Positions 1 through 64,000 of a DNA stretch of 64,000 nucleotides are shown piece after piece. Under the pieces are notes generated by a model that was given only the letters and a program-made list of their open reading frames with translations, was not told where the DNA came from and did no database searches. The translations under genes were made by a program, and so were the position numbers. The stretch's first letter is position 1; the number at the start of each line of letters is the position of its first letter. Where the stretch lies: the sequence record NC_048045.1. One strand, 5' to 3'.

Positions 1-168
1 TGAACTCCGGATCGAGTTCGCGCACGGCGATGTAGTGGTCGATCACCTGATCGCGGGTCCCGTCCACGCCGATGAGAAAAGGGTTGCCCGCCGGCGTCCC
101 CCGGCCGACGTACTTGGACATCGGCGGGAGGTGGCCTGGGAAATCGCTTCGGCTCAGGACTTGGAGGA

Positions 169-864
169 TCACGCCGCCTTGCTCTCCACGTATTCGGCCA
201 GCCGCGCGATCGTGTCCTCCGCCGAGGTGTGGTAGATCGCGAAACCCCCGGCGTCGATCCAGGCGTTGCAGTTGGCCGTGCGGTCGTCGATCAGGACTTG
301 GTGGTCCGAGTGCTTGCGGTGCATGAAGGTCTGCTTCAGCGCCGACGTCGTGCAGATGAACCGATGGTCCGGCAGGCGGACGCGGCGGCTGAACGGCGGG
401 TCCTTCTCGAACACGATCTCGGTGATCCGGGCGACGGCCTCTTCCTCGCTGATCTCGCTGGGAATGGCGCGCGCAAGGTCGCCGTAGAGGTTGGCGGCGG
501 GGATGAAGCGCTCTTCGACCCAGCGCCGCTTGCTATAGGCCGCGCCCAGCCAATAGGGATGGGTCAGATAGGTGTCATCCGTGGCGCCGAACTTCGGAGC
601 CGCCGTCAGGATGATGGGCTCAGCCGGGGCCAGGGTGTGGAGCAGCTTCAGGGCGCCCGGCATGAACGGCAGGGTCTCGAAGAAGTCCGTGCCTTGGATC
701 GACCGGTACATCCCCTGCTTCCAGAGGTTGGCCTCGTCATCCATGGTGTGGCTCGACTGGTTGTAGGTCGGGTCGGGGTTGAAGCCCAGCCGGCGGATGC
801 CTTCGTCGAAGTCGGCGCCGACCCCGTCGAGGTCGAGATAGATGGCGTAGTTCTTCAGGTCCAT
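169..864 (-). CDS. HAD-superfamily 5'(3')-deoxyribonucleotidase-like protein
   Basis: Motif I YLDLDGVGADF near the N-terminus and LIDDRTANCNAW motif IV; start trimmed to ATG 864. Confidence 0.85.
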   Translation of the reverse strand: MDLKNYAIYLDLDGVGADFDEGIRRLGFNPDPTYNQSSHTMDDEANLWKQGMYRSIQGTDFFETLPFMPGALKLLHTLAPAEPIILTAAPKFGATDDTYLTHPYWLGAAYSKRRWVEERFIPAANLYGDLARAIPSEISEEEAVARITEIVFEKDPPFSRRVRLPDHRFICTTSALKQTFMHRKHSDHQVLIDDRTANCNAWIDAGGFAIYHTSAEDTIARLAEYVESKAA

Positions 865-866
865 GA

Positions 867-1232
867 TCAATTGCACTCCCGCAGGTCGCCCAGGCCGCCG
901 ATCTGGACGTCGCACTCGGCCAGGGCCTGCTCGCGCCGCTCGCACATCCCGATCAGGTCCTCGATGCAGTCGACCAGCATGCCGACCCCGTCGTAGAGGT
1001 CGATCTCCTGGTCCTCGGTCAGCGTGCCGCCCACCTCGGCGATGTCGGCGATCTGACGGAACTTGGCCAGCTTGCCGCCCGGCTCCAGGAGTTTCTTGAA
1101 CGCTGCGAGGTTGGGGCTGGGCACCTGGGCGCCCGCCGTGACGAAGCCCGACAGGCGCGGCGCGACGCGCGCCATGGACTCTTCCCGAAGGTCCCCGACC
1201 GGACCCTTCAGGCTCATATTGACGACTTCCAT
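867..1232 (-). CDS. hypothetical protein
   Basis: GGAG upstream of ATG 1232; packed leftward array. Confidence 0.75.
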   Translation of the reverse strand: MEVVNMSLKGPVGDLREESMARVAPRLSGFVTAGAQVPSPNLAAFKKLLEPGGKLAKFRQIADIAEVGGTLTEDQEIDLYDGVGMLVDCIEDLIGMCERREQALAECDVQIGGLGDLRECN

Positions 1233-1234
1233 GT

Positions 1235-1432
1235 CTACTCCGGAAATTTGTTGTGCAGGTCGATCGCGATGCGGGCCAACTCGTAGTTGGTCTTGACGGT
1301 CAACTTCGCCGTCGGGACCCGCTCGATTTTCAGTTGGTCGCACATCATATGGATGGCGTGGATGATGTCGCTCTTGCGCTTCTTCTCATAATAGCGGTGC
1401 GACACCGTGGCGCGGATTTCGACGATCGCCAT
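1235..1432 (-). CDS. hypothetical protein
   Basis: Packed leftward array, GC3-rich codons. Confidence 0.75.
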   Translation of the reverse strand: MAIVEIRATVSHRYYEKKRKSDIIHAIHMMCDQLKIERVPTAKLTVKTNYELARIAIDLHNKFPE

Positions 1433-1770
1433 CAGAGGGCGCCCGCGCAGGCCAGGGCCATTATCCAGCCCCGCTCGGTGGGCTCGAAGCGCGCCACCGG
1501 CGAGATCACCTTGCGATCGTCGGTGAAGTGGGGGTCGAGCCAGCCCTTGTTGGCTTTGACGATCTGGTCGATCCCGCTGGCCTGGAACACCAGGACCTTG
1601 CGGCCCTCATAGTTGAGGCAATCAGGGTAGCAAATTTCCGCCACAAAGCCGCGACCGACCTTCTCGCCCCGGATCAGAGTCCACTTAGCGGGGTTGGGAT
1701 CGCCGGGCGCCAGGGTGAGAGGCGATTGCCCCTCAACCTTGACGGCGACACCTGATGAGAATGGGCGCAT
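1432..1770 (-). CDS. hypothetical protein
   Basis: GAGGA upstream of ATG 1770; start uncertain. Confidence 0.7.
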   Translation of the reverse strand: MRPFSSGVAVKVEGQSPLTLAPGDPNPAKWTLIRGEKVGRGFVAEICYPDCLNYEGRKVLVFQASGIDQIVKANKGWLDPHFTDDRKVISPVARFEPTERGWIMALACAGAL

Positions 1771-1872
1771 GCCGACGTCCTCGCGTTCGAGGGTTCGGCT
1801 GGTCGACAGCGGACGGATTCCGCTAGGCTGGCGCGGCGAGCGCCCGGCCGAGAAATGACGCATGACCCCCAT

Positions 1873-2259
1873 CTAGTCCCCCAGGCCTTGCATGGCGTTG
1901 TCGCGGCTGTCCTCGGCGTCGGGCCGGACCGCCAGTTCCGCCAGGAGGTCGACGTCCAGGTGGCGGTTGTAGATCGCCGCGCCCCTGTACTTGAAGAGTT
2001 CGCTGGCCTCGTGCAGCAGCGCCCGCTCCACCGCCGCCCAGGCCGTCTGCACGATCTCGGTGTCGGTGGCGTAGTAGGAGAGCTTCCACTTGCGGCCCTT
2101 CCAGGCCTCGGGCTCGCCCGTGACGGTGTTGACGCCGTCCTTGCAGGACACCTGGAGCCAGACTTCCGCATGGCTCGTGCTGAGCAGGAACTCAAAGCCC
2201 GGATAGCTGACTCGATCGACGACGTCGCGGATGGACTGGGGCGTGCGCATCTCTGCCAT
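1873..2259 (-). CDS. hypothetical phage protein
   Basis: Clean ORF, packed array. Confidence 0.8.
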   Translation of the reverse strand: MAEMRTPQSIRDVVDRVSYPGFEFLLSTSHAEVWLQVSCKDGVNTVTGEPEAWKGRKWKLSYYATDTEIVQTAWAAVERALLHEASELFKYRGAAIYNRHLDVDLLAELAVRPDAEDSRDNAMQGLGD

Positions 2260-2260
2260 G

Positions 2261-2725
2261 TCAGGGCCTCGACTTGATCAGCCGGCGCGGCTTGCGCCGG
2301 GGCGACTTGAAGGACATCAGCGGGTAGCCGCTACCCGCGTACACGGGTTCCGGCGGCGGATCGGGGAGGTCGGCCGGGCGCTCCAGGCTGAAGCCACCCA
2401 TGTCGAGGTCGTAGATCGACAGGCGCTCGCTGTAGCCGTAGCGGTTGTTGGCGAAGGTGATCCCGACATCGCCCATCGACGAGACCATGATCACCCGGCA
2501 GGCCTTCCCGCCCTTGCGCCCGTAGAGCGCCGGCATGAAGCCCGCCTCCTCGATCGCCAGGGTCTCGGTGGCGTTGCCGGCGTTGAGCGCCAGGAAGCCC
2601 CGGACGATGGCCGGCAGCTTGTAGTCGCAGATCGCCCGGCTGTTGCTGGCCTCGTAGGGCATGCCGATCTTGCCCTCGATCACCGCGCCCAGGATTTCGG
2701 CGTCCGACATCGTCTCAGCGGTCAT
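2261..2725 (-). CDS. hypothetical protein
   Basis: Clean ORF, packed array. Confidence 0.75.
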   Translation of the reverse strand: MTAETMSDAEILGAVIEGKIGMPYEASNSRAICDYKLPAIVRGFLALNAGNATETLAIEEAGFMPALYGRKGGKACRVIMVSSMGDVGITFANNRYGYSERLSIYDLDMGGFSLERPADLPDPPPEPVYAGSGYPLMSFKSPRRKPRRLIKSRP

Positions 2726-2972
2726 AGGTGATCCTGTAGGGCAGACCGCCGACGCAAATCTTGCCCCGACGCCCGCTGGCGGTGGTGAAGGAAAAGCCCT
2801 GGCGGCCTTTGGTCCCGGCGCAAGCGAACCAGCGCCGGTGGAAGCTCACGATCGTCGAGCCCGTGTCGCGCTCGACGAGCCGCCGGGCATGGTTGCCCTC
2901 CCAGCCCAGGGCATAGAGCCCGATCGCCGTGAAGATCAGGCCCAGGGCGAAAGTCGCGGCGATCGACCTCAC
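2715..2972 (-). CDS. small protein with N-terminal hydrophobic helix
   Basis: MRSIAATFALGLIFTAIGLYALGW signal/TM-like segment. Confidence 0.7.
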   Translation of the reverse strand: MRSIAATFALGLIFTAIGLYALGWEGNHARRLVERDTGSTIVSFHRRWFACAGTKGRQGFSFTTASGRRGKICVGGLPYRITYDR

Positions 2973-3349
2973 GCGGCGGCCAGCCCGCCGATGACGTCGG
3001 TGACGATCCGGCGCTTTTCAGCCGACATGCCGGCCAGGGCCAGGATCGTGCCCGCGCCGATCTCGGCGACGGCGTTGTCCACGGCGGCGCGGCCGTCGGT
3101 CATGTAGGCGGGATCATCGACCGGCGGGTAGAAGCTCTCGATCGGCTGCTTCAGGAAGCGCGCGGCCTCGTAGAGCTTCGAGGACGAGATGCGGTTGGAG
3201 CCGCGCTCGTACTTCTGCACCTGCTGGAAGGTCAGGCCCAGAGCAGCGGCGAGGTCGCCCTGGGAGGCACCTTGCTCCTTGCGGGCTTGACGCAGGCGCT
3301 GGCCGACGAACAGGTCGACGGGGTGAGGGGTCTTGTCTTCGTCAGCCAT
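2969..3349 (-). CDS. XRE (Cro/C1 HTH) family transcriptional regulator
   Basis: VGQRLRQARKEQGASQGDLAAALGLTFQQVQKYERGSNRISSSKLYEAA, the classic alphaproteobacterial XRE signature. Confidence 0.92.
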   Translation of the reverse strand: MADEDKTPHPVDLFVGQRLRQARKEQGASQGDLAAALGLTFQQVQKYERGSNRISSSKLYEAARFLKQPIESFYPPVDDPAYMTDGRAAVDNAVAEIGAGTILALAGMSAEKRRIVTDVIGGLAAA

Positions 3350-4325
3350 TGACGGCTTCCTCCTTCTTTTGTTGGCGGGCCTTGCGGCGGTGCGTGTACG
3401 CCGCGCGCAGGGCCTGGGTGGTGTCGTCGTGCGTGCCCAGGTCAATCCCATCGGGCGCGACGACGCTGTTCTTCAGGCCGAACCGGTAGCCCTCGGCCTC
3501 CAGTTCGTAGATCGCCTGCTCCTCGTGCATCTGGGCGAGGTGGCGGTAGTATTCCGCCAGGGCCAGTTCGTAGTCGCCCAGGAAGACGCGCGCGCTGCGC
3601 TCGGTCCCGGCGACCTCGGCGTGGAAGGTCAGCAGGAACCGGCCAGGGCCGACATGCGTCAGCTTGTAGCCGGTCTCGGCCAGGACCTCCTCGACGGTCT
3701 TGACGACCTCGTAGATGTGGAAGGTCCACACCGACTCGATGTGGGTGTCGTGGTAGAGGTACTCGTGCTCGGGCTTCTGCTCGCCGATGTAGGGACCCCA
3801 CTTGTGATAGCGCCAGCCGCCGCTTTCGGGCTGATGCTCGCGGCGCACCTCGACCATCGAGATGAAGTAGTTGGTGTCCGGATCGTCGATCAGGTCCGGG
3901 ATCAGCGCCAGCAGTTGCTCGGGGCCGTCGCAGACGCCGTAGCTGTCGATGGGTTCGGCGATGCGCTTGTAGCCGTCGGCCACCGGCGGCAGGTCCTCGT
4001 TGTCCAGGTCGCCCACGACCTCGATCTTGTACTTGTCGTAGAGGAGCTTGATGCGCGCCTCGCGGCGCTCGCCATCGGCCTTGATCCAGGCGCGGAACGC
4101 AGCGGTGCGCTCATCCTCGGTCTGGCCGGCCTTGTACTCAGGCCCCCAGCGGCCCCACTTGTCCTCGATCTTCTCGACGATCTCGTACTCGGGGTTCCAG
4201 GAGCCCAGCGCGAAGACGCCCTGGGCCAGCCGCTTGGGAAAGCCCGAGCGCTTGCTGCTCTCGGCGATCATGCGAGCGATGGGATCGACGGCCGAGGCCG
4301 GGCGCGGGGTGATGTCGTAGAGCAT
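3342..4325 (-). CDS. hypothetical phage protein (327 aa)
   Basis: Long ORF, strong codon bias; contains GWRYHKWGPYIG. Confidence 0.85.
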   Translation of the reverse strand: MLYDITPRPASAVDPIARMIAESSKRSGFPKRLAQGVFALGSWNPEYEIVEKIEDKWGRWGPEYKAGQTEDERTAAFRAWIKADGERREARIKLLYDKYKIEVVGDLDNEDLPPVADGYKRIAEPIDSYGVCDGPEQLLALIPDLIDDPDTNYFISMVEVRREHQPESGGWRYHKWGPYIGEQKPEHEYLYHDTHIESVWTFHIYEVVKTVEEVLAETGYKLTHVGPGRFLLTFHAEVAGTERSARVFLGDYELALAEYYRHLAQMHEEQAIYELEAEGYRFGLKNSVVAPDGIDLGTHDDTTQALRAAYTHRRKARQQKKEEAVNG

Positions 4326-4624
4326 CAGGCGGCGCCCTGGGCGATTTCGTAGACGATCTTGGAGATGCCGCCGAGGTCCACGGTGAAGCGGTCCTCCGAG
4401 CCATCGAAGATGTACTGCCCGACGCAGCCGATCGGCAGCATCTTGCCGTTATCCAGGTAGATGGCGTGCGGGGTGGCCTCGACCACGCCCCGGATCGCGC
4501 CTTGCTCTTCAGTCGGCGCCATGTCCACGAAGGTGTCCTTGGCGCTCTTGATCCGAACCACCGCCACGCGAAGACGCGCGCCCGGCTGGTTGAGTTTGGC
4601 AATCAGGTCGGCGGTGGTTTGCAC
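4325..4624 (-). CDS. hypothetical protein
   Basis: GTG start, GAGGAG RBS downstream of leftward promoter. Confidence 0.8.
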   Translation of the reverse strand: MQTTADLIAKLNQPGARLRVAVVRIKSAKDTFVDMAPTEEQGAIRGVVEATPHAIYLDNGKMLPIGCVGQYIFDGSEDRFTVDLGGISKIVYEIAQGAA

Positions 4625-4636
4625 GCGGGTCTCCTC

Positions 4637-4698
4637 TATGTCGTCGTCCCGACCCTCTTAGGTGGAGTTTCCACTTCTGTCAACACACAACCGCCAGC
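4637..4698 (-). promoter_or_regulatory. leftward sigma70-type promoter of the repeated family
   Basis: TTGACA (4683-4678), 17 nt, TAAGAG (4660-4655), GACGAC at +1; 18-mer GCTGGCGGTTGTGTGTTG upstream. Confidence 0.75.
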
Positions 4699-4702
4699 AG
4701 GC

Positions 4703-4738
4703 AAAAAGAAACCGCCGACCCGAGGGCCGGCGGTTTTG
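4703..4738 (-). terminator. intrinsic terminator
   Basis: Minus strand AACCGCCGGCCC-TC-GGGTCGGCGGTT hairpin followed by TCTTTTT, just after the 620-aa ORF. Confidence 0.75.
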
Positions 4739-4756
4739 GGAGGTGTGGGCTCGCGA

Positions 4757-6619
4757 CTAGACGTCGAGGATGAAGTAGCGCTCGCTGGACGGGCCGTCGA
4801 CTTCAACGACAAAGCCCGCCGCCTTCAGGGCCTCGATTGCCTTGGCGGTGTGGTAGAGCGACAGCGAGGACGCTTCGCTGATCCGGGACAGCGAGAAGCC
4901 ATGCTCGGCGATCTTGAGGTCTTGCAGCGACAGTTCGTTCAGGGTGGTGATCACCACGCCGGCCGGGGCCAGTTCGTAGGCGCCCTCGAAATCGCGATCC
5001 TCCGAGAGGCGCACAAGGCCCTCCTGCTCGATGTTGTCCATCAGCGCGGCCAGGAACTCCGGATCGACGTACCCGACGTGGCTGCGGATTTCGCTCAGAT
5101 AGGCCGGGCCGTCGATGTCGACGGCATTGAGCACCGCCAGCAGGGCGATGCCCGGCATGACCGCGACGACTTGCTCGGCCTTCTCCTCCTCGGACAGTTC
5201 GACCGGGATGCCGGCGCCGCGCGACAGCGGGATCACGGCCTCGTCCGGGTGCGTCTCGATATAGGCCTTGATCGCCCGCAGCGCGGACAGGAAGTGCGCC
5301 TGGGGGATTTCGTCCAGCTTGAACGTGATGCAGTCATCGTCGGTCAGGGGGTAGTGGGCGCGCAGGTTGGCGACGATGTCTTCGGGCCAAGCCTCCAGCA
5401 CCGCGTCCCACAAAGCCTTGGGCATGTGGAAGGCGCCGAAGGACAGGGACTGCTCGGGCGTGGCGCTTTCGACGGCGGCGATGGACTCGTCGATGCTGGC
5501 GGCGCTGTAGCCGCCGACATAGCCGTTTTGCGACGCGTGGAGGACCTCGGCGGCCTCCTCGGCGCTCAGCCCCGTGATGGTCTTCTCCACGGCGTCCTCG
5601 GGCTCCTGGAGCGGCTCCAGGGTCTTCAGCCGATCGCTCAGGCCCTGGATGGACTCGTAGGCTTCGGCCGCGTCAACGTCGAGCTTCAGCGTCAAGCGCT
5701 CCGGCCGGGCGCTGAACTCCTCGCCCGTGATGGTGTAGGCGCCGTCGCGCTCCAGGATTTCCAGGTTCAGGAAACGCCCAGTGTCGTTGAGGGCGCGGAA
5801 GCGCGCATAGAGCGCGTCCTGCTCGATCAGATCGGTGAAGATGCCCTTGTCGAGCGCGAACAGCAGGTCACCGTAGGACCGCAACGCCTCGCCTTCGACG
5901 AAGGGCGCGCTCTCCTCGGGCTGCTCCCGCGTGAAGCGTAGGCCCGGCCCGGTGGTTTCGGTCTCTTGCGGCTTGATGAGGGGTTCTTCGATCACGGGGG
6001 CTTTCTCCTTGAAGATGATGGAGGTCAGTTCGTTCAGCGAAACCGACCAGTTGGTGTCGACCTGGGCGGCATAGCGGCCGGAAAGGTCGTTCCATTCGAC
6101 CTTGCCGATCTCACCGCTGAGCATCTTGCTGTCCCAGGCCGAAGGGAACGTGACGTCGGCGCCGCCGAAGAAGTCGGTCAGGTGCCCCGCGAAGGCCTCG
6201 ATGTCCTCGCGGGTCGCCGGGCGCACTTCACGCAGCGGGTAGGAGTGATGGACGCCGGGCCGCGCGTCTTCGATCTCGACGAAGATCGGCCCGTGCTCGG
6301 TGTGGAAGCGCTGGGTGTAGCCGATCATCTCGCCTTGGGGGGTCATGACCATCACCGGTAGGGCCGAGAACTTGTGGTTCAGCCGATCCACATAGTCGCT
6401 CGGATAGGCGGTGGTCGTGTAGATCAGGTTGTCGCCGCGCCGCACGCCGCTGTAGTCGATCACGCAGAGGGGCACGGCGGTGCCCGGCGGCAGGCGCGGG
6501 CGGTCGACGAAGACCTGACCATCGGCCACCGGCGGGGACGATCCATGGATATAGGGGAGCACCTCGCTGAAGGTGGCGGTCCAGGCGGGCTTGACCCGGT
6601 CGAGGAAAGTTTCGGTCAA
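4757..6619 (-). CDS. large hypothetical protein with two putative C-terminal winged-helix domains
   Basis: 620 aa; C-terminal ...LMDNIEQEGLVRLS...AYELAPAG and ...TAKAIEALKAAGFVVEV wHTH-like repeats. Confidence 0.8.
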   Translation of the reverse strand: MTETFLDRVKPAWTATFSEVLPYIHGSSPPVADGQVFVDRPRLPPGTAVPLCVIDYSGVRRGDNLIYTTTAYPSDYVDRLNHKFSALPVMVMTPQGEMIGYTQRFHTEHGPIFVEIEDARPGVHHSYPLREVRPATREDIEAFAGHLTDFFGGADVTFPSAWDSKMLSGEIGKVEWNDLSGRYAAQVDTNWSVSLNELTSIIFKEKAPVIEEPLIKPQETETTGPGLRFTREQPEESAPFVEGEALRSYGDLLFALDKGIFTDLIEQDALYARFRALNDTGRFLNLEILERDGAYTITGEEFSARPERLTLKLDVDAAEAYESIQGLSDRLKTLEPLQEPEDAVEKTITGLSAEEAAEVLHASQNGYVGGYSAASIDESIAAVESATPEQSLSFGAFHMPKALWDAVLEAWPEDIVANLRAHYPLTDDDCITFKLDEIPQAHFLSALRAIKAYIETHPDEAVIPLSRGAGIPVELSEEEKAEQVVAVMPGIALLAVLNAVDIDGPAYLSEIRSHVGYVDPEFLAALMDNIEQEGLVRLSEDRDFEGAYELAPAGVVITTLNELSLQDLKIAEHGFSLSRISEASSLSLYHTAKAIEALKAAGFVVEVDGPSSERYFILDV

Positions 6620-6628
6620 GGTGGTCCC

Positions 6629-7093
6629 CTATTCGCTCGGAATGACGGACGCCGGGGCGTCCAGGTCGAAGGTCTCGCCCTCATCGGTGAGGGCGAAGGT
6701 GGCGTAGCCGTCAGGGCTCTTGACCATGGACAGCATCTTGATCAGGCCGTGCTTCTCCAGCGCCTGGGCGGCGGGATAGTCGGCGTGCTGGTAGAAGACG
6801 TTGAGCCGCCCGCCGTTACCCAGGATGCGCACGCTGCGCAGCAACATGGCCTCTTGCTCGCTCAAGCCCAGCGTACCCTTGATCCGCACGCGGGCCAGAT
6901 GCACGTCGATCACATGCGTTTGGCCCTCATGCTCGAACTCGATGATCGCCAGCGGCCCGAACGAGCCGTTGGTCACCGCCAGGATCACGCCCTCGAACTC
7001 GGTCGTCTTGCGGGCGGTGATCGGGACGTAGTAGTCGAAGAACACGGTCTTGCCCTTCATCACGTGGTGGGCCTGGGGCGCGACAGTGCTCAT
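6629..7093 (-). CDS. hypothetical protein, possible C-terminal wHTH
   Basis: AQALEKHGLIK...FALTDEG motif. Confidence 0.75.
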   Translation of the reverse strand: MSTVAPQAHHVMKGKTVFFDYYVPITARKTTEFEGVILAVTNGSFGPLAIIEFEHEGQTHVIDVHLARVRIKGTLGLSEQEAMLLRSVRILGNGGRLNVFYQHADYPAAQALEKHGLIKMLSMVKSPDGYATFALTDEGETFDLDAPASVIPSE

Positions 7094-7341
7094 GTTGTGG
7101 AGTCCTTCTTGCGGGCGGTGTAGTGGAACTCGTCGTGCATGCGCCCGTCCAAGGTGATCTCGTAGCCGGGACCCAGTTCAGCCAGGATGCGCGCCTCGAT
7201 CTCGGCGAAGTCGATGTTGGCCATCGCACGCTCGGCCGCCGCCGCCTGCTCCAGAAAGCTGCTCCTGATCTTGGCGCCGGCCTCGGTACGGATCGGGATG
7301 TTCTGGATGGGTGGCTCGGACTTGGACAGGCGCTCGGTCAT
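7090..7341 (-). CDS. hypothetical protein
   Basis: ATG 7341 overlaps upstream stop. Confidence 0.7.
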   Translation of the reverse strand: MTERLSKSEPPIQNIPIRTEAGAKIRSSFLEQAAAAERAMANIDFAEIEARILAELGPGYEITLDGRMHDEFHYTARKKDSTT

Positions 7342-7886
7342 CAAGCCCTCTTTTTCTTGCCGACGTGCGAGGGGCGCGTGGCGGCCTTGTAGACGAATGG
7401 GCGATAGGCCATGCGGTGGTGGTCGATGCAGTAGACGCCCTGCGCGGTGCGGCACCCGCAATGGCCGAAGTTCTGGTCGGTCGGGTCGCCGTAGGGCCAG
7501 CGGCACATCCCGCGCCCCAGGCTCAGGGTGGGGACGACAGTCTCGGGACGCACCGGGATCGGCGCCTGCCCCTCGGGGACCAGTTCGATCTTGGGCTTCG
7601 AAGGCGTTTCGGCCTTGGGCTTGGCGGCTTTCTTGGGCTTGGCGACCTTGACCTTCTTGATCTGGATGCCGTAGCCGCGCGTTTTCTTGCGGCGCTCCTG
7701 GAGCGGCAAGACCTTGTCGCCCAGTTCGCCCTTCTGGCGCAGGCGATCGCCCATGCCGCAGACGGCGCTCTTGCTGCGCGGCTCGCGTAGCATTTCCCCG
7801 ATCTGCTTGGTCCCGACAGGCTCGGCCCAGAGCTTCTTGAGCAGGGCGATGTCCTCGGCCAGCCAGTCCGACTTACGCTTCTTCAC
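7341..7886 (-). CDS. gcrA: GcrA-like cell-cycle regulator
   Basis: N-terminal W..E.I..LKKLW..P....QI...L....SKSAVCG...RL; basic linker; C-terminal CRWPYGDP...FGHCG......YCIDH Cys/His domain typical of the GcrA family. Confidence 0.9.
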   Translation of the reverse strand: MKKRKSDWLAEDIALLKKLWAEPVGTKQIGEMLREPRSKSAVCGMGDRLRQKGELGDKVLPLQERRKKTRGYGIQIKKVKVAKPKKAAKPKAETPSKPKIELVPEGQAPIPVRPETVVPTLSLGRGMCRWPYGDPTDQNFGHCGCRTAQGVYCIDHHRMAYRPFVYKAATRPSHVGKKKRA

Positions 7887-7894
7887 CTTGAACG

Positions 7895-8080
7895 CTACTC
7901 CTGTTTTGCCTTGGCGGGGCGCCGGCGGCTCGTGGGATGGGGGACGAACACCAGGGCGACGGTCGAGCCGCCGGTGTAAAAGGTCCGGCGGCTATAGAGC
8001 CAACCGCCCTCGACTTCCAGGCGATCGGTGACTTGCCCGTCCGCTTCGTCGACTTTTTCCCATTTCGTCTTCTTGGCCAT
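7895..8080 (-). CDS. hypothetical protein
   Basis: First gene of the leftward unit; GAGGG upstream of ATG 8080. Confidence 0.7.
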   Translation of the reverse strand: MAKKTKWEKVDEADGQVTDRLEVEGGWLYSRRTFYTGGSTVALVFVPHPTSRRRPAKAKQE

Positions 8081-8102
8081 GTGCCCCTCGAAATTCGCCG
8101 GC

Positions 8103-8131
8103 ACCCTAGAGACGCGCCGATGTGTTGACAA
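8103..8131 (-). promoter_or_regulatory. leftward promoter of the divergent switch
   Basis: Minus strand TTGTCA, 17 nt, TAGGGT. Confidence 0.55.
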
Positions 8132-8158
8132 GCGCAAAATAGCTCTGGCTGGCGAGTG

Positions 8159-8202
8159 TTGACAAGGAGGCGGTGGTCCCTTAGAAGGGCGGCGACGACA
8201 AC
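8159..8202 (+). promoter_or_regulatory. repeated promoter P1
   Basis: TTGACA-17-TAGAAG, GACGACAAC 8194-8202, then GGAGG. Confidence 0.8.
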
Positions 8203-8216
8203 GAAAGGAGGCGCCG

Positions 8217-8516
8217 ATGCGCTACGTTCTGGAGTACATGGACTGCGACGACCAGATCGTCCAGGTCGACTTCGAGGCCGCCACCCGCGCCTCGGCGATC
8301 GCCAAGGCCAAGCGCCTCTTCGTGAAGGCGGTCGAGGCCAGCGGTCGGTCGATCTTCACCGGCTATATGTTCGAGGACCACTCGATCACCATGAAGGTGA
8401 AGCTGGTCCCGTTCGGCACCCTGAGCCGCTACCTGGGTCTGGGCAAGGTCACCGTCGCCAACATCGCGTTCGACGACCGCGACGCCAAGATCGCCCGCCA
8501 GGACATGGCCGCATGA
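8217..8516 (+). CDS. hypothetical protein
   Basis: AAGGAGG RBS after P1. Confidence 0.85.
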   Translation: MRYVLEYMDCDDQIVQVDFEAATRASAIAKAKRLFVKAVEASGRSIFTGYMFEDHSITMKVKLVPFGTLSRYLGLGKVTVANIAFDDRDAKIARQDMAA

Positions 8517-8725
8517 TCAGGGTCGAGGACGTCAAGCCCGGCTTCATCTATCGCGGCGGCAAGGGCGGCGCCCTGCGCCAAGTGGTCAGCTACGGCGCCC
8601 ACGAGGGCTTTGTCTGCTGGGCCAACCCGCACGATCGCCTGCCCTATGGCGGGTTCCTCACCACCACCTGCACCAGCCGGGCGTCGTTCGCCCGCTGGGC
8701 CGACAAGATCGAGGAAGAGGTTTGA
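8513..8725 (+). CDS. hypothetical protein
   Basis: ATGA overlap with upstream gene. Confidence 0.75.
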   Translation: MIRVEDVKPGFIYRGGKGGALRQVVSYGAHEGFVCWANPHDRLPYGGFLTTTCTSRASFARWADKIEEEV

Positions 8726-9012
8726 TCACCACCTTCCTACGCTGCACCCACCGCGACGCCGAGGGGCGTCGGTACCTGGAGTTCCGCGAGCCAGACCTCG
8801 TCCAGCGTCTCTATGTGCGCAAGCCGGCCGACGATTGGACCCAGGGCTACCCTATCGTCCTGGAGGACTTCTACAGTGGCTCGCCCGGCGGCAAGACCCT
8901 CTTCCAGGCCGGCAAGCGCCGGGGCTGCGGCATCGGAGCGTTCTTTCGCGCCTACCCCGAGGTCTACAGCCTCATCGTTTTGCGCCAGGAGGCACTCGAT
9001 GCCCAGGTCTAA
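8722..9012 (+). CDS. hypothetical protein
   Basis: TTG start overlapping upstream stop. Confidence 0.75.
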   Translation: MITTFLRCTHRDAEGRRYLEFREPDLVQRLYVRKPADDWTQGYPIVLEDFYSGSPGGKTLFQAGKRRGCGIGAFFRAYPEVYSLIVLRQEALDAQV

Positions 9013-9262
9013 GCGCCCCAACCTGCCGATCACCGTCGCCGACCTCAAGGCGTTCCTGGAGAAGTTCCCGGACGACATGAAGGTCGGCATCCGCGCCGGC
9101 GGCGGACGCTTCACTGGCTTCACCGAGGTCGAGGTCAAGAACCTCACCTCCTACGGCGCCGAGAAGGATCGCCTGACCATGGAGACCTCTCGCGGGGCCA
9201 ACATCTTCAAAGGCTACAAGGGCAAGATTTCCGAGCCCTTCGACGCCCTGATCTTCGACTAG
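8999..9262 (+). CDS. hypothetical protein
   Basis: GGAGG upstream of ATG 8999. Confidence 0.75.
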   Translation: MPRSKRPNLPITVADLKAFLEKFPDDMKVGIRAGGGRFTGFTEVEVKNLTSYGAEKDRLTMETSRGANIFKGYKGKISEPFDALIFD

Positions 9263-9270
9263 GAGGGACC

Positions 9271-9525
9271 ATGAGCAATCGCGTTTGGATCGAACTCGAA
9301 AAGCCAAAGACGGCCGAGGAAGGCAAGGCGCGCGCCGCGCTTCTCTGCAAGATGCTCGGCCGGCTGGGCGTCGAGTTCGGCCGCTATCCCGCCGTGTTCT
9401 GGAGTGAGCGCGACGGCAACTACGCCTTCACCCTCGATGGCGGTGGCAGCTACGCCGTCTGCGAGGGCGCTGATCCTGGCCACTGGTACAACCTGGACTA
9501 CATAGTGGAGGGGCTCGAAGCGTGA
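9271..9525 (+). CDS. hypothetical protein
   Basis: GGAGG RBS. Confidence 0.8.
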   Translation: MSNRVWIELEKPKTAEEGKARAALLCKMLGRLGVEFGRYPAVFWSERDGNYAFTLDGGGSYAVCEGADPGHWYNLDYIVEGLEA

Positions 9526-9920
9526 CCCAGGACACCTTCCCGCCGATCCGTTCCCGCGAAGCCAGGGACGAGGAAATCCATGGCTTCGTCGTCCGCTACG
9601 GCTGGTTCTGGAACGTGGTGATGCTGAACGGCGACATCCTGGCGTTCGACCCCGACGACGTCGATCCGTGCCGCTACGGCGTGACCGACAAGGACGCCTT
9701 CCGCAACCTCGCCGGCCCGGTCGAGACGATCGTCTCCTACGAGTGCGTCCAGGGCTGGCACGCCAAGGCCAAGCACCTGTCGGGCTGGACCGAGCGCCAC
9801 GACGACCGCCTCGAAGCCCTGCGCACGGCCTATCGCCGGCTGGAGGCGCAGCGCGAGCGCAACTCCAAGGCTCTGGAGGAGCACGGCGGCATCTTCAAAT
9901 TCCTGGAGAAGCAGGACTGA
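9522..9920 (+). CDS. hypothetical protein
   Basis: GTGA overlap. Confidence 0.8.
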   Translation: MTQDTFPPIRSREARDEEIHGFVVRYGWFWNVVMLNGDILAFDPDDVDPCRYGVTDKDAFRNLAGPVETIVSYECVQGWHAKAKHLSGWTERHDDRLEALRTAYRRLEAQRERNSKALEEHGGIFKFLEKQD

Positions 9921-9921
9921 C

Positions 9922-10113
9922 GTGCTGACCAACGAGGAGATCACCTTCGCGGGCCTGATCCGGGCCATGGAGGACGCCCGCCGCGAAGCCCGCGCGGTGG
10001 GCGATCTCCTCAAGTCCGCCGAGATCGACGGCTGGTTCAAGGAGCACGCGCCGATCATCCGGGCGATCCGCGACAAGGCCGAAGCCGACGAATTCGACAA
10101 TCCGTTGGCGTGA
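9922..10113 (+). CDS. hypothetical protein
   Basis: Packed array. Confidence 0.7.
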   Translation: MLTNEEITFAGLIRAMEDARREARAVGDLLKSAEIDGWFKEHAPIIRAIRDKAEADEFDNPLA

Positions 10114-10163
10114 GAGTGTTGACAGCCTCGCCGCGCCCGGTTAAAAGCCTCCTCGACGACAAC
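10104..10163 (+). promoter_or_regulatory. repeated promoter P2
   Basis: 18-mer GTTGGCGTGAGAGTGTTG, TTGACA 10119-17-TAAAAG, GACGACAAC 10155. Confidence 0.8.
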
Positions 10164-10177
10164 GCAAGGAGCCTGTC

Positions 10178-11341
10178 TTGACCGATTTCCCGATCATCCG
10201 CGCCGCCATCGAAGGCCGCCGCGCCGCCGCGTTCGACACGATGCTGGCCAATGCCGACGCCTTCGCCGCCGAGGGCGTGCTGATCAAGGCCGAGTTCGAG
10301 GACATCAAGGGCGTCTTCACCCGCTGCATCGACGCGGCCTGGGAGGTCGTGCGCAAACGCTACTTCTTCATCGACCACGCCCTGCGCACCAAGGAAGTCG
10401 AGGACCTCTTCTGGAGCTTCTCGATCCCCTACCCGCACGTCCTGCCGGGCTACCTGAAGAAGACCCTGGCGGCCAAGAACATCCCGTCCAACGTCCGCGA
10501 GGACCTCGTGGCCCTGTTCAACGAGGGCATCGCCCTCAACGACAAGCTGGTGGCGCTCAAGCCCCTGATCGGCAAGCGCGCGCCCAAGAAGACCAAGGTC
10601 GAGATCGAGCGCGAGGGCAAGGAGCGCACCTGCCAAATCTGCGGTCGCGGCATCCTGGCCGAGGGCGGCACCATCGCCCACCACGGCTATACCCGTCCCG
10701 GCTACGGCTGGCAGACCGCCTCCTGCTCAGGCGCCCGCGAGGTCCCGTTCGAGATCAGCCGCGACGAACTGCGCAAGGAGATCGAGGCCCTCAAGGCGTG
10801 GCGCGTGCGCAAACTCGCCGAGCGCGCCCGGATCGAGGCCGAGGAAGTCAAGCTGGTGCTGAAGTATCAGGTCTCCGAGCAGGACCCGCGCCGCGCGCAG
10901 GGCTTCAAGCTGACCGTCGATCGCCAGATCGAAGTCACCCGCGACACCTTCGAGGCCCTGAAGGTCTCCACGCCCGAGGCCTTCTCGGGCAAGTACAACC
11001 CCCGCAAGGAGGGCAAGTACACCTACGAGGCCCTGACCTTCGATGGTCTCAAGACCCAAGCCATCGGCATGGTCGACATCGAGATCGGCCGCCTGGACAC
11101 TGACATCCTCCGCCAGCAGGCCCGCTATGACGGCTGGACCCAGAAGGCGATCTTTGGCGCCGGCCGCTATTGGTTCATCGGCGAGACGGTCCGCGTCCCC
11201 GGCGGCGACACCGGCAAGATCAAGGGCTTCTACCAGCACGTCCCGCCGCAGCCCGGCGACATCGCCGGCGGCCTCTACCTGGAGCAGGAAGCCGGCGGCC
11301 ACAAGTCCTGGAACGTGGCCGAACTGGAAGCGGTGGGCTGA
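10178..11341 (+). CDS. hypothetical protein (387 aa) with central Cys/His cluster
   Basis: TCQICGR...IAHHGY...TASC; strong codon bias. Confidence 0.85.
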   Translation: MTDFPIIRAAIEGRRAAAFDTMLANADAFAAEGVLIKAEFEDIKGVFTRCIDAAWEVVRKRYFFIDHALRTKEVEDLFWSFSIPYPHVLPGYLKKTLAAKNIPSNVREDLVALFNEGIALNDKLVALKPLIGKRAPKKTKVEIEREGKERTCQICGRGILAEGGTIAHHGYTRPGYGWQTASCSGAREVPFEISRDELRKEIEALKAWRVRKLAERARIEAEEVKLVLKYQVSEQDPRRAQGFKLTVDRQIEVTRDTFEALKVSTPEAFSGKYNPRKEGKYTYEALTFDGLKTQAIGMVDIEIGRLDTDILRQQARYDGWTQKAIFGAGRYWFIGETVRVPGGDTGKIKGFYQHVPPQPGDIAGGLYLEQEAGGHKSWNVAELEAVG

Positions 11342-11742
11342 TGCGCTTCGTCTCCCAGACCCAACCCTATTGCCGCTGCTGTGGCAAGCCGATCAAGAAG
11401 TTCACGACCCGCCTGACGTTCGGCAAGCGCGAGTACAAGGACCACGGCTGGTCGATCGACCGCACTGAAAAGCCGATGTCGAAGGAGGAACTCCAGCGCG
11501 CCGTCAACGGGAAGATCATCTCGTTCTCGTGGGATCACGATACGACCTATGGCGCCGACTATCAGCCCATCCGCACGAAGACCCACATTGGCGAGGCCAA
11601 TGTCTGGGACGGCGAGACCTACGAGGCGGAGTTCTTCTGCACCCTGCGGTGCGCCGCCGCTTTCGGCGAGATGGCCGCCCGTGAATATCCGGGCCTCCAC
11701 ACCCAGACCTACGCTGACGCCATGAGAAAGAGGGAGGGCTAA
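11341..11742 (+). CDS. hypothetical Cys-containing protein
   Basis: YCRCCGK and FCTLRCA motifs; TGATG coupling. Confidence 0.8.
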   Translation: MRFVSQTQPYCRCCGKPIKKFTTRLTFGKREYKDHGWSIDRTEKPMSKEELQRAVNGKIISFSWDHDTTYGADYQPIRTKTHIGEANVWDGETYEAEFFCTLRCAAAFGEMAAREYPGLHTQTYADAMRKREG

Positions 11743-12464
11743 TGTCCGACGAGATCAGGAAGACCCACGAAGCCTTCGGCGTGATCGGCTACAGCCACAC
11801 CCAGGGCGACACCGATCTGGTCGGCGTCGACTACGCCCAAGGGCACTACGTGTCCCTGACGATCAAGACGGCGATCGCCTACGAGGGCGAGACGCATGAT
11901 CGCTTCCACGGCGACAAGTACATCTGCAAGGTGTCGATGAGCGAGGTCCAGTGGGCCTCCTTCATCGCCAACCCCAATCGGGGCGACGGCGTGCCCTGCA
12001 CCTTGCAGTTCTACCGTGACCCGCTGACCGGCGAGGCCAAGCAGCCCAAGTACATGCGCGAGCGCCTGACCCGCATCGACCGCACCCGCGAGGCCGTCAC
12101 CGCCCGCGCCAAGGCCCTGTCGACCAAGGTCAAGGAAGCGCAGGCCGAACTCCAGCGGCTGATGGACGGCGGACCGATCAAGAAGGGCGACCTCAAAGCG
12201 CTCAAGGACCTGCTCTACTTCGCCAACCAGGACATGGACATGAACCTGGGCTACTTCGTCGAGCGGGTCGAGGAGACCATCGACAAGGCGGTGGTCGACG
12301 CCAAGGCCCAGGTCGACGCTCACGTCGATTTCGTGGTCCGGGAACTGGGCGTGCGCGCCCTGGGCTCGCGGCTGCAAGCAGCGATCGACGCAGGCCATGA
12401 GCCGGGCGCGGTCGGCCAAGCCCTGCTTGACGCGATAGCCCCGCCCCAGGAGCCGCCGACGTGA
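11742..12464 (+). CDS. hypothetical protein (240 aa)
   Basis: TAATG coupling, GGAGG RBS. Confidence 0.85.
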   Translation: MSDEIRKTHEAFGVIGYSHTQGDTDLVGVDYAQGHYVSLTIKTAIAYEGETHDRFHGDKYICKVSMSEVQWASFIANPNRGDGVPCTLQFYRDPLTGEAKQPKYMRERLTRIDRTREAVTARAKALSTKVKEAQAELQRLMDGGPIKKGDLKALKDLLYFANQDMDMNLGYFVERVEETIDKAVVDAKAQVDAHVDFVVRELGVRALGSRLQAAIDAGHEPGAVGQALLDAIAPPQEPPT

Positions 12465-12703
12465 GGACACCCCGCTTCCTGAACCGCTGGCGCGACGGCG
12501 ACATCGCCGAGGAAAAGGCCTTCCAGACCAAGGGGCTGGCCTTCGCCCATGCCGCGCGCATCGCCAGCCGCCTGGGCGAGATCGTTCGTGTCGAGCACCA
12601 GGAACCCATCAGCCAAGCCTCCCCGAACTGGGCGGTGGTCGAGAAGTGGTCCTTCCACCCCGACGGCCGCATGACCCGTGACCTCAAGAAGGAAGTCCTA
12701 TGA
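12461..12703 (+). CDS. hypothetical protein
   Basis: GTGA overlap. Confidence 0.75.
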   Translation: MRTPRFLNRWRDGDIAEEKAFQTKGLAFAHAARIASRLGEIVRVEHQEPISQASPNWAVVEKWSFHPDGRMTRDLKKEVL

Positions 12704-13194
12704 CCCGCAGCACCGCCGAAATCATCGCCCGCATCGAGGCCCTGGAGAACGACCTCTCGGACTTCTTCGGCTTCCAGAAGGGCGATCTGATCTGCTACCT
12801 GCCGTTCGACGACGCCAAGCGCTGGCTCAACGACAAGGCCTCGGCCGACGCCTGGGAGCCGAACGTCAACACGCCCGAGGCGATCAAGTCGTCGATCTAC
12901 GACTACATGTCGTTCGCCTGGGACAAGGCCAACAACTGCCGGGGGCTGTCGGCCGGTCGCTCCATCGACCACATGAAGGCGTGGCTCTGGCTGCTGGGCG
13001 AAGACGAGGCGTGGGTCGAGGCCCTGCGGCTCGACAACTACAACATGTACGGCAAGCCCCAGCTTCGTGCGATCTGCGAGCGCTTCGGTTGGGACTGGAC
13101 CAAATGGGATGACGGGTCCTGGACCAACAGCGAAGGCGAGGCCGGATACGGCCCTGATCAAGTCCCGCGCGTCGGCGTCGTCGAGCCGGCCTAA
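12700..13194 (+). CDS. hypothetical protein
   Basis: ATGA overlap. Confidence 0.8.
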   Translation: MTRSTAEIIARIEALENDLSDFFGFQKGDLICYLPFDDAKRWLNDKASADAWEPNVNTPEAIKSSIYDYMSFAWDKANNCRGLSAGRSIDHMKAWLWLLGEDEAWVEALRLDNYNMYGKPQLRAICERFGWDWTKWDDGSWTNSEGEAGYGPDQVPRVGVVEPA

Positions 13195-13201
13195 ACACTC
13201 C

Positions 13202-13261
13202 GCTGGCGTTAGAGTGTTGACAGTCGTCGGGGCCTCCTCTATAGACACGCTCGACGACAAC
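13202..13261 (+). promoter_or_regulatory. repeated promoter P3
   Basis: 18-mer GCTGGCGTTAGAGTGTTG, TTGACA 13217-17-TATAGA, GACGACAAC 13253. Confidence 0.8.
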
Positions 13262-13273
13262 GAGGAGGCCCCG

Positions 13274-15055
13274 ATGACCACCGAGACCATGACCCTGAGC
13301 TTCCGGATCGAAGGCGCTGCGCTCGTTGAGCGCGCCCGCGATCGCGTCATCGAAGGCAACTGGGAGCACGGCCTGCGCATCCTCGTCGAGGGTCTGCACG
13401 GCATGACCTATGACTACGCCATCGACATCCTCAGGGGCAAATACACGCTGGGCGGCTGGTCCTCGGACCCCGAGGGCGTCTATCTCGCCGACCAGGACCC
13501 CGAGGACGAGACCTTCAGGCGCTACAAGGAGACCTTCGACTACCAGTTCGGCGCCGTCCTGAAGATGGACGATGGTCGCATCATGCGGCCCTACGCGGTG
13601 GTCGACAGCTACTCCAAACTCGATTTCGATTCGCGCGTGCGCCACCTGCGCCTAGCCCCCGGCTCGGACCCGGTCCACGTCCGTCCCAAGCGGTTCCGTG
13701 ACGTGCGCGCCGAACTCGATGGCGAGCAGATCGACTGGGCCTATCGCTCGCTCCACTACGCCGACAACCCGACCCAGGACATCGCCAAGCTGGTGACGCT
13801 GGACGGATATCACCCGACCCACCGGATGGTCGTGCTGTTCGAAGAGGTCCGGGACTACCCCAAGCTCCTGAAGCCGTCGGTCGAGACCGACGCCCAGAAG
13901 GTGGTCGATCTGGCCCTAAAGTGCGGGCGCGGGCTCAACAAGCGCGGGCACATCTACGATCACGGCGAGCCGGGCGTGACGGACGAGTACATGTACGGCA
14001 CGACCAAGACGGTCGACAACGTCCCCGGCGCCTGGACCCTGCGGAACCCGAACTACATCGCCCCCGCCACCGCGAGCCTGACCGAGGCTGTCGCCGGCGC
14101 CAACAAGGTCTCGGCCGTCAAGGCGATCGAAGCCGTCGGCGGCCCTATGGACGAGGTCGGAGCCATGAACCGGCTGATCAAGGATCAGGTCGACGAGGGC
14201 ATGACCATCAGCGCGGCCATCGACATCGCCCGCGCCCGCATGGCTCTCATGGGCGGCATGGCCGAGGACCCAGAGCAGCGCCTGCGGGCGATCAACGACG
14301 CCTACGCCGCCAAGTATGAGCGGGCCGAGGGCCGCAGCGTCGAGGAGTACCGCAAGGCCATCCTCGCCCAGGCCGGCGACGACTTCTTCGATCTCGCGTA
14401 CACGGATGTCGACGGCAAGGACGTCGTCCTGAAGGTCCCGACCGCGCCGTTCGAGCAATGGGCTCTGTGGCGCACGGCCGGCTCCCACCTCGCCAAGCCT
14501 TGGAAGCGGGTGACCTACACCGGCTTCAAGATGTTCGGCGATGATCCCTACCACACCGACTGGGTGCTGGGCGCGGGGCTCAATCCCGAGGACTGGCCGA
14601 TCGTGGAGAGCGACAACCCGCCGCTCCACAAGGCCGCCTGGGACAAGCGCTTCCAGCTTGCCGAGGAAAAGCTGGGCGGCAACATGCGCGTCCTGCTTGG
14701 CAAGGGCTTCGTGACCGGCAAGATCGTGATGCTCAAGCCGGGCGAGACCCTATCGCCGGGCGAGATCGGCGTGATCCGCAACGCCGGCCCCGACTTCGTC
14801 CAGGCCGCCCAGAGCGCGATCGAGCACAACACCGCCCTGATCTGCGAGAATGGCGGCAGCGTCGCCCACCTCGTGGTCGAGTACCTGGACAAGCCGCTGC
14901 GCCTGACCCGGATCGAGAACGCCCGCAAGATTTTCAAGGACGGCATGACCGTCTACCTCGACTTCGACAAGTCGACGCGCACGATCGCCAAAGGCGGCCT
15001 GGGGCCGAGCCCCGCCGACCTGGGCCTGGACTCCGAATGGGAGATTGAAGAGTGA
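13274..15055 (+). CDS. 593-aa protein with C-terminal PEP-utilising enzyme mobile (phosphohistidine swivel)-like domain
   Basis: VTGKIV...GEIGVIRNAGPDF...ALICENGGSVAHLVV...IENARKIFKDGMTVYLDF matches the swivel-domain pattern with its His; N-terminal ~480 aa unrecognised. Confidence 0.7.
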   Translation: MTTETMTLSFRIEGAALVERARDRVIEGNWEHGLRILVEGLHGMTYDYAIDILRGKYTLGGWSSDPEGVYLADQDPEDETFRRYKETFDYQFGAVLKMDDGRIMRPYAVVDSYSKLDFDSRVRHLRLAPGSDPVHVRPKRFRDVRAELDGEQIDWAYRSLHYADNPTQDIAKLVTLDGYHPTHRMVVLFEEVRDYPKLLKPSVETDAQKVVDLALKCGRGLNKRGHIYDHGEPGVTDEYMYGTTKTVDNVPGAWTLRNPNYIAPATASLTEAVAGANKVSAVKAIEAVGGPMDEVGAMNRLIKDQVDEGMTISAAIDIARARMALMGGMAEDPEQRLRAINDAYAAKYERAEGRSVEEYRKAILAQAGDDFFDLAYTDVDGKDVVLKVPTAPFEQWALWRTAGSHLAKPWKRVTYTGFKMFGDDPYHTDWVLGAGLNPEDWPIVESDNPPLHKAAWDKRFQLAEEKLGGNMRVLLGKGFVTGKIVMLKPGETLSPGEIGVIRNAGPDFVQAAQSAIEHNTALICENGGSVAHLVVEYLDKPLRLTRIENARKIFKDGMTVYLDFDKSTRTIAKGGLGPSPADLGLDSEWEIEE

Positions 15056-15345
15056 ACGACCTGACCCTGACCCTGGTGGGCTCCGACGCCCAGGACCGTT
15101 TCGCCGTCGAGACCCGCGTGGCTGACGTGCCGGGCGGCAAGCTCTACATCACCACGGCGCATGCCGGCGAGAACTCCGAGGCCATCTCGGTCGCCCAGGC
15201 CTTCGTGCCGAACCCGCCGCCGCAATTCACCGTGCAGGTCACCGACGAGGACCTGCGCGCGCTCGCCGAGTGCAGGGACGTCGCCAGGGCGCGCAGCCTG
15301 TTCCGGGGCATCCTCAAGGCGCACGGCCTGGATATCGTGGCCTGA
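15052..15345 (+). CDS. hypothetical protein
   Basis: GTGA overlap. Confidence 0.75.
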   Translation: MNDLTLTLVGSDAQDRFAVETRVADVPGGKLYITTAHAGENSEAISVAQAFVPNPPPQFTVQVTDEDLRALAECRDVARARSLFRGILKAHGLDIVA

Positions 15346-15524
15346 TGCCGCTCTACAGCTTCAAGGCCACGGTCACCTATCACGACGAGGTCGTCATCGA
15401 CGCCGAGGACGAAGACCACGCGCGCGAACTGGTGGCGGAGACGGGCTTCACCGGAAGCCACATCGTCAGCCACGACGCCGACCTCGACCCCGAGATCAAA
15501 CTCCACCTGGACGAGGAGGACTGA
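15345..15524 (+). CDS. hypothetical protein
   Basis: TGATG coupling. Confidence 0.7.
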   Translation: MPLYSFKATVTYHDEVVIDAEDEDHARELVAETGFTGSHIVSHDADLDPEIKLHLDEED

Positions 15525-15525
15525 C

Positions 15526-16032
15526 ATGGCCGACTTCAGCAAAGCCCGCCGCACCATGGAGGCGTCCGACATCGTCGATCGCCTGAAAGCTCTCCACGAC
15601 CTGGAAGATGCGCGCGACCACCCAGACGAGGAGACCAAGACCGTCCTCAAGGAGGCGGCGATCCACATCGGCCTGTGGCATGATCAGGCCCGGCTCAATG
15701 ACGACCTCGCAAAAGCTGCGTTGGCGCACGCCAACGTCTACAAGACCATCGCCCTTACGGCTTCCCAGGAGCCCAACTTTAAGCGCGCGGCGTCGCAACT
15801 TGCCCTCGTGGAAATGTACGCTGATCAGCTTCGGGTCAGCGTCAATACATTCCAGCGGGTGATGGACGAAGCTGGCCTCCTTTCAGGGCCGGAGGGGCGC
15901 AAGGCCTATGAGATCATCATGAAGCACCTCCAACATGATCTTGCAGGCGTGAAGGGCATGTCGATCCGCTATAATGTCCGCGCCGCCGTCGAGGCGCTGC
16001 GCGGCTTGCCCGCCAAGGAGCCGGAAGCTTGA
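15526..16032 (+). CDS. hypothetical protein
   Basis: GGAGG RBS; central part has atypical codons. Confidence 0.75.
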   Translation: MADFSKARRTMEASDIVDRLKALHDLEDARDHPDEETKTVLKEAAIHIGLWHDQARLNDDLAKAALAHANVYKTIALTASQEPNFKRAASQLALVEMYADQLRVSVNTFQRVMDEAGLLSGPEGRKAYEIIMKHLQHDLAGVKGMSIRYNVRAAVEALRGLPAKEPEA

Positions 16033-16241
16033 GCCGCCGCTACACCGGCCCGCGCTTCTGGATCGCCGAGGACGGCCACGTCCATCAAATCCAGGACGGC
16101 GTCACCAACGTCGTCGCCACCCTGACCAAGGACGAGATGAGCCGGCTGCGCAAGTGCGGCTGGAACATCGGCTCGTCCACCCGACGCTACGCCCACAACC
16201 CCGCCACCGTCCTGCGCAACGCCCTGGGAGCCGCCCGATGA
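16029..16241 (+). CDS. hypothetical protein
   Basis: TTG start overlapping upstream stop. Confidence 0.7.
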   Translation: MSRRYTGPRFWIAEDGHVHQIQDGVTNVVATLTKDEMSRLRKCGWNIGSSTRRYAHNPATVLRNALGAAR

Positions 16242-16807
16242 TCGATCCGAAAGCCAGCCTCGCCCAGCAGACCGAGTCGTTCCTGGGCGACGGCCGCGCG
16301 CTCGCCGAGGTCTGTCAGCGCGAGGGCACCTACAATCTCGCCGACCAGACCCTGGCCTACATCGCCGACGCCGAGACGATCATCGAGGCCCAGCGCAAGC
16401 GCATCACCCAGTTCCAGGAGGAGAAGCTGCGCAACTGGGGCACCAACAACGCCTACCTGCGGGTGATCCAGGAATTCATCGCCGGCCGGGCGAACCCCCA
16501 CCTCAAGGCCCTGCAAGACCTGGGCGGCATGACGATCGTCCAGGGCCGGCATCTCCAGCAGACCATCGACAAATTCAACGCGACCCTGCGGGCCGAAGGC
16601 ATCTCCGGAAAGGAGTTGACCGGCAAGGGTAAGCGCCTGATCGACCTCGTCGAGTTCTTCGTCTTCCACGAAATCCATCGCATCGCATGGTACATCGAGA
16701 AGTTCGTGGGCCGCGACATCCATCTGGCGGTGGCGGGGCTGACGCCGGCCGATATCAAGGACCTTCCAAACCCAGAGCCGCCGCAGCCCCAGGAGATGCC
16801 GTCGTGA
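16238..16807 (+). CDS. hypothetical protein
   Basis: ATGA overlap, GGAG RBS. Confidence 0.8.
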   Translation: MIDPKASLAQQTESFLGDGRALAEVCQREGTYNLADQTLAYIADAETIIEAQRKRITQFQEEKLRNWGTNNAYLRVIQEFIAGRANPHLKALQDLGGMTIVQGRHLQQTIDKFNATLRAEGISGKELTGKGKRLIDLVEFFVFHEIHRIAWYIEKFVGRDIHLAVAGLTPADIKDLPNPEPPQPQEMPS

Positions 16808-17031
16808 TCGATCACGTCTACCGCCGCGATCCGCGCGGCAAGGACTACGGCGTCCAGCGGATGGACCTGGGCGAGGCCCTGGCGGTGGTCGCCGCCGAGA
16901 AGCAGGACTTTCTCCTGCGGCTCGTCGAGGTCCTGCACGAGAACAATCTCCTGCGCGACGCAGACGTCCTGGAATTGCTCGGCAAGGGCTGGGGCCTGGA
17001 GGCCTACGACGTCCTGTACGAAGACGATTGA
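16804..17031 (+). CDS. hypothetical protein
   Basis: GTGA overlap. Confidence 0.7.
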   Translation: MIDHVYRRDPRGKDYGVQRMDLGEALAVVAAEKQDFLLRLVEVLHENNLLRDADVLELLGKGWGLEAYDVLYEDD

Positions 17032-17072
17032 CAACACTCTCGCGCCAGCATAGAGGTGTCTCCGACGACAAC
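17028..17072 (+). promoter_or_regulatory. repeated promoter P4 (operator motif inverted, in spacer)
   Basis: TTGACA-17-TAGAGG; CAACACTCTCGCGCCAGC 17032-17049; GACGACAAC 17064. Confidence 0.8.
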
Positions 17073-17085
17073 GAAGGAGGCTTCC

Positions 17086-17457
17086 GTGAAGCTCGCGACC
17101 CAAGACCGGACCGATCCCCGCCTGAACGCCGACTACCGCCTGATCAAGGCGGTCTTCTACTACGGCGGCCCGGCCGAGTACCCGATCCACCTGGACGAAC
17201 GCTGGAGCGCGGTGACGCCGGCCCAGGTCGAGGACCAGATTTCGGCCCTCTGCCGCGATCTCGCCAAGTGCTCGGGCAACACCCTGGCGCCGGCGACCTT
17301 CTACGAGCGCGCCAAGCTGAGCTTCGCCGAGGTCCCGCCGGTGTCCGACGAGTTCTGGGGCCTGATCTCCGAGACCACCAAGCAGAACATCCTCGCCATG
17401 AAGGATCGCTTCACGGTCCACGGCAGCGGCTTCCTCCTGTCCTGGGCCAAGGCCTGA
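17086..17457 (+). CDS. hypothetical protein
   Basis: GTG start after GGAGG. Confidence 0.8.
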   Translation: MKLATQDRTDPRLNADYRLIKAVFYYGGPAEYPIHLDERWSAVTPAQVEDQISALCRDLAKCSGNTLAPATFYERAKLSFAEVPPVSDEFWGLISETTKQNILAMKDRFTVHGSGFLLSWAKA

Positions 17458-17795
17458 TGTGCCATCTGGCCCACACCCAGGGATGCCGCGAGTGCCCGTT
17501 CAAGCGCGCCGCCGCGCCCGGCTGGCTCGGCGCTGACACCCCGGAGGGTTTCCTGCGCGCGACCATGTCGGGCAGCGTCCAGATGCCCTGCCACATGACC
17601 GTCGACTACGAGGCCGACGACTGGCGCGAGCAGGCGGCCGACGCGCCGTTCTGCGCCGGTGCCCTGATCTTCCTCAAGAACATCTGCAACCTGCCGCATG
17701 ATCCGGTGATCGTCGCGGCCCGCGCGCAGGTCGAACCCAACCGCGAAGACTACTTCGCCCGCCCGGACGAGTTCCTGGCCCATCACGGAGGCTGA
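17457..17795 (+). CDS. Cys-rich phage protein (DUF6283-like)
   Basis: CRECPF...MPCHMT...FCAGALIF pattern. Confidence 0.65.
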   Translation: MCHLAHTQGCRECPFKRAAAPGWLGADTPEGFLRATMSGSVQMPCHMTVDYEADDWREQAADAPFCAGALIFLKNICNLPHDPVIVAARAQVEPNREDYFARPDEFLAHHGG

Positions 17796-17796
17796 C

Positions 17797-18078
17797 ATGA
17801 GCAAGCCCGCCCAATACCGCGTCTACGCCTACACCAAGCGGGTCGCGGCTCAACGACCCTATATCGACACCGAGATCGTCCACATGCAGGACCTCCAAGT
17901 GAGGCGCTGGTGGGGCTGGCAGACCATCGACGAGGAGGTCGTCCCGACCCACGTCAAGATCAGCCTGGGCGCGTTCGGCGACACCGGCGGCTGGGTCTCG
18001 AAGTTCACCAAGCTGGGGACCTTCGGCCGCGACGGCGTCTTTACCCTGCATCCGCACGTGGAGGCCAAACTGTCATGA
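17797..18078 (+). CDS. hypothetical protein
   Basis: GGAGG RBS. Confidence 0.75.
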   Translation: MSKPAQYRVYAYTKRVAAQRPYIDTEIVHMQDLQVRRWWGWQTIDEEVVPTHVKISLGAFGDTGGWVSKFTKLGTFGRDGVFTLHPHVEAKLS

Positions 18079-18497
18079 AGCTCTTCCTGATCATCCTGGC
18101 GACCATCCTGTGGCTGGGCGACACCGCCCGCGCCCAGGCCTTCCGCCTCACCCAGCCGCTCAACTACGGCAGCGATCTCCACTACACCGAGACGCGTGAC
18201 GCCTCGGCCTCCCGTGAACCGCTCAAGCGGGTGATCGCTGACCTGTCGCGCTCGCCGACCGTGACGATCGAGCGGGCCTGGACGTATGCGGAACTCGCCG
18301 GCGCCCAGACCACCTGCGGCGAGATCATCCTCAATGGTCGCCACCAGAAGTTCGTGCTCCAGCAGGGGCCGAAGACGGCCGTGATCGGCCCGGCCATGCC
18401 CACCGAGTTCTGGAGCCTGGACGTCCAGGACTACCAGTTCCGCAATGCCGGGTGCCTGCGCGACCGCGCCGCCCAGATCATCCCGCCGAGGTTCTAA
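18075..18497 (+). CDS. putative exported protein (Sec signal peptide)
   Basis: MKLFLIILATILWLGDTARA|QAF with an AxA site; two Cys in the mature part. Confidence 0.7.
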   Translation: MKLFLIILATILWLGDTARAQAFRLTQPLNYGSDLHYTETRDASASREPLKRVIADLSRSPTVTIERAWTYAELAGAQTTCGEIILNGRHQKFVLQQGPKTAVIGPAMPTEFWSLDVQDYQFRNAGCLRDRAAQIIPPRF

Positions 18498-18499
18498 CG

Positions 18500-18559
18500 G
18501 CTGGCGTTCTTGTGTTGACAGCGACCCTCATGCGGGCCTAGAACGTCATCGACGACAAC
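18500..18559 (+). promoter_or_regulatory. repeated promoter P5
   Basis: GCTGGCGTTCTTGTGTTG, TTGACA 18515-18-TAGAAC, GACGACAAC 18551. Confidence 0.8.
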
Positions 18560-18572
18560 AAAGGAGCCCCGC

Positions 18573-18929
18573 ATGCCGCTGTATGATTTCCCGACCGGCC
18601 CGACCACGATGGAGGACATCGAAGCGTTCGTCGCCGGTGCCCAGGCGGTGGTCAACGCCCAGATGGCGAAGGCCTTCCCGAACGTGAGCCCGCCGGTCCT
18701 GACGATCGAGCCGATCCGCCCCAACACCCAGTTCGCCAAGATCGTGTCGAGCGACCGCTCGCAACGCTCGGTCTGGGCTTTCGTTCGCCTGGAGGACGGC
18801 CTGATCTACAAGCCCTCGTCGTGGAAGGTCCCGGCCAAGCACGCGCGCGGCACGATCCATACCGCGTCCTTCGGAGCCGAGTACGTCGACTGGACCGGCC
18901 CGCGCTACATCAAGGACCTGCGCCCGTGA
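18573..18929 (+). CDS. hypothetical phage protein
   Basis: AAGGAG RBS; FAKIV...SVWAFV...GLIYKPSSWKVPAKHARG. Confidence 0.85.
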   Translation: MPLYDFPTGPTTMEDIEAFVAGAQAVVNAQMAKAFPNVSPPVLTIEPIRPNTQFAKIVSSDRSQRSVWAFVRLEDGLIYKPSSWKVPAKHARGTIHTASFGAEYVDWTGPRYIKDLRP

Positions 18930-19186
18930 GCGTCTTCACCGTCATCCTGTCGCAGTACGACGAGCAGCGCTTCTACATCGTCGAGGCCGGCAACAACATC
19001 AATGCCCTGGCGCACGCCAAGCGGGTCGCGGAGTCCCATGACGACAACGGCTCGATCTGGAAACTCGACATGATGTTCGTCGGCGCGCCCGACCTCGCGA
19101 TGAAGGCCCAGGGCCTGAAGGTCATCGACCTGCGCGCGACCGTCCATGAGCCCGTTCCCCACGCCCAGCGGGGAGGCGGCTGCTGA
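18926..19186 (+). CDS. hypothetical protein
   Basis: GTGA overlap. Confidence 0.7.
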   Translation: MSVFTVILSQYDEQRFYIVEAGNNINALAHAKRVAESHDDNGSIWKLDMMFVGAPDLAMKAQGLKVIDLRATVHEPVPHAQRGGGC

Positions 19187-19728
19187 TGGTTGACCTGCTC
19201 GACAAGCGCACCATCACCGTCGACCCCTATGCGATCGTCACCGATCGCCTGGAGGGGTCGATCACCCTGGTGCGCCTCCATGAGGGCGGGCGTTACCGCC
19301 ATGGTGGCAGTCTCATGTACTATAGCGGCCGGCAGATCAACACCGGGCTCAAAGGCGTCGCCTACACCTACGACGACGAGACCAACGCCTCGTCGCTCGA
19401 ATTCTGGGGCGGCTACGAGGACCGCGTCATGGCGCGCTTCGCGACCCGCGAGGACGCCATGAAGGCCCTGCACGATGGTCTGGCGGCGCGCGCCGAGGTC
19501 GACATCCTGGTCAAGCAGGCCCAGGCCATGCTCCAGGCCCTGGCCGATCTGCGCGACCGCCGGTTCAAGGAGACCGTCCAGGCCCAGGAGCGCGACGGCG
19601 TCCAGCGCGATGGCTGCGAGGTCTGCAACGGCGCGCGCGGCGGTGTGCCGGGCAACGAGAACGTCGTCGATGGCAAGGTGGTCTGCGACTACTGCCACGT
19701 CGACATCATGGATGCGAGGAAAGCCTGA
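19186..19728 (+). CDS. hypothetical protein with C-terminal zinc ribbon
   Basis: CEVCNG...VVCDYC. Confidence 0.8.
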   Translation: MVDLLDKRTITVDPYAIVTDRLEGSITLVRLHEGGRYRHGGSLMYYSGRQINTGLKGVAYTYDDETNASSLEFWGGYEDRVMARFATREDAMKALHDGLAARAEVDILVKQAQAMLQALADLRDRRFKETVQAQERDGVQRDGCEVCNGARGGVPGNENVVDGKVVCDYCHVDIMDARKA

Positions 19729-19949
19729 TGGGCTCCTACATCTATTGCACGAATGGCGACTGCGGCGCCGGTTTGGGACCCCCTTCGGCCCGTGAGGTCG
19801 TGGAGCAGGATCGCAAGTGCCCACATTGCGGTACCTACGTGCCGGTCTACGACTCCATGGCCGACGTGCTGGAACGCATGGAAGGCCGGATCGAAGAACT
19901 GGAAGACGAGGTCAAGGCGTTGAAGATAGGGGACGGTCTTGGGGCTTAG
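19728..19949 (+). CDS. small zinc-ribbon protein
   Basis: YCTNGDC...KCPHCG followed by a coiled-coil-like tail. Confidence 0.75.
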   Translation: MGSYIYCTNGDCGAGLGPPSAREVVEQDRKCPHCGTYVPVYDSMADVLERMEGRIEELEDEVKALKIGDGLGA

Positions 19950-20295
19950 GAAAATTCCGCCCGCCCATTCGTGGCTTTCGGCGCTCGCCTTCAGGACGGC
20001 GTTCAAGCGTCCGAGCCACGAGGAGCGCCTCAAGCGCCTCCAGGCTGTCCGCGCTGCCCGTCTTTCGGGTTCGGAGCTACGTGACCCGCTGATGAAGAAG
20101 CTGGTCCGCGACGGCCTCGTGCGCCTGCATCGTCCGTCAAACGCCGAATTCTACAGGCAGACCAAGGGTGGTTTCATGAAGCGGACCCAGGCTTTCCTCA
20201 CGCCGGCCGGCGAAGCCTATCTGGCGGACCCGACCACCCATCATGTTCCGAAGTCGGAGCGCACCGAGAAGGTCAAGGGGATTCGGGGCAAATGA
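19939..20295 (+). CDS. hypothetical protein, wHTH-like
   Basis: MKKLVRDGLVRL...FLTPAGEAYL; start uncertain. Confidence 0.65.
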   Translation: MGLRKIPPAHSWLSALAFRTAFKRPSHEERLKRLQAVRAARLSGSELRDPLMKKLVRDGLVRLHRPSNAEFYRQTKGGFMKRTQAFLTPAGEAYLADPTTHHVPKSERTEKVKGIRGK

Positions 20296-20744
20296 TCAAC
20301 TGGAAAGACCCCTTTGGCCTGGAAGCCCGCCGCATCGAGCGTGAGCAGCGTTGGGAAGAAGAGGCCAAGGCGACCCGCGCCGCGCGCCTGAAGCGGGCGC
20401 AGGCGGCCGGGACCCATCGCATCAAGCAGACGGACGTTGACACCTTCTACGTGATGATCCTCGACCCGCACGGGCGTTGGCATTTCGTGTCCCGCGCCGG
20501 CCGGGTGACCGCCCAGTCCGCCGACAAGTGCTACAAGGGTGCGACCCTGGAGGCGGCCAAGACGATCGCGTCCGAGATCGAGCGCATCTTCCGCAACGAC
20601 GTCGCCGACGAGGTCAAACGGTTGAAGAGCCACCAGAATTACTACAACCCTCCCGAGTACGAGGCCAAGCCTTACGACGTCATCAAGGACGATGATATCG
20701 CGTTCTGTGACGCGGTCGACGCGATGTGGAGGACGCGGGCGTGA
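20292..20744 (+). CDS. hypothetical protein
   Basis: ATGA overlap. Confidence 0.8.
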   Translation: MINWKDPFGLEARRIEREQRWEEEAKATRAARLKRAQAAGTHRIKQTDVDTFYVMILDPHGRWHFVSRAGRVTAQSADKCYKGATLEAAKTIASEIERIFRNDVADEVKRLKSHQNYYNPPEYEAKPYDVIKDDDIAFCDAVDAMWRTRA

Positions 20745-20953
20745 GTGAGGTCCTGATCGAAACCCGCGCGGACGCGATCCAGGCCGTCGCCCTGGCGCTC
20801 TATCAGCGCCAATGGAGCCGGGGAGGACAGGTTGACCCACCAGCCTGGGCGACCATCCCACCCCAGTTCAAGAAGCCCTTCCTGGAGACGGCCGAGCTTT
20901 GCGTCGACCTGATCATCGAGCACGTGAGGAACAACAGCCATGAACCGTCGTAA
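20741..20953 (+). CDS. hypothetical protein
   Basis: GTGA overlap, GGAGG RBS. Confidence 0.7.
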   Translation: MSEVLIETRADAIQAVALALYQRQWSRGGQVDPPAWATIPPQFKKPFLETAELCVDLIIEHVRNNSHEPS

Positions 20954-21569
20954 TCTCCTGCTGGGCGCTGGCGCGGCCGTCATCGCCGCCGGGGTCGCCC
21001 AGGCCCAGACGGTCCACGTGTCGGAGGTCAAGCCGACGACCTACACGTGGTTCTCCAGCATCGAAGGCGGCATGCGTCATCGCGAGAGCCACGACACTCG
21101 CTACGTGATCCAGTGGGAGAAGGGCGCGCTCCAGCATCCGCACTCCGAGATCGTGCGCAAGTGGGTCCGCGAGACGATCGACAGCGGCTACCTCTACTGC
21201 TACGGCGACATGCGCTGTATGGACCGCAAGGTGCGCCTGGAGGAAGTCCACATCCTCATCCGGCCGGGCAAGAAGGTCTGGAACCACGTCACCGGCTACA
21301 CCGACGAGGAGGGTCTTCAGATCGAGGTCAACGAGGCCGGGGCGAAGTTCGCCCCTTTCGGCCTCGCCTCGACCCACGGGCTGACCTACGTCGCCGAGAC
21401 GATGCGCGACACCTACTACGTCCGCAAGCCGTACCTGCGCTACGACGAGGAGCGCGAGCTTCGCTTCGCCCTGGGCGATGACCCGCAAGGCTACTACGCA
21501 CCGAACTCGAAGATTGGGCTCGACGACCGGATGTGGACTGAAACCCTGGCCGCACTGGGCAAGACCTGA
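20940..21569 (+). CDS. protein with twin-arginine (Tat) signal peptide
   Basis: MNRRNLLLGAGAAVIAAGVAQA|Q: RRxLL motif, h-region and AQA cleavage site. Confidence 0.75.
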   Translation: MNRRNLLLGAGAAVIAAGVAQAQTVHVSEVKPTTYTWFSSIEGGMRHRESHDTRYVIQWEKGALQHPHSEIVRKWVRETIDSGYLYCYGDMRCMDRKVRLEEVHILIRPGKKVWNHVTGYTDEEGLQIEVNEAGAKFAPFGLASTHGLTYVAETMRDTYYVRKPYLRYDEERELRFALGDDPQGYYAPNSKIGLDDRMWTETLAALGKT

Positions 21570-21817
21570 TGGCCGACCCCCGCATCCACAGGGTCCACTA
21601 TCACGTCTTCCAGGACGCGATCGACGCGGCGCAGTTCGCTGAGCGCATGCTGATGCGCTGCGCGCCGCACGATCGGCCCGTCCGGATGACTGGCGGAAGT
21701 TCCGCTGGCATTGAAGGTGTGCGCATCCTGTGGGCGGGTGGCGAGCCGATCGCCCAGGCGACGCTCTTCACCGACGACCTCAACCAGACCCTCGTTACCG
21801 TGGTGGCCCTCAAATGA
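21569..21817 (+). CDS. hypothetical protein
   Basis: TGATG coupling. Confidence 0.75.
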   Translation: MADPRIHRVHYHVFQDAIDAAQFAERMLMRCAPHDRPVRMTGGSSAGIEGVRILWAGGEPIAQATLFTDDLNQTLVTVVALK

Positions 21818-22314
21818 TCCGCTCTCGTCACGAACCGCCCGAGGCTACCGCCGGCAAGATGCAGGAGAGGTGGTCGGCCCAGAAGGTGGCTATCCACGGC
21901 TTCTTGTGCGGCCCCGAATCGGCGCTGAACGCCAACTGGCAAGAGGCGAGCGCCATGATCTGGGCGCATGTCGACGGCCGGGTCCTGGGGGACTGGCAAG
22001 ACCGCCCCGTGCGGGGCTGGACCGCCGAGCATATCAACGCGCCGTTCGACATCTGCATGGTTCAAGACCGTGACGCCAAGACCATCAAGGATTGCGACTT
22101 GGCGCTGGCCATGATCGTGACCCTGCTTCCGCAGGCGCCGCTCAAGATCAGCAAGGGCTATGGGCGCGACGGTAGCTGGGAAGTCCAGATCGACACCCGC
22201 CACACCGTGGGGGCCAAGCACCACGGGATCGTCTGGGGCTTTGGTCCCGGCATCGCCCTGGCGGCGTGGCGCGCCTACTTCGGCTACATCAACAAGGAGC
22301 CCAACGATGTCTGA
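21814..22314 (+). CDS. hypothetical protein
   Basis: ATGA overlap. Confidence 0.75.
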   Translation: MIRSRHEPPEATAGKMQERWSAQKVAIHGFLCGPESALNANWQEASAMIWAHVDGRVLGDWQDRPVRGWTAEHINAPFDICMVQDRDAKTIKDCDLALAMIVTLLPQAPLKISKGYGRDGSWEVQIDTRHTVGAKHHGIVWGFGPGIALAAWRAYFGYINKEPNDV

Positions 22315-22528
22315 CATCTTCGACGAGGTCGAGCGCCGGCTCAACCGCAAGCGCCCCGGCTTTTGGCTGCACAAGATCGCCACGGTGTTCATCGCGGTGG
22401 TCTTCGTGATCGTGATCGCCGGCGCCGCCATCCAGGTCTTCAACCCGACCCTGGCGACGCAATGGCAGGCCAAGCAGGACGCGGCCTACGACCGCGCCTA
22501 CGAGGAAGCCCGGCGGCGGGGCGAGTAA
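22307..22528 (+). CDS. small single-pass membrane protein
   Basis: IATVFIAVVFVIVIAGAAIQVF TM segment; AAGGAG RBS. Confidence 0.75.
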   Translation: MSDIFDEVERRLNRKRPGFWLHKIATVFIAVVFVIVIAGAAIQVFNPTLATQWQAKQDAAYDRAYEEARRRGE

Positions 22529-23010
22529 TGGCCGGCCCGCAGTACACCTGGGAGCCGGCTTCGACCGCTGACGGCGTCAAGCTGACCGAACACGTGATCC
22601 GAGGCGAGATCGTCCCGATCTGCGTCGGCTCCTCGCTGCATGCGATCGAGATGCACGCGATGATGGGCGAGCGGCTCTACCGGGCCTTTGGGACCATGTC
22701 CGGCGACGCCGACTGGACCCAGGCTGAGATCGGCACGCCCCAGGCCCATCCGCTCGACGGTCAGGACCTCAACGCCCTGGACTACCACACCAGGGTCCGC
22801 GAGGAGTACCGCCGCGACATCGCTACGGCCGGCGGCCGGCACCTGATGATCTGCCGCAAGACCGACGACCTCCAGGACCTGCTCGCCCTGATCCCGATGG
22901 ACCTGCGCCGGCGGCATGAGATGGCCAACATGATCACCCTACTGGCCCGCATGCTCCTCATCGAGAATACGCCCCGCACCCTTTCCGACTCCAGCCTCAA
23001 GCGCTTCTGA
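22528..23010 (+). CDS. hypothetical protein
   Basis: TAATG coupling. Confidence 0.75.
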   Translation: MAGPQYTWEPASTADGVKLTEHVIRGEIVPICVGSSLHAIEMHAMMGERLYRAFGTMSGDADWTQAEIGTPQAHPLDGQDLNALDYHTRVREEYRRDIATAGGRHLMICRKTDDLQDLLALIPMDLRRRHEMANMITLLARMLLIENTPRTLSDSSLKRF

Positions 23011-23012
23011 CC

Positions 23013-23555
23013 ATGACCTCCCAACGCCTCGATTTCACCAGCAACGATCTCTGGCCGCCCAAGGTCGACTACGAGATGAAGAAGCTGCGCTACGACACCA
23101 CGCTCGATGCGCTGGAGATCGTCCACCCCAAGAACCGCCTGGGCAACCGCGTCGACGTCTCGCACGTCGCCAGCTACCTCGTGAACGGCCGCGTCAAGGG
23201 CGTGCTCGACCATATCGCCAGCACCGGCGTCGAGGACCCGCGCGAGCAGACCTTCAAAATCCTGCGCATCCTGGAGAGCCGGGGCATGGTCGCCAACACC
23301 GGCGGCGACTGGACGCTGACCGCGACCGGCGCGATCTGGCATCTGGTGGCGGACAACCACCCCTCGGGCTGGGCGGAGCAACAGGCTCTGCTCTACGACA
23401 TCCGCCTGCAATGGTGGGCGGGCCACGAGATCGCCACGGCGATCAAGGAGACGCCGTACTTCCAGATGCGGCCCCAGCACGGTTCCGCGCCGATCATCGC
23501 CTTCGACCTCTCGGCCCTGCAACAGCCGCTCGATGGGTGGAACGGATGGCGCTGA
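23013..23555 (+). CDS. hypothetical protein with wHTH-like segment
   Basis: LRILESRGMV...WTLTATG. Confidence 0.75.
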   Translation: MTSQRLDFTSNDLWPPKVDYEMKKLRYDTTLDALEIVHPKNRLGNRVDVSHVASYLVNGRVKGVLDHIASTGVEDPREQTFKILRILESRGMVANTGGDWTLTATGAIWHLVADNHPSGWAEQQALLYDIRLQWWAGHEIATAIKETPYFQMRPQHGSAPIIAFDLSALQQPLDGWNGWR

Positions 23556-24082
23556 AGCAAGAAGCCTGGGACAGTCTGCTTCTCAACCTGCGCAGCGCCG
23601 CCCAGTTGAAGGATCGCGAGGCCTGGGACGACGCGATCCAGGCCCTGGAGAACGCCTTCGACGAGCACGTCGACGGCCCGCTGGAGACCCACCCCAACAC
23701 CCTGGCCTGGAAGAAGAGCGCCGACGAGCGCAAGCGCTTCTTGGCGGGCTGGGCGTACTGGGGTAGCGGCGCCCGCGATGTCCCCGACGACTACCGGGGC
23801 GATCCGCACTTCAACCGGGGGCGAACGGGCGCGGCGATCGCCCAGGACATGAGTGGCCTCCTGCGGGTTTTCGAGGCCTGCACCCACCAGGGCTCCAAGA
23901 TCGAGGGTGGTGACAACACCGTGCTGCCGCGCTACCCCGCCGTCTACGGCTCCTACGCGGTTCAAATCTGCCGTGGATGTCGTGGGTGGACCCAGGACCG
24001 TCACGGTCCGAAAACTTGGCATCCCGGCCCGTACTACGACGCCTACGAGAAGGCGATGCGCGAGGAAGAGGAGCGCTGCTAA
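23546..24082 (+). CDS. hypothetical protein
   Basis: Packed array; start uncertain. Confidence 0.75.
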   Translation: MALKQEAWDSLLLNLRSAAQLKDREAWDDAIQALENAFDEHVDGPLETHPNTLAWKKSADERKRFLAGWAYWGSGARDVPDDYRGDPHFNRGRTGAAIAQDMSGLLRVFEACTHQGSKIEGGDNTVLPRYPAVYGSYAVQICRGCRGWTQDRHGPKTWHPGPYYDAYEKAMREEEERC

Positions 24083-24771
24083 TGCTCTACGTGTTCGGGG
24101 ACATCCACGGCCGCATGGACCTCCTGGAGGAGGCGCGCCACGTGATCCGTGTACGCGGCGACTGCTCCCAGATGATCTTCCTGGGCGACTATGTCGATCG
24201 CGGGCCGCAGAGCCGCGAGGTGGTCGAGGCCGTGATGGGGCTGCACCAGCAGGGCGAGATCGCGCTGAAGGGCAATCACGAGCAGATGATGGTCGATAGC
24301 TGGCGGATCGCCAGCTATGGAGCGCTGTCCAAGCTCTGGGTCAGCAACGGGGGCAAGCAGACCCTGAAGTCCTATGGCGCCGGCGACAATGCCTGGAACG
24401 CTCAGTGGGACATGATCCCCCAGGCCCACGTCGACTGGATGGACGCTCTGCCGACCTTCTACGATACCCCCGGCCGGGTCTTCGTCCATGCCGGGCTGAT
24501 CCCCGGCGTGCCGCTCAAGGCGCACGACGAGGAAGAGATGATGTGGATCAGGGACCGATTCCTTCATGGCCGGCCCCAGGACTTCGAAAAACACGTCGTC
24601 CACGGCCACACCCATACCCACGCCCTGAAGAAGATCAGCGAGCCCGAACTGCTCGTGCATCGGACCAATCTGGACACCGGGGCCTTCTACACCGGCATCC
24701 TGAGCGTGGGGGTGTTTGATCCCGACGGCGACGGCGGCCCGGTCGAGGTGCTCAAGATCACGGAGGCCTGA
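24082..24771 (+). CDS. calcineurin-like metallophosphoesterase (lambda NinI-type Ser/Thr phosphatase family)
   Basis: GDIHG, GDYVDRG, GNHE, FVHAG and VHGHT motifs all present. Confidence 0.93.
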   Translation: MLYVFGDIHGRMDLLEEARHVIRVRGDCSQMIFLGDYVDRGPQSREVVEAVMGLHQQGEIALKGNHEQMMVDSWRIASYGALSKLWVSNGGKQTLKSYGAGDNAWNAQWDMIPQAHVDWMDALPTFYDTPGRVFVHAGLIPGVPLKAHDEEEMMWIRDRFLHGRPQDFEKHVVHGHTHTHALKKISEPELLVHRTNLDTGAFYTGILSVGVFDPDGDGGPVEVLKITEA

Positions 24772-25397
24772 TGTCGTTCGTCGACCGGATGCGGGCCTAC
24801 CTGCAAGCGGACCTGGAGATCGTCAAGCACTTCACCGAGCGGTTCTTCGCCAAGCGTCCTGACGAGCCCGACGCGGGCGTCTCGCCGCAGCCCATGAAGC
24901 CCGCCCCGCCTGGGGCGGGGATGGGAAGCGGAACAATACCGGGCGGCGGCGGTGGTGGCGGCAACACCCACTTCTACTATCCCGGCGTGGGTGGAGGCGG
25001 CGGCTATGCGACAGCGTCGGGCGGCAACGGCGGCGGCAGCTATAGTGGCTCATCCGGGCAGGTCCTGGCCTGCAATGGCCATGCCATGCCCTGGATGGTC
25101 GTATCGCCCGCAAAGTTGAAGTCCACCAAGCCGGCCGGCAGCTTCAAGGACCTCAACGCGACCGAGGAGGCGGTGGTCCACAACGTGGCCCAATACGAGG
25201 GCACCGAACTGGTCCGCGAGCGGGACGGGACGTTCTCCTATTGCCGCAGCGGGCTGGCGTTGGCCAAGGATCGCGTCAAGGCGCGTACCGTCAATGCCTT
25301 GATTTCAAAGAAATTTCTGGACGTGGTCGAGTTCGGCGACCGCGCCGAGGCCCTGGTCTGCAAGCTCGGCTCGAACATCTTGGTCCACGGCCGCTAG
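24771..25397 (+). CDS. hypothetical protein with Gly-rich linker
   Basis: PGGGGGGGN...GGGGG...SGGNGGGS tract; C-terminal TVNALISKKFLDV. Confidence 0.75.
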   Translation: MSFVDRMRAYLQADLEIVKHFTERFFAKRPDEPDAGVSPQPMKPAPPGAGMGSGTIPGGGGGGGNTHFYYPGVGGGGGYATASGGNGGGSYSGSSGQVLACNGHAMPWMVVSPAKLKSTKPAGSFKDLNATEEAVVHNVAQYEGTELVRERDGTFSYCRSGLALAKDRVKARTVNALISKKFLDVVEFGDRAEALVCKLGSNILVHGR

Positions 25398-25404
25398 AAA
25401 GTGT

Positions 25405-25457
25405 TTGACAACACTCTCACGCCAACATAGAACCCTCCTCGACGACAACGAGGAGGG
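25405..25457 (+). promoter_or_regulatory. repeated promoter P6 (inverted operator; RBS hairpin)
   Basis: TTGACA-17-TAGAAC; CAACACTCTCACGCCAAC; CCCTCCTC-GACGACAAC-GAGGAGGG stem-loop. Confidence 0.82.
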
Positions 25458-25461
25458 CCAT

Positions 25462-25881
25462 ATGGCTTACGACATTCCCGACCTGAGCGTGTTCACGTTC
25501 ACCGACCCGTCGATGGAGAGCTTCGCCAAGGCTATGGTCTCGATGATCGAGGCCAACCAAGCGATCATCGACCAATTCGCCGAGAGCCTGAGCAAGGACC
25601 CGATCCGCGCGCTGGAGCGCAGCCTGTCCGTCAAGCTGGCGGCCGTCCGCCAGAGCGAAGCCAACGATGCCCTGGGCCATGTCCTGGACACGCTGCTGCA
25701 CGGTGACGACAAGACCTGGGCCTACACCAAGCTCCAAATCCAGCAGTCGCTCACCTACCATGTGGTCTACGCCGCCGCGCACCCGTCGCGGTCGACCTGC
25801 GCCGAGACCAACGACATGGCGCGCTTCGAACTGCAAGCCAAGGCCGAGATGCTCGACCGCCTGATGAAGGGTCGCTTCTAA
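25462..25881 (+). CDS. hypothetical protein
   Basis: GAGGAGG RBS. Confidence 0.85.
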   Translation: MAYDIPDLSVFTFTDPSMESFAKAMVSMIEANQAIIDQFAESLSKDPIRALERSLSVKLAAVRQSEANDALGHVLDTLLHGDDKTWAYTKLQIQQSLTYHVVYAAAHPSRSTCAETNDMARFELQAKAEMLDRLMKGRF

Positions 25882-26123
25882 TGCGCGGCGTCGACGTCAA
25901 CGAGTCCTATCAGACCGAGCAGCGCTCGTTCGATGGGCAACTGGCCAGCAAGTACGGCGCCGCCTCGGGCGGACCGGACCTGACCCGCGAGCAGTGGCAG
26001 GCGATGCAGCGGGCCGACCGCAAGCGTTTCGCCGGCGTCACCATGGGCCTCTTCGTGTTCGTATTCTGCCTCGCCTGGGTGATCAACGATCTGACCGGCT
26101 TTGGCAACGCGCTGCCGTTCTGA
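25881..26123 (+). CDS. small membrane protein
   Basis: C-terminal hydrophobic helix; TAATG coupling. Confidence 0.7.
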   Translation: MRGVDVNESYQTEQRSFDGQLASKYGAASGGPDLTREQWQAMQRADRKRFAGVTMGLFVFVFCLAWVINDLTGFGNALPF

Positions 26124-26500
26124 TGAAGCCGCTCGACGAACGCATCCGCGAAGCTATCGCCACTCCTCGTCCGGCCTGGATCGAGAAGAAGGGCGACCGC
26201 TTCCACGTCATCACCAAGGGCGTGCTGTTCCCCAACACGCGCAACGCCCTCTCCAAGTCCTGGAGCCGCCGCGCCGGCGCCCTCGCCTGCATCCGCCAGG
26301 ATTACCTCACCCTGCTGGAGGGCGACTGCCCGCTGCCGGAGGTGACCCAGGCCCAGCGCGACGCCTACCAGTTCCAGGGGGCCGAGCGCCGCGAAGCCGT
26401 CGAGGCCCTGAGCCGCGAACTGGGCATCCACCAGGACGAAATCCGCCGCGCCCTGCGCAACCTCGAAGGGCGTGGCCTGATCCGTTTCGAGGCGCGCTGA
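26123..26500 (+). CDS. hypothetical protein with C-terminal HTH
   Basis: EALSRELGIHQDEIRRALRNLEGRGLIRF. Confidence 0.75.
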   Translation: MKPLDERIREAIATPRPAWIEKKGDRFHVITKGVLFPNTRNALSKSWSRRAGALACIRQDYLTLLEGDCPLPEVTQAQRDAYQFQGAERREAVEALSRELGIHQDEIRRALRNLEGRGLIRFEAR

Positions 26501-26805
26501 TGCAAATCCTGACCTTCGCCGAGTTCATCGCCATGCCCGACGGCGTCCTCTACCAGGAGGTCACCGAGTACGGCTCACCCGTCGCGGGACTGGCGATCCG
26601 CCACTCCGTCCTCTATGACGGCGACCGCCCGTTCGACTTCATCTACGAAGAGGTCCTCGCCCGGACCGCCGACGGTGAGATGGACGCCCCGCTGATCCTA
26701 GAAGGGCCGGGCACGGCGCGCTGGGGCCTGTTCGACTACGACCTTCGCTACATCGTCTACGAGGAGGCCGATCGCAAGGCCCTGGCCGCGAAGGTCCTCG
26801 GCTGA
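26500..26805 (+). CDS. hypothetical protein
   Basis: TGATG coupling. Confidence 0.75.
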   Translation: MQILTFAEFIAMPDGVLYQEVTEYGSPVAGLAIRHSVLYDGDRPFDFIYEEVLARTADGEMDAPLILEGPGTARWGLFDYDLRYIVYEEADRKALAAKVLG

Positions 26806-26810
26806 AGCAG

Positions 26811-26870
26811 CTTGGCGTTTGTGTGTTGACAGGGCAAGTCCGGTTCTGTAGACCTCTGCTCGACGACAAC
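26811..26870 (+). promoter_or_regulatory. repeated promoter P7
   Basis: CTTGGCGTTTGTGTGTTG, TTGACA 26826-17-TAGACC, GACGACAAC 26862. Confidence 0.8.
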
Positions 26871-26882
26871 GAGGAGGCCCCC

Positions 26883-27089
26883 ATGCCGCATCTGAGCAAG
26901 CAGTCCTACAGCTTCGGCTACACCAGCGACGCCCTGGCGGCGGCCGGCGAGTTCGAAGCCCTGACCACTGAGTTCTATCGCTACGAGACCCGCTACCTCT
27001 ACGACGCGTCTCGCGCGATCGTCGGCGTCGAGGTCCGCGTCATGGACGAGGACGGCTTCTTCGTCGGCTACGTCGCGGGCGAGGTCTAG
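26883..27089 (+). CDS. hypothetical protein
   Basis: GAGGAGG RBS. Confidence 0.8.
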   Translation: MPHLSKQSYSFGYTSDALAAAGEFEALTTEFYRYETRYLYDASRAIVGVEVRVMDEDGFFVGYVAGEV

Positions 27090-27092
27090 CCC

Positions 27093-27488
27093 ATGCAGAA
27101 CCACACCATCGATCCGCGCATCGGCGTCCTCAACTCGGGCGTCTACTACGCTTTCGTCGACGGCTATCACAAGCCCGAGACGCGCGGCACGCTCGAAGAA
27201 GTCGAGATCGCCCTGGGCGTTCGCAAGCCCAAGCCCGCGCCGGCTCCCCTGGTGGAAGTCCAGGGCCGGGGCGGTCGCGTCTCGGTGCAGTTCGGCACCA
27301 TCAACGGCAAGCCCCTGACTCTGACGATCAGCGAGGCCGACAGCGTCTGCGCCGACGTCGAGTGCGGGCGCCACGGCTGCTCGCTGGCGCTGCTGGACGA
27401 CTTCGGCACGATCGGCGAGGACGGTCCCCGCGTCTCCCAGAAGACCATCGACAAGATGATCGACTGGGCGCTGACGAAGGGGTGGTAG
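27093..27488 (+). CDS. hypothetical protein
   Basis: Packed array. Confidence 0.8.
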   Translation: MQNHTIDPRIGVLNSGVYYAFVDGYHKPETRGTLEEVEIALGVRKPKPAPAPLVEVQGRGGRVSVQFGTINGKPLTLTISEADSVCADVECGRHGCSLALLDDFGTIGEDGPRVSQKTIDKMIDWALTKGW

Positions 27489-27698
27489 ATGAGCACCACG
27501 CGCCTCACCGCCGAGGTCATGGAGGCCATGAAGAGCACCAACGACCCGTCGCTCCAGGAGCGCCGCGTTGGCGCCGCCATGGCCGAATACGCCGGCGATC
27601 CTGACACCTTCGATCTCGAAGGCCTGAGCCCGATGGCTCGTCGGGTCGTCCATGAAATCACGCTGGACCTGCGGGCGCGCCTGCGCCTGTCTGCATGA
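27489..27698 (+). CDS. hypothetical protein
   Basis: Packed array. Confidence 0.7.
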   Translation: MSTTRLTAEVMEAMKSTNDPSLQERRVGAAMAEYAGDPDTFDLEGLSPMARRVVHEITLDLRARLRLSA

Positions 27699-27724
27699 AA
27701 TTTTAATCCGGAGAGGGCCTTAAG

Positions 27725-29758
27725 TTGCTGAATTTCCAACCGTTTAAGACGGCCGTGGCGGCGCAGTTCGCCAAGATGTCCAAGGGCCAACTCTACCGCG
27801 TCGAGGTCGACAAGGACCTCCTGTGGCAAACCTATCTCGCCGCCTTCCCGCCGGGCACGGACCCGATGTTCCGCGCGCGCACCGAGCACAACTGCTCGTG
27901 CTGCCGCGCCTTCGTGCGCCAGGGCGGCGACGTCGTGGCCATCGTCGACAACAAGATCGTCACCCTGTGGGACATCACCATTCCGGGCGAGCCGGCCTAC
28001 CAGCAGGTCGCCGACAGCCTCGCGGGCCTGATCCGCTCGCGGCCGATCGCCGACGTTTTCCTGCACGACCAGAAGTCGATCGGCACCGACCGCAGCGTCG
28101 AGTCGATGCTGGGCGGCGACGTGACCTGGAACCACTTCTACTGCGACGTGCCCGAGCGCTTCGTCAAGAAGCGCGCCGACATCCCCACGGCGCTGCACGA
28201 GCCGCGCATGGCGGCCGAGACGCTGCTGCGCGCGGTCACCGAAATCAGCCGCGAGGCGGTCGAGACCGTGCTCGAACTGGTCGCCCAGAAGTCGGTCTAC
28301 CGGATCGAGGAGCACAAGGCGACGGTCGAGGCCTTCCGGGCGATGCAGAACAGCTTCGCCGGCAAGTCGGGCCTGGACGCGACCCTGCACGCCTGGACCA
28401 CGGCCACCAAGGGCGAGGTCTGGGGTTCGGTGATCGGCATCAAGAACACCGTCATCGGCTCGCTGCTGCTCGACCTGTCGGGCGACATGGAGATCGAGGA
28501 CGCGGTCAAGAAGTACGAGACCAAGGTCGCGCCGCAGAACTACAAGCGCACCTCGACGATCGCCACCAAGCGCCAGATCGAGGCCGCCAAGAAGACGCTG
28601 GAAGACCTGGGCCTGACCTCGGCCCTGGAGCGCCGCTATGCCGTCCTGACGGACGTGTCGATTAACGACGTCCTGTTCGCTGATCGCTCGGCCAAGGCGG
28701 CGCTGAACGCGGACGTGTTCTCGGAGATGGCGGCCGAGGTGGGCGAGAAGACCAAGTCGTTCGACAAGGTCGAGGAGGTCCCGATCGACCGCTTCCTGAG
28801 CGACATCCTGCCCAAGGTCACCTCGATCGAGGCCCTGGTCGAGAACCGTCTGGCGGGCAACTTCGTCAGCCTGATCGCGCCCAAGAACCCGACGGCCGGC
28901 AACCTCTTCAAGTGGGGCAACAACTTCTCCTGGTCCTACGCGGGCGAGGTTGCCGACTCCATCAAGCAGCGCGTCAAAGCGGCGGGCGGCAACGTCTCGG
29001 GCGACCTCTGCTGCCGTCTGGGCTGGTACAACTACGACGACCTCGACTTCCACATGTTCGAGCCGGGCGGTGGTCACATCAACTTCCGCAACAAGCGCTC
29101 GGGCGCCACTGGCGGCCAACTGGACGTCGACATGAACGCTGGGCGCGGCACCACGCGCGCGCCGGTCGAGAACATCTTCTATGGCGATCGCCGCCGGATG
29201 AAGGAGGGCGTCTACGAACTGAAGGTCCACCAGTTCGACAACCGCGATCAGCCGCGTGATCCGGGCTTCGAGGTCGAGATCGACTACCTGGGCGCGGTGA
29301 CCAAGTTCAGCTACGCCAAGGCTTTGCGCCTGGGCGAATACGTCACGATCGCCAAGTTCAAGTACACCCACGCTGGTGGCGTGGAGTTCATCTCGTCTCT
29401 GCCGTCGTCCTCGGCCAGCAAGGACGTCTGGGGCGTGAAGACCGAGACCTTCCGCAAGGTCAACGTCGTCATGCTGTCGCCCAATTTCTGGGACGGCGAG
29501 CCGGGCGTGGGCAACAAGCACTTCTTCTTCATGCTGGAGGGCGGCATCAACGAGGACGGCGCGCGCGGCTTCTACAACGAGTTCCTCAAGGACTCGCTGA
29601 GCCCGCACCGCCGCGTCTTCGAGATGCTGGGCTCCAAGCTGAAGCCGGCGCCGGCCGCCGAGCAACTCTCGGGCCTGGGCTTCTCGTCGTCCAAGCCTGA
29701 CACCCTGACCGTCAAGGTCTCGGGGGCTTTCACCCGCGTTCTCAAGATCAAGTTCTAG
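27725..29758 (+). CDS. large phage protein (677 aa) with N-terminal Cys motif and C-terminal YfaP/DUF2135-like module
   Basis: EHNCSCCRAFV; LGWYNYDDLDFHMFEPGGG...GQLDVDMNAG...PVENIFY...GVYELKVHQF. Confidence 0.75.
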   Translation: MLNFQPFKTAVAAQFAKMSKGQLYRVEVDKDLLWQTYLAAFPPGTDPMFRARTEHNCSCCRAFVRQGGDVVAIVDNKIVTLWDITIPGEPAYQQVADSLAGLIRSRPIADVFLHDQKSIGTDRSVESMLGGDVTWNHFYCDVPERFVKKRADIPTALHEPRMAAETLLRAVTEISREAVETVLELVAQKSVYRIEEHKATVEAFRAMQNSFAGKSGLDATLHAWTTATKGEVWGSVIGIKNTVIGSLLLDLSGDMEIEDAVKKYETKVAPQNYKRTSTIATKRQIEAAKKTLEDLGLTSALERRYAVLTDVSINDVLFADRSAKAALNADVFSEMAAEVGEKTKSFDKVEEVPIDRFLSDILPKVTSIEALVENRLAGNFVSLIAPKNPTAGNLFKWGNNFSWSYAGEVADSIKQRVKAAGGNVSGDLCCRLGWYNYDDLDFHMFEPGGGHINFRNKRSGATGGQLDVDMNAGRGTTRAPVENIFYGDRRRMKEGVYELKVHQFDNRDQPRDPGFEVEIDYLGAVTKFSYAKALRLGEYVTIAKFKYTHAGGVEFISSLPSSSASKDVWGVKTETFRKVNVVMLSPNFWDGEPGVGNKHFFFMLEGGINEDGARGFYNEFLKDSLSPHRRVFEMLGSKLKPAPAAEQLSGLGFSSSKPDTLTVKVSGAFTRVLKIKF

Positions 29759-29770
29759 GAAAGGAAGACC

Positions 29771-30187
29771 ATGGAAAACATCTTCGAAGTCGCCTCGCGC
29801 GAGAAGTACCGCTACGAATCCGCTAAGGGCCTCATCACCACCGAGGACCTGTGGGACCTGCCGCTGACCAGCGACACGGGCAAGGCCAACCTGAACGACA
29901 TCGCCGTCGGCCTGTTCAAGCAGGTCAAGGACCTGGACGACATCTCGTTCGTCAAGCCCAAGACGCTCGACAAGACCGTCGCCCCGCGCCTGGAGATCGT
30001 CAAGGCGGTGATCGCCTACCGCCAGGACGAGAACCGCAAGAAGCTGGAAGCCAGCACCAAGCGCGAGACCGCCCGCATCCTGCAAGAAGCCATCAGCGCC
30101 AAGCGCTCCGAGAAGATCGCCGGCACCCCGCTGGAAGAACTCGAAGCGCAACTGGCTGCGCTGAAGGCCGAGGGCGTCGAAGCCTAA
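29771..30187 (+). CDS. hypothetical phage protein, probable partner of the upstream ORF
   Basis: AAGGA RBS; GLITTEDLWDLPL motif, helical C-terminus. Confidence 0.85.
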   Translation: MENIFEVASREKYRYESAKGLITTEDLWDLPLTSDTGKANLNDIAVGLFKQVKDLDDISFVKPKTLDKTVAPRLEIVKAVIAYRQDENRKKLEASTKRETARILQEAISAKRSEKIAGTPLEELEAQLAALKAEGVEA

Positions 30188-30194
30188 TCGGCTG

Positions 30195-30252
30195 TTGACA
30201 ACACTCTAACGCCAACATAGAAGGGCCTCCGACGACAACGCCGGAGGCCCTT
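30195..30252 (+). promoter_or_regulatory. repeated promoter P8 (inverted operator; perfect 11-bp hairpin over RBS)
   Basis: TTGACA-17-TAGAAG; CAACACTCTAACGCCAAC; AAGGGCCTCCG-ACGACAACGC-CGGAGGCCCTT. Confidence 0.82.
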
Positions 30253-30255
30253 TTC

Positions 30256-30594
30256 ATGCAAGCCGAGAACTACACGCAGAACCTGAGCGACTGGTCCCAG
30301 TACCGCAACAACGGGCGCGGCGGCTGCGGCCTCAAGCGCGCCGAGGGCACAATCTCCAAGCGCGCCTATGAGCGGCTGATCCGCGAGGCCAAGCGCGACT
30401 TCCTGTCGGGCTTCGACATCGACTGGTCCAAGTACGGCGAGCCGACCGTCACCTTCTACGACATGCTGACCGCCCAGATCGAGTGGCCTAACCTGAAATC
30501 GGGTCAGTTGATCACGCTGACCCATATTTGGTTCGAGCGGAAGACCGGCGAAATCCTCCAGGCCGGCTCCAACCACGGGAGCCTGACCCTGTGA
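30256..30594 (+). CDS. hypothetical protein
   Basis: GGAGG RBS after P8. Confidence 0.8.
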   Translation: MQAENYTQNLSDWSQYRNNGRGGCGLKRAEGTISKRAYERLIREAKRDFLSGFDIDWSKYGEPTVTFYDMLTAQIEWPNLKSGQLITLTHIWFERKTGEILQAGSNHGSLTL

Positions 30595-31067
30595 GCGAGA
30601 CCCCCAAGGCCTTCAAGACCTTCACCGCCGACGAGGTCGCCGCCGCCATGGCGGCCCAGAACCGCGCCAACCGTCGCCTGGAAGCTCGGGCGGTCGAGAA
30701 GGAGCGCGAGGCCGGCGAGCGCCGCCAGCAAATCGCCCTGGACGACCTGCGCCGCCAGATGATGGCCGGCGCCCGCGCCAACGTCGAGCGTGGCGTGTAC
30801 ACGCTGTCGACTCTGGAGTGCGACGAGTACCGCCACACCAACGTGGTGCTGGCCGAGGTCCGCACCCGCGTCTTCGCCGCCCGGCTGTCGTTCTCGGACG
30901 AGGACGCGGCCTGGACGATCGAGGCGATCATCCGCCGCTTCCCCGGCGGGCCGGCTCGCGTCCTGGAGAAGGAAGTCCTGACGCAGCAGGCGGCCTGGGA
31001 CTTCTACAACGAGATCATCGAACGCTTCTACAACACCGCCGGCTTCATCTGCCGCGTCGATTACTAG
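30591..31067 (+). CDS. hypothetical protein
   Basis: GTGA overlap. Confidence 0.8.
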   Translation: MSETPKAFKTFTADEVAAAMAAQNRANRRLEARAVEKEREAGERRQQIALDDLRRQMMAGARANVERGVYTLSTLECDEYRHTNVVLAEVRTRVFAARLSFSDEDAAWTIEAIIRRFPGGPARVLEKEVLTQQAAWDFYNEIIERFYNTAGFICRVDY

Positions 31068-31081
31068 GGAGGGACCCCGAC

Positions 31082-31546
31082 ATGATGGCTCACCTGATCC
31101 TCAACACCGCCCAGCAGCGCACCATGAACGAGGTGTCCGACGCGCTGGCCTACCTGATCCGCAACGACGGCGATCCCAACAGCGCCGGCGAGGGCTACTA
31201 CAACATGCTGCACCTGGACCGGATCGCCGACGACGTCACGGGCCTGTTCGCCCCCGTCGGCGAGCGTCCCCTGGCCAGGACGCTGTTCGACGTCCAGGCG
31301 ACCTTCCGGGGCTACTGGAAGGGCCAGTACCCGAAGGTCGACACCCTGAAGAAATGGGCCGGCGAGGTCAAGCCGCACTTCAAGAGCCTGGAGCGGGTGC
31401 GCTACATCAACCGCCCGCCGGTCGAGCCCAAGACCGTCCGCGAGGAGGTCATGGCCAAGCTCTCCAAGAGCTATACCCAGGCCGAGATCGCCGTCTTCCT
31501 GGGGAACCTAGAGCAGCACGGCTTCGCGGTGGTCAAGGCCGGCTAA
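31082..31546 (+). CDS. hypothetical protein
   Basis: GGAGG RBS. Confidence 0.8.
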   Translation: MMAHLILNTAQQRTMNEVSDALAYLIRNDGDPNSAGEGYYNMLHLDRIADDVTGLFAPVGERPLARTLFDVQATFRGYWKGQYPKVDTLKKWAGEVKPHFKSLERVRYINRPPVEPKTVREEVMAKLSKSYTQAEIAVFLGNLEQHGFAVVKAG

Positions 31547-31552
31547 AACTTT

Positions 31553-31611
31553 GTTGGCGCGAGAGTGTTGACAGAAGCGTCCTGACGCCATAGAACCCTC
31601 TCGACGACAAC
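31553..31611 (+). promoter_or_regulatory. repeated promoter P9
   Basis: GTTGGCGCGAGAGTGTTG, TTGACA 31568-17-TAGAAC, GACGACAAC 31603. Confidence 0.82.
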
Positions 31612-31624
31612 GAAGGAGGCCCCG

Positions 31625-32011
31625 ATGGGCGCGCAACTGGAAATCAAGGAAGTCTTCGCCGCCTCGCAGGACGCCGTCTATTCCTGGCGTGGCGAGGAAG
31701 GTGACGAGTATCGCGTGATGAGCCTCGTTCACGTCCAGACGATGGACGGCCGCTGGTTCCTGATGCCGGCCATGCGTCCCTACTCGGACGTCGAGCGCTT
31801 CGACTTCGAGATGGCCTGCGAGGGCGAACCCCTCTTCGGCATGGCGATCGTCTACTGGGACGCCGAGGCCTTCGCCGCCAAGGTCCGCGCGCGGGGCGTG
31901 ATCCGCCCGGAGTTCTGGGTCGAGTACGAGCCCGACACCCGCACGACCGAGCAGCGCTTCGAGGACATGTGGATCGAAGAGCAGTACGACCGCATGGGGT
32001 ACGCCGCATGA
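31625..32011 (+). CDS. hypothetical protein
   Basis: AAGGAGG RBS. Confidence 0.85.
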   Translation: MGAQLEIKEVFAASQDAVYSWRGEEGDEYRVMSLVHVQTMDGRWFLMPAMRPYSDVERFDFEMACEGEPLFGMAIVYWDAEAFAAKVRARGVIRPEFWVEYEPDTRTTEQRFEDMWIEEQYDRMGYAA

Positions 32012-32250
32012 GCGCCCGCCGGAAGCAGACCGTGATCGACAAGCTGGATAAGACCTACAAGTCGATCCAGGCCCAGCAACAGCGGGGCGTCAACTGGGGC
32101 ACCAAGGCGTGCCTGGAACTGGTCGATCGCTACAACGATCTGAAGGCCCAGGCCACGCGCGTCGGCGGCCATAGCAACCCCGAGTGGAAGGCCTACTGCG
32201 AGCGTCACGGCTCCAGCGTCGCCCACGACGGCTACGATCTGTGGGCGTGA
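32008..32250 (+). CDS. hypothetical protein
   Basis: ATGA overlap. Confidence 0.75.
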   Translation: MSARRKQTVIDKLDKTYKSIQAQQQRGVNWGTKACLELVDRYNDLKAQATRVGGHSNPEWKAYCERHGSSVAHDGYDLWA

Positions 32251-32252
32251 CC

Positions 32253-32447
32253 ATGTCCCGCACCGTCAAGGTCGAGCGGGGCAAGACGACCTACTACGTC
32301 ACCATCGACGAGGCCGGAGAGGTCATCGCGATCTCGGGCGTGGCGGTGGTCGGCAAGGTCCCGCGCTACAAGGGCGGCACCCGCCGCGTGCCCTGGAGCG
32401 GCGCGCATTGGCACGCCGGCTACAAGACCCGATCCCGCAACAACTGA
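32253..32447 (+). CDS. hypothetical protein
   Basis: Packed array. Confidence 0.7.
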   Translation: MSRTVKVERGKTTYYVTIDEAGEVIAISGVAVVGKVPRYKGGTRRVPWSGAHWHAGYKTRSRNN

Positions 32448-32490
32448 AGCCGATCGCCGACGAGGCGATCCAGCAGAAGGAGGCCCAGGC

Positions 32491-32841
32491 TTGAGCCCGC
32501 AGCAAATCACCAGAGAGGAAGCGTCGCAGTTGATCGACGACCTCCAGACCACGTTTTCGACCCTGCGGATGCAGATCGGGCCGGCGAACGACGACATCTC
32601 CCAGGAGCGCCTCAAGCGCCTGCTGGCCTATGTCGAGCAGGACCCCGACGTCCCGCCAATCGAGGCCTACGTAAAGCGGGCCATCAGCCCGAAGTTCCGG
32701 GCCGAGATGGTCAAGCACGCTGAGCGCTGCGACGGCGAGGTCGACCTCATGAAGGGCGGCCCCTATACCCGCACGACCTGGGTCCACAGGCGTTCGGCCG
32801 ATATCCTGCGCAAGCTCGTCACCTTCCTGGATAAGGACTGA
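32491..32841 (+). CDS. hypothetical protein
   Basis: TTG start after AAGGAGG. Confidence 0.75.
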   Translation: MSPQQITREEASQLIDDLQTTFSTLRMQIGPANDDISQERLKRLLAYVEQDPDVPPIEAYVKRAISPKFRAEMVKHAERCDGEVDLMKGGPYTRTTWVHRRSADILRKLVTFLDKD

Positions 32842-32843
32842 TC

Positions 32844-33299
32844 ATGTCCGGAACCCTTCTCTGCCTCAATCCCGACGGCGCCAACTTCCAGGCCCAGGCC
32901 GTGCTCGCGGTGGTCCGCGACATGCTCGGCGAGGACTTCGAGCCGTCCTGGGACGCCAAGCTGGGCCGCCACCTCGCCGAGCCCCGGCTCGCCCGCTTCG
33001 ACTCCGCTCGCCTCGCCGGCTACGTGATCTGGATGCGCGACTACCGCGCCATCGCCTGGGCGGGGGTCGGGGCCGGCCGGCAGATCAATATCGCGTTCTA
33101 CCAACATGGCGTCAGCGACGAGATCATCGTCAACGCCTGGACCGGCGAGACCGAGGACAACCTGCCGCCCAACCATCGCGACATCCCAGACAACGACGAC
33201 ATGGCCACGCGCGGCGTCTTCAAGCAGCGTGAGGTCGTCCCGGCGGCGCAGTTGATCGTCGACGTCCTGACGGACTTCTGGGAGGCCGGCAACACATGA
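32844..33299 (+). CDS. hypothetical protein
   Basis: Packed array. Confidence 0.8.
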   Translation: MSGTLLCLNPDGANFQAQAVLAVVRDMLGEDFEPSWDAKLGRHLAEPRLARFDSARLAGYVIWMRDYRAIAWAGVGAGRQINIAFYQHGVSDEIIVNAWTGETEDNLPPNHRDIPDNDDMATRGVFKQREVVPAAQLIVDVLTDFWEAGNT

Positions 33300-33631
33300 C
33301 CGACTACGACGCCTGCCTGACTAACTGGGTCGTCTGCCTGACGCCGATCCCGGTCGTCGTCCGGGGCGACGCCGCGCCCGAGCCGGGCGTGGTGCTCGTC
33401 GGCGAGATCATGCAGGACCGGAAGGGGCGCTGGCCGGACGGTCGTCTCGTTCACACCTCGGTGCTCCTGAGCGCGCGGGCGCTGATCAAGCCGGGCGAGG
33501 TCGTGCGCACCCTGCGCAGCCACTACCTACTGGGCCGGCCCGCCGAGGAGATCACCCTGCGCCATAGCTTGGGGGCTATGTTCGCCCAGGTCGTCATCCA
33601 ACCGCTTGACAACACTCTCGCGCCAACCTAG
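33296..33631 (+). CDS. hypothetical protein
   Basis: ATGA overlap; LVGEIMQDRKGRWPDGRLVHTS. Confidence 0.75.
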   Translation: MTDYDACLTNWVVCLTPIPVVVRGDAAPEPGVVLVGEIMQDRKGRWPDGRLVHTSVLLSARALIKPGEVVRTLRSHYLLGRPAEEITLRHSLGAMFAQVVIQPLDNTLAPT

Positions 33632-33650
33632 AAGGGTCGTCGACGACAAC
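33606..33650 (+). promoter_or_regulatory. repeated promoter P10 (inverted operator)
   Basis: TTGACA-17-TAGAAG; CAACACTCTCGCGCCAAC; GACGACAAC 33642. Confidence 0.82.
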
Positions 33651-33653
33651 GCC

Positions 33654-33683
33654 TGTCCGAAATTTGTACACATTTTTCGGACA
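33654..33683. promoter_or_regulatory. AT-rich inverted repeat in the P10 leader
   Basis: TGTCCGAAA-TTTGTACACATT-TTTCGGACA. Confidence 0.55.
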
Positions 33684-33698
33684 TCAGAGGAGGTCCCG

Positions 33699-34127
33699 AT
33701 GAGCTACCGCGAAGCTGAGATGGAAGCGCAAGCCGACTTCCACGCCAACGAGATGAACGTCGGCGACGGCGCCTGGGGGCGCTACGTCAAGACGCTGGAG
33801 AAGCGCCTGGGCTTCGACCTAGACGGCGACAACTCCGAGGAGGCCAAGGGCTTCTTCTGCGACATGGGCCACTCGCTCGACGACACCTTCGAGATGTTCG
33901 AGAAGGGCGTGTCGGTCGCCGACGCCGAGAAAGCGATCCTGCGCTCGTGCGCCTCGGCCGCCGCGCGCGCCGCCGACGCCGGCGTCCAGGCCCTCTGCGA
34001 GGCTCAGGACCGCGCCAAGGCGGCCGGCAAGACCGACTACGTCGATCTGCTGGAAAAGCAGATCAACGCCCTGCTGGACGAACAGAGCGCCGCCGCCACG
34101 GCGGCCGAGAAAGCGTTCGGCTGCTGA
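33699..34127 (+). CDS. hypothetical protein
   Basis: GAGGAGG RBS. Confidence 0.85.
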   Translation: MSYREAEMEAQADFHANEMNVGDGAWGRYVKTLEKRLGFDLDGDNSEEAKGFFCDMGHSLDDTFEMFEKGVSVADAEKAILRSCASAAARAADAGVQALCEAQDRAKAAGKTDYVDLLEKQINALLDEQSAAATAAEKAFGC

Positions 34128-34345
34128 TGAGCTACTTCCGCTCCCGCATCCCCGGCCCGCCCGAGCAGGCCGAAGAGCGCTTCAAGTTCATCGACATCGA
34201 TGGCCGGCGCTACAAGGTCTACCGCTCGGGTCACGTGTCGGTCCTGATCCAGGGCACGAGCAAGCGTGCGGGCTACACCCGCTCGCTGACCCACAACAGC
34301 ATCATCGCCGCCCGCGCGCGCGCCGCCTCCGGGTGGTTCGCATGA
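34127..34345 (+). CDS. hypothetical protein
   Basis: TGATG coupling. Confidence 0.75.
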   Translation: MSYFRSRIPGPPEQAEERFKFIDIDGRRYKVYRSGHVSVLIQGTSKRAGYTRSLTHNSIIAARARAASGWFA

Positions 34346-34740
34346 GCCGTCCGTCGATCGCGGTGGTGGGCTTCGTGTCCTCCACGCCTGAGCACTTCCG
34401 GATCGTCGACCTGAAGGTCGTCGACGACAGCCTTCGAACGGAGGACGGCAAGCCGCGCATGTTTGCGCGCGAGGCCGACCCGTACATGAAGGTCCCGCCC
34501 TGGGTCGAGTTCCAGATCGTGCTCGGCTGCTTCGATACCTTCGAAGAGGCCTACGAGGCGCTGAAGAAATCGCGGGACATCTGGAGCAGTGACTTCCGTG
34601 ACGTCGTCAAGGCCGAGCGAGAACTGCAAGACGCCAATCGGGCTGTCCGGCTGGCCACCGCCGCCCTGGAGCGCGCCGAGAGCGATCGCCGCGCCGCCTG
34701 CCGCGAGCCGTTTCTCGGCACGCCCACCGAATATCGCTAG
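34342..34740 (+). CDS. hypothetical protein
   Basis: ATGA overlap. Confidence 0.75.
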   Translation: MSRPSIAVVGFVSSTPEHFRIVDLKVVDDSLRTEDGKPRMFAREADPYMKVPPWVEFQIVLGCFDTFEEAYEALKKSRDIWSSDFRDVVKAERELQDANRAVRLATAALERAESDRRAACREPFLGTPTEYR

Positions 34741-34748
34741 GAGGCCCC

Positions 34749-34952
34749 ATGACCAAGTACGTCATCCCCATTCAGGTCGACTTTCTGGTCCCGCCGGCCA
34801 GGGGCGATGTGGTGCAAACCCTGCTGTCGCGGATCGAGGCGATCCTCGACGAAGAGCTAGGCGTCGTCCTGACCGACGCACCCGACCGGGTCATCGCCCT
34901 GAGCCCCATCAAGGGTCTGCACCTGCGGACCATGACCTCCGAGGAGACCTGA
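34749..34952 (+). CDS. hypothetical protein
   Basis: GGAGG RBS. Confidence 0.7.
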   Translation: MTKYVIPIQVDFLVPPARGDVVQTLLSRIEAILDEELGVVLTDAPDRVIALSPIKGLHLRTMTSEET

Positions 34953-34953
34953 C

Positions 34954-35433
34954 ATGGCCCAGGCCTATCAGACCTACACCGTCAAGGGCTCCTGGCCCTT
35001 TCCGACCGACATGCTGCGCTACGACGACGCCAAGCCGGCGACCGTCTTCGCCAGCGAGACGATCAACCGCCTGTCGGGCGACTACGCCCCGTCGCGCGAG
35101 AGCATCCGCGACGAGGTCGAGATCAGGCTGATCCGGGTCAAGCGCGGTCTGCCGGCGATCGACCGCTGGGAGTCGTTCGGCTGGAAGGTCGTCAACGGCG
35201 ACGAGGACACCCAGTACGCGATCGCGGTGCGCACCCCGCCGCCGCTGGACCCCACGCCCTATGAGAAGCTACGCGCGGCGGTCAAGGCGTTGATCGACAC
35301 CGTCGACTTCACGTCCGACCCCATGCGGGTCTTCCAAAAGACCGAGGACGAGCCCCTGACGGTCGACGTCAGTCTGGCTATCAGCAATCTCACCGACGTC
35401 TACAACGACACCCCGGAGGCCCGACATGGCTGA
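34954..35433 (+). CDS. hypothetical phage protein
   Basis: GAGGAG RBS; FPTDMLRYD motif. Confidence 0.8.
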   Translation: MAQAYQTYTVKGSWPFPTDMLRYDDAKPATVFASETINRLSGDYAPSRESIRDEVEIRLIRVKRGLPAIDRWESFGWKVVNGDEDTQYAIAVRTPPPLDPTPYEKLRAAVKALIDTVDFTSDPMRVFQKTEDEPLTVDVSLAISNLTDVYNDTPEARHG

Positions 35434-35794
35434 GACCACCCCCGACGGACGCTACGCCATCGCCGGCTATACGGGCTGGGCGCCCCAGCACTTCAAGGTC
35501 GTCGACATGGACACGCGCACCGTGACCTACCGCGACATCGACGATGACGGTCAGGAGTACGCCCTGACGCTGGATGGCCAGCCCTTCTACTACGAGGTCG
35601 TCAAGGCGCGCTTCGCCACGGCCGAGGACGCGGTGGGCAACCTCACCGCCGCCCAGGCTGCTTATGCTAAGCATGACGAGATCGTCAAGTCGCTCCAGGC
35701 GGCTTACGAAGACGTCAAGCGCAAGCTCGAACTGGCCGTCTCGACACGGGGCCGGGCCTACCGCAAGGCCATGAAAGGCGTGGACCTCGGATGA
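35426..35794 (+). CDS. hypothetical protein
   Basis: GGAGG RBS. Confidence 0.8.
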   Translation: MAETTPDGRYAIAGYTGWAPQHFKVVDMDTRTVTYRDIDDDGQEYALTLDGQPFYYEVVKARFATAEDAVGNLTAAQAAYAKHDEIVKSLQAAYEDVKRKLELAVSTRGRAYRKAMKGVDLG

Positions 35795-36066
35795 TCGTTT
35801 TCCTGCTCTGCGCCATCCCCTACGTTCTGGTCGGCGGCTGCATCTACGCGGCCCTGATCGACCGCTATGTCGCGCGCGAATACGTGTCGTCGTCCGCCGA
35901 TGAAGTGGGCGCGCGCCTGCTCTATGCGCTCTTCTGGCTGATCACCATTCCGATCCACATCCTCGTGATCCTGTTCGACGTCCTGCGGCATCGGGCCTAC
36001 CGCCAACGACACCTTCTGAAGACCAGCCACGACATCGGACCCTGGACCTACGCGGGCTGGCTCTGA
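35791..36066 (+). CDS. small two-TM membrane protein
   Basis: Two hydrophobic helices; ATGA overlap. Confidence 0.7.
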   Translation: MIVFLLCAIPYVLVGGCIYAALIDRYVAREYVSSSADEVGARLLYALFWLITIPIHILVILFDVLRHRAYRQRHLLKTSHDIGPWTYAGWL

Positions 36067-36083
36067 GCCTTGGCTGCAATGTG

Positions 36084-36129
36084 TTGACAAGCGGACGCGG
36101 CCTCCTGTAGAAGACTCCTCGACGACAAC
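36084..36129 (+). promoter_or_regulatory. repeated promoter P11
   Basis: TTGACA-18-TAGAAG, GACGACAAC 36121. Confidence 0.8.
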
Positions 36130-36140
36130 AGGAGGCCCAC

Positions 36141-36623
36141 ATGCCCGACACCTCGAACTTCGACGCCGCCGTCCTCGTGGGCGTGGAGATCATCAAGACC
36201 AAGCCCGAAGGGCTCACCGCCCTGGAAGCCGTCCAGCGGTTCCAGCACCAGTCGCCGGACTTCGTCGAACTCGTCACCCGCTTCAACAAGCTGACTGCCG
36301 CGCTGCCGGCGGTGGTCAACGGCCACCACCTGCAATCGACCTGCGCCAAATGGGTGTTGGACGAGTCCCAGCAGCGCATCACCCTGCCGTTCGAGACCAT
36401 CGCCCAGCGCGTGGAGTTCTACGCCAAGCAGATGACGATCCCGGCCTACGCCTACCTGATGGATCGCTACAAGGAGCGCCTCGACAGCAAGATCGCCACC
36501 GTGCGCGGCTGTCTGGAGGACCAGAACTACCTCGGCGCCAGCTACAACCTCCTCGACCTGGAGGAGACCTTCCAGGAGATGGTCGACCGCCACGACGATC
36601 TCGTCTCGGACGGCTACCCCTGA
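36141..36623 (+). CDS. hypothetical protein
   Basis: AGGAGG RBS. Confidence 0.85.
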   Translation: MPDTSNFDAAVLVGVEIIKTKPEGLTALEAVQRFQHQSPDFVELVTRFNKLTAALPAVVNGHHLQSTCAKWVLDESQQRITLPFETIAQRVEFYAKQMTIPAYAYLMDRYKERLDSKIATVRGCLEDQNYLGASYNLLDLEETFQEMVDRHDDLVSDGYP

Positions 36624-36695
36624 TGGGCGCTTGCGCCCTCTTAGGCCTCGGCCTAGCTTCCTCGCGCCGCGCTGTTGCGGCTCAGAGGATTCGTT

Positions 36696-36956
36696 ATGGA
36701 CAGGCTCAAGGTCAAACTCTTCGCCAGGGGCGTGCAGACCGCCGCCGAGGCGCTGGTGAACGCGATCGACGCTCTGCCGGCTGGCCCGGAGAAGGATGCG
36801 GTGGTCGCGGCCGAGAAGACGCTGCACGCGCGGCTCAACTACGGCGCCGTGCGCGCGGGCGACTTCTTCGGGGACGAGTCGATCAACCAGATCGGCACGC
36901 GCCGCACCGGGGGCGAGGACAAGCCGGATGCGCCGGAAGCCCCGCCCGAGGGCTGA
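36696..36956 (+). CDS. small protein with RRTGGEDKP-Pro-rich C-terminus
   Basis: GAGGA RBS; 86 aa. Confidence 0.75.
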   Translation: MDRLKVKLFARGVQTAAEALVNAIDALPAGPEKDAVVAAEKTLHARLNYGAVRAGDFFGDESINQIGTRRTGGEDKPDAPEAPPEG

Positions 36957-36966
36957 CAGGTGCGTC

Positions 36967-37491
36967 ATGGGCCTGACGGGGTGCGGCTTCGCGCTCCTGA
37001 CGGCCGGCTCGGTCGCCTACGCGGTTGACCGTGGGGGCAGGGCGCTCAAGACGAGCGGCCTGCTCCTGTTCGCCACCTGGGCGTTCTCGGTCACCATCGG
37101 CTCGACCCTCGTGGCGGGCAACAAGCCCTACGTCTATGCCTGGGTGGACGGCATGTTCGCCGGCGCCGTTGGGGTGATGCTCACCGCGCGGTTCCAGCGC
37201 TGGCGGGCTGGGCTGTTCGCCCTGGCGATCCTCCAGATGTTCCTCCACCTCGCCATGATCGGCATCTGGGATTTCTCCCTGGCCGCGCGGCGGCTTCATG
37301 TCTTCTCGCTCAACCTCACCTACGCCCTGGAACTCTTCGTCCTCACCATCGGAGCGGCGGCCTATCGTCCAGGCGAGCGCGACGACGTGCCCGAGATCAT
37401 CGAGGTCCAGCACCACATCGTCGGCAAGGATGACGGGACCCTGCTCTACTGGCTTGAGTGTGTTGACAAAGCCAGACGTCCCGTCCTATAA
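36967..37491 (+). CDS. multi-pass membrane protein (about 5 TM)
   Basis: VAYAVDRGG motif followed by successive hydrophobic helices. Confidence 0.8.
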   Translation: MGLTGCGFALLTAGSVAYAVDRGGRALKTSGLLLFATWAFSVTIGSTLVAGNKPYVYAWVDGMFAGAVGVMLTARFQRWRAGLFALAILQMFLHLAMIGIWDFSLAARRLHVFSLNLTYALELFVLTIGAAAYRPGERDDVPEIIEVQHHIVGKDDGTLLYWLECVDKARRPVL

Positions 37492-37507
37492 GCACCTCGA
37501 CGACAAC
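37463..37507 (+). promoter_or_regulatory. repeated promoter P12
   Basis: TTGACA-18-TATAAG, GACGACAAC 37499. Confidence 0.8.
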
Positions 37508-37519
37508 GAGGAGGCCAGC

Positions 37520-37951
37520 ATGCCCACGCCCAAGACCGCAACGATCTCCCGCGCGCTCGCCTACTTGGCGATCACCGGCGGCACGAACTGCCTCACGATC
37601 AACACCCGGATCGCCCTGCACCCCTATCACGATCTGGTCCCGGTCAAGTACAAGATCGGCGACACCGAACTGACCCGCCACGTCTACAAGCTCACCGACG
37701 AGGGCCGCGCCCTGGCCGAGAAGAGCAAGCTCTGGAAGGGTCATCAGAAGCTCGTCGAGATGGGCTTCACGTTCAAGCCGTCCAAGCGCCGCCAGTCCTC
37801 GCGCTTCCTGTCCTATGACCACGCGACCGACGATTGCCGCAAGGATCGTCGCGGCGCGTTCATCTCGGGCGACAGCCCCTACGCCCAGCCGGCGCCGGGG
37901 CAGACGCCCGAGGGCAAGAAGGACTGGGACTACATCAAGGTGGAGGTCTAA
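37520..37951 (+). CDS. hypothetical protein
   Basis: GAGGAGG RBS; YKLTDEGRALA wing-like motif. Confidence 0.85.
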   Translation: MPTPKTATISRALAYLAITGGTNCLTINTRIALHPYHDLVPVKYKIGDTELTRHVYKLTDEGRALAEKSKLWKGHQKLVEMGFTFKPSKRRQSSRFLSYDHATDDCRKDRRGAFISGDSPYAQPAPGQTPEGKKDWDYIKVEV

Positions 37952-37954
37952 GCC

Positions 37955-38344
37955 ATGAAGCTCCATACCCCCATCGAAATTCTCACCACCGCCGCTGCGC
38001 TCATCGAGCGCAACGGCTGGGGCCAGGGCAAGGACGTCGAGACCAGCCCTCGCGGTGTCGGCTGTCCGACCTGCGCCAATCTGGCCCTGGGTGACGCCGC
38101 CCGTCAGCCCCATGGTGTTCTCGGTCCCAACTACCGCCCCTACCTGCAAGCCCAGGTCGCGCTCCTCAAGTACCTGAAGATCGACATCGGTCTGGTGCTG
38201 TTGGGTCAGACCGTCCACGGCTCGCTGATCGTCAACTGGAACGATGCGCCCGAACGCACGGCCGCCGAGGTCGTCGCCGCCCTGCGTGGCGCGGCCAACG
38301 CGCTGATGGTCGAGACGCTGGCGACGGAAGCGGCCCACGCATGA
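37955..38344 (+). CDS. DUF6197-like protein, paralog 1
   Basis: LIERNGWGQG...C...A...IVNWNDAPERTAAEVV. Confidence 0.7.
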   Translation: MKLHTPIEILTTAAALIERNGWGQGKDVETSPRGVGCPTCANLALGDAARQPHGVLGPNYRPYLQAQVALLKYLKIDIGLVLLGQTVHGSLIVNWNDAPERTAAEVVAALRGAANALMVETLATEAAHA

Positions 38345-38736
38345 CCGTCGCCCATGATCTCGCCCGCGCGCGCCGGCTGATCGAAGTCCACGGCTGGGCG
38401 CAAGCCCGCCCGGCGGCCGAGCGCAATCCGACCGCCGCGCCGGACGGCACGATGGCCTACTGCACCACCACCGCCATCCACGAGTCCTGCAAGTTCGAGG
38501 GCCGCTCGGACGATCCGCGCTTCGTGGTCGGCTACAGCAACCGCGTGCGCGACTGCTTCGCGGCCGTGCTCGACATCGTCAAGCCCGAGCGCGATCACCT
38601 CTTCGAACGCAGCAACCCGATGATGATCTGGGCCTGGAACGACGCGCCCGAGCGCACCGCCGACGAGGTCATGGAGACGCTGCACAAGGCGGCCGTGACG
38701 ATGGCTGACAAACTGGGTCTGGGAGACGACGACTGA
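38341..38736 (+). CDS. DUF6197-like protein, paralog 2
   Basis: LIEVHGWAQ...YCTTTAI...IWAWNDAPERTADEVM. Confidence 0.7.
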   Translation: MTVAHDLARARRLIEVHGWAQARPAAERNPTAAPDGTMAYCTTTAIHESCKFEGRSDDPRFVVGYSNRVRDCFAAVLDIVKPERDHLFERSNPMMIWAWNDAPERTADEVMETLHKAAVTMADKLGLGDDD

Positions 38737-39383
38737 TGCCGCTCTACCTGACCCGCTATCCCATCGTCTGGCCCGGCTCGTCGGCAAAGGGCTCGGTGAT
38801 GACGACGCTCTTCGCCAGGGACTATATCGAGGCGGGCATTTATTGCCGCGAACGCGGCATGGGCGAGGAACTCGTCAATCCGGTGGTCGTCACCGATGCG
38901 CGCACTCTCAACCATATGCGTCCGGAAATGCCGTCCGACCTCCTGCGCCGTCGGCGCTACGCAGACGCCCACCATGCGGCGACCTTTCTGTCGTTCGTGG
39001 GCCTCAAGTCCGGCTACCTCAATGTTGACGAACTGCTGGGCGATGTTTCGCCGGTCCACACCCTGGCCCACTGGGTGATGTTCAAGGGGCATGCCGAGGA
39101 ATTCGGCGGAACCTGGGCAGCGCCGGACGACGCCGAGCTAGAGCGGACGGCCGACTGGCTTGAACGCCTGGAGCGGCGCGTGCCCGGCTACCATCCCAAC
39201 ACCTTCGACGACAGCGAGCCCAAAGCCCCGCCGCTCGAAGACCCCATGCGGATCGCTCGCATGAAAGCCATGGACGTGGAAGCTCTGGCCGGCTTCGCCT
39301 CCGATTATCCAACCGAGCGCCGGATTATCCAGCGCCAACGCAAGAAGCGCGAGGCCAAGATCGCCCGCCTGGAGAACGCCTGA
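38736..39383 (+). CDS. hypothetical protein
   Basis: TGATG coupling. Confidence 0.75.
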   Translation: MPLYLTRYPIVWPGSSAKGSVMTTLFARDYIEAGIYCRERGMGEELVNPVVVTDARTLNHMRPEMPSDLLRRRRYADAHHAATFLSFVGLKSGYLNVDELLGDVSPVHTLAHWVMFKGHAEEFGGTWAAPDDAELERTADWLERLERRVPGYHPNTFDDSEPKAPPLEDPMRIARMKAMDVEALAGFASDYPTERRIIQRQRKKREAKIARLENA

Positions 39384-39384
39384 C

Positions 39385-40035
39385 ATGACCATCACGTGCA
39401 TGAACAACGAGGCCGTGATCCACAACCCCAAGCACGGGGTGATCCGGTCGGGCACGGTGGTCGTCATCGACTATTCCGAGGAGCCTGACCTCGACGGGCT
39501 GATCGGCCGCGTCACCATCGCCCAGGGCCGCGATACGGTCGAGGTCGCCGCTGGCCCCCGCGTCATCTCGGTCTTCCCGTGCAAGGTGCGTCCGCTGAAG
39601 ATGGGCGAGCGCATCGGCGATCCCGAGGCCAACGCCCACCTTGCCCAGATCGCCGAGATGGTCGGCGAGGGCGACGACATCGGCGCGGCCTGGGAGAGCG
39701 TCCAGGCGATCATCACCGAGCGCGACGCCTTCAAGGCCGCGATCGACACGGCCCTGGTCCAGATCAGCGGTGGTCTCTGCTATTTCACGGCCGACGCCAA
39801 GCACGCCCAGTTGCGTGACGCCGAGAAGACCCTGGAGCGGGCGCTGAACGGCGGGCAGGCCCCGTTCGAGAAGCGCGTTCACGGCGAGGAACCGGGCGAC
39901 GACTGGAGCCTGGAGCTTCACGTCTTCCACGCCGCCAACAACCCCAACCTGTCCGAGCCCACGCGGGAGCTTTTCAAGACCCTGTGGAAAGCCTACTGCG
40001 CCCTGGAACAACGCTGCGAAGGAGCCGCCCTGTGA
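39385..40035 (+). CDS. hypothetical protein
   Basis: Packed array. Confidence 0.8.
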   Translation: MTITCMNNEAVIHNPKHGVIRSGTVVVIDYSEEPDLDGLIGRVTIAQGRDTVEVAAGPRVISVFPCKVRPLKMGERIGDPEANAHLAQIAEMVGEGDDIGAAWESVQAIITERDAFKAAIDTALVQISGGLCYFTADAKHAQLRDAEKTLERALNGGQAPFEKRVHGEEPGDDWSLELHVFHAANNPNLSEPTRELFKTLWKAYCALEQRCEGAAL

Positions 40036-40580
40036 ACATCCTCCAAGACCTCCTCGCCCATCCCGAGCACATGACCGACGGCTACGCCTCGGCGATCTCG
40101 ATGCGCATCGGCGACACCCTGGCCAGCCCTCGGCGCCAGGACCTCTTCGACCTCGCCACCGCCCTGACGAGCATCTCCCACGCCCTGTTGGCCCAGGCGC
40201 CGCAGGCGACGCGCGACGCCATCATCCACGACAAGTCCGACATGGGTGACCCGATCATGGCCGCCTTCCGCCTGGGGCAGTTGTCCATGGCCGGCGAGAT
40301 CATGGGCTACGAGGCCAGCCGCCGGGCTGACGATGACATTGTCGAGGTGGTGCGCGAACACCAAGCCTTCCTCGCCGACATCAGCGCGGGGCGCGGCACC
40401 CAGCGCGAACTCGCCGCCCAGTTCGGGATGTCGGGGCGTGAAGTCCGGCTCATCCTGCGCAAGCTGGGGAGCAAGGGCCTCGTCAATACCGTGCTCGGCA
40501 AAAAGGTCGGCGAGTTCGAGGCCCGGCTGACGCCGCTGGCCTCCTCGATCCTCGACCAGATCGAGAAGCGCGCCGCATGA
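40032..40580 (+). CDS. protein with C-terminal MarR-like wHTH
   Basis: TQRELAAQFGMSGREVRLILRKLGSKGLV...ARLTPLA. Confidence 0.75.
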   Translation: MNILQDLLAHPEHMTDGYASAISMRIGDTLASPRRQDLFDLATALTSISHALLAQAPQATRDAIIHDKSDMGDPIMAAFRLGQLSMAGEIMGYEASRRADDDIVEVVREHQAFLADISAGRGTQRELAAQFGMSGREVRLILRKLGSKGLVNTVLGKKVGEFEARLTPLASSILDQIEKRAA

Positions 40581-41185
40581 AGCCGCTCGTCACCCTGCGC
40601 GCCTGTCCGCCCGGCCCCTTCCGGTTCAAAGGTTCGCTCTTCCTCAAGACCGAGTATGGCACGATCGTCGGCCGCAAGGACGGCCTGGGCGAACCGCACC
40701 GCTACGAGATGACCGACCGCTCGGACGTCTACTGCCTGGGTTCGGGCGAGTATTTCTGGGGCGGGGTCAACGGCGACGTCGAGGCTCGCGAGAACCTGAT
40801 GGTCGAGCCGATCGACATCGAGGCGCTCGACAAGATCAGCGAGACCGCCAACATGGTCCAGGCGATCATGGAGGCCGTGGGCTTTGCCTCGCTCTACGAC
40901 AACGGCGCGGGCATGTACGCCCGCAACGTCCTGCGCGCCATCCAGTCGGGCAAGTACGAGTCGTTCGAGGCCCTGCTGCCGCCGCATGTTCCCAGGGATG
41001 GAACGGTGGTGCGGGAACTGGACCAGGACGTCTCCCAGGAGACGCGCGACCTGATCGGCGACGCCTTCGGGACCGTGGCGCTGATCCAGGTCGAGGACCC
41101 GGAGGCCACGCCGGTGACCTTCACCCTGGCCGAGGTCGACGCCCTGCTGAGCGCCCAGCGCCGCAAGCTGGAGGCAGACCTGTGA
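40577..41185 (+). CDS. hypothetical protein
   Basis: ATGA overlap. Confidence 0.8.
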   Translation: MKPLVTLRACPPGPFRFKGSLFLKTEYGTIVGRKDGLGEPHRYEMTDRSDVYCLGSGEYFWGGVNGDVEARENLMVEPIDIEALDKISETANMVQAIMEAVGFASLYDNGAGMYARNVLRAIQSGKYESFEALLPPHVPRDGTVVRELDQDVSQETRDLIGDAFGTVALIQVEDPEATPVTFTLAEVDALLSAQRRKLEADL

Positions 41186-41775
41186 GGCTGGATCGCACGC
41201 TCTCCGAGGTCGAGTTCCGCGTCCTGACCTATCTGGGCCTGCGCAAGGGTAAGGGCACCACGGTGGGTCAAGTCGCCGCAAATGTCCCCGGCGCCGGCGG
41301 CATCGCGGGCGAGGTGCTCGAAAGCCTGCGGGACTTGCAGGTGATTCGCAAGATCGACGCCGAGCATTTCTGGAGCTTCGTGATCCACGAGCGCGGCGAG
41401 GCCTATCTGAAGGGCAAGACCCCGCACGAGGTCAAGAAGCGGCGCAAGAAAGCGCTGCCCGAGCCGCCGCCGCTGATCGATCGGCTTCAGACGATCCTCG
41501 ACGAGAGCATCGCCGGCATCGAGCATCCCTCGCAGGTAGCGATCAACGTTGCCGTGCCCCGCGCCGACCTCCAGGAGGCCGTCAGGGGCCTGAAGCTGCG
41601 TGAGGTGTCCACCGGCCTGCCCGAGGACTTCCTGGCCGCCTGGGACGATCTGCGGCGGGCGATCACCGCGATCGAGACGGCGAGCCTTCATTCGATCGGC
41701 GAGGCCGTCCGCTGGCTCGAAGAAGAGCGGCAGAAATTTGACAACATGGTTCGCGACACGGCGAGAAACGCATGA
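41182..41775 (+). CDS. protein with N-terminal wHTH
   Basis: LSEVEFRVLTYL...TVGQVAANV...LESLRDLQVI...IHERGEAYL. Confidence 0.75.
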   Translation: MRLDRTLSEVEFRVLTYLGLRKGKGTTVGQVAANVPGAGGIAGEVLESLRDLQVIRKIDAEHFWSFVIHERGEAYLKGKTPHEVKKRRKKALPEPPPLIDRLQTILDESIAGIEHPSQVAINVAVPRADLQEAVRGLKLREVSTGLPEDFLAAWDDLRRAITAIETASLHSIGEAVRWLEEERQKFDNMVRDTARNA

Positions 41776-42098
41776 CCCCCAAGACCTTCATCGACAAGCT
41801 GCGCGTCGGCGCCCAGAAGGCGCTCGCCCGCTCCAAGGCCTGGACGCCCGAGGAGAACATCATCCTCCAGACCCTGGTCTGGGCGCCGGCCAACATCAAG
41901 CAGCGCTCGGACCTCTACGTGGCCGGGACCATGCGGGGCATGCTGGCGTTGATCTCGACGATGAGCGGCCGGGTCTCCGAGGAGATCAAGACCCTGCTCT
42001 GGATGGCCGGCGAGGCGACCGAGATCGACGCGCCTGTCCCGGATGATCAAGTCCAGGCGGCTTTGATGGCGCTCGACGGCCTCCACGCGAGGGCCTGA
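41772..42098 (+). CDS. hypothetical protein
   Basis: ATGA overlap. Confidence 0.75.
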   Translation: MTPKTFIDKLRVGAQKALARSKAWTPEENIILQTLVWAPANIKQRSDLYVAGTMRGMLALISTMSGRVSEEIKTLLWMAGEATEIDAPVPDDQVQAALMALDGLHARA

Positions 42099-42099
42099 C

Positions 42100-42516
42100 A
42101 TGCTGTCGCGTGCGGCGCGTAGGGCGCAAATGACGTTGCAAACCGACGAACCCAATCTGATCGGCAAGGGCTACTGGCACAAGGGTCAGTGGATTCGCAA
42201 CACCATGTCGATGCGGCTGAAGGCCTATATCGACCGCGTACCTGACGTGCGGTTCTTCGAGGGCGAGAAGGGCTACTATCCGGGCACCATGCTCGACCTG
42301 GGTGGTGACCAGTGGAGCATCACGCCGATCACCGGCCGGCTTAAGCGGAACGGCGAGGAAATCCCCGCCCCGCCGTTCTTCGACATCTCGTCCCGGCATT
42401 ACAGCCTCGCCCTGATGCGCAAGCTGGAGAAGGAAGGCGCGCTGGTCGCCGCCGTGCTCGACGTGCGCTATGACGGCAAGACGACCGTGGCGCGCTTTGA
42501 TCCTGTGGCCCGCTGA
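42100..42516 (+). CDS. hypothetical protein
   Basis: Packed array; start may be ATG 42130. Confidence 0.7.
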   Translation: MLSRAARRAQMTLQTDEPNLIGKGYWHKGQWIRNTMSMRLKAYIDRVPDVRFFEGEKGYYPGTMLDLGGDQWSITPITGRLKRNGEEIPAPPFFDISSRHYSLALMRKLEKEGALVAAVLDVRYDGKTTVARFDPVAR

Positions 42517-42800
42517 TGCCCAAGCTCTGGAACAAGCCTGTCCCGCTGAAGGCCCAGCCGATCCCCTACCAGATCGAGCGCTACCTGCTCGACCACCGCG
42601 ACGTGCGGCTGGTGCGCGGGCGTGATGGTTGGTTCAGACTCCAGGGCCGAACCGGCGTCAACCACTTCTCCCGCGTGCCTGGATCGGGGCGCTATTCGGC
42701 GCGCACGGCGCTGCAATGCGTCGACAGCCTTTGCACGATCGAGTCCTACGACGACCGCAACCGGCCCGACATCATCGGCCTGCATCGGGACGTCATCTGA
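42516..42800 (+). CDS. hypothetical protein
   Basis: TGATG coupling. Confidence 0.7.
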   Translation: MPKLWNKPVPLKAQPIPYQIERYLLDHRDVRLVRGRDGWFRLQGRTGVNHFSRVPGSGRYSARTALQCVDSLCTIESYDDRNRPDIIGLHRDVI

Positions 42801-43165
42801 TGTGGTTCGATCCCAAGGTCCGCGCCCGGCGCCTGATGCTGCCCCGCAACGACGGCAAGTTCCGCTTCAACGGCGACGACTTCCCGTCGCTGATCTGCGC
42901 CGCCACGGCCGCCGTGCTGACCGACAGTATGTGGCAGAGCTTCGACCAGCATCCGATCCTGCTGCGTCGGACTGACAGCGACTTCCAACTCGATTGCGAT
43001 CCTATCGGCCTGGAGGAAGATCGCCTGCTGTTCGACCAGGACATCGTGATCTCCAACCGCATCGCCATGAAGCTTGTCGAGATGGGCTACCTGCTCGTCG
43101 TGACCAACACCGAGCGCGGCGCGCCCCAGCGCCTGGAGGTGGCGGACGTGGAGCGTCGGACGTAA
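42800..43165 (+). CDS. hypothetical protein
   Basis: TGATG coupling. Confidence 0.75.
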   Translation: MWFDPKVRARRLMLPRNDGKFRFNGDDFPSLICAATAAVLTDSMWQSFDQHPILLRRTDSDFQLDCDPIGLEEDRLLFDQDIVISNRIAMKLVEMGYLLVVTNTERGAPQRLEVADVERRT

Positions 43166-43446
43166 TGGCGAGGTCGCGTGTACGCGGCGCCCGAGGGCGC
43201 CGGCGCTTTGTCGAGGTGCGCGAGCAGCTTCAATGCGGCCCCTGGAAGCACCTGATCCGGGCCTATCGCGGCTGGCGGCGCTATAACCCCGAGACCGGGG
43301 CCATGGACATGTCCGAGCGCTACAGCAACGAGACCATTCAGCGCATGGTGACCAGCGGGACGCTCGACGTCCACGAGTTCGACGAAGACGGCGTGGTCCA
43401 GGTCTATCGCCTGGGGGCCAGCTTCATCGGCTGGCGGTCGTCATGA
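43165..43446 (+). CDS. hypothetical protein
   Basis: TAATG coupling. Confidence 0.7.
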   Translation: MARSRVRGARGRRRFVEVREQLQCGPWKHLIRAYRGWRRYNPETGAMDMSERYSNETIQRMVTSGTLDVHEFDEDGVVQVYRLGASFIGWRSS

Positions 43447-43790
43447 ACTGGCAGGCCCACCCCTACTACGCCCAGTTGGGCTTCTCGCCTCATCAAGCGC
43501 GCTACTGGGATGTCGAGAAGGCCATGGTGCTCAACCTGTGGGATGACATCGGCCGCGTTGGCGGGCTCGAAGAGCCCAGCCACTGGAAGCTCGTCTGGCG
43601 GCCCTTGCAAGTGGGCCGTGAAGGGCGATATGTCCTGGTCACCGCCCAGGCGGGGATCGCCTACCCCATGGCGTATCCGAAGGGCTATCGCGGCGCGATC
43701 GTGCAGATCGCCGCCGACGAGGACACCCGGCTGCGGCCGACGGCGCGGGACGAGACAGGGCGGGTTCTGGAGTACCGGGGCATCCAGTGA
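43443..43790 (+). CDS. hypothetical protein
   Basis: ATGA overlap. Confidence 0.7.
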   Translation: MNWQAHPYYAQLGFSPHQARYWDVEKAMVLNLWDDIGRVGGLEEPSHWKLVWRPLQVGREGRYVLVTAQAGIAYPMAYPKGYRGAIVQIAADEDTRLRPTARDETGRVLEYRGIQ

Positions 43791-44407
43791 AGAGCGATTG
43801 GCGCGAGACCTTGGCGATGGCGTTCGACCGACCTCTCCCCGTGGAGGCGCCGGCCGATCCCTATGCCTTCGACCCCAACGCGCCGCCGCTGATCCTCGAC
43901 TTGACCCCCGAGGAGAAGCTGTCGCTGACCGAGTGCCGCTGGGCGGCGCTGGACGCGATGGGCGAGGTGATCGGCGAGTTCTGGGCGATCCCCCAGGCCG
44001 CCGAGGGTCTGGCCCATATGCTCTATCCGGGGCTGGCGGCCTATGCGCGCGGTGGTCATCGCGGGCGCCTGAAGGCCAAGCGCCTGCGCCGGCTCTGCGA
44101 GGCCCAGAACTGGCGCTGCTGCTACTGCCATGGGGCGATGCGGCTCCCCGACGAGTGCGACAGCCCCAACGAGCCGGATATGGCGACCCTGGAGCACGTG
44201 CATCGTTCGACCGACGGCGGCGGGAGCACCTGGGACAACCTGATCGCCGCCTGCCAGACCTGCAATTCCCATCGCGGCTCGGTCACGCCGCTCAAGTGGT
44301 GGAAGCTGCGTCAGAAGCTCCTCCCGGTCTGGCCCGCCTGCTCGACGATCACCGAGGCGGCGCGTTACGCCCTGCGCGGCTATGGCCTGCTGCGACGCGG
44401 CTGGTAG
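43787..44407 (+). CDS. HNH endonuclease domain protein
   Basis: LCEAQNWRCCYC...ATLEHVHRSTDGGGSTWDNLIAACQTCNSHRG. Confidence 0.9.
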   Translation: MKSDWRETLAMAFDRPLPVEAPADPYAFDPNAPPLILDLTPEEKLSLTECRWAALDAMGEVIGEFWAIPQAAEGLAHMLYPGLAAYARGGHRGRLKAKRLRRLCEAQNWRCCYCHGAMRLPDECDSPNEPDMATLEHVHRSTDGGGSTWDNLIAACQTCNSHRGSVTPLKWWKLRQKLLPVWPACSTITEAARYALRGYGLLRRGW

Positions 44408-44409
44408 GG

Positions 44410-44458
44410 TACAACCGTTTTTGGTTGTAAAGGCGTTTTACAACCGTTTTTGGTTGTA
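44410..44458. repeat. two identical 20-bp palindromic operator-like sites
   Basis: TACAACC-GTTTTT-GGTTGTA at 44410-44429 and 44439-44458. Confidence 0.85.
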
Positions 44459-44469
44459 GCGCGACTGTG

Positions 44470-44516
44470 TTGACGGGGTTACGAAAACAGACTAGATGTA
44501 GGGCCTCGACGACAAC
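44470..44516 (+). promoter_or_regulatory. repeated promoter P13
   Basis: TTGACG-17-TAGATG, GACGACAAC 44508. Confidence 0.75.
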
Positions 44517-44529
44517 GCAGGAGACCCGC

Positions 44530-44718
44530 ATGCCCAAGACCCTCGTCCGCACTGGTGACCTTGGCCTCGGCTGGTACGCCAACAGCTACAGCGACGACTC
44601 CATGACCGTGCGCAATCCCGACAAGGGTCTGCGCATCGACCTGGAGCCCGAGAGCGTCGAGCGCCTGCGCCAGTTCTTCGCCGAGGCCAAGGCCGAAATC
44701 GCCGAGCGCGCCGCCTAG
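44530..44718 (+). CDS. hypothetical protein
   Basis: AGGAG RBS. Confidence 0.8.
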   Translation: MPKTLVRTGDLGLGWYANSYSDDSMTVRNPDKGLRIDLEPESVERLRQFFAEAKAEIAERAA

Positions 44719-44720
44719 CC

Positions 44721-45185
44721 GTGACCTCGCACGTCTCGTTCAAGAGGCAGACCACGGGCTTTGGCCTGACGCCGGCGCACCCGCCCGGCGTCACCATCGT
44801 CTTGCCGACGCTCTCGCAGGTCATCCACCCGCGCATCCAGGCCCGCATCGACAAGCTGACCGCCCAGTACAAGCAGGCCAAGGATCGCGCCCGCCGGCGC
44901 CAGAGCTTCAAGCTCCAGGCCCTGCTCGATGAGACGCTGCCGGGCAAGGTGGTCTTCCACCGCACCGCCGGGGGTTTCTACAAGGCCGACTTCACCGGCA
45001 CGCTGGAGGAGTTCCAGGCCATGAGCCGGTTCCTGATCGCCCCGCTCTTCACCCATGCCTGGGGCATCCGTTCGCTCAAGCCCCTGATCGCCGACGGCGC
45101 CCTGGCGGTCGAGGCGATGGACGAATATTGCCGGCCGCTGACGGCGCGCTACGTCGACAATGTCTGGACCTACGATGAAGCGTAA
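44721..45185 (+). CDS. hypothetical protein
   Basis: Packed array. Confidence 0.75.
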   Translation: MTSHVSFKRQTTGFGLTPAHPPGVTIVLPTLSQVIHPRIQARIDKLTAQYKQAKDRARRRQSFKLQALLDETLPGKVVFHRTAGGFYKADFTGTLEEFQAMSRFLIAPLFTHAWGIRSLKPLIADGALAVEAMDEYCRPLTARYVDNVWTYDEA

Positions 45186-45555
45186 GCGCAAAGCGGCGGT
45201 GGTCAAGCACGGCCGGCGGCTCACCGATCTGGAGAGTGGCGTCTCGGTCACCGAGGCGGAGGCCTCGGTGATCGGCCTGCTGGCGCGCGGCAAGCGTCTG
45301 AAGTTCGTCGACCTGGGCGACGACGGCTACTATCGAGTCCACTCGCTCTGCACGGCCGATCTCCAGAAGATGATGGAGGGCGAGAAGTCGGGCGCCCGCG
45401 TCTACCACTACACCACGCGCTTTGCCCGGCCCACGATCGACAGCCTCGTCGCGGGCGGCTGGCTGGCGCCGGTGCTGTCGGACGAGAACGGTCGGCCCCA
45501 GATGCTGGTCGCGCCAGGGCTGGCGGGCAACTTCCTCAGGGAGATGTTCGCGTGA
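45175..45555 (+). CDS. hypothetical protein, wHTH-like
   Basis: PTIDSLVAGGWL; start uncertain. Confidence 0.7.
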   Translation: MKRKRKAAVVKHGRRLTDLESGVSVTEAEASVIGLLARGKRLKFVDLGDDGYYRVHSLCTADLQKMMEGEKSGARVYHYTTRFARPTIDSLVAGGWLAPVLSDENGRPQMLVAPGLAGNFLREMFA

Positions 45556-45872
45556 GGCGCCTGCGTCATCGCCCGCATATCCGTCTCAAGCGGGTCATCA
45601 TGCAGATGAGCCAAGCTGCCGACGCAGCGCTGCTGCGGCGCGTCAACGGTGTCTGGATCGTCACCTCGCCGACCGGAGTTCACGGCCGCTATGCCGACGG
45701 TGAAGATGGGCCGACCCTGTCGTTTCACCTGGGCGACGCCACGCGCTTTCACCCCACGACCCTGGCCGCCCTCCTCGACATGGGCGCCTTGATCGCCGAG
45801 CCCTGCGCCTGGGACCAGCACAAGCAGATCATCGAATATCGGGTCCTGAAGATGGTTCATCGCCACTCATGA
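45552..45872 (+). CDS. hypothetical protein
   Basis: GTGA overlap; TTLAALLDMGAL. Confidence 0.7.
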   Translation: MRRLRHRPHIRLKRVIMQMSQAADAALLRRVNGVWIVTSPTGVHGRYADGEDGPTLSFHLGDATRFHPTTLAALLDMGALIAEPCAWDQHKQIIEYRVLKMVHRHS

Positions 45873-46201
45873 GCAGCGCCATCCATCGCCTTCGCAGCCT
45901 GCTCGACCACATCGAAAAGACCTTCCCGACGGCCGAGATCAGGCTGGAGCACCAGGGCGGCGACACCTACCGCGTGCGGGTCGTCGACTATGATGGCACG
46001 GCCCGCGTCGGCTTCTACAGCGACCGCGCCGCGCGCGCCTTCACCCGCGAACTGGTCACGCCTGGGCTTCAACGCCAAGGCATGCGCTTTCGCATCGGCA
46101 CGGTGCGCGACGCGCTCAAGCGCTGGCCCGCCGCCGTACTCACGCCCACGGCCTGGAACGAGTCGCTCAAGCCCATCGACTATCGGCTGGCGCTCGCATG
46201 A
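45869..46201 (+). CDS. hypothetical protein
   Basis: ATGA overlap. Confidence 0.75.
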   Translation: MSSAIHRLRSLLDHIEKTFPTAEIRLEHQGGDTYRVRVVDYDGTARVGFYSDRAARAFTRELVTPGLQRQGMRFRIGTVRDALKRWPAAVLTPTAWNESLKPIDYRLALA

Positions 46202-46530
46202 GGTCCGCCGGCGCCCAGTTCCTCGACGTGGTCAACGCCATCGGGCTCTACCCGGATGAGCGGGCCAACCTCCTGCATGTCGACGGCGATCGCTTCGTCC
46301 TGGAGGTTCCGCGCCGCGAGCGCTGGGGCATAGGCGGCGCGTTCGGCTACATCGCCCTGAGCCCGCGTGGGCATGTCGTGTACGTGGCACACCCGGCGCT
46401 GGCCAAGCCCTGGCGCCGGCGGACCTTTGAAGAGGCGGTGCGCACTTCGCCCGGCTGGCTGGCCCTGGAGGTCACGGCGATGGACCAGAACCACGTCCCT
46501 GTCGGCTACACGTTGAGGGCGGTGCGATGA
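46198..46530 (+). CDS. hypothetical protein
   Basis: ATGA overlap. Confidence 0.7.
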   Translation: MRSAGAQFLDVVNAIGLYPDERANLLHVDGDRFVLEVPRRERWGIGGAFGYIALSPRGHVVYVAHPALAKPWRRRTFEEAVRTSPGWLALEVTAMDQNHVPVGYTLRAVR

Positions 46531-46949
46531 GCAATGCGACCAAGCGTAGGAAGCTCCTGCGCTACACCCAGTTCGAGCGCGCCTATCGCGCGTTGCGCAT
46601 CCTGGCCCAGGACTATGCCGACCAAACCTGCGACGGCTTCCCAGGCCGCGTGACCCTGGAGCGCCGGGAGTTCGGGCGCTGGGTGTTCCACTGGGACGGC
46701 CTGCCAATGTGGGTCAACGACGACGCGGGCACGGTGCTGGTCGCGCGCGCCGAGTATGGCAAGCCGATCGCCCACTTCACCTCGCGCACCGTCCGGGTCA
46801 TGATCCTGGCCTCACGCGGCACGGTCCGCAGCCCAGGCCCCAACGCCTACAGCGAGCGCCAGCCGCTGGGCCTGCTGCTGCCCGAGGCCTGGGACGAGCA
46901 GGCGCGCGTGATCTGCTACCGCGTCCTGCCCTGCCGCTTCCCATTCTGA
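46527..46949 (+). CDS. hypothetical protein
   Basis: ATGA overlap. Confidence 0.7.
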   Translation: MSNATKRRKLLRYTQFERAYRALRILAQDYADQTCDGFPGRVTLERREFGRWVFHWDGLPMWVNDDAGTVLVARAEYGKPIAHFTSRTVRVMILASRGTVRSPGPNAYSERQPLGLLLPEAWDEQARVICYRVLPCRFPF

Positions 46950-47051
46950 CACCACTGTCGCGCGTAGCGACCGTCATGACGCTTGACACCGCCACAGGCG
47001 TCTATTAACCCTTCTCTCAACGTTAATCGGCTGGAAGAAATTGAGGTCTAG

Positions 47052-47153
47052 GGCGCCGCTTACCCGGCTCCCAGGCTGCGAAGCCCCCGGACCCCATAAG
47101 GGTGTCGCCCGGAGGCGCCGTAGGCGAAAGCCGAAAATTTCTCGATAAGAGAG
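47052..47153 (+). ncRNA. candidate structured 5' leader
   Basis: GGCGCC...GGCGCC closing stem, GGCT-GCGA-AGCC and GGC-GAAA-GCC GNRA hairpins, TCTC-GATAA-GAGA hairpin beside the RBS. Confidence 0.3.
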
Positions 47154-47166
47154 AAGGAATATACCA

Positions 47167-48297
47167 GTGCCCCGCTATAGCGTCGTCGACAAGTACGTCA
47201 AGGGCAAGCGCCTGACCCAGGCCCAGTTCCGCCGGCTGATCGTCGACACGGTCGGCAAGGTCAATGCCCTCTATCCCGACAGCGAGGGCGCGCGCGCCCG
47301 CCAGATCGCCGAAGCCCTCGGCGACCCCACGTGGCTGGAGGCCGACAACCTCCAGGTCCTGGCCCAGACCCTGGTGAACCTGCGCGGCCAAAAGCACCTC
47401 CACTCCCCGGCGCGCGGGGCCTACGTCGTCAACAAGAGCCGCACCGACATGGGGATGGACGTCCCCGAGCAGTTCGAGCGCATCTTCCACGAGACCCTCG
47501 TGGAGAACGGCGGCTTCGCCCAGACCAAGACCCTGATCGCCGCCCTGCGCGTGGACAAGGGGACCTACGGCGAGCGGGCCGCCGCCCGCGTCCTGGCCGG
47601 GAGCGATCTCTGCCAGCCCCACTTCACCGGATCGGTCTGGGCGCTGCGCAACCTCCCGCCCGAGGAACTCGCCCACATCCCCATGCTCGGCCGCTGGGTC
47701 AAGCTGCGCCTGCTCTACGCTTACCGCATGATCATGAGCGCCAAGAACCTCAAGGAGGTCGACGATCTGGCCGAGGCCGAAGCCAACCGCCACTTCAAGC
47801 GGGTCGGGTCGGCGTTCCGCCACGTGCTCGACATGATCGGCGCCGATCTGGTCGAGGAGATGCCCGACATGCCTCTCCTCGAAGAGGCCCTCGTCGAAAT
47901 GCTGGAGAAGCACCCCAACGCCGGCACGCTGCGGGTCGCCGCGACCGACCCCTACGAGACCTGGGGCGCTGAGTACGCCCGGCTGAAAGCCAAGGGCTGG
48001 ACCGACGCCGAGATCGACGACAAGCGCCAATCCGTCCTGGACGGCCTGCTCTTCACCATGTTCGACTGGTTCTGCGACGGCGACCCCTTCGCCCACGCGG
48101 TCGCGCCGATCGGCTTCTACACGGCCTTCGCCGACTTCGCCGGCCTGGACGCGGCGCAACTCAGCCGGGGGATCATGGAGTGGAACCTCCAGGAGACCTC
48201 ATGGATGAAGAGCCGCCTCGCCAAAGCGCCCGCCATCTGGGAGGCCTTCCCCGAGTACGCCGATTTGGCCGGCTCGGCGGAAAAGCAGGAAGCCTGA
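47167..48297 (+). CDS. hypothetical protein (376 aa), possible N-terminal wHTH
   Basis: GTG start after AAGGA; stand-alone gene; strong codon bias. Confidence 0.85.
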   Translation: MPRYSVVDKYVKGKRLTQAQFRRLIVDTVGKVNALYPDSEGARARQIAEALGDPTWLEADNLQVLAQTLVNLRGQKHLHSPARGAYVVNKSRTDMGMDVPEQFERIFHETLVENGGFAQTKTLIAALRVDKGTYGERAAARVLAGSDLCQPHFTGSVWALRNLPPEELAHIPMLGRWVKLRLLYAYRMIMSAKNLKEVDDLAEAEANRHFKRVGSAFRHVLDMIGADLVEEMPDMPLLEEALVEMLEKHPNAGTLRVAATDPYETWGAEYARLKAKGWTDAEIDDKRQSVLDGLLFTMFDWFCDGDPFAHAVAPIGFYTAFADFAGLDAAQLSRGIMEWNLQETSWMKSRLAKAPAIWEAFPEYADLAGSAEKQEA

Positions 48298-48300
48298 GCC

Positions 48301-48540
48301 TACCCCTCCTCTAGTTCAATAGCATGCTAGTTTTAAGGAGTATCTTATTAATAAGGCCTCTTAGGGGGAGAGGCCATCCACCCCTAACCTCTTTAGCAAA
48401 GTATGCTGTTTCTAATGAGTATCATATTAATCCATATCCACCTCTAACATAACTATCATTATATATATCATTCTTTCCTACTACTTGGGGGTATAGCTCC
48501 TCCTCTAACTGAAAAGGGTGAGTGGTTTGGTAGAGTTTTA
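48301..48540. other. AT-rich non-coding tract, candidate replication origin
   Basis: About 39% GC by hand count (25% in 48421-48480); (A/C)TCC(A/T)CC(C/T)CTAAC at 48376, 48436 and 48497. Confidence 0.45.
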
Positions 48541-48785
48541 GGAGAATAGGGCGGACAGTCTGAAAATCCCGCAGGGACCACCGCGATCGACGGTCCTACT
48601 CGGGAATACCCGGCGGCTCTACCTCGCCCTACCTGAGCGATCCCGTCGCCCGACCCGGAACAACGCCGGCCATACCCGAAACAACGCTCTGCCCTAGCCT
48701 GACCCCGATACCCAGTAGCCGGCGACGAGACGTCCAGCGCCCGGAGGGAGAGCGCAGCGATTTCAGTCCGCGTCGGCGGGGGAGT

Positions 48786-48814
48786 TGACAGTCGTGGTTA
48801 ACGACGCTAGATGT
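48786..48814 (+). promoter_or_regulatory. sigma70-type promoter for the ruvC-terS-terL unit
   Basis: TTGACA-17-TAGATG with GTCGT-GGTTA-ACGAC palindrome in the spacer; lacks GACGACAAC. Confidence 0.6.
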
Positions 48815-48893
48815 CGTGAATCTTGACATGCGGTGGTCTGCATGAGAGACATGGTTAACGAGATGGACCCACTTGGTCTCTCGGGAGCCGCTC

Positions 48894-49604
48894 ATGATCA
48901 CCGCCCCTACCCTGCGTTCGACCAACCCCCAAGACCCGCGCCCGACCCATGTCGACCGCGATGTCCAGGTGCTGGCCATCAGCACGGCCCTGCCGGCGAT
49001 CCTCGACTGGGCGCGCCTGCATCAGCCGGGCTTCGACGAGGCCCACGCCGAGCACGCCCTGATCATCGCCCTCGAACTGGGCGGCGCGGACGCCTTCCGC
49101 ATGGGGGTGGTGCTGGGCACGAAGTTCAACTGGCCGGTCGACTACACCCTGGTCCGGGCGATGAGCGCGGTGGTCGAGGCCCTGCCCACCGCCTACCGGG
49201 CGGTGACCGGCCGCTGGGTCGCCCGCACCGGCATCCGCTTCCCGGCCAAGGAAGGCGACACCATCGAGTTCTTCTCGGCCGCCGGCAAGCGCCTCGTTGG
49301 TAAGGTGGTGGGCGTGAGCGCCCTGACCGCCACCGCCTACGTCCAGCCCTCCAACGGGACCGAGTTCACCAATCCGCCGATCGAGATCGCCGCCGAGGCG
49401 GTGGTCGCCAACGTCACCCAGAACCGGTTCACGCCCGAGACCCCGATCCTGGGCGCGACCTACGTCGATGCGCCCGCCCTCGGCCGCGCCGCTGAAGCCG
49501 CCAGGGCCAAGATGACCGCCGGCGCGGCTTCGCCGAAGACCCCGCCGCCCTTCCCGCATCTCACCGACTTCCGGCCGGACCCTGACGGGCCGGCGATCGC
49601 CTAG
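48894..49604 (+). CDS. hypothetical protein
   Basis: GGGAG RBS before ATG 48894. Confidence 0.8.
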   Translation: MITAPTLRSTNPQDPRPTHVDRDVQVLAISTALPAILDWARLHQPGFDEAHAEHALIIALELGGADAFRMGVVLGTKFNWPVDYTLVRAMSAVVEALPTAYRAVTGRWVARTGIRFPAKEGDTIEFFSAAGKRLVGKVVGVSALTATAYVQPSNGTEFTNPPIEIAAEAVVANVTQNRFTPETPILGATYVDAPALGRAAEAARAKMTAGAASPKTPPPFPHLTDFRPDPDGPAIA

Positions 49605-49625
49605 GGACGCCCCGCGAGCACGACC

Positions 49626-49802
49626 ATGAGCCTTTCCTACATCGACGACCCCGAGGAGTGCATCAAGGACGCGCTCGACCTCGACCTGCACGAGGTGGCG
49701 GTGGTCTGCCGCGACGCGTCGGGCGAACTCTACGTCCTGACCAACATCAAGGGCCGGCGCCTGGAGCGCCTGATGGCCGACGGCGTGGATGTCACCGAAT
49801 GA
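49626..49802 (+). CDS. small hypothetical protein (58 aa, below the ORF-track cutoff)
   Basis: MSLSYIDDPEE...; fills gap, stop overlaps next ATG. Confidence 0.7.
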   Translation: MSLSYIDDPEECIKDALDLDLHEVAVVCRDASGELYVLTNIKGRRLERLMADGVDVTE

Positions 49803-50074
49803 TCGCCGCCCATCAACGCCCCTGCATGACGCCCGGCTGTCACTACCACATCCACGACAGCCCCGGCCGCATCCAGATCACCATCGACCTGCCGGCCGGC
49901 GTGTCGCTGAAGACCAACCAGCACGAGGTGCTGCACCTGATGGCCGAGATGGGCGTCGCCGCCGCGCTCACCAACGACGGGCAGGTCGACCGCGTCGATC
50001 TGACGGCCATCCGCCTGCATCAGGCCGCCTTTGAGCGGATCGAGGCCGAAGACAACCCTGGCGGTGGTGCATGA
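49799..50074 (+). CDS. hypothetical protein
   Basis: ATGA overlap. Confidence 0.7.
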   Translation: MIAAHQRPCMTPGCHYHIHDSPGRIQITIDLPAGVSLKTNQHEVLHLMAEMGVAAALTNDGQVDRVDLTAIRLHQAAFERIEAEDNPGGGA

Positions 50075-50586
50075 AGATCATCGGCGTCGACCCTGGCATC
50101 TCCGGCGGCGTGGTGATGCTCGACACCGAGGCCTGCCTGCTGACGGTCGCCGACATGCCCACCGAGCCCTCGACCAAGGGTCGCCGGCTCGCCTCATCGG
50201 CCCTGCTGACCGTCTTCCTGCATGACGTCCAGCCCGATCACATCTTCCTCGAAGAGGTCGGGGTTCGGCCCGGCGAGGGCGCGGTCGGGGCCTTCTCGTT
50301 CGGTCGCGGCCTGGGACGCCTGGAGGGCGTGGCCGCCGGCACCCAAACGGCCCTGACCACGGTCACCCCACAGGAGTGGAAGCGCGTCACCAAGACGCCG
50401 GCCGACAAGAAGCGCGCCATCGCCCGCGCCTACCAACTCTTCCCCCGCTGCGTGAAGCTCTTCCAGGGGCCGCGCGGAGGTGAAAAAGACGGGCGCGCCG
50501 AAGCCGCCCTGATCGCCTTCTATGGGGCGATGAAGCTCGGCGTCGTCCCCAAAGCCCCCATCGAACCGGCGGAGTTCCCGGCTTGA
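50071..50586 (+). CDS. ruvC: RuvC-like Holliday junction resolvase (phage type)
   Basis: IIGVDPG, IFLEEV, AFSFGRGLG, VTPQEWK and DGRAEAALIA motifs. Confidence 0.88.
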   Translation: MKIIGVDPGISGGVVMLDTEACLLTVADMPTEPSTKGRRLASSALLTVFLHDVQPDHIFLEEVGVRPGEGAVGAFSFGRGLGRLEGVAAGTQTALTTVTPQEWKRVTKTPADKKRAIARAYQLFPRCVKLFQGPRGGEKDGRAEAALIAFYGAMKLGVVPKAPIEPAEFPA

Positions 50587-51236
50587 CCCAGCCTCAGTAC
50601 CTGACGCGCACGCAGCTTCCCCGTCGGCGCCTCGCTCTTCGCCGGCTCCCCCATGGGCGGTCCGGGCCGATCCCGACCTATGACGGCGACTACTCGTTCA
50701 CCGCCGATCACCTGATCGACGATCCGCGCGAGCCCAACATCGTGCCGCTTGGCCTGCTGGACGCGCGCGGCGAGGAGTTGCTGAAGGTCCACATGCCCAT
50801 CAAGGTCAAAATGGGTTTCGCCCTGCCGCCGTCCGACCGCGACACCGCCGACGAGGTGGTCGCCTACGTGCCCGAGAGCCAGCTTATCGTCTCCGACATC
50901 GGCCTGGGCCAGGGCTACGTGACGCCCAAGGAAGCCGATGAGGCCGAAGACCTGGAAGCCGAAGACGACGAGGACGAGGAAGACGGCGAGACCACTGTGT
51001 CGATCCGCATCCCCGCCACCGAGGGCGTCATCGCCGCGCACGGCCTGATGCAGGCGGCGGCCGAGGCGGTCGCTGATCAGGTCACCGCCATGCACGTGGC
51101 CTTGACCCCCGAGGGCCTCATCGTCCTGCGCGGTCTGGCCTCGGCTCAGACCGATGCCTTGATCGCCTTCCTCCAGGCCGCTCACGCCGCGCGCCAGGAG
51201 GTGGAGAAGGAGCCGGCCGGTGGCGGACAAGCCTGA
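50583..51236 (+). CDS. hypothetical protein with acidic tract
   Basis: TTG start overlapping upstream stop; EADEAEDLEAEDDEDEEDGE. Confidence 0.8.
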   Translation: MTQPQYLTRTQLPRRRLALRRLPHGRSGPIPTYDGDYSFTADHLIDDPREPNIVPLGLLDARGEELLKVHMPIKVKMGFALPPSDRDTADEVVAYVPESQLIVSDIGLGQGYVTPKEADEAEDLEAEDDEDEEDGETTVSIRIPATEGVIAAHGLMQAAAEAVADQVTAMHVALTPEGLIVLRGLASAQTDALIAFLQAAHAARQEVEKEPAGGGQA

Positions 51237-51513
51237 CCTCACCAGCCGCGTGGGCGCGGCGCGTCATCACCGCGCCCACGACGCCGCGCTCGACGCCTCG
51301 GTCAACGCCTTCCATGAGGCGGTGCGGATGTACACGGGCCTGACCGCCCAGGTGGACCTCAAGAAGGTCCGCCCCGCCATCGTCGAGGACTACAGGCTGG
51401 GCGCGATCGCCGCGTTCGAAGCCCTGCTCGACAACATGAAGAACGCCAGCGACGCCCTGGCCATCCTCAACGCAGTGCGCGCGGCCGAACCGCCCAAGCG
51501 CCCGGAACTCTAA
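51220..51513 (+). CDS. hypothetical protein
   Basis: AAGGAG upstream of GTG. Confidence 0.75.
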   Translation: MADKPDLTSRVGAARHHRAHDAALDASVNAFHEAVRMYTGLTAQVDLKKVRPAIVEDYRLGAIAAFEALLDNMKNASDALAILNAVRAAEPPKRPEL

Positions 51514-51517
51514 ATCC

Positions 51518-52324
51518 ATGCCTCGCCTCGCCAATGACCGTCACGAGACCTACGCCCTGCTGCGCGCCAAGGGCATGAAGCCGCCCCAGGCCGCCCAGGG
51601 CGCCGGCTTCGTGGCGGGCTCGGCCGTCTACAGCGAACTGGAGAAGGACCCCGAGATCAAGGCCCGCGCCCAGGAACTGCTCGACGAGAACAACCTCAAG
51701 CGCGACCAGATGCGCACGGCCGCTCATGAGGCGGCCAAGGTCGTCGGGCAGATGAGCGGCGTGTCCAAGTCCTGGGTGCTTCAGAAGCTGGCCGAGAACG
51801 CCCAGATGGCGGCCCAGGATGGCGACTACAAGGAGAGCAACGCCGCCCTCAAGCTGATCGGCGACGAGTTCGGCATGTTCACCGGTGCGTCCGGCGAGGG
51901 TTCCGACCAAGGCGACGGCAAGCGCTCCTACGACCTCGACACCATGAGCGCCCTGCTCGACAAGGCCGCCGAGACCCTGCCCGCGCCGGCGCCCAAGGTC
52001 GACCCCAACGTCGCCTTCGACCTGATCGCCGGCCAAGGCGAGGCCGCCAAGCGCGCCCGCCAGAGCCGCGCCTTCTCCGACGGCGAGGAAGCCGACATGG
52101 CCTTCACCGAGGCGGCCGACATCGACGCCGTGCCCGACGGCCCCTGGTCGGGTCCCGCGCCCGAGGACTTCTTCTCCGAGGACGAGCCCGAGGCGATGGT
52201 CGGCGAATCGTTCGAGAAGATCGACCCCCAGACCTCTCCCGAAGAGATCATGGCCCGCATCGCGCAGGCCGACCAATCCCCGACTTCCAGCGACGATCGG
52301 CCCAAGCGCCGGTCCTCGCGCTGA
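51518..52324 (+). CDS. terS: putative terminase small subunit
   Basis: Directly upstream of terL; N-terminal HTH-like helix pair, ESNAALKLIGDEFGMF motif, acidic disordered tail. Confidence 0.65.
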   Translation: MPRLANDRHETYALLRAKGMKPPQAAQGAGFVAGSAVYSELEKDPEIKARAQELLDENNLKRDQMRTAAHEAAKVVGQMSGVSKSWVLQKLAENAQMAAQDGDYKESNAALKLIGDEFGMFTGASGEGSDQGDGKRSYDLDTMSALLDKAAETLPAPAPKVDPNVAFDLIAGQGEAAKRARQSRAFSDGEEADMAFTEAADIDAVPDGPWSGPAPEDFFSEDEPEAMVGESFEKIDPQTSPEEIMARIAQADQSPTSSDDRPKRRSSR

Positions 52325-52337
52325 CCACTGAACGTCT

Positions 52338-55070
52338 ATGACCTTCTACCCCATGGAGGACCGGGCCAAGGCCCGCTCCGTCGTCACCAACCTGCTGGAC
52401 CTCCAGCGCGAAGCCGTCAAGGTCAGCCGCCAAGGCCTGATCCTGCCGCCCGAGCGCAAGCAGTTGATCACCCAGTTGACCGAGACCGAGGATCACACCC
52501 GTTGGGTTGACCTGCTGGGCCAGTTCGCCGATCGCGTCCAGACCGATCACCTGAGCCGTCTGAAACCGATCGCCAAGGACGACTTCAACGCCTTCTGCGA
52601 GTACGTCAATCCCGACGAGCCGCCGGCCTCCAAGTGGCACGTCTTCCTGACCGGCACGCTCCAGGAGATCGAGAACAATCCCGAGCTTGAGCGCTTCGTG
52701 CTCAACTGCCCGCCGGGCCACGCCAAGCCGCTCGACGTCGACACCGAGGTGCTGATGGCTGACGGCGCCTGGAAGCGCCTGGGCGACATCGTGGTGGGCG
52801 ACTACGTGGTCGGCGAGAGCGGCGCGCGCTGCAAGGTCACCGCCGTTCACGAGCAGGGCGACCTCGACACCCTGAAGATCACCACCGCCCACGGCCGGCA
52901 GATCATCGCCGCGCCCGATCACTCGTTCCGGGTCGGTGACGGCTGGAAGCCGGCCGGCAAGCTGCGCCCTGGCGACGCCCTGTCCGTCGTCGGCGCCGCC
53001 AACCTCAACTACGACGCCAGCGGCAAGACCATCGACCACTTCGAGCTTGCCGCCTACCTCCAGGCCAAGGGCGGGCGCTCCTACTTCCACCGCGTCCACA
53101 AGAGCGGGCCGAAGACCTACCGCAACGTCTATCTGTGGACCTCCGATCACCGCGAGGCCAGCCAGATCGCCGCGTGCCTCAAGCGCATGGGCATCACCTT
53201 CAAGGGTCGTCTGGCCAAGACCGAGAAGGTCTGGAAGATGCGCCTGTCGACCGAGTGGGGCGACGCCCTGGCCGAGGAGTACGGCCTGGACGCCAAGATC
53301 GACGCGCGCCGTGTTCCGGCCTTTGTCACGAAAGGCGACGAGGAGCAGATCGGCCGCTACCTGTCGACCCTGACCTCGCTGGCCGGCGAAGCCCCCGAGC
53401 GCTACACCATCCCGCGTCTGGTGCTCTACTTCAAGAACCCCGACTTCGCCACCGACGTCCAGCGCCTGTTCGCCGCCGTCGGCGTCAACGCCCGCATCGA
53501 GCCGCGCAAGACCGGCCGCACCCGGCTGCACATCTCCGGCGCGGACCTGGAGGCCTACTTCGCCGCCGGCCTGACCTACTCCGGCGCCAACGCCGACAAG
53601 CTGCCGGCCAAGCGCGCGGCCTTCCCGACCTCGCCCTCGACCCTGGCCGATCACGTCACCTGGATCGAACCGCACGGCGTGCGCCCCTGCCGCTGCCTGA
53701 CGGTCGAGAACGAGCACACTTTCATCGCCCAGGGCGTTGTCGTCCACAACTCGACCTACGCCTCGCGCCTGTTCGTGGCGTGGCGCCTGGGGCGCGATCC
53801 GCGCCAGAAAATCATCGGCGGCGGTCACTCCCAGCGCTTCGTCGAGAACGAGTTCAGCGGCAAGATTCGCAACCTCGTGCGCACGCCTCAGTTCAAGGAC
53901 GTCTTCCCCGGCGTCGTCATCGACCACGCCACCTCGGCTAAGGACATGTGGGCCATCGCCGGGCACGGTGGGCAGTACGCCGCCAAGGGCGCTGGGCAAG
54001 CCATCCACGGTCTGCGCGCCAACTTCGTCTGCGTCGATGACCCCTATCCGTCGATCCAGAAGGCCGAGAGCGGGGCCTATCGCGAGGAAGTCCGCACGTG
54101 GTTCTTCGGTGACGTTGGCTCGCGTCTGTTGCCGCTTGCCAAAGTATTCCTCATCATGACGCGCTTTCATGAGGAAGATTTGACGGGTACGATCCTCAAG
54201 TACAACCAAGACGCACTTGTGGAGTCGGATCGTTATCACATCGTCGAAGCGCCCGCCCTGTGTTACGACCCTGAGAACGACGTCCTCGGCAGGGCGCTCG
54301 GCGAAGTTTTGTGGGACTACTATGACTTGCATTACTTCAAACGGAAGCGCTCCGAGTGGAAGTACCAAAGATTTGCTTTGGTTTATCAACAACTTGCGGA
54401 CGCGGCCTCGGACACGTCCATCGCGTCTAAGTTCCAGACCTATACGCACCTGCCGCATCTGGAGCCCAAGACCCTCAAGGCGCGCATGGATGCGGGGCAT
54501 GTCGACGATCGCGGCCGGCCGATCCCGGACCGCAAGGAGCACTTCCGCCGGGTCGTGACCTCGGTCGACGCGGCTCAGAAAAAGGGCGCGCGCAACGACT
54601 ACACGGTCGTCCAGGTGTGGGGCGAGACCCACGATCGCAAGCACTACCTGATCTACCAGGAGCGCAAGAAGGTCGAGATCAACGACCTGATCGAGATGGT
54701 CGAGCGCATCTCCAAGCGCTTCGACGTCGACTCGATCCTGGTCGAAGACAAGGGCAACGGCACCGCCTACATCCAGGCGCGGGGCCAGACCGACAGCCAG
54801 CGCCGGCTCGCGCCGGCCCCGATCGAGGCGATCCAGGTCCCCAGCACCTACTCCAAGGAGTTCCGCTTCAACGAGGTCATCCCGATGATCGAGGCGCAAG
54901 AGGTCTACCTGCCTGACAAGGCGCCGTGGCTGGACCTGTTCATCCGCGAAGTCGGGCAGTTCCCCGAAGGCGCCCACGATGACCAAGTCGACGCCATGAC
55001 GCAGTACCTCCGCTGGGCCAAGTCCAAGCGCTCGCGGTTCGGCGCGCGCAAGGTCGGCTCGATGGGCTGA
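52338..55070 (+). CDS. terL: terminase large subunit, intein-containing
   Basis: Walker A PPGHAK|STY split by the intein, Walker B VCVDDP, nuclease VDAA...ND and HDDQVDA. Confidence 0.93.
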   Translation: MTFYPMEDRAKARSVVTNLLDLQREAVKVSRQGLILPPERKQLITQLTETEDHTRWVDLLGQFADRVQTDHLSRLKPIAKDDFNAFCEYVNPDEPPASKWHVFLTGTLQEIENNPELERFVLNCPPGHAKPLDVDTEVLMADGAWKRLGDIVVGDYVVGESGARCKVTAVHEQGDLDTLKITTAHGRQIIAAPDHSFRVGDGWKPAGKLRPGDALSVVGAANLNYDASGKTIDHFELAAYLQAKGGRSYFHRVHKSGPKTYRNVYLWTSDHREASQIAACLKRMGITFKGRLAKTEKVWKMRLSTEWGDALAEEYGLDAKIDARRVPAFVTKGDEEQIGRYLSTLTSLAGEAPERYTIPRLVLYFKNPDFATDVQRLFAAVGVNARIEPRKTGRTRLHISGADLEAYFAAGLTYSGANADKLPAKRAAFPTSPSTLADHVTWIEPHGVRPCRCLTVENEHTFIAQGVVVHNSTYASRLFVAWRLGRDPRQKIIGGGHSQRFVENEFSGKIRNLVRTPQFKDVFPGVVIDHATSAKDMWAIAGHGGQYAAKGAGQAIHGLRANFVCVDDPYPSIQKAESGAYREEVRTWFFGDVGSRLLPLAKVFLIMTRFHEEDLTGTILKYNQDALVESDRYHIVEAPALCYDPENDVLGRALGEVLWDYYDLHYFKRKRSEWKYQRFALVYQQLADAASDTSIASKFQTYTHLPHLEPKTLKARMDAGHVDDRGRPIPDRKEHFRRVVTSVDAAQKKGARNDYTVVQVWGETHDRKHYLIYQERKKVEINDLIEMVERISKRFDVDSILVEDKGNGTAYIQARGQTDSQRRLAPAPIEAIQVPSTYSKEFRFNEVIPMIEAQEVYLPDKAPWLDLFIREVGQFPEGAHDDQVDAMTQYLRWAKSKRSRFGARKVGSMG
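52728..53750 (+). mobile_element. 341-aa intein with degenerate LAGLIDADG-like region
   Basis: Block A PLDVDTEVLMADG, block B APDH, block F CRCLTVE, block G VVHN|S. Confidence 0.9.
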
Positions 55071-55096
55071 TTAACCATCTTCGTTCACCCTGTCCG

Positions 55097-55133
55097 GGCC
55101 TGTTAACCTTAACACACCGAGGGTTAACAGGCC
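55097..55133. repeat. 12-bp inverted repeat
   Basis: GGCCTGTTAACC-N13-GGTTAACAGGCC. Confidence 0.8.
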
Positions 55134-55277
55134 AGGGACCCATCGAAATTAACCCTTGGGGACCCAGGGGAATCGTCAGCCGGGGACCCTGGGAAATTAA
55201 CCCTTGGGGACCCACCAAAATCAACCTTCGGGGACCCTAGCAAATCGTGGCTCGGGGACCCTGGCAAATCAAGGAGC
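55134..55277. repeat. 6 x 24-bp tandem array
   Basis: RGGGACCC-N4-RAATY-N7 at 55134, 55158, 55182, 55206, 55230 and 55254. Confidence 0.9.
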
Positions 55278-55282
55278 CGGCG

Positions 55283-55516
55283 ATGGCCGAACTCATGTCT
55301 CTGATGGCCAGCGCCGCGCCGTTCCTGCTGCTGGCGATCGTCGTCTACCACGCCCTGGAGGCCTTCTGGGCGATCAGCCTGTGGGTCTACGGCCTGCGCA
55401 CCCTGTGGAAGCTCCACCGCGACGACGTCAGCGAGGCCCTGACCCTGGAGCGGGCCTTGAGCCCCTTCTCCAGCCCTGGCCGCGACCGCAACGGCAATCC
55501 TGTCCCGCCGGCCTGA
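55283..55516 (+). CDS. small membrane protein
   Basis: AAGGAG RBS; hydrophobic N-terminal half. Confidence 0.75.
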   Translation: MAELMSLMASAAPFLLLAIVVYHALEAFWAISLWVYGLRTLWKLHRDDVSEALTLERALSPFSSPGRDRNGNPVPPA

Positions 55517-55523
55517 CGACCTA

Positions 55524-55549
55524 TGTCACGGACTGTAGGTTTCATGACA
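55524..55549. promoter_or_regulatory. TGTCAYR-N12-YRTGACA palindromic site A
   Basis: TGTCACG-GACTGTAGGTTT-CATGACA. Confidence 0.6.
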
Positions 55550-55588
55550 AGGTGGATTATTCCACAACGAAATCAAAGGCTTATCGCC

Positions 55589-55837
55589 ATGTCGATCCGC
55601 GCGTTCCTCCACGATCTGGCTGTCCGCTTCGTCGTTTTGGGGTGGATTTTTGCTCAAAAACCCCAGAAATGGGCTCCAAAAGGGCATAATTTTCAGCCCA
55701 TCCCGCCGGCCCAGGTCGAGCGGCAGGACCTCCGGGGGCGCGTGCTCCTCCTGAGGAGCTTCGGCGTCCTCGCCGCCGCATGCACAACCATGGGCCTGTG
55801 TCAATACCTGCTCTGGTGCCGCGCGGCCATGTCATAG
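55589..55837 (+). CDS. doubtful ORF
   Basis: Atypical composition, no clear RBS; overlaps A-tract DNA. Confidence 0.25.
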   Translation: MSIRAFLHDLAVRFVVLGWIFAQKPQKWAPKGHNFQPIPPAQVERQDLRGRVLLLRSFGVLAAACTTMGLCQYLLWCRAAMS

Positions 55838-55855
55838 ACTAGGGCTTTCGTGACA
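55830..55855. promoter_or_regulatory. palindromic site B
   Basis: TGTCATA-GACTAGGGCTTT-CGTGACA. Confidence 0.6.
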
Positions 55856-55884
55856 GCTTCACGATCCCGTTACCGGACAACCCC

Positions 55885-56040
55885 ATGCCCCACCTCGGTT
55901 TCTGGCTCTCCGCCGCCTGCATCGCCCTGGCCTGGGCGATCTGGGCCGGCGCCCGCGTGATCCGCCACGACCGTGCCCGCAGGGCCGCCTTTGGGCGCCT
56001 GGGCCGGCTCACCGCCCGCACCCATATGCGTCATATATGA
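55885..56040 (+). CDS. small membrane peptide (51 aa, below the ORF-track cutoff)
   Basis: MPHLGFWLSAACIALAWAIWAGARVIR..., TM helix plus basic tail. Confidence 0.5.
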   Translation: MPHLGFWLSAACIALAWAIWAGARVIRHDRARRAAFGRLGRLTARTHMRHI

Positions 56041-56070
56041 GCCCTTAGCCCCTCTAAGGTCTCATATATG
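56032..56070. repeat. near-perfect hairpin
   Basis: CATATATGAG-C-CCTTAG-CCCCT-CTAAGG-T-CTCATATATG. Confidence 0.75.
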
Positions 56071-56108
56071 CGACCTTACGGTCCTCTTGACGCCCTCGTG
56101 TTCCTCTG

Positions 56109-56246
56109 AACGCGGGGGCGTTTTGACGTCGGCGCATTTCCAACTCAACGCGGGAGCGTTTTGACGTCCGAGCGTTTTGACGCGAGCGCATTTTCGATTC
56201 GACGGGCGAGCGTTTTGACGTCCGAACGTTTTTCAACTTGACGTCG
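56109..56246. repeat. degenerate direct-repeat tract
   Basis: GCGTTTTGACG at 56118, 56156, 56172 and 56210. Confidence 0.8.
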
Positions 56247-56272
56247 TTTCATTTACCACGAGCGCCTTAGGG

Positions 56273-56430
56273 TTAACCGCCGAGCCTGGGAAGGGTTAAG
56301 GCCCGTTAACCATGTTTGTTAACCCTCATACCATTAACCTATCACCCGTTAAGGTTAACGCGCCAGACCCATTAACCCTTAGCGTGTTAAGGTTAACGCC
56401 CCGGCCCAGGCGCCCGGCGTTAACCTTAAC
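56273..56430. promoter_or_regulatory. dense TTAA/GTTAAC cluster (CtrA half-site-like)
   Basis: More than 10 TTAA within about 160 bp of GC-rich DNA; spacings mostly not N7. Confidence 0.5.
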
Positions 56431-56448
56431 GGCGCGTCCCCGGCCCAG

Positions 56449-56488
56449 GTCATACCCGGTAGGGCCGTCAGGCCCTACCGGGTATGAC
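56449..56488. repeat. perfect 18-bp-stem palindrome
   Basis: GTCATACCCGGTAGGGCC-GTCA-GGCCCTACCGGGTATGAC. Confidence 0.9.
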
Positions 56489-56538
56489 TCCGCTGGCCAG
56501 CGCCAGCCGGCGAGCCCGGCGCCGATTTTCTTTCGGCG

Positions 56539-56597
56539 TTTACTTTTTGTTAAGAATTGGGCTCTAGTGTCCTCCTTGCCGGCGCACTTCCGCGCCG
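56539..56597 (+). promoter_or_regulatory. CtrA-box promoter C1 with +1 hairpin
   Basis: TTTA-N7-TTAAGA, TAGTGT 56565, CGGCGC-ACTTCC-GCGCCG. Confidence 0.7.
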
Positions 56598-56613
56598 TCT
56601 GGAGAACGCCCGC

Positions 56614-56802
56614 ATGATCCCGGCCGAAGTGCTGAACCCCCGCGAGCACTGGACTCCCGTCGCCACCCGCGACGAGGCGGAGTCCATCGCCACCGCCTGC
56701 AACGCTTCCGACGACGTCGGCCGCTACTACGTCGAGCCCAAGGGCGCGGCCTTCGCCGTGGCCTATGACGACGAGTCCGGCGCGTTCGTCGCTTACCTCT
56801 AG
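56614..56802 (+). CDS. hypothetical protein
   Basis: GGAG RBS. Confidence 0.8.
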   Translation: MIPAEVLNPREHWTPVATRDEAESIATACNASDDVGRYYVEPKGAAFAVAYDDESGAFVAYL

Positions 56803-56818
56803 TCCTGGAGCCTTCGCC

Positions 56819-57106
56819 ATGTCTCGACTCACCGGCTACAACGTCAACGGAACCGGGTTCAAGGGCGGGGCGGTTCCGCCCGTCCCCGCCCAAGGCATGA
56901 CCGGCCACGCCGACGGGCTGAACCTTTGGGTTCCGGCGCGCGAGCATGTCGCCGCGCTCTTGCCGCACCGCTGGCGCGCCGCCTTCGCCCGCGCCGTGTT
57001 TTGGTACGACAAACACGACAACGCCAAGCCGGCGCGCGCCGACCTCTACGACTCGCGCGGCCGGTACCTGACTCAGGTCTGGGCGCATCCGGTTTTCGCC
57101 GATTAA
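56819..57106 (+). CDS. hypothetical protein
   Basis: GGAG RBS. Confidence 0.75.
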   Translation: MSRLTGYNVNGTGFKGGAVPPVPAQGMTGHADGLNLWVPAREHVAALLPHRWRAAFARAVFWYDKHDNAKPARADLYDSRGRYLTQVWAHPVFAD

Positions 57107-57145
57107 CGTTTTGTTAAGACTTGGCCTCTAAACAGGGGTCAAGTC
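57103..57145 (+). promoter_or_regulatory. CtrA-box promoter C2 with hairpin across the -10
   Basis: TTAA-CGTTTTG-TTAAGA, TAAACA 57129; GACTTGGCCTCT-AAAC-AGGGGTCAAGTC. Confidence 0.75.
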
Positions 57146-57167
57146 CAACCCCTGGAGGCCCTGCCCC

Positions 57168-57707
57168 ATGTCCGCTATCGAAACCGTCAACCTCTCGCGT
57201 GGCCGTGTTCTCACGGTCGAAATCGACGACTGCGCCCAAGAGCCCTACGCCGACGACAAGGGCGTGCGAATCGTCGTCCTGCATCGCCATTGGACGAACC
57301 CCGCCGCCGGCCTGCTGGACACCGTCGAGGACGTCCAAGCCTTCGAGGCGGAGAACGACGCGCCCGACTCCGAATGGGCGATCTTTGAGCTATGGGTGAT
57401 GGACCATAGCGGCCGGACCTTCAAGGCCGGCGCTCTGGGCGCCGGAAACCCGTTCGGCGCCGGACCCTACGCGCAATGGGATAGCGGCCGGGTCGGAGTC
57501 ATCGCCCTGGCGCGCGCCGAGTGGCCCGCCGCCGACCTCAAGACCGCCCAAGGCGTCGCCGACACCTACGGCGCATGGGCCGAAGGCGAGGTTTACCAAT
57601 TCGTCATTTCGAACCGCCGGGGCGACGTGCTCGACTCGTGCGGCGGGTTCTACAGCGTCGCCGAAGCCCTGGCCACCGGCCGGCAGGAAGCGAAGGTGAA
57701 GGCGTGA
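57168..57707 (+). CDS. hypothetical phage protein
   Basis: GGAGG RBS; WAEGEVYQFVI...DSCGGFY. Confidence 0.85.
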   Translation: MSAIETVNLSRGRVLTVEIDDCAQEPYADDKGVRIVVLHRHWTNPAAGLLDTVEDVQAFEAENDAPDSEWAIFELWVMDHSGRTFKAGALGAGNPFGAGPYAQWDSGRVGVIALARAEWPAADLKTAQGVADTYGAWAEGEVYQFVISNRRGDVLDSCGGFYSVAEALATGRQEAKVKA

Positions 57708-57898
57708 GGGTCGCCCGCGAAAGCTTCGCCGTGTTCTGGACCCGTCCCGGCTGGCGCGTCCAGTTTCACGCCGACATGAAACGGGCGCTGTACCCGACCG
57801 CCAAGGCCGCCGCCGACGCCTTCGCCGCCATGTTCCCGGCTGATCAGGTCAAGAGCGTGCGCGACGGCTCCGGCCGCTTCCTGGCCTTCAAGCGCTAG
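57704..57898 (+). CDS. hypothetical protein
   Basis: GTGA overlap. Confidence 0.7.
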   Translation: MRVARESFAVFWTRPGWRVQFHADMKRALYPTAKAAADAFAAMFPADQVKSVRDGSGRFLAFKR

Positions 57899-57903
57899 AC
57901 CAG

Positions 57904-57939
57904 ACGCCCCGGAATCTTTTTCCGGGGCGTTTACTTTTT
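57904..57939 (+). terminator. intrinsic terminator
   Basis: ACGCCCCGGAA-TCTTT-TTCCGGGGCGT followed by TTACTTTTT. Confidence 0.75.
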
Positions 57940-57994
57940 GTTAAGAGTTTGCCTGATAGTGTCCCCTTGCCGCCGGGCAATCCCGCCCGCCGGC
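57930..57994 (+). promoter_or_regulatory. CtrA-box promoter C3 with AATCCC-loop hairpin
   Basis: TTTA-N7-TTAAGA, TAGTGT 57957; GCCGCCGGGC-AATCCC-GCCCGCCGGC. Confidence 0.75.
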
Positions 57995-58014
57995 CTTCGT
58001 TAGGATCGCACCGC

Positions 58015-59013
58015 ATGACCTCTCACGCCATGGTCGCCCATCGTTGGGCTCAAGACGACGAGAACGCCCGCAACGTCAAGGGCTTCAACATGTATTTCGA
58101 GCGTTACGGGCGCGGCCCGGACGCGGTCAACGTCATCTTTTCGTATGGGACTCACTTTCCGGCCGCCGCCTTCGTGACCGATGAGCACGGCCGCCGCGTG
58201 GTCCTGATCACCACGAAAGGTTACAGCGTCTCGACCTCTAAGCACATGTCGCACATCCGCCGGGCGATCCCGTCGGGCGTGCCGGTCTTCCACGTGCCGC
58301 ACGTCTCGCGCATGCACAAGCCGGGCGGTTCGTCCGACTTCCACGCCGTCAACCTCGAATCCTACCTCAAGGCCGTCGCCGACACCGCCGCCAAGGCCAA
58401 GCGCGCCCGGACCAATGGCCCTTGGCTGCTGTCGCAGGCCCGCGAAGCTCTGGAGGAAGCCAAGGCTTACGCCGCCGCCTTCAAGCTCAAGACCAAGGTT
58501 CCGGCCAATCTGGAGGATGTGGCCGGCGCATGGGCGAAGATGACCGCCGCCAAGGCCAAGGCCGAAGCCAAGGCCCGCAAGGAGGCCGAAAAGCGCGCCC
58601 GTGAGGCCGCCGAACAAGCCAAGATGCGCGACGCCGACGCCTTCGCCCGTTGGCAAGCTGGCGAGGGCTATCAAGCCCCCTACAGCTACCGCACCCGCGA
58701 CGACGGAACGGTTTACCTCCGCCGCGTCGGGGACGAACTGCAAACCTCGCAAGGCGCAACCGTGCCTTGGGAACACGCGGTTAAGGCCTTCCGGTTCATC
58801 AAGCTTTGCCGTGAACGCGGCGAGGGCTTCAAGACCAATGGGCGGGTTATCCGCGTGGGTCACTTCACCGTCGACTCCATCACCCCGGCCGGGGACATGG
58901 TGGCCGGTTGCCACCGGTTCGCGTGGTCGGAAATCGAACGCCTCGCGCGCGCCGAAGGGGTCCTAGACCTCGCGCCGGCCGCCGACGCCGTCGAGAGCCG
59001 CGAGCACGCCTAA
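58015..59013 (+). CDS. hypothetical early phage protein (332 aa)
   Basis: IFSYGTHFPAA motif, Ala/Lys-rich coiled linker. Confidence 0.85.
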   Translation: MTSHAMVAHRWAQDDENARNVKGFNMYFERYGRGPDAVNVIFSYGTHFPAAAFVTDEHGRRVVLITTKGYSVSTSKHMSHIRRAIPSGVPVFHVPHVSRMHKPGGSSDFHAVNLESYLKAVADTAAKAKRARTNGPWLLSQAREALEEAKAYAAAFKLKTKVPANLEDVAGAWAKMTAAKAKAEAKARKEAEKRAREAAEQAKMRDADAFARWQAGEGYQAPYSYRTRDDGTVYLRRVGDELQTSQGATVPWEHAVKAFRFIKLCRERGEGFKTNGRVIRVGHFTVDSITPAGDMVAGCHRFAWSEIERLARAEGVLDLAPAADAVESREHA

Positions 59014-59018
59014 CACCC

Positions 59019-59051
59019 AAGGCCGCGCCACCCTGGCGCGGCCTTTCTTTT
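59019..59051 (+). terminator. intrinsic terminator
   Basis: AAGGCCGCGCCA-CCC-TGGCGCGGCCTT-TCTTTT. Confidence 0.85.
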
Positions 59052-59062
59052 CCGTGTACGCG

Positions 59063-59126
59063 TTAACTTCTTGTTAAGACTTTAGGCCTAGTGTCCTCTT
59101 GCGGCCGGGCAATCCCGCCCCGCCGC
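59063..59126 (+). promoter_or_regulatory. CtrA-box promoter C4 with AATCCC-loop hairpin
   Basis: TTAA-CTTCTTG-TTAAGA, TAGTGT 59089; GCGGCCGGGC-AATCCC-GCCCCGCCGC. Confidence 0.8.
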
Positions 59127-59141
59127 CCTGGATCAAGTCCG

Positions 59142-59489
59142 ATGCAAAACGTCCCCGTTGGTCACCGCTTCACCCGCTACGGCCAAACCTACGTTGTCCG
59201 CCCTGGCCTGCGCTATGTGCCGGAGGCGCAAGCCGCCGACGCCTCGCGCCGGGGCTGGACCCTGCAAAACTCCGACCTCAAGGCCTTGTTGGGCTGGACG
59301 CCGAAGCTTCCCCGCGACGCCGTCGCCCCGGTCATGGTCGGGAACGTGTCGGTTTACGTTCTGAGCGCGGCCGAAGCCGCCGCCCGCAAGCCGAAGAATA
59401 ACCGGCCGCACCGCGTGACGGCGGTTTGTCCCGGATGCGCCGCCCATGTGCCCGCCGGGCGCATTGGTCAGCACAAGTGCAAGGCCTAA
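59142..59489 (+). CDS. hypothetical protein with C-terminal C2-H-C zinc-finger-like motif
   Basis: CPGCAAHVPAGRIGQHKC. Confidence 0.7.
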   Translation: MQNVPVGHRFTRYGQTYVVRPGLRYVPEAQAADASRRGWTLQNSDLKALLGWTPKLPRDAVAPVMVGNVSVYVLSAAEAAARKPKNNRPHRVTAVCPGCAAHVPAGRIGQHKCKA

Positions 59490-59550
59490 CCCCTTTCCCC
59501 CTTCCCTGCCCCGGCCGCGCGCCGGGGCGCCCTCTCTGGAGATTTTCCCC

Positions 59551-60171
59551 ATGGCCCGCCTGATCAAAGCCAAGACCGCCGCCGAACAAGCCGAAGCCCT
59601 CGCCAGCCTGCGCAAGATGATCAAGCCGGGCGACACGGTTTATCCCGTGCTTCGCCACGTCTCGACCTCCGGCATGATGCGGGTCATTGACCTGATTATC
59701 CCGGTCACCGTCACCCAAACCGACACCTTGCCGGCCGATGCGCGCGGCTTCAAGATCGGCGTTCAAGCCTATGCGACCCCGCCGGAGCGCAACGCCCCCC
59801 GCGCCTTCTCAACCGGTACGGTTTCGGCTTTCGACGCCGACACCGTGACCATTGCCTATCAGGCCACCGCCGACGGCCGGGGCGACGCGGAGTCGGTGAC
59901 GTGGCCCCGTGGTCAGGTCAAGTTCTACCGCAAGAGCACGCGCCCCGGCGTCCGCTCGATCGGCTGGCTTGCCGCGAAGGCCATGGGCGACACTTTCGAC
60001 GCCGACCGCCAAGGAATCAAGGTCGGCGGGTGCGGTATGGATATGGGCTTTCACCTCGTTTACAGCCTGGGCCGCACCTTGTGGCCGAAGGGGACGAAAA
60101 AGCCCCATGGCTCGCGCAATGGCGAGCCCGACCGCGACGGCGGTTATGCGCTGAAACATTCCTGGCTTTAA
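59551..60171 (+). CDS. hypothetical phage protein
   Basis: GGAG RBS; VYPVLRHVSTSGMMR and GGCGMDMGFHLVYSL motifs. Confidence 0.85.
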   Translation: MARLIKAKTAAEQAEALASLRKMIKPGDTVYPVLRHVSTSGMMRVIDLIIPVTVTQTDTLPADARGFKIGVQAYATPPERNAPRAFSTGTVSAFDADTVTIAYQATADGRGDAESVTWPRGQVKFYRKSTRPGVRSIGWLAAKAMGDTFDADRQGIKVGGCGMDMGFHLVYSLGRTLWPKGTKKPHGSRNGEPDRDGGYALKHSWL

Positions 60172-60232
60172 CTTTTTGTTAAGAGTTTAGCCGCTAATGT
60201 CTCCTTGCGGCCGGGCAATCCCGCCCGGCCGC
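60168..60232 (+). promoter_or_regulatory. CtrA-box promoter C5 with perfect AATCCC-loop hairpin
   Basis: TTAA-CTTTTTG-TTAAGA, TAATGT 60195; GCGGCCGGGC-AATCCC-GCCCGGCCGC. Confidence 0.8.
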
Positions 60233-60249
60233 ACTGGAAAGCCAAGCCC

Positions 60250-60522
60250 ATGACCCGCGCTCAAGCCCTCGCCGAAATGAACGCCCTCCCCGGTATCATC
60301 GCCTCTTTCGAGCGCGAGACGGGCGAATATCGCGTCACCCTGCGCTTTGGCCCCCTGCCGGGCGGCCGGGGCGCTCAAGAGTGGATGCACAAGCGCCGCG
60401 AAGCCGTCGCCAGCTACAGCGACGACAAGGCCGACGCCCTGGCCACCGCCCGCGACATGTCGGCCCGCTGGGAAGCCATGACGCCCGCGCAACGTGATCA
60501 CCTGTACCGCCACCCCGCGTAA
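60250..60522 (+). CDS. hypothetical protein
   Basis: Downstream of C5. Confidence 0.8.
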   Translation: MTRAQALAEMNALPGIIASFERETGEYRVTLRFGPLPGGRGAQEWMHKRREAVASYSDDKADALATARDMSARWEAMTPAQRDHLYRHPA

Positions 60523-60560
60523 CCCTTCCTTAAGACCTCGCCGCCTAGGGTGGCGGGGTC
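60519..60560 (+). promoter_or_regulatory. CtrA-box promoter C6 with hairpin across the -10
   Basis: GTAA-N7-TTAAGA, TAGGGT 60546; GACCTCGCCGCC-TAG-GGTGGCGGGGTC. Confidence 0.7.
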
Positions 60561-60586
60561 ATCAACCCCCGCAAGGATCGCCCGAC

Positions 60587-60865
60587 ATGCGCAAGCCCCT
60601 CACCCAAGAGCAAAAGGCCCGCCGCCGCGTCCAACGTCGCGCCGCCCGCCTCGCCTGGAGCGACGAACGCCGCGCGGCCGAATACGCCCGCCAATCGCGC
60701 TTTTTCCTGATGATCGCCGAACGCGCCCAAGCGGCGGGCGACGCCAAGGAAGCCGCCCGCCTCGCCACCGTCGCCCAACGCAAGGTCACTAACTGGCGCA
60801 TGGCGCAAGCCTGCGCTCGAATCAACGCCCTGGCGGTTCACGCCTGGGCTTCCGTCGCCGCCTAA
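60587..60865 (+). CDS. basic Arg/Ala-rich protein
   Basis: AAGGA RBS. Confidence 0.75.
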   Translation: MRKPLTQEQKARRRVQRRAARLAWSDERRAAEYARQSRFFLMIAERAQAAGDAKEAARLATVAQRKVTNWRMAQACARINALAVHAWASVAA

Positions 60866-60877
60866 GGAGCCGCAACC

Positions 60878-61201
60878 ATGCCCCCGATGACTCACCCTCA
60901 CGCCCTGGCCTTGATCGCGCTCGCCGAAAAGGTCTTGCCCCTGACCCGGCTGGACCCGCTGAATCAGCGCGCCGCCGCTGTCGACCTGATCGGCGATCTT
61001 TACAGCCTCGCCGACTCCATCGACGCCACCGCCGGCCACTTGGTCGAGGCCGTCAACGGCGCCTTGCGCGACGGTTGCGAGGGCTACGCGCCCAAGAGCC
61101 GCGCCGCCGCCGCTGTCGCCACCGTCCGCGCCGACGAACTGCGCTCCGCCCTGGAGGCGTACACCGAAGCCGCCGCCCTGGCCCTGCCGAAGGTCGCCTA
61201 A
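60878..61201 (+). CDS. hypothetical protein
   Basis: AAGGAG RBS. Confidence 0.8.
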   Translation: MPPMTHPHALALIALAEKVLPLTRLDPLNQRAAAVDLIGDLYSLADSIDATAGHLVEAVNGALRDGCEGYAPKSRAAAAVATVRADELRSALEAYTEAAALALPKVA

Positions 61202-61204
61202 GCC

Positions 61205-61873
61205 ATGTCGCAACGCTACCGCCTCGCGCCCTCCGCCCGCGTCTCCAAGACGCTTTCGGACCTGCTTTATGCGGCGTCGGAAGTCGTCGCCACGGCGGCG
61301 CAATATGAGACGACGCCCGCCGGTCAAACCAAGCTCGCCAAGATGCGCGGCGACCTGATCACCGAAAGCGCCGGCGCCCTTGTGCGCAAGCCGCCTAGCG
61401 CCGTCCTCGCAACCCTCGTTTGGGTTGTCGAACTGGCGCAAGCCCGCGCCACGGAAAACGACTTCGGCAACGCCCAAGAGGCGCTGGACGAACACGACGC
61501 CTTAGCGTTCGTCGCCGATTGGCTGGAAGCCGAAGGCCTGGACGTGAGCGACATTCGCGGCGCCGCGCCCTCGGCCGAAGCCTTGGCCGAACTCGTCGCC
61601 CGCCGCGACGCCGAACAAGAGGCGCTGGACGCCCTAGAGCGCCCCGTTCCCCTCATCGCGTCGGATAAGGCCTATGCGCTCGCCGAAGTCTTCGGCGGGC
61701 TGATCCCGGCCGCCCTGGCGTTGGGCTATGAATTCCACGTCAGGCCCGACGGGCTCGCCCCGCCGCACTACGTCAGCCGCAACGGCGTTCCCGTCGCCGC
61801 GTACTACGCCGACAAGGAAGCGCTCGCGCTGGACACCCTCGCCATTCACATCGACCAAGCCAAGGAGGCCTGA
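61205..61873 (+). CDS. hypothetical protein
   Basis: Packed array. Confidence 0.8.
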   Translation: MSQRYRLAPSARVSKTLSDLLYAASEVVATAAQYETTPAGQTKLAKMRGDLITESAGALVRKPPSAVLATLVWVVELAQARATENDFGNAQEALDEHDALAFVADWLEAEGLDVSDIRGAAPSAEALAELVARRDAEQEALDALERPVPLIASDKAYALAEVFGGLIPAALALGYEFHVRPDGLAPPHYVSRNGVPVAAYYADKEALALDTLAIHIDQAKEA

Positions 61874-61876
61874 GCC

Positions 61877-62365
61877 GTGCGCACCGTGACCCGCAACGCC
61901 GACCCCGCGAAGATCATCGGCGGCTATCTCATGAGCGCGCAACGCTCCGGCGCCCTGACCTCGTCAGACGAGGTTATCGCCACGCTAGAGGCGGCCGGCT
62001 ACGTCATCGCCCGCCGCCGCGACGTCTTCACCGATGAGGGCCAAAAGCTGGGCGACGTCCTGGCGGCGCTTTATGACGCCGTCCCGAATTCGGCCGTCCG
62101 AACCCAACGCCTCGCCGACGCCCTCAAGCCGGCTTGCGCGTTCGTCTATCAGCCCCGGTTCCGGGTTGTGCTGGAAGCCGCGCCCGGCGCGCGCCTGACC
62201 GACTGCGAAACTGGCGCTTGCGTCTATTTCCAGCCGGGCGACGACGCCGACACCTTCCGCGAAGAGTTCGGCCCGTGGGTGCGCGACGACGTCCCCGATA
62301 CGGCCGAAGGTCAGGCCCTGGCGTCGATGATGAACCCGACGGCGGAAGAGTATTTCTCCGGCTAA
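61877..62365 (+). CDS. hypothetical protein
   Basis: AAGGAGG upstream of GTG. Confidence 0.8.
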   Translation: MRTVTRNADPAKIIGGYLMSAQRSGALTSSDEVIATLEAAGYVIARRRDVFTDEGQKLGDVLAALYDAVPNSAVRTQRLADALKPACAFVYQPRFRVVLEAAPGARLTDCETGACVYFQPGDDADTFREEFGPWVRDDVPDTAEGQALASMMNPTAEEYFSG

Positions 62366-62457
62366 GTCATCAAACCTACCGTCTATGACATGTCACGGGC
62401 TGAATACTTGGCCCGTGACGACTTCCCCTAGTAAAGCTCACGCCTGTTTTCGTGACA
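62365..62457. promoter_or_regulatory. cluster of three TGTCA/TGACA-type inverted subsites
   Basis: AGTCATC-N12-TATGACA, TGTCACG-N16-CGTGACG, GCTCACG-N8-CGTGACA. Confidence 0.6.
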
Positions 62458-62546
62458 TAGCACAAGGAACTGAAATCGTTGGAAAAACTCCTAGAGGGTC
62501 ACAAAGTTCTGGTTTGGCTGCTGCTGCTGGCCTGCCTCTGGCGCTT

Positions 62547-62611
62547 TTAACCCTTTGTTAAGACTTTACCCGCTAGGGTGATCTTGCGGCCGGGCAATCC
62601 CGCCCCGCCGC
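62547..62611 (+). promoter_or_regulatory. CtrA-box promoter C7 with AATCCC-loop hairpin
   Basis: TTAA-CCCTTTG-TTAAGA, TAGGGT 62574; GCGGCCGGGC-AATCCC-GCCCCGCCGC. Confidence 0.8.
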
Positions 62612-62634
62612 CTTCCTTCTCTGGAGCCGCTACC

Positions 62635-63075
62635 ATGCAAACCGCTTCCGTGATCCTCCCCGCCCAAACCCTGGCCGGCGCCGATCTTGGCCCCGTCCTG
62701 ATGGTCTTCGCCCTGGAACTGTCGCAGCACTTCGGCGACGTCGCCCAAGCCCCGACCGTCGAGCGCTGGACCGATGAGGCCACCGGCGCCGAATTCGTCG
62801 CCGACTGTGTGGCGTTCACGGTGTCGGCGGACTGGACCGCCAAGGGCGGGCGCATGGCGCGCCGCCTGGAGAACATGGCCGCCCGCTACGCCGCGCCCTG
62901 CGAGGCCCCCGCCCTGACCGTCCAGCACGCCGACGGCTCCACCGTGTACGTTGCCGCCCTGGAGGCCCTGGCGCGCCCTGCCCCGGTGCAAGGCCCCTCG
63001 CGCATCGCAGACCCGGCTTTCCTCCCTCGCCAGCGTGAGGACAAGGCCGCCCGCTTCGAGCGCCTGACAGCCTAG
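62635..63075 (+). CDS. hypothetical protein
   Basis: GGAG RBS. Confidence 0.8.
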   Translation: MQTASVILPAQTLAGADLGPVLMVFALELSQHFGDVAQAPTVERWTDEATGAEFVADCVAFTVSADWTAKGGRMARRLENMAARYAAPCEAPALTVQHADGSTVYVAALEALARPAPVQGPSRIADPAFLPRQREDKAARFERLTA

Positions 63076-63104
63076 GCCCTGGCCTAGCCTCCCCCGCTTC
63101 CCCT

Positions 63105-63138
63105 AGCGCACCGCTTCCCATGCGGTGCGCTTTCTTTT
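63105..63138 (+). terminator. intrinsic terminator
   Basis: AGCGCACCGC-TTCCCAT-GCGGTGCGCT-TTCTTTT. Confidence 0.85.
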
Positions 63139-63143
63139 GCGTA

Positions 63144-63205
63144 TTAACTTGTTGTTAAGAGTTTAGCTGATAGTGTCCCCTTGTTGGCGGCGCATCCCGC
63201 GCCGC
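63144..63205 (+). promoter_or_regulatory. CtrA-box promoter C8 with ATCCC-loop hairpin
   Basis: TTAA-CTTGTTG-TTAAGA, TAGTGT 63171; GCGGCGC-ATCCC-GCGCCGC. Confidence 0.8.
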
Positions 63206-63226
63206 TCCTCTCTTGGATCGCTCAAC

Positions 63227-63619
63227 ATGGCCCGCCCTTCTGACCTGCTCAACGTCAACGCCGCCCGCGTCCTGGCCTGCCTGGAAGCCCTGGCCGGCGT
63301 CGTCAAGACCGCCCCGGAAGCCGACCGCGCCGCCTTCTCCTACCTGCTGGACGCGGCCGAATTCGTCGCTTCCTGGCGCCGCAACCATACGGAAACCGAC
63401 CGTCGCCGCGCTTACGGTGCGGCCTGCGCGGCGCAAGCCCTGGCCCTGACCAATGTCTATCAGCCCGCCACCCTGCAAGGCGGTGCGGTGCGCCGCGCTC
63501 TGGGCGCCTATGCCGCCGCCCTTAAGCTCTTGCTCGATGGCGAGCCGGTGCAAGCCGTCCGCGCCGCCGAAGGCGCCGCCCAGAGCGTGCGCGGACGCTT
63601 CGCTAACACCCGCATCTAG
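63227..63619 (+). CDS. Ala-rich hypothetical protein
   Basis: Downstream of C8. Confidence 0.8.
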   Translation: MARPSDLLNVNAARVLACLEALAGVVKTAPEADRAAFSYLLDAAEFVASWRRNHTETDRRRAYGAACAAQALALTNVYQPATLQGGAVRRALGAYAAALKLLLDGEPVQAVRAAEGAAQSVRGRFANTRI

Positions 63620-63660
63620 TAACCTTTTGTTAAGACCCCCTGGCCTATAGTCAGGGGGTC
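63619..63660 (+). promoter_or_regulatory. CtrA-box promoter C9 with hairpin across the -10
   Basis: GTAA-N7-TTAAGA, TATAGT 63646; GACCCCCTG-N9-CAGGGGGTC. Confidence 0.75.
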
Positions 63661-63677
63661 GCAAGGAGACACCCGAC

Positions 63678-63869
63678 ATGACCCGCCCCGGCCCCGCCTC
63701 GCTCCTCTCGCCCGCCGCCACCTTCTCGGCGCATAACCTCGTTCTTCCGGGCGCTCGCCCTATGCCCCTGCCCAAGGCGCAAGGCCTGACCTATGGCCAG
63801 TGCATCGCCCTGGGCGCTGGCCTGGGCGTGCTGGGCTTCCTCGCCCTGCGCGTCCTTGGTCTGGTCTGA
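63678..63869 (+). CDS. small protein with C-terminal TM helix
   Basis: AAGGAG RBS; CIALGAGLGVLGFLALRVLGLV. Confidence 0.75.
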   Translation: MTRPGPASLLSPAATFSAHNLVLPGARPMPLPKAQGLTYGQCIALGAGLGVLGFLALRVLGLV

Positions 63870-63896
63870 CCTCCCCCGGCGCCCCCGTCGGGCGCG

Positions 63897-63933
63897 CGGT
63901 AGGGCTGTCCCATATTGAGACGGCCCTACCGGG
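63897..63933. repeat. hairpin related to the 56449 palindrome
   Basis: CGGTAGGGCTGTC-N9-GACGGCCCTACCG; shares GGCCCTACCGGG with 56471-56482. Confidence 0.75.
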
Positions 63934-64000
63934 GTAGTGTTTCTTTTTGGGACGAGGGACCCAAAGGCCCCTACGTTAACCATTTTTGGCGGCGCCCCCC

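Follow-up and report, generated by a model that had tools for sequence, protein, structure and literature searches.

What does a short element fused to the −35 hexamers of a whole promoter family do, and does its orientation matter? The question is raised by the right 64 kb of the phiCbK-like Caulobacter phage CcrBL10, the stretch of DNA analyzed here (the window). Phages of this type are standard tools in Caulobacter cell-cycle research, yet relatives are not known for about 75% of their genes. Their promoters are not described in the genome paper (PMC3556154) or in the other literature searched, and no such motif is described in the literature searched.

A regular-expression search of the window for −35, spacer, −10, SD and start codon returned the set originally predicted, 13 rightward promoters and one leftward promoter with a common pattern (Table 1), and the remaining intergenic gaps from 4.6 to 45.6 kb yielded no further member. 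All share TTGACA (TTGACG once), a spacer of 17–18 nt and TA[GAT][AG]NN. The Caulobacter RpoD consensus has a −35 of TTGaCgS and a −10 of GCtANAWC (PMC8144410). With 16–18 nt between the hexamers taken as the criterion for membership, all 14 promoters are of the RpoD (sigma-73) type, having TTGAC(A/G), a 17–18 nt spacer and TA-N-A/G-N-N, often TAGAAC or TAGAAG. An E. coli-type promoter scan missed the family because it demands T at the last −10 position. A conserved leader accompanies the promoter in all 14 cases, with an invariant block, CGACGACAACG, downstream of the −10. Significant hairpins occur at two of the 14 promoters (z = −5.1 and −6.2), downstream of the promoter and not upstream. 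The gp261 leader forms a strong anti-SD/SD hairpin, the phiCbK and Karma records label the counterpart of the gp270 leader hairpin a terminator, and two tandem hairpins precede the gp304 promoter. This is a complete, testable map of early promoters for a phiCbK-like phage.

Table 1. Members of the promoter family in the window. U, motif upstream of the −35; S, motif within the spacer.
Gene or operon	Interval	Strand	Type	−35 start	Motif	Other parts
gp216c-gp215c-gp214c	4625..4698	−	U	4683 (4683–4678)	degenerate, 4698–4681	leftward; −10 TAAGAG; leader GGACGACGACA; GTG start 4624
gp222	8141..8216	+	U	8159	4-nt deletion (GCTGGCG-AGTGTTG)	first rightward; −10 TAGAAG; leader 8193–8203 (+)
gp229	10104..10177	+	U	10119	exact, 10104–10121	−10 TAAAAG; leader 10154–10164 (+)
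gp234	13202..13273	+	U	13217	exact, 13202–13219	
gp241	17028..17085	+	S	17028	reverse complement, 17032–17049, forms spacer	−10 TAGAGG
gp245	18500..18572	+	U	18515	degenerate, 3 mismatches	18-nt spacer
gp261	25405..25461	+	S	25405	25409–25426	
gp265	26811..26882	+	U	26826	degenerate, 3 mismatches	
gp270	30195..30255	+	S	30195	30199–30216	leader hairpin, then CTTTTC
gp273	31553..31624	+	U	31568	exact, 31553–31570	
gp279	33606..33698	+	S	33606	33610–33627	long leader, additional hairpin
gp286	36066..36140	+	U	36084	strongly degenerate, TGGC and GTGTTG alone retained	18-nt spacer
gp289	37448..37519	+	U	37463	degenerate, 37448–37465	
gp304	44452..44529	+		44470 (TTGACG)	most degenerate (GTAGCGCGACTGTGTTG)	last family member

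The 18-mer takes two mirror placements at the −35. In U copies it lies upstream and its last 3 nt are the TTG of the hexamer, placing the site center at about −40. In S copies the reverse complement begins at the CA of TTGACA and the next A and stops 1 nt before the −10, with a center at about −25. Each of the 16 copies in the genome shares 3 bp (TTG or CAA) with the −35, and the motif has no internal dyad. Together with the adjoining ACA it forms a module of ~21 bp with the core TGGC-N7-GTGTTGACA and the full form GYTGGCGYKAGAGTGTTGACA. A sigma-54 promoter (TGGCAC-N5-TTGC) was rejected by inspection: the TGGC-to-TTG distance is 2 nt too long, the hexamer here is TTGACA, and the element also occurs inverted, whereas sigma-54 promoters have fixed spacing and a single orientation.

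At up to three mismatches, GYTGGCGYKAGAGTGTTG has 12 matches in the window against 0.42 expected, a number reached in none of 100 shuffles. The exact U copies (plus strand; 10104, 13202 and 31553) and S copies (17032, 25409, 30199 and 33610) all stand where the original prediction had put them, and its looser copies (18500, 26811 and, on the minus strand, 4698–4681) were refound at this threshold, along with one at 37448. Seven of the 14 promoters have degenerate copies only. The remaining three-mismatch match, 17277–17294, is intragenic, away from promoters and probably due to chance. The whole-genome scan (220,934 bp) that had been suggested as a check placed 16 of 17 matches next to a −35, to the nucleotide; these comprise 11 U and 5 S copies on both strands, all within the early region at 115–195 kb.

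In U promoters, the 15 nt upstream of the −35 are identical between CcrBL10 and phiCbK at 76/90 positions (84%), whereas the spacer is identical at only 54/96 (56%; Fisher p = 3e-5). The reverse holds for S promoters, with 29/32 (91%) in the spacer and 7/30 (23%) in the upstream block (p = 7e-8). Among non-orthologous CcrBL10 promoters, the motif block alone is similar (0.87–0.90, vs 0.28–0.38 for the flanks). Each degenerate variant is retained across lineages; that of gp245, for example, has an identical form in phiCbK, Karma and Rogue. Judged from these alignments, the motif is under purifying selection in both placements, and a motif kept by selection is probably the docking site of a regulator. 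Recent spread of cassettes, or gene conversion, could explain part of the similarity among the few, near-invariant S copies.

The motif is not confined to Caulobacter phages. U-type copies with diverged leaders are present in the Brevundimonas phages Bajun, Kikimora, Gurke and Kabachok, and the promoter of an orthologous tyrosine-recombinase gene retains the motif from CcrBL10 to Gurke; selection has kept this putative regulatory site in phages ranging from those of Caulobacter to the jumbo phages of Brevundimonas. One Bajun promoter combines both motif halves around the −35, as 10–12 bp inverted arms with an 8-bp spacer. The Kabachok module is separated by 11 nt from the working −35 downstream of it. 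Related elements (two Brevundimonas chromosomal loci, a MAG locus and two IMG/VR contigs) carry the module with its own TTGACA and without a −10 partner, the real promoter being 11–48 nt downstream, and one of the contigs has three tandem direct copies ~35 nt apart. The stand-alone and tandem copies without a −10 therefore read as a protein-binding module of ~21 bp. The original proposal of a bound site anchored on the −35 gains support here: reciprocal conservation, occurrence in Brevundimonas phages and stand-alone or tandem copies indicate a selected and very likely protein-bound site.

The same distribution bears on whether the motif is instead a promoter element contacted by RNA polymerase or a host factor (an extended −35, a UP-like element or a site for a Caulobacterales nucleoid or global regulator), giving strong early promoters. 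We regard this as unlikely. The motif is always fused to TTGACA, the GTG just upstream of the −35 is near-invariant among U-type copies, and phages of two host genera in one family carry it. However, a polymerase contact could not serve equally well in the inverted position within the spacer, the stand-alone copies have no −10, and the motif is G+C-rich, unlike UP elements. An exact-pattern scan found no copy in the Caulobacter genomes among 185,579 species representatives, and its 40 matches in 596 Gb are no more than expected by chance. The lack of exact copies in Caulobacter genomes suggests that no host regulon stands behind the motif; the binder may nevertheless be a host factor shared by Caulobacter and Brevundimonas, as a scan of this kind would miss degenerate host sites.

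At two orthologous genes, CcrBL10 and Rogue differ from phiCbK and Karma in arrangement, one lineage having the U promoter and the other the S promoter. The CcrBL10 gp261 promoter is S-type and that of the orthologous gene in phiCbK and Karma is U-type. Conversely, the gp273 promoter is U-type, and its orthologue, phiCbK gp281, lies behind an S-type cassette. The cassette at gp273 is homologous to that upstream of phiCbK gp266, with 31547–31628 in CcrBL10 matching 26443–26524 of the phiCbK locus compared. Homology breaks off at the −10, leader or SD for both gp261/gp266 and gp273/gp281. Gene identity therefore does not fix the orientation, and these alignments document an exchange of promoter-leader cassettes between genes. 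The shuffling itself is real; a motif left over from cassette duplication, the fallback of the original prediction, is contradicted as the sole explanation. A functionless hitch-hiker on duplicated or inverted cassettes, homogenized by gene conversion, would account for the mobility of the cassettes, for the near identity of the S copies and for RNA-library contigs that break at the S repeat, indicating repeats of at least 27 nt. It would not account for the drift of the adjacent 15–17 nt, reciprocal in U and S, for the preservation of each degenerate variant across lineages, or for the persistence of the motif in Brevundimonas phages with diverged leaders and in cassette-free contexts, and is very improbable.

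The swaps also appear to weaken the idea that orientation sets timing or sign and so defines two promoter classes. A position near −40 is the classic class II activator position, and activation at U sites is thus possible. A single factor could then activate U promoters (class II, or as lambda CI does at PRM) and repress S promoters, producing two temporal classes. Besides this geometry, with U centered at about −40 and S at about −25, such a factor would have parallels in lambda CI and phi29 p4, which switch sign by position, and the Bajun promoter unites both halves around one −35. We consider it possible but doubtful: every promoter has a consensus −35 and a good −10, leaving nothing that needs activation, the placement differs between lineages at two orthologous genes, and the restriction of half the family to degenerate copies means that motif integrity splits it as much as orientation does.

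The reading that we favor, at roughly even probability, is that the module is a cis-regulatory site recognized by a sequence-specific DNA-binding protein from the phiCbK-like phages and serving for early shut-off or damping, with the same job in U and S placements and an origin of the two by cassette exchange. In CcrBL10, the TTGACA of the module doubles as the −35 of early promoters predicted to depend on host RpoD, and the putative bound protein would cover the −35 in both placements; the remainder of the site extends to about −50 in U promoters and fills the spacer in S promoters. On the simplest reading control would be negative, with early transcription damped or shut off as the factor accumulates and less tightly controlled at degenerate copies. 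The mixture of U and S would reflect swaps of entire promoter-leader cassettes among genes, not selection for two classes. No activator is needed, given the consensus −35 and RpoD-fitting −10 of all 14 promoters. The tgrL orthologue lies in an operon under a family promoter; tgrL itself belongs to the early genes of phiCbK, and 41% of the genes of that phage reach their maximum by 15 min and fall thereafter (PMC10688885). Our best guess at the function is an early-promoter shut-off or titration operator. The occurrence of the module upstream of promoters in related elements would be as typical of activators as of repressors.

The binder is more likely to be of phage than of host origin, but the candidates named in the original prediction fared poorly. 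GcrA requires GANTC, the methylation site of GcrA/CcrM promoters; this sequence is absent between −30 and +60 in 13 of the 14 promoters, and the motif has GAGTG; the GcrA-like protein is not supported as the binder. The winged-helix proteins gp263 and gp294 have no detectable homologues in those Brevundimonas phages where the motif occurs. The XRE protein is gp214c, the TgrL orthologue. ChIP-seq-derived matrices for TgrL, RtrA, RtrB, CdxA and CdxB, with the core ACAA[C/G]C ... G (S2 Table of PMC10688885), placed none of their top 25 genome matches on a motif site. TgrL, RtrA and CdxA re-scored at the sites did no better than in random windows (TgrL median 5.1 vs 4.3).

Alternatively, the small tyrosine recombinase gp133, which has only the catalytic domain, could use the module as one arm of its site and TTGACAA as the crossover core, much as Rci uses the asymmetric sfx sites of its shufflon, and so promote cassette shuffling or inversion. 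The recombinase is a core gene in all CbK-like phages, its own promoter is the one that bears the motif from CcrBL10 to Gurke, the Bajun arrangement has a lox/FRT-like format, and cassettes are visibly shuffled among phages. The exchange breakpoints, however, fall outside the −35 core, most sites are one-armed (both arms occur in one Bajun copy only), strand exchange would be hindered by the central-base difference between U and S cores (TTGACAA vs TTGTCAA), and Bertelyvirus, DSS3P8 and EliS-L02 have the recombinase without the motif at that promoter. We think this role improbable. The Rci/sfx shufflon and lox/FRT likewise have a conserved arm beside a 7–8 bp core, both orientations and a recombinase gene, but the copies here are mostly half-sites that coincide with promoters, and no rearrangement junction was found in the motif core in the phage-phage cassette comparison.

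Among known systems, the gp71 repressor of mycobacteriophage L5, with the operator and 'stoperators' of cluster A phages, reportedly described by Brown et al. in 1997 in EMBO J, offers a close parallel. Its sites are also short, asymmetric, multicopy and in short intergenic spaces of one genome; the early-promoter operator overlaps the −35, and the site includes the TTGACA/TGTCAA hexamer. The 16 CcrBL10 copies are likewise asymmetric and overlap early −35s. L5 sites, however, are 13 bp long and of fixed orientation, whereas those of CcrBL10 span 18–21 bp, lie in both orientations (11 vs 5) and are always at a −35; L5 is also a temperate phage with a known repressor, and CcrBL10 is regarded as lytic. 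For lambda CI at OR2 (PRM/PR) and phi29 p4, the site adjoins or overlaps the −35, and its position determines the effect; these sites are dyad-symmetric or at fixed promoters, in contrast to an asymmetric site mirrored about the −35 of 14 promoters. The promoter-early stem-loop (PeSL) cassettes of T4-type phages (PMC2839356, PMC4122927) offer a partial parallel as repeated early-promoter-plus-hairpin units at gene boundaries of a variable early region, and gene-swap junctions between related phages fall in such cassettes here too. In PeSLs the stem-loop or terminator comes before the promoter, with no extra operator-like block; in CcrBL10 a hairpin, where significant, belongs to the leader and involves the SD, the extra block CGACGACAACG is present, and the 18-mer is under its own selection. 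The cassettes show that modular shuffling of genes as with T4 PeSLs extends to an unrelated, high-G+C phage lineage. If true, an asymmetric operator that incorporates the −35 and functions whichever way it faces would be an unusual, compact control of an entire promoter family. The site is a direct bait for a search for the regulator, and the promoter-leader cassettes would serve Caulobacter genetics well as strong parts. The true gp289 start is likely the ATG near 37520.

Satellites copy the activator sites of their helpers. By analogy, the 21-bp module might be a portable tag through which an early DNA-binding protein of phiCbK-like phages, acting at the phage's −35s, times early transcription, and Brevundimonas chromosomal islands or prophage-like elements carrying it upstream of promoters of their own might sense or respond to infection by these phages, satellite-like; we consider this quite improbable. 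One module in the Brevundimonas elements precedes an operon that ends in a DarT-macrodomain (DarTG) toxin-antitoxin pair, and in another element a triple module array lies before an AlpA-like gene.

The window matches positions 156,935-220,934 of the Caulobacter phage CcrBL10 (MH588544.1, genome 220,934 bp) at 100%; CcrBL10 is a phiCbK-like phage (Dolichocephalovirinae, Poindextervirus) with a G+C content of 65%. The promoter family is located in a co-oriented block of small genes, mostly without annotation, extending from gp216c to gp304. A search for the combined pattern of -35, spacer, -10, Shine-Dalgarno (SD) sequence and start codon yields precisely 13 promoters pointing rightward and one pointing leftward, and no additional family promoter is found in the other intergenic gaps. 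The 18-bp motif adjoining the -35, GYTGGCGYKAGAGTGTTG, has 12 matches in the window at ≤3 mismatches, compared to 0.42 expected; its seven exact copies, as well as the looser ones, lie where the original prediction had placed them, and that observation is confirmed in full. The family hexamers agree with the Caulobacter RpoD consensus, TTGaCgS / GCtANAWC (PMC8144410). An E. coli-type scan detects none of these promoters, since the last base of their -10 is C or G.

The proposed anchoring on the -35 holds genome-wide. When the whole CcrBL10 genome, rebuilt from its parts, was scanned, 16 of 17 motif matches adjoined a -35. In eleven, the motif lies upstream and ends on the TTG (U type), and in five its reverse complement begins on the CA(A) of the -35 and occupies the spacer (S type). 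Matches occur on both strands, all within 115-195 kb, with none in the structural half or the terminal repeat. The sole non-promoter match (window 17277-17294) is intragenic and has three mismatches, which is within chance expectation. A divergent leftward promoter formed by the inverted motif at S sites was considered and rejected, as inspection revealed no -10 at the proper distance.

To decide whether the motif is functional or a relic, CcrBL10 promoters were compared with their orthologues in phiCbK (∼80% genome identity). Across six U pairs, identity is 76 of 90 positions in the 15 nt preceding the -35 versus 54 of 96 in the spacer (Fisher p=3e-5). The pattern is reversed in two S pairs, where the spacer is identical at 29 of 32 positions and the upstream region at 7 of 30 (p=7e-8). 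Among non-orthologous CcrBL10 promoters, the motif block alone is similar (0.87-0.90, versus 0.28-0.38 for the flanks), and each "degenerate" copy retains its own form across four phages. Forty-five distinct U-type copies, part of which were gathered by a pattern demanding TGGC and GTTGAC, give the core TGGC-N7-GTGTTGACA. These comparisons show that the motif itself is under selection, in either position. Since the motif is conserved wherever it is placed, a pure relic of promoter-cassette duplication is ruled out, and we give very little credence to a relic without function.

The two arrangements are not fixed to particular genes. gp261 has an S promoter in CcrBL10 and Rogue, while its orthologues phiCbK gp266 and Karma gp280 have U promoters; conversely, gp273 is U in CcrBL10 and Rogue and S in its orthologues phiCbK gp281 and Karma gp296. 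In phiCbK, S promoters precede gp245, gp275 and gp281 as first genes, U promoters with an exact or near-exact motif precede gp233, gp239, gp266 and gp143, and degenerate U promoters precede gp224, gp249, gp287 and gp290. In nucleotide alignments of the swapped cassettes, homology ends at the -10, the leader or the SD. The U cassette of CcrBL10 gp273 is homologous to that upstream of phiCbK gp266, and a long-leader S cassette precedes different genes in the two phages. Thus, whole promoter-leader cassettes have been exchanged between genes, and the same gene can be served by either type. This exchange resembles that of the T4-type PeSL elements (PMC2839356; PMC4122927); here, the phage in which modules are shuffled is a siphophage of high G+C content. 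The U/S swap at orthologous genes weakens the proposal that orientation defines two functional classes, and we now consider such a position-dependent model unlikely.

Every family promoter carries a conserved block, CGACGACAACG (22 matches at ≤1 mismatch versus 2.8 expected), 5-8 nt downstream of its -10; AGGAGG and a start codon follow. From its spacing, the block should lie at or close to the transcript 5' end and probably supplies the first transcribed bases. Diverged leader blocks, GACGACAT and GACGATTAGACA, are present in the Brevundimonas phages. An anti-SD stretch often pairs with the SD in family leaders, with significant hairpins at only two promoters, 25405 and 30195 (z = -5.1 and -6.2). 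The 30195-type hairpin is annotated as a rho-independent terminator in phiCbK and Karma, yet it is located between the promoter and its gene.

Coordinates of motif-associated features in the window and in comparison loci
Feature	Location	Strand	Remarks
CGACGACAACG copies	window 8193-8203, 10154-10164, 13252-13262, 17063-17073, 25440-25450, 26861-26871, 30230-30240, 31602-31612, 33641-33651, 37498-37508, 44507-44517		
CGACGACAACG, one-mismatch copies	window 18550, 36120		
Significant leader hairpins	window 25427-25460; 30217-30255		counterpart phiCbK (L006) 31509-31536
Exchanged U cassette	window 31547-31628		phiCbK (L006) 26443-26524
Exchanged S cassette	window 33606-33701		phiCbK (L006) 33967-34062
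Bajun double-arm promoter	L285, record 33,140-33,190		GGCGCGAGAGTG-TTGACAAG-CACTCTCGCC; inverted motif halves about -35
gp133 tyrosine recombinase	L004 (CcrBL10) 15271-15894		208 aa; catalytic domain only
Triple motif array	L045 (IMGVR_UViG_3300013479_000003) 1361-1448	minus	3 tandem direct copies ∼35 nt apart
Exact 21-mer	L270 (Brevundimonas vesicularis NZ_CP085234.1) 3264-3284	minus	upstream of DarTG operon
L270 operon ORFs	908-1900 and 2-907	minus	
gp221c-GcrA operon leftward promoter (likely)	window 8090-8135	minus	TTGTCA-N17-TAGGGT
Tandem hairpins ACAACC-GTTTTT-GGTTGT, 2 copies	window 44405-44465		directly upstream of last family promoter
Promoter-like TTGACA-N16-TTAACC with TTAAC/TTAAT repeats	window 46950-47166		long gap before gp311; different kind, outside the family

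BLAST searches with promoter-sized queries located TTGACA-fused motif copies in the Brevundimonas phages Bajun, Kikimora, Gurke, Kabachok, Domovoi and Papperlapapp. Five of these copies were read: two in Bajun and a single one in each of Kikimora, Gurke and Kabachok. All five are U-type promoters whose -10 follows a 17-18 nt spacer and whose leader has diverged. Within Dolichocephalovirinae, Shapirovirus and Poindextervirus carry the motif along with Bajun, Kikimora, Gurke and Kabachok, whereas Bertelyvirus lacks it and Colossus has a degenerate version. The palindromic promoter of Bajun is a merger of the U and S arrangements. IMG/VR scans with motif plus leader found the cassette in Karma, Rogue and CcrBL10 only; the remaining matches are chance, apart from two contigs, L042 and L045.

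The gene of the small tyrosine recombinase belongs to the core set of CbK-like phages, and its promoter was compared across lineages. The motif is retained there in CcrBL10, phiCbK, Kikimora and Gurke and is degenerate in Colossus; Kabachok has it, together with its own TTGACA, 11 nt upstream of the -35 that is in use. The motif could be a site for this recombinase, a reading favored by the core status of the gene and by retention at its own promoter from CcrBL10 to Gurke. However, the motif is absent from the recombinase promoters of Bertelyvirus, DSS3P8 and EliS-L02, and we regard the reading as improbable. gp133 has no recognisable N-terminal DNA-binding domain. Recombinases of the gp133 type are core from Caulobacter phages to those of Ruegeria, Erythrobacter and Sphingobium.

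Outside these phages, 185,579 species genomes scanned for the exact pattern contained 40 matches, estimated to be at or below chance, none of them in Caulobacter genomes. The full 21-mer (the 18-mer with ACA) is present in two Brevundimonas chromosomal loci (L267 and L270), as well as in a proteobacterial MAG (L259), a Shimia genome (L248) and the contigs L042 and L045. CcrBL10 proteins have distant homologues in L267 (gp311 and gp315), in L042 (the large terminase; this contig also has a portal gene) and in L045 (gp098), and on that basis these three are taken to be distant phage relatives. L270 and L259 yielded no homologue of this kind and are called phage-like by context alone. On inspection, the TTGACA of the module has no -10 partner in any of these five loci, and a separate promoter is located 11-48 nt downstream. 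This makes the motif a self-contained unit that includes TTGACA, a hexamer that CcrBL10 uses as its -35. The L045 array is upstream of TTGACG-N17-TATATA and an AlpA-like ORF (86 aa). A homologue of this ORF also follows the motif in L267, a Brevundimonas MAG locus; neither has a CcrBL10 homologue, even at E = 10. The L270 operon ends with DarT, an ADP-ribosyltransferase toxin, and a macrodomain protein, which form a DarTG pair.

The original prediction named XRE, GcrA-like and winged-helix (wHTH) proteins as candidate binders. Matrices with the core ACAA[C/G]C have been published for TgrL and four host paralogues (S2 Table, PMC10688885). No motif site is among the top 25 genome matches of any matrix, and site windows score the same as random windows with the TgrL, RtrA and CdxA matrices; XRE/TgrL was rejected on this scoring. 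GcrA is disfavored by the lack of GANTC in 13 of the 14 promoters. The wHTH proteins gp263 and gp294, which have weak Pfam matches, are confined to Caulobacter phages, whereas Brevundimonas phages also carry the motif. The HTH_3 proteins gp141 and gp100c and the XRE protein occur throughout the subfamily, eight Brevundimonas phages included, and are formal candidates that are also present in lineages where no motif was seen. We also rejected gp117c, a T5-A1-like protein, as the shut-off factor: >1,100 phage records contain it, usually labelled A1, DNA transfer protein or nuclease, which gives no evidence of sequence-specific binding.

The family promoters have consensus core elements and an early-region location, and the tgrL orthologue lies within the operon of one of them. 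The phiCbK tgrL gene is early, and expression of 41% of the genes of that phage is highest at 15 min and falls afterwards (PMC10688885). Taken together, these features suggest that host polymerase should be sufficient for the promoters to fire. A protein bound to the module would cover the -35 in the U and S arrangements alike, and degenerate copies could provide graded control. Because the -35 would be covered in both, we favor the module as an operator through which a putative phage-lineage protein shuts off or damps transcription, a proposal we hold with evenly balanced confidence; that the motif is instead an element for the polymerase or a host factor seems rather improbable. Comparable systems are the L5 stoperators, lambda CI, phi29 p4 and Rci/sfx. 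We found no description of the promoter family or motif in the phiCbK genome paper (PMC3556154) or the open literature searched, and no paper there on Dolichocephalovirinae promoters; searches for the literal motif sequences matched only primers and similar.

Several minor features of the window were also noted. For gp289, the annotated start at 37463 falls on a family promoter's -35, and an SD and ATG near 37520 are the more likely start (window 37463-37520). The spacer of the likely gp221c-GcrA promoter starts with ACACATCGGCGCG, resembling a decayed S motif, and its -35 mirrors a plus-strand TTGACA at 8122. One of the two tandem hairpins preceding the last family promoter is terminator-like by scan.

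Follow-up and report, generated by a model that had tools for sequence, protein, structure and literature searches.

An invariant 9-mer at early promoters

The window analyzed here comprises 64,000 nucleotides of NC_048045.1 and makes up the rightmost 64 kb of CcrBL10, a Caulobacter phage related to phiCbK. The 9-mer GACGACAAC occurs 15 times in this window, 14 times on the + strand and once on the - strand; shuffled sequences held a mean of 0.6 + strand copies and at most 4. Thirteen of the 14 + strand copies lie 6 to 9 nt past the -10 box of a host-type promoter and just 5' of an SD, and one leftward promoter carries a variant:

8159..8219, + strand, P1: -35 at 8159-8164, -10 TAGAAG at 8182-8187, 9-mer at 8194-8202, SD at about 8206-8210, ATG at 8217
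10119..10180, + strand, P2: -35 at 10119-10124, -10 TAAAAG at 10142-10147, 9-mer at 10155-10163, TTG start at 10178
13217..13276, + strand, P3: -35 at 13217-13222, -10 TATAGA at 13240-13245, 9-mer at 13253-13261, ATG at 13274
17028..17088, + strand, P4: -35 at 17028-17033, -10 TAGAGG at 17051-17056, 9-mer at 17064-17072, GTG at 17086
18515..18575, + strand, P5: -35 at 18515-18520, -10 TAGAAC at 18539-18544, 9-mer at 18551-18559, ATG at 18573
25405..25464, + strand, P6: -35 at 25405-25410, -10 TAGAAC at 25428-25433, 9-mer at 25441-25449, ATG at 25462
26826..26885, + strand, P7: -35 at 26826-26831, -10 TAGACC at 26849-26854, 9-mer at 26862-26870, ATG at 26883
30195..30258, + strand, P8: -35 at 30195-30200, -10 TAGAAG at 30218-30223, 9-mer at 30231-30239, SD at 30243-30247, ATG at 30256
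31568..31627, + strand, P9: -35 at 31568-31573, -10 TAGAAC at 31591-31596, 9-mer at 31603-31611, ATG at 31625
33606..33701, + strand, P10: -35 at 33606-33611, -10 at 33629-33634, 9-mer at 33642-33650, SD at 33687, ATG at 33699
36084..36143, + strand, P11: -35 at 36084-36089, -10 TAGAAG at 36108-36113, 9-mer at 36121-36129, ATG at 36141
37463..37522, + strand, P12: -35 at 37463-37468, -10 TATAAG at 37487-37492, 9-mer at 37499-37507, ATG at 37520
44470..44532, + strand, P13: -35 TTGACG at 44470-44475, -10 TAGATG at 44493-44498, 9-nt gap, 9-mer at 44508-44516, ATG at 44530
4622..4683, - strand, leftward cassette: -35 at 4683-4678, -10 TAAGAG at 4660-4655, variant GACGACGAC at 4648-4640, GTG at 4624

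The 13 rightward cassettes share one layout: TTGACA, 17 to 18 nt, a TAGAAG-like box, 6 to 7 nt (9 nt in P13), and GACGACAAC, with the SD 0 to 5 nt farther downstream. The exception is P10, in which the 9-mer is followed by a 57-nt leader; a hairpin within this leader (about 33655-33683) is kept in Rogue, Karma, and phiCbK. A first-pass annotation of this DNA had described the motif as starting 12 to 13 nt after the first -10 base (15 nt in P13), ahead of the SD, and this description was borne out. The P4 spacer contains an inverted upstream element (ACACTCTCGCGCCA), and a classical terminator (44422-44446) lies upstream of P13. The whole CcrBL10 genome contains 21 9-mer cassettes, whose -35 and -10 boxes match the Caulobacter RpoD consensus, TTGaCgS / GCtANAWC (PMC8144410).

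Two copies of GACGACAAC do not belong to the system. That at 19040-19048 (+ strand) is intragenic, has no promoter, and reads in frame as Asp-Asp-Asn codons; that at 53736-53744 (- strand) lies inside the terminase gene, where the + strand reads Val-Val-Val. Chance therefore suffices to explain both.

All nine positions were unchanged in 18 to 21 orthologous cassettes in each of Rogue, Karma, and phiCbK, including the orthologues of P1, while spacers and discriminators diverged around them (about 78% overall identity). Such alignments indicate that every position of the 9-mer is under purifying selection. The base 5' of the motif is always a pyrimidine, and its own first base is a purine. We infer that GACGACAAC forms the first nine transcribed bases at about 21 host RNA polymerase promoters, so that each operon driven by them would open with the same short leader, followed by the SD.

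What might hold these bases constant? Perhaps, as the first bases transcribed, they are tuned to RNA polymerase itself, through start-site choice or fast promoter escape, or they are a leader that aids translation or stability with no RNA acting in trans. The pyrimidine-purine step resembles favored start sites, the -35 boxes are near consensus, where escape can limit output, and the 9-mer is A/C-rich and intrinsically unstructured (unpaired probability, 0.61). However, neither escape nor accessibility in general needs a single exact 9-mer, and Colossus, which infects the same host, has a different one. We regard this explanation as very unlikely.

The 9-mer might instead be a DNA operator, spanning +1 to +9, through which a phage or host protein shuts off or activates all early promoters. 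Repressor operators typically lie over the start site, genes for several HTH proteins and for a GcrA homologue are located in the phage early region, and early-gene expression in phiCbK peaks at 15 min and then declines (PMC10688885). Moreover, next to the -35 box of the cassettes lies another conserved DNA element, TGGCGnGAGAGTG, so these promoters do bear protein-type sites. Yet the 9-mer is not palindromic and forms no clean direct repeat, invariance at every position is unusual among protein sites, and no candidate binding protein was identified. An operator is, in our judgment, quite unlikely.

Hairpins between promoter flanks and ribosome-binding sites

The first-pass annotation had proposed that the 9-mer is the loop of hairpins that hide the SD in read-through RNA and so act as a promoter-specific translation gate. 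In a swap test, native pairs of upstream and downstream flanks were more stable than swapped pairs (means of -11.3 and -8.3 kcal/mol; permutation p = 1.5e-4 in CcrBL10 and 3.5e-4 in Karma). Flank complementarity is promoter-specific. The effect was bimodal, strong in about 8 of 21 cassettes and nil in about 10; P7 and P9 (ranks 11 and 19 of 21) showed no specific stem in this test. The stems in the window are as follows:

13229..13272, + strand, P3 hairpin: 11 bp, GGGGCCTCCTC at 13229-13239 (promoter spacer) with GAGGAGGCCCC at 13262-13272 (SD)
18529-18575, + strand, P5 hairpin: 8 bp, CATGCGGG at 18529-18536 with CCCGCATG at 18568-18575, covering the start codon AUG
25433-25457, + strand, P6 hairpin: perfect 8 bp, CCCTCCTC/GAGGAGGG, with the 9-mer as its loop
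30221..30256, + strand, P8 hairpin and T-tract: AAGGGCCTCC, 12-nt loop GACGACAACGCC, GGAGGCCCTT, then TTTC
36099-36137, + strand, P11 hairpin: 8 bp, GGCCTCCT at 36099-36106 (spacer) with AGGAGGCC at 36130-36137

The 8-bp stem of P6 was as previously described, and 7 to 8 of its bp are retained in Rogue, Karma, and phiCbK. The stem of P8 (30221-30252), previously given as a perfect 11 bp, likewise exists; it has 10 Watson-Crick pairs and can be extended with G.U and A-U. The stems of P3, P5, and P11, with 5' arms in the -35/-10 spacer, were absent from the earlier description. That of P3 (native ddG, -26.0; rank 1 of 21 in the swap test) has the -10 box and the 9-mer in its loop; in Karma both arms have changed, and pairing is only partly retained. 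The P5 stem also ranked 1 of 21 and was not found in the Rogue or Karma orthologues; hence, it is lineage-specific. In P11 (rank 2 of 21), both arms are kept in Rogue, Karma, and phiCbK, while adjacent spacer bases vary.

The first-pass annotation had named covariation in related phages as a check, and the P8 hairpin displayed it: across CcrBL10, Rogue, Karma, Colossus, and Kabachok, 7 of 14 pairs have compensatory double changes. This hairpin sequesters the SD and contains the predicted start site, and it is also terminator-like. Its orthologues are annotated as rho-independent terminators in the phiCbK, Karma, Swift, and Colossus records, and a paralogous copy lies at record position 135337 (- strand). 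Given this annotation and the T-tract, the P8 stem may end read-through transcripts rather than gate their translation.

Predicted SD accessibility was lower in the read-through context (median, 0.19) than at internal genes (0.31; p = 0.04) and rose to 0.39 when RNAs were folded from +1; the predicted start sites lie inside the stems. These data support, in part, hairpins that would occlude the SD or AUG only in upstream-started RNA, as real features of a subset of cassettes. They leave the invariant loop unexplained, because about half of the cassettes lack a specific stem and yet keep the 9-mer unchanged. A loop needs no fixed sequence, yet here the loop is invariant while the stems vary, some being lineage-specific, and the flanks exposed the 9-mer no better than shuffled flanks did.

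In phage T4, hairpins on early read-through mRNA keep the genes e (lysozyme), soc, 49, and I-TevI silent. The CcrBL10 stems are similar in that they sequester the SD or AUG and enclose the predicted proximal start site, which leaves the proximal transcript without the 5' arm; this holds for about 8 of the 21 cassettes, and one orthologue group shows covariation. However, T4 combines an early upstream promoter with a late internal one, whereas both belong to one class in CcrBL10; the early-versus-late logic is therefore missing, and a gate would have no temporal role. Gating thus survives for a subset of stems but is weakened as an explanation of the motif: we think it unlikely that the 9-mer is merely the loop of a hairpin, whether that hairpin gates translation or terminates read-through.

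A candidate small RNA gene with the complement of the leader

The only intergenic, nonpromoter copy of the 9-mer in the genome is a reverse complement at record positions 52176-52184. It falls within a promoter-to-terminator unit of about 97 nt:

52,131-52,227 of the record, outside the window, + strand, candidate sRNA gene: unannotated, between the tRNA cluster and the PhoH gene

The unit has its own promoter, a 5' hairpin domain, a single-stranded linker, and a terminator. The linker, GUUGUCGUC, complements the 9-mer exactly and is preceded, immediately on its 5' side, by the anti-SD stretch CCUCUGC. The unit is kept in each of the 26 records from the phiCbK, Rogue, and CcrBL10 clades, and none has an annotated CDS in it; in CcrSC, no homologue is obvious at the syntenic position. 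The -35 and -10 boxes of its promoter are kept around a diverged spacer, the 5' hairpin covaries (GGGGCC/GGCCCC versus GGACC/GGTCC), as does the terminator stem, and 21 nt (GAGCYTCTGCGTTGTCGTCAG) are invariant. The predicted fold (-62.4 kcal/mol; z = -5.4) places the anti-9-mer in the unpaired linker. Two promoter variants of the 9-mer, GACGACAGC (in the P2 orthologues of Karma and phiCbK) and GACGACGAC, are A-to-G changes that would retain G.U pairing with the linker, a weak argument since A-to-G is also the commonest kind of mutation.

Could this complementarity be a by-product of ancestry, the sRNA locus being a decayed inverted copy of a cassette kept similar through gene conversion rather than by selection for pairing? 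Its minus strand does read as a leader plus SD (GACGACAAC-GCAGAGG; in Colossus, TGACGATCAGGAGG). However, that strand has no upstream promoter and no start codon past the SD-like stretch, while the + strand has a promoter and a terminator, with a + strand T-tract, conserved in four lineages. Identity to the cassettes extends over only 9 to 17 nt, too small a tract for gene conversion, the flanks are unrelated, and the structured domains covary as in a functional RNA. Such an origin strikes us as highly improbable. A DNA operator, for its part, does not predict a complementary, co-varying linker in a conserved sRNA gene, and an initial sequence tuned for polymerase leaves it unexplained.

Leader-linker co-variation and proposed control of early operons

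Before the sRNA locus of Colossus was read, co-variation of its leader and linker had been set as a test. Among the early promoters of this phage, about half have TGACGATC(A) at +1 (12 of 24 exactly, the remainder being GACGAwCA variants), and the linker of the syntenic sRNA, CCUCCUGAUCGUCAAG, is the exact complement of this leader and is accompanied by an anti-SD. Leader UGACGAUCA and linker UGAUCGUCA have changed together; from base composition, the chance of finding the 8-mer in an RNA of roughly 105 nt is about 1e-3. The Kabachok linker is CCUCCGUCGUCAAG, and leaders in that phage begin with GACGAC or close variants. In Bajun the linker is GUCUCCUUUCAUCCGUCGUCAGA and all leaders begin with (G)ACGAC, those at 31945, 33174, and 48006 also matching the extended GAU..GAAAGGAGAC; the prediction for Bajun had been made before it was tested. 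The GACGAC/GUCGUC core is retained in two Brevundimonas phages. The clades offer few contrasts, with two clear states of the motif and two further lineages that have only the core in common. Predicted duplex energies for cognate leader and linker were -27.8 (CcrBL10) and -25.4 (Colossus) kcal/mol, versus -23.4 and -20.7 kcal/mol for cross-clade pairs (p of about 1e-3 each way) and -14.6 kcal/mol for internal ribosome-binding sites (p = 5e-12). Leaders of Colossus, Kabachok, and Bajun are less uniform than those of the phiCbK clade, so invariance in that clade may partly have another cause.

Because the conserved linker exactly complements the motif and changes in step with it from one phage genus to another, the evidence favors an RNA as the molecule that reads the 5' signal. 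The first-pass suggestion of a 5'-end signal read by a phage protein or nuclease was thus closer in its signal than in its reader; alternatively, a protein may bind the same 9-mer in DNA or RNA. On balance, we lean toward the 9-mer being the target tag, or landing site, of one phage-encoded anti-leader sRNA, with this role as the reason for its invariance. Some 20 early operons share nine letters whose exact complement the sRNA exposes; hence, one RNA probably controls them all. The anti-SD adjoining the linker suggests that it probably represses them. Pairing would begin at the exposed 9-mer, a free 5' end in RNA from the proximal promoter and usually a hairpin loop in read-through RNA. It could then spread over the SD, keep ribosomes from binding, and probably hasten decay. 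Flank-to-SD hairpins would add a second, cassette-specific layer in about 8 of 21 cassettes, silencing the first cistron in read-through RNA or terminating that RNA where a T-tract follows. The sRNA promoter of CcrBL10 resembles the early class; sRNA and targets may therefore be co-produced, as would suit a damper or a timer more than a clean shutoff late in infection.

How does this arrangement compare with known systems? We know of no matching trans RNA in the hairpin system of T4, unlike which the CcrBL10 loop is an invariant 9-mer matched by such an RNA, and the best CcrBL10 hairpin is also like an intrinsic terminator. The T4 endoribonuclease RegB and translational repressor RegA are proteins that recognize GGAG or AU-rich sites. 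As with these, one phage factor would turn down many early mRNAs jointly through a short common signal near the ribosome-binding site; unlike them, the putative CcrBL10 factor is an RNA that would base pair with the 9-nt tag plus the SD. The likeness is one of mode of action, not of family membership.

The antisense RNAs of temperate phages (c4 of P1 and P7, sar of P22, and OOP of lambda) are encoded in cis or processed from the target operon, and each acts on one gene (ant or cII). The proposed sRNA would similarly be a small phage RNA that pairs with a leader or ribosome-binding region and blocks expression, but it lies about 60 to 150 kb from its targets, would reach roughly 20 of them via a common tag, and belongs to a virulent giant siphophage. 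Trans-encoded bacterial sRNAs that have anti-SD seeds, such as the alphaproteobacterial alpha-r14/NfeR1 family (Rfam RF02344), resemble the proposed sRNA in length (about 100 nt), in having a promoter of their own and an intrinsic terminator, and in combining an exposed seed with a C/U-rich anti-SD; its many predicted targets, like theirs, all lie at ribosome-binding sites. The proposed sRNA differs in that these targets are the phage's own operons, marked by a dedicated tag that lies outside the SD. Nor does it belong to that family: the CcrBL10 sRNA scored 20.8 bits against a threshold of 58.8, and none of four orthologues matched. If the proposal is correct, CcrBL10 would have a single RNA switch for all of its early operons, one that most likely dampens or shuts off early expression.

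The 9-mer and its promoter class

The window is identical to the final 64 kb of NC_048045.1, with window position equal to record position minus 156,934; coordinates refer to the window unless marked as record positions. Its source, CcrBL10, belongs to the genus Poindextervirus and is a phiCbK-like siphophage with a genome of 221 kb. Small hypothetical genes make up a long rightward block (8,100-47,000), which diverges from a leftward block whose genes include a GcrA homologue. The last 9.7 kb (54,292-64,000) form the right copy of a long terminal repeat and match record 1-9709 exactly; the gene for the terminase large subunit extends into this copy, and an intein is annotated in this gene in relatives.

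The 9-mer GACGACAAC occurs 14 times on the + strand of the window and once on the - strand, against 0.6 copies expected. Thirteen of the + strand copies share one layout, which we call a cassette: TTGACA, 17-18 nt, a TAGAAG-like box, 6-7 nt, the 9-mer, a Shine-Dalgarno (SD) sequence and a start codon. The gap between box and 9-mer is 9 nt at the last rightward promoter, compared with 6-7 nt at the others. The distance from the 9-mer's first base to the start codon is 20-25 nt, with the exception of cassette 33642, which has a 57-nt leader. All 13 cassettes combine TTGAC[AG], a 17-18 nt spacer and a C-preceded TAnAnn box (e.g. cTAGAAc), and so agree in sequence and spacing with the Caulobacter RpoD (sigma-70/sigma-73) consensus TTGaCgS / GCtANAWC (PMC8144410). 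Judged by its spacing from the -10 box, the 9-mer should be the first bases transcribed. The remaining copies, at 19040 (+) and 53736 (-), fall within genes, as runs of in-frame codons. One leftward cassette carries a variant:

4683-4622, - strand: leftward cassette with GACGACGAC in place of the 9-mer

Across the whole CcrBL10 genome we counted 21 cassettes of this type, and 18-21 per 100 kb were found in each of the Caulobacter phages Rogue (93% identical), Karma and phiCbK (78%). There the 9-mer is kept and the spacers and discriminators have diverged, the rare variants being GACGACAGC and GACGACGAC. A simple promoter scanner is blind to these promoters because it demands T at the final -10 position. 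In IMG/VR scans for the cassette, only single chance-level matches and two isolated look-alikes (phage segments L195 and L209) were recovered beyond CcrBL10, Rogue and Karma. The papers searchable here contained no description of this promoter class or of any phiCbK-group small RNA.

The annotated start of gp124 at 37463 (record 194397) is the TTG of a -35 box; its true start is likely the in-frame ATG at 37520, behind an SD, which makes the protein 19 codons shorter. In assembled RNA-seq contigs of phiCbK infection (four runs, reached through a Karma locus), lengths are 23-45 kb and breaks fall only at repeated promoter sequences. Since contigs end or branch exactly at repeated cassettes (e.g. 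5697-5749 of the Karma segment L039), we regard such ends as assembly artefacts and not as transcript ends. No run with CcrBL10 RNA was found among public RNA-seq data.

Hairpins between promoter flanks and the SD

The rightward block has a single classical terminator, at 44422-44446 (an 11-pair stem followed by TTTTT), directly 5' of the last cassette. Elsewhere in the block operons adjoin without terminators, and read-through is therefore expected. The first-pass annotation had proposed that hairpins with the 9-mer as their loop hide the SD only in such read-through RNA, as a translational gate with a precedent in phage T4. The stems it listed are all present, and we found three more with the 5' arm inside the -35/-10 spacer. 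Perhaps these were no more than chance pairings in G+C-rich DNA? As a control for this, the upstream 45 nt of each cassette was joined to the downstream part of every other cassette. Native combinations gained more folding energy than chimeras (-11.3 versus -8.3 kcal/mol), with permutation p values of 1.5e-4 for CcrBL10 and 3.5e-4 for Karma. The effect was bimodal: about 8 of the 21 cassettes ranked first to third, and about 10 of 21 showed nothing. Predicted SD accessibility in the read-through context had a median of 0.19 for promoter-proximal genes versus 0.31 for 74 internal genes (p=0.04), and rose to 0.39 for the promoter-proximal genes when their RNA was folded from +1.

The stem at 30221-30252 is the one orthologue group with covariation. 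In CcrBL10, Rogue, Karma, Colossus (a further Caulobacter phage) and the Brevundimonas phage Kabachok, a 14-pair stem is kept, and in 7 of the 14 pairs both partners have changed. In each of the five phages the stem has a T-tract behind it, and several records annotate a rho-independent terminator. The combination of G+C-rich stem and T-tract is seen at 30221-30256 and at a paralogue at record 135337 (-), albeit with a loop of 12 nt, and not at the other cassettes. Record 135337 (-) and window 30218-30258 share an identical -10-to-ATG segment, including the terminator-like hairpin, on opposite strands and ahead of different downstream genes; the pair is a duplicated regulatory module. Of other stems, 36099-36137 is conserved without covariation and 18529-18575 is lineage-specific. 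In cassette 33642, the 57-nt leader has a hairpin of its own (TGTCCGAAA...TTTCGGACA) in the stretch between 9-mer and SD (33651-33698). This hairpin is kept in Rogue, Karma and phiCbK and may regulate that gene in cis as a separate RNA element.

A T4-type gate is thus supported in part. About 8 of the 21 cassettes have a predicted stem that occludes the SD or AUG and has its 5' arm upstream of the predicted transcription start, with covariation in one orthologue group; elsewhere such a stem is absent. A further element of the T4 parallel, a difference in temporal class between upstream and internal promoters, appears not to hold on promoter sequence, as neighbouring promoters are all of one architecture. 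Nor did we find that the flanks are selected to expose the 9-mer: its unpaired probability was 0.61 with native flanks and 0.58 with shuffled flanks, which is not significant. Its exposure would come from its own A/C-rich sequence, with nothing added by the flanks. We conclude that the hairpins are real but form a cassette-specific layer. The 9-mer is invariant with and without stems, and hence the stems do not explain the invariance of the loop.

A predicted small RNA gene complementary to the 9-mer

All copies of the 9-mer in the CcrBL10 genome were listed and sorted by context. Only one copy is both intergenic and outside a promoter. It is a reverse complement, found on the + strand at record 52176-52184, with the tRNA cluster on one side and the gene that precedes PhoH on the other, and it lies within a predicted small RNA (sRNA) gene that has counterparts in Colossus and in Kabachok and Bajun, both Brevundimonas phages.

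The sRNA gene and its counterparts
CcrBL10 record 52,131-52,227 (outside the window), + strand: unannotated sRNA gene, conserved in the phiCbK, Rogue and CcrBL10 clades
Colossus/CcrPW, segment L231, about 24467-24580: counterpart
Kabachok, segment L235, about 19953-20052: counterpart
Bajun, segment L238, about 2316-2425: counterpart

The unit consists of TGTGTTGACA, 17 nt, TACAAC, a 7-nt discriminator and about 97 nt closing with a strong hairpin. Across the phiCbK, Rogue and CcrBL10 clades, every one of the 26 records has it, at 79-96% identity; it is annotated as 'terminator' in 3 of them, otherwise not at all, and never as a CDS. In four lineages it has its own promoter and a same-strand T-tract terminator with no annotated CDS, as an independent gene would. 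An alignment of seven phages shows conserved -35 and -10 boxes with a diverged spacer between them; the 5' hairpin covaries (GGGGCC/GGCCCC, GGGCC/GGCCC, GGACC/GGTCC), as does the terminator stem; and the 21 nt between the two, GAGCYTCTGCGTTGTCGTCAG, are invariant. The predicted fold of the CcrBL10 RNA has an energy of -62.4 kcal/mol (z = -5.4), and GUUGUCGUC, the complement of the 9-mer, is an unpaired linker in both single and consensus folds. The linker is thus predicted to be a conserved single-stranded seed flanked by covarying helices. Together with the adjacent CCUCUGC, it can form a predicted duplex of -20 to -32 kcal/mol with any of the leaders, covering 9-mer, following G and SD; internal ribosome-binding sites average -14.6 kcal/mol against the same linker. 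Rfam holds no family for this sRNA: a match to alpha-r14 (RF02344) scored 20.8 bits against a threshold of 58.8 in CcrBL10 and gave no hit in four orthologues, and we attribute it to chance.

Co-variation between tag and linker had been fixed as the test before the Colossus locus was inspected, and the Bajun leader was likewise predicted ahead. In Colossus the +1 motif differs, being TGACGATC. A like unit stands at the syntenic site after the last tRNA, and its linker CCUCCUGAUCGUCAAG combines an exact complement of UGACGAUCA with an anti-SD; in the predicted fold this linker is unpaired between the 5' domain and the terminator. The Colossus 'TTCTTTACA' promoter class numbers 24, of which 12 have exact TGACGATC 7-8 nt after the -10 box and the others GACGAwCA variants. 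The matched pairs are GACGACAAC and GUUGUCGUC in the phiCbK clade, UGACGAUCA and UGAUCGUCA in Colossus. A leader is predicted to bind its cognate linker 4-5 kcal/mol more stably than the linker of the other clade, and this holds in both directions (p about 1e-3). Kabachok and Bajun share only the core of tag and linker. Kabachok has a unit at the same site with linker CCUCCGUCGUCAAG, and most of its leaders, which are less uniform, begin with GACGAC or close variants (e.g. GACAACGACGG). In Bajun, 8 of 8 early promoters found begin (G)ACGAC, and the leaders at 31945, 33174 and 48006 also fit the extended GAU..GAAAGGAGAC predicted from the linker. In phage CcrSC, the syntenic site after the tRNA cluster holds a terminator hairpin only, with no UCGUC linker and no obvious homologue.

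The 9-mer may instead be an operator for a protein or an initial transcribed sequence optimised for promoter escape, or the sRNA locus may be a relic inverted cassette. None of these rival readings predicts a co-varying complement within a structured, promoter-to-terminator RNA gene. Two further ideas, that the 9-mer might be complementary to 16S rRNA and that its complement might represent T7-type primase sites, found no support here. Nor did a link to the phage GcrA homologue, as Colossus lacks GcrA (PMC3556154) and Bajun has GcrA but looser leaders.

Among the promoters there is a second conserved element, TGGCGnGAGAGTG(TTG), which takes two orientations, either just 5' of the -35 box or inverted (CAACACTCTCnCGCCA) between -35 and -10. 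It is also found in Bajun early promoters and, in a reduced form (TGGC), in the CcrBL10 sRNA promoter, and is probably a protein-binding site.

The second promoter element in the window
10103-10118: forward, 5' of the -35 box
25411-25426: inverted, in the spacer
30201-30216: inverted, in the spacer
33612-33627: inverted, in the spacer
17034-17047: inverted, in the spacer

Colossus early promoters have an invariant GTTTCTTTACA block across the spacer and -10 box (segments L224, L232 and L233), and their Kabachok counterparts carry cATTCCTTTACA. The sRNA promoters of Colossus and Kabachok are without this block, and the sRNA may therefore be regulated differently from its targets.

A possible sRNA switch for early genes

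The simplest account of these sequences would be that the 9-mer serves as a tag through which the sRNA base-pairs with the leader, and that tag and linker co-evolve. The tag would be reachable in both contexts, as a free 5' end in proximal transcripts and as a loop in read-through RNA. The anti-SD beside the linker points to translational repression, probably with faster decay. Such repression would agree with the reported drop in phiCbK early transcripts from 15 min onwards (PMC10688885). We put forward tentatively, at just under even confidence, a broader proposal: that one phage sRNA controls all early genes post-transcriptionally, as their master switch, across the Dolichocephalovirinae, the subfamily of phiCbK-like giant siphophages with Caulobacter and Brevundimonas hosts, reading the first 6-9 nt of every early mRNA together with its SD, and that tag and seed co-evolve as lock and key between genera.

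The pairing is directly testable: the RNA is about 100 nt and the tag 9 nt, compensatory mutations are readily designed, and an infection RNA-seq series exists (GSE241057). Cassette (promoter, tag and SD) and sRNA together would give Caulobacter a portable expression module that can be switched. The genomes of this phage group need corrected annotations: 'terminator' hairpins overlap promoters, at least one CDS is made to start at a -35 box, and none of the records includes the sRNA gene.

phiCbK, which has roughly 130 early genes to time, serves as the standard phage for work on the Caulobacter cell-cycle model. If the proposal is true, a single RNA would reach about 20 operons by way of one 5' tag that all of them carry. 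For a virulent phage this would be a new and simple way to control gene timing, comparable to T4 RegB/RegA but based on RNA. Targets are known for few phage sRNAs, and this one would join them as a multi-target, self-directed case; these phages would also be the first virulent ones in which a temporal class of the phage's mRNAs bears a shared 5' tag through which an sRNA controls it.
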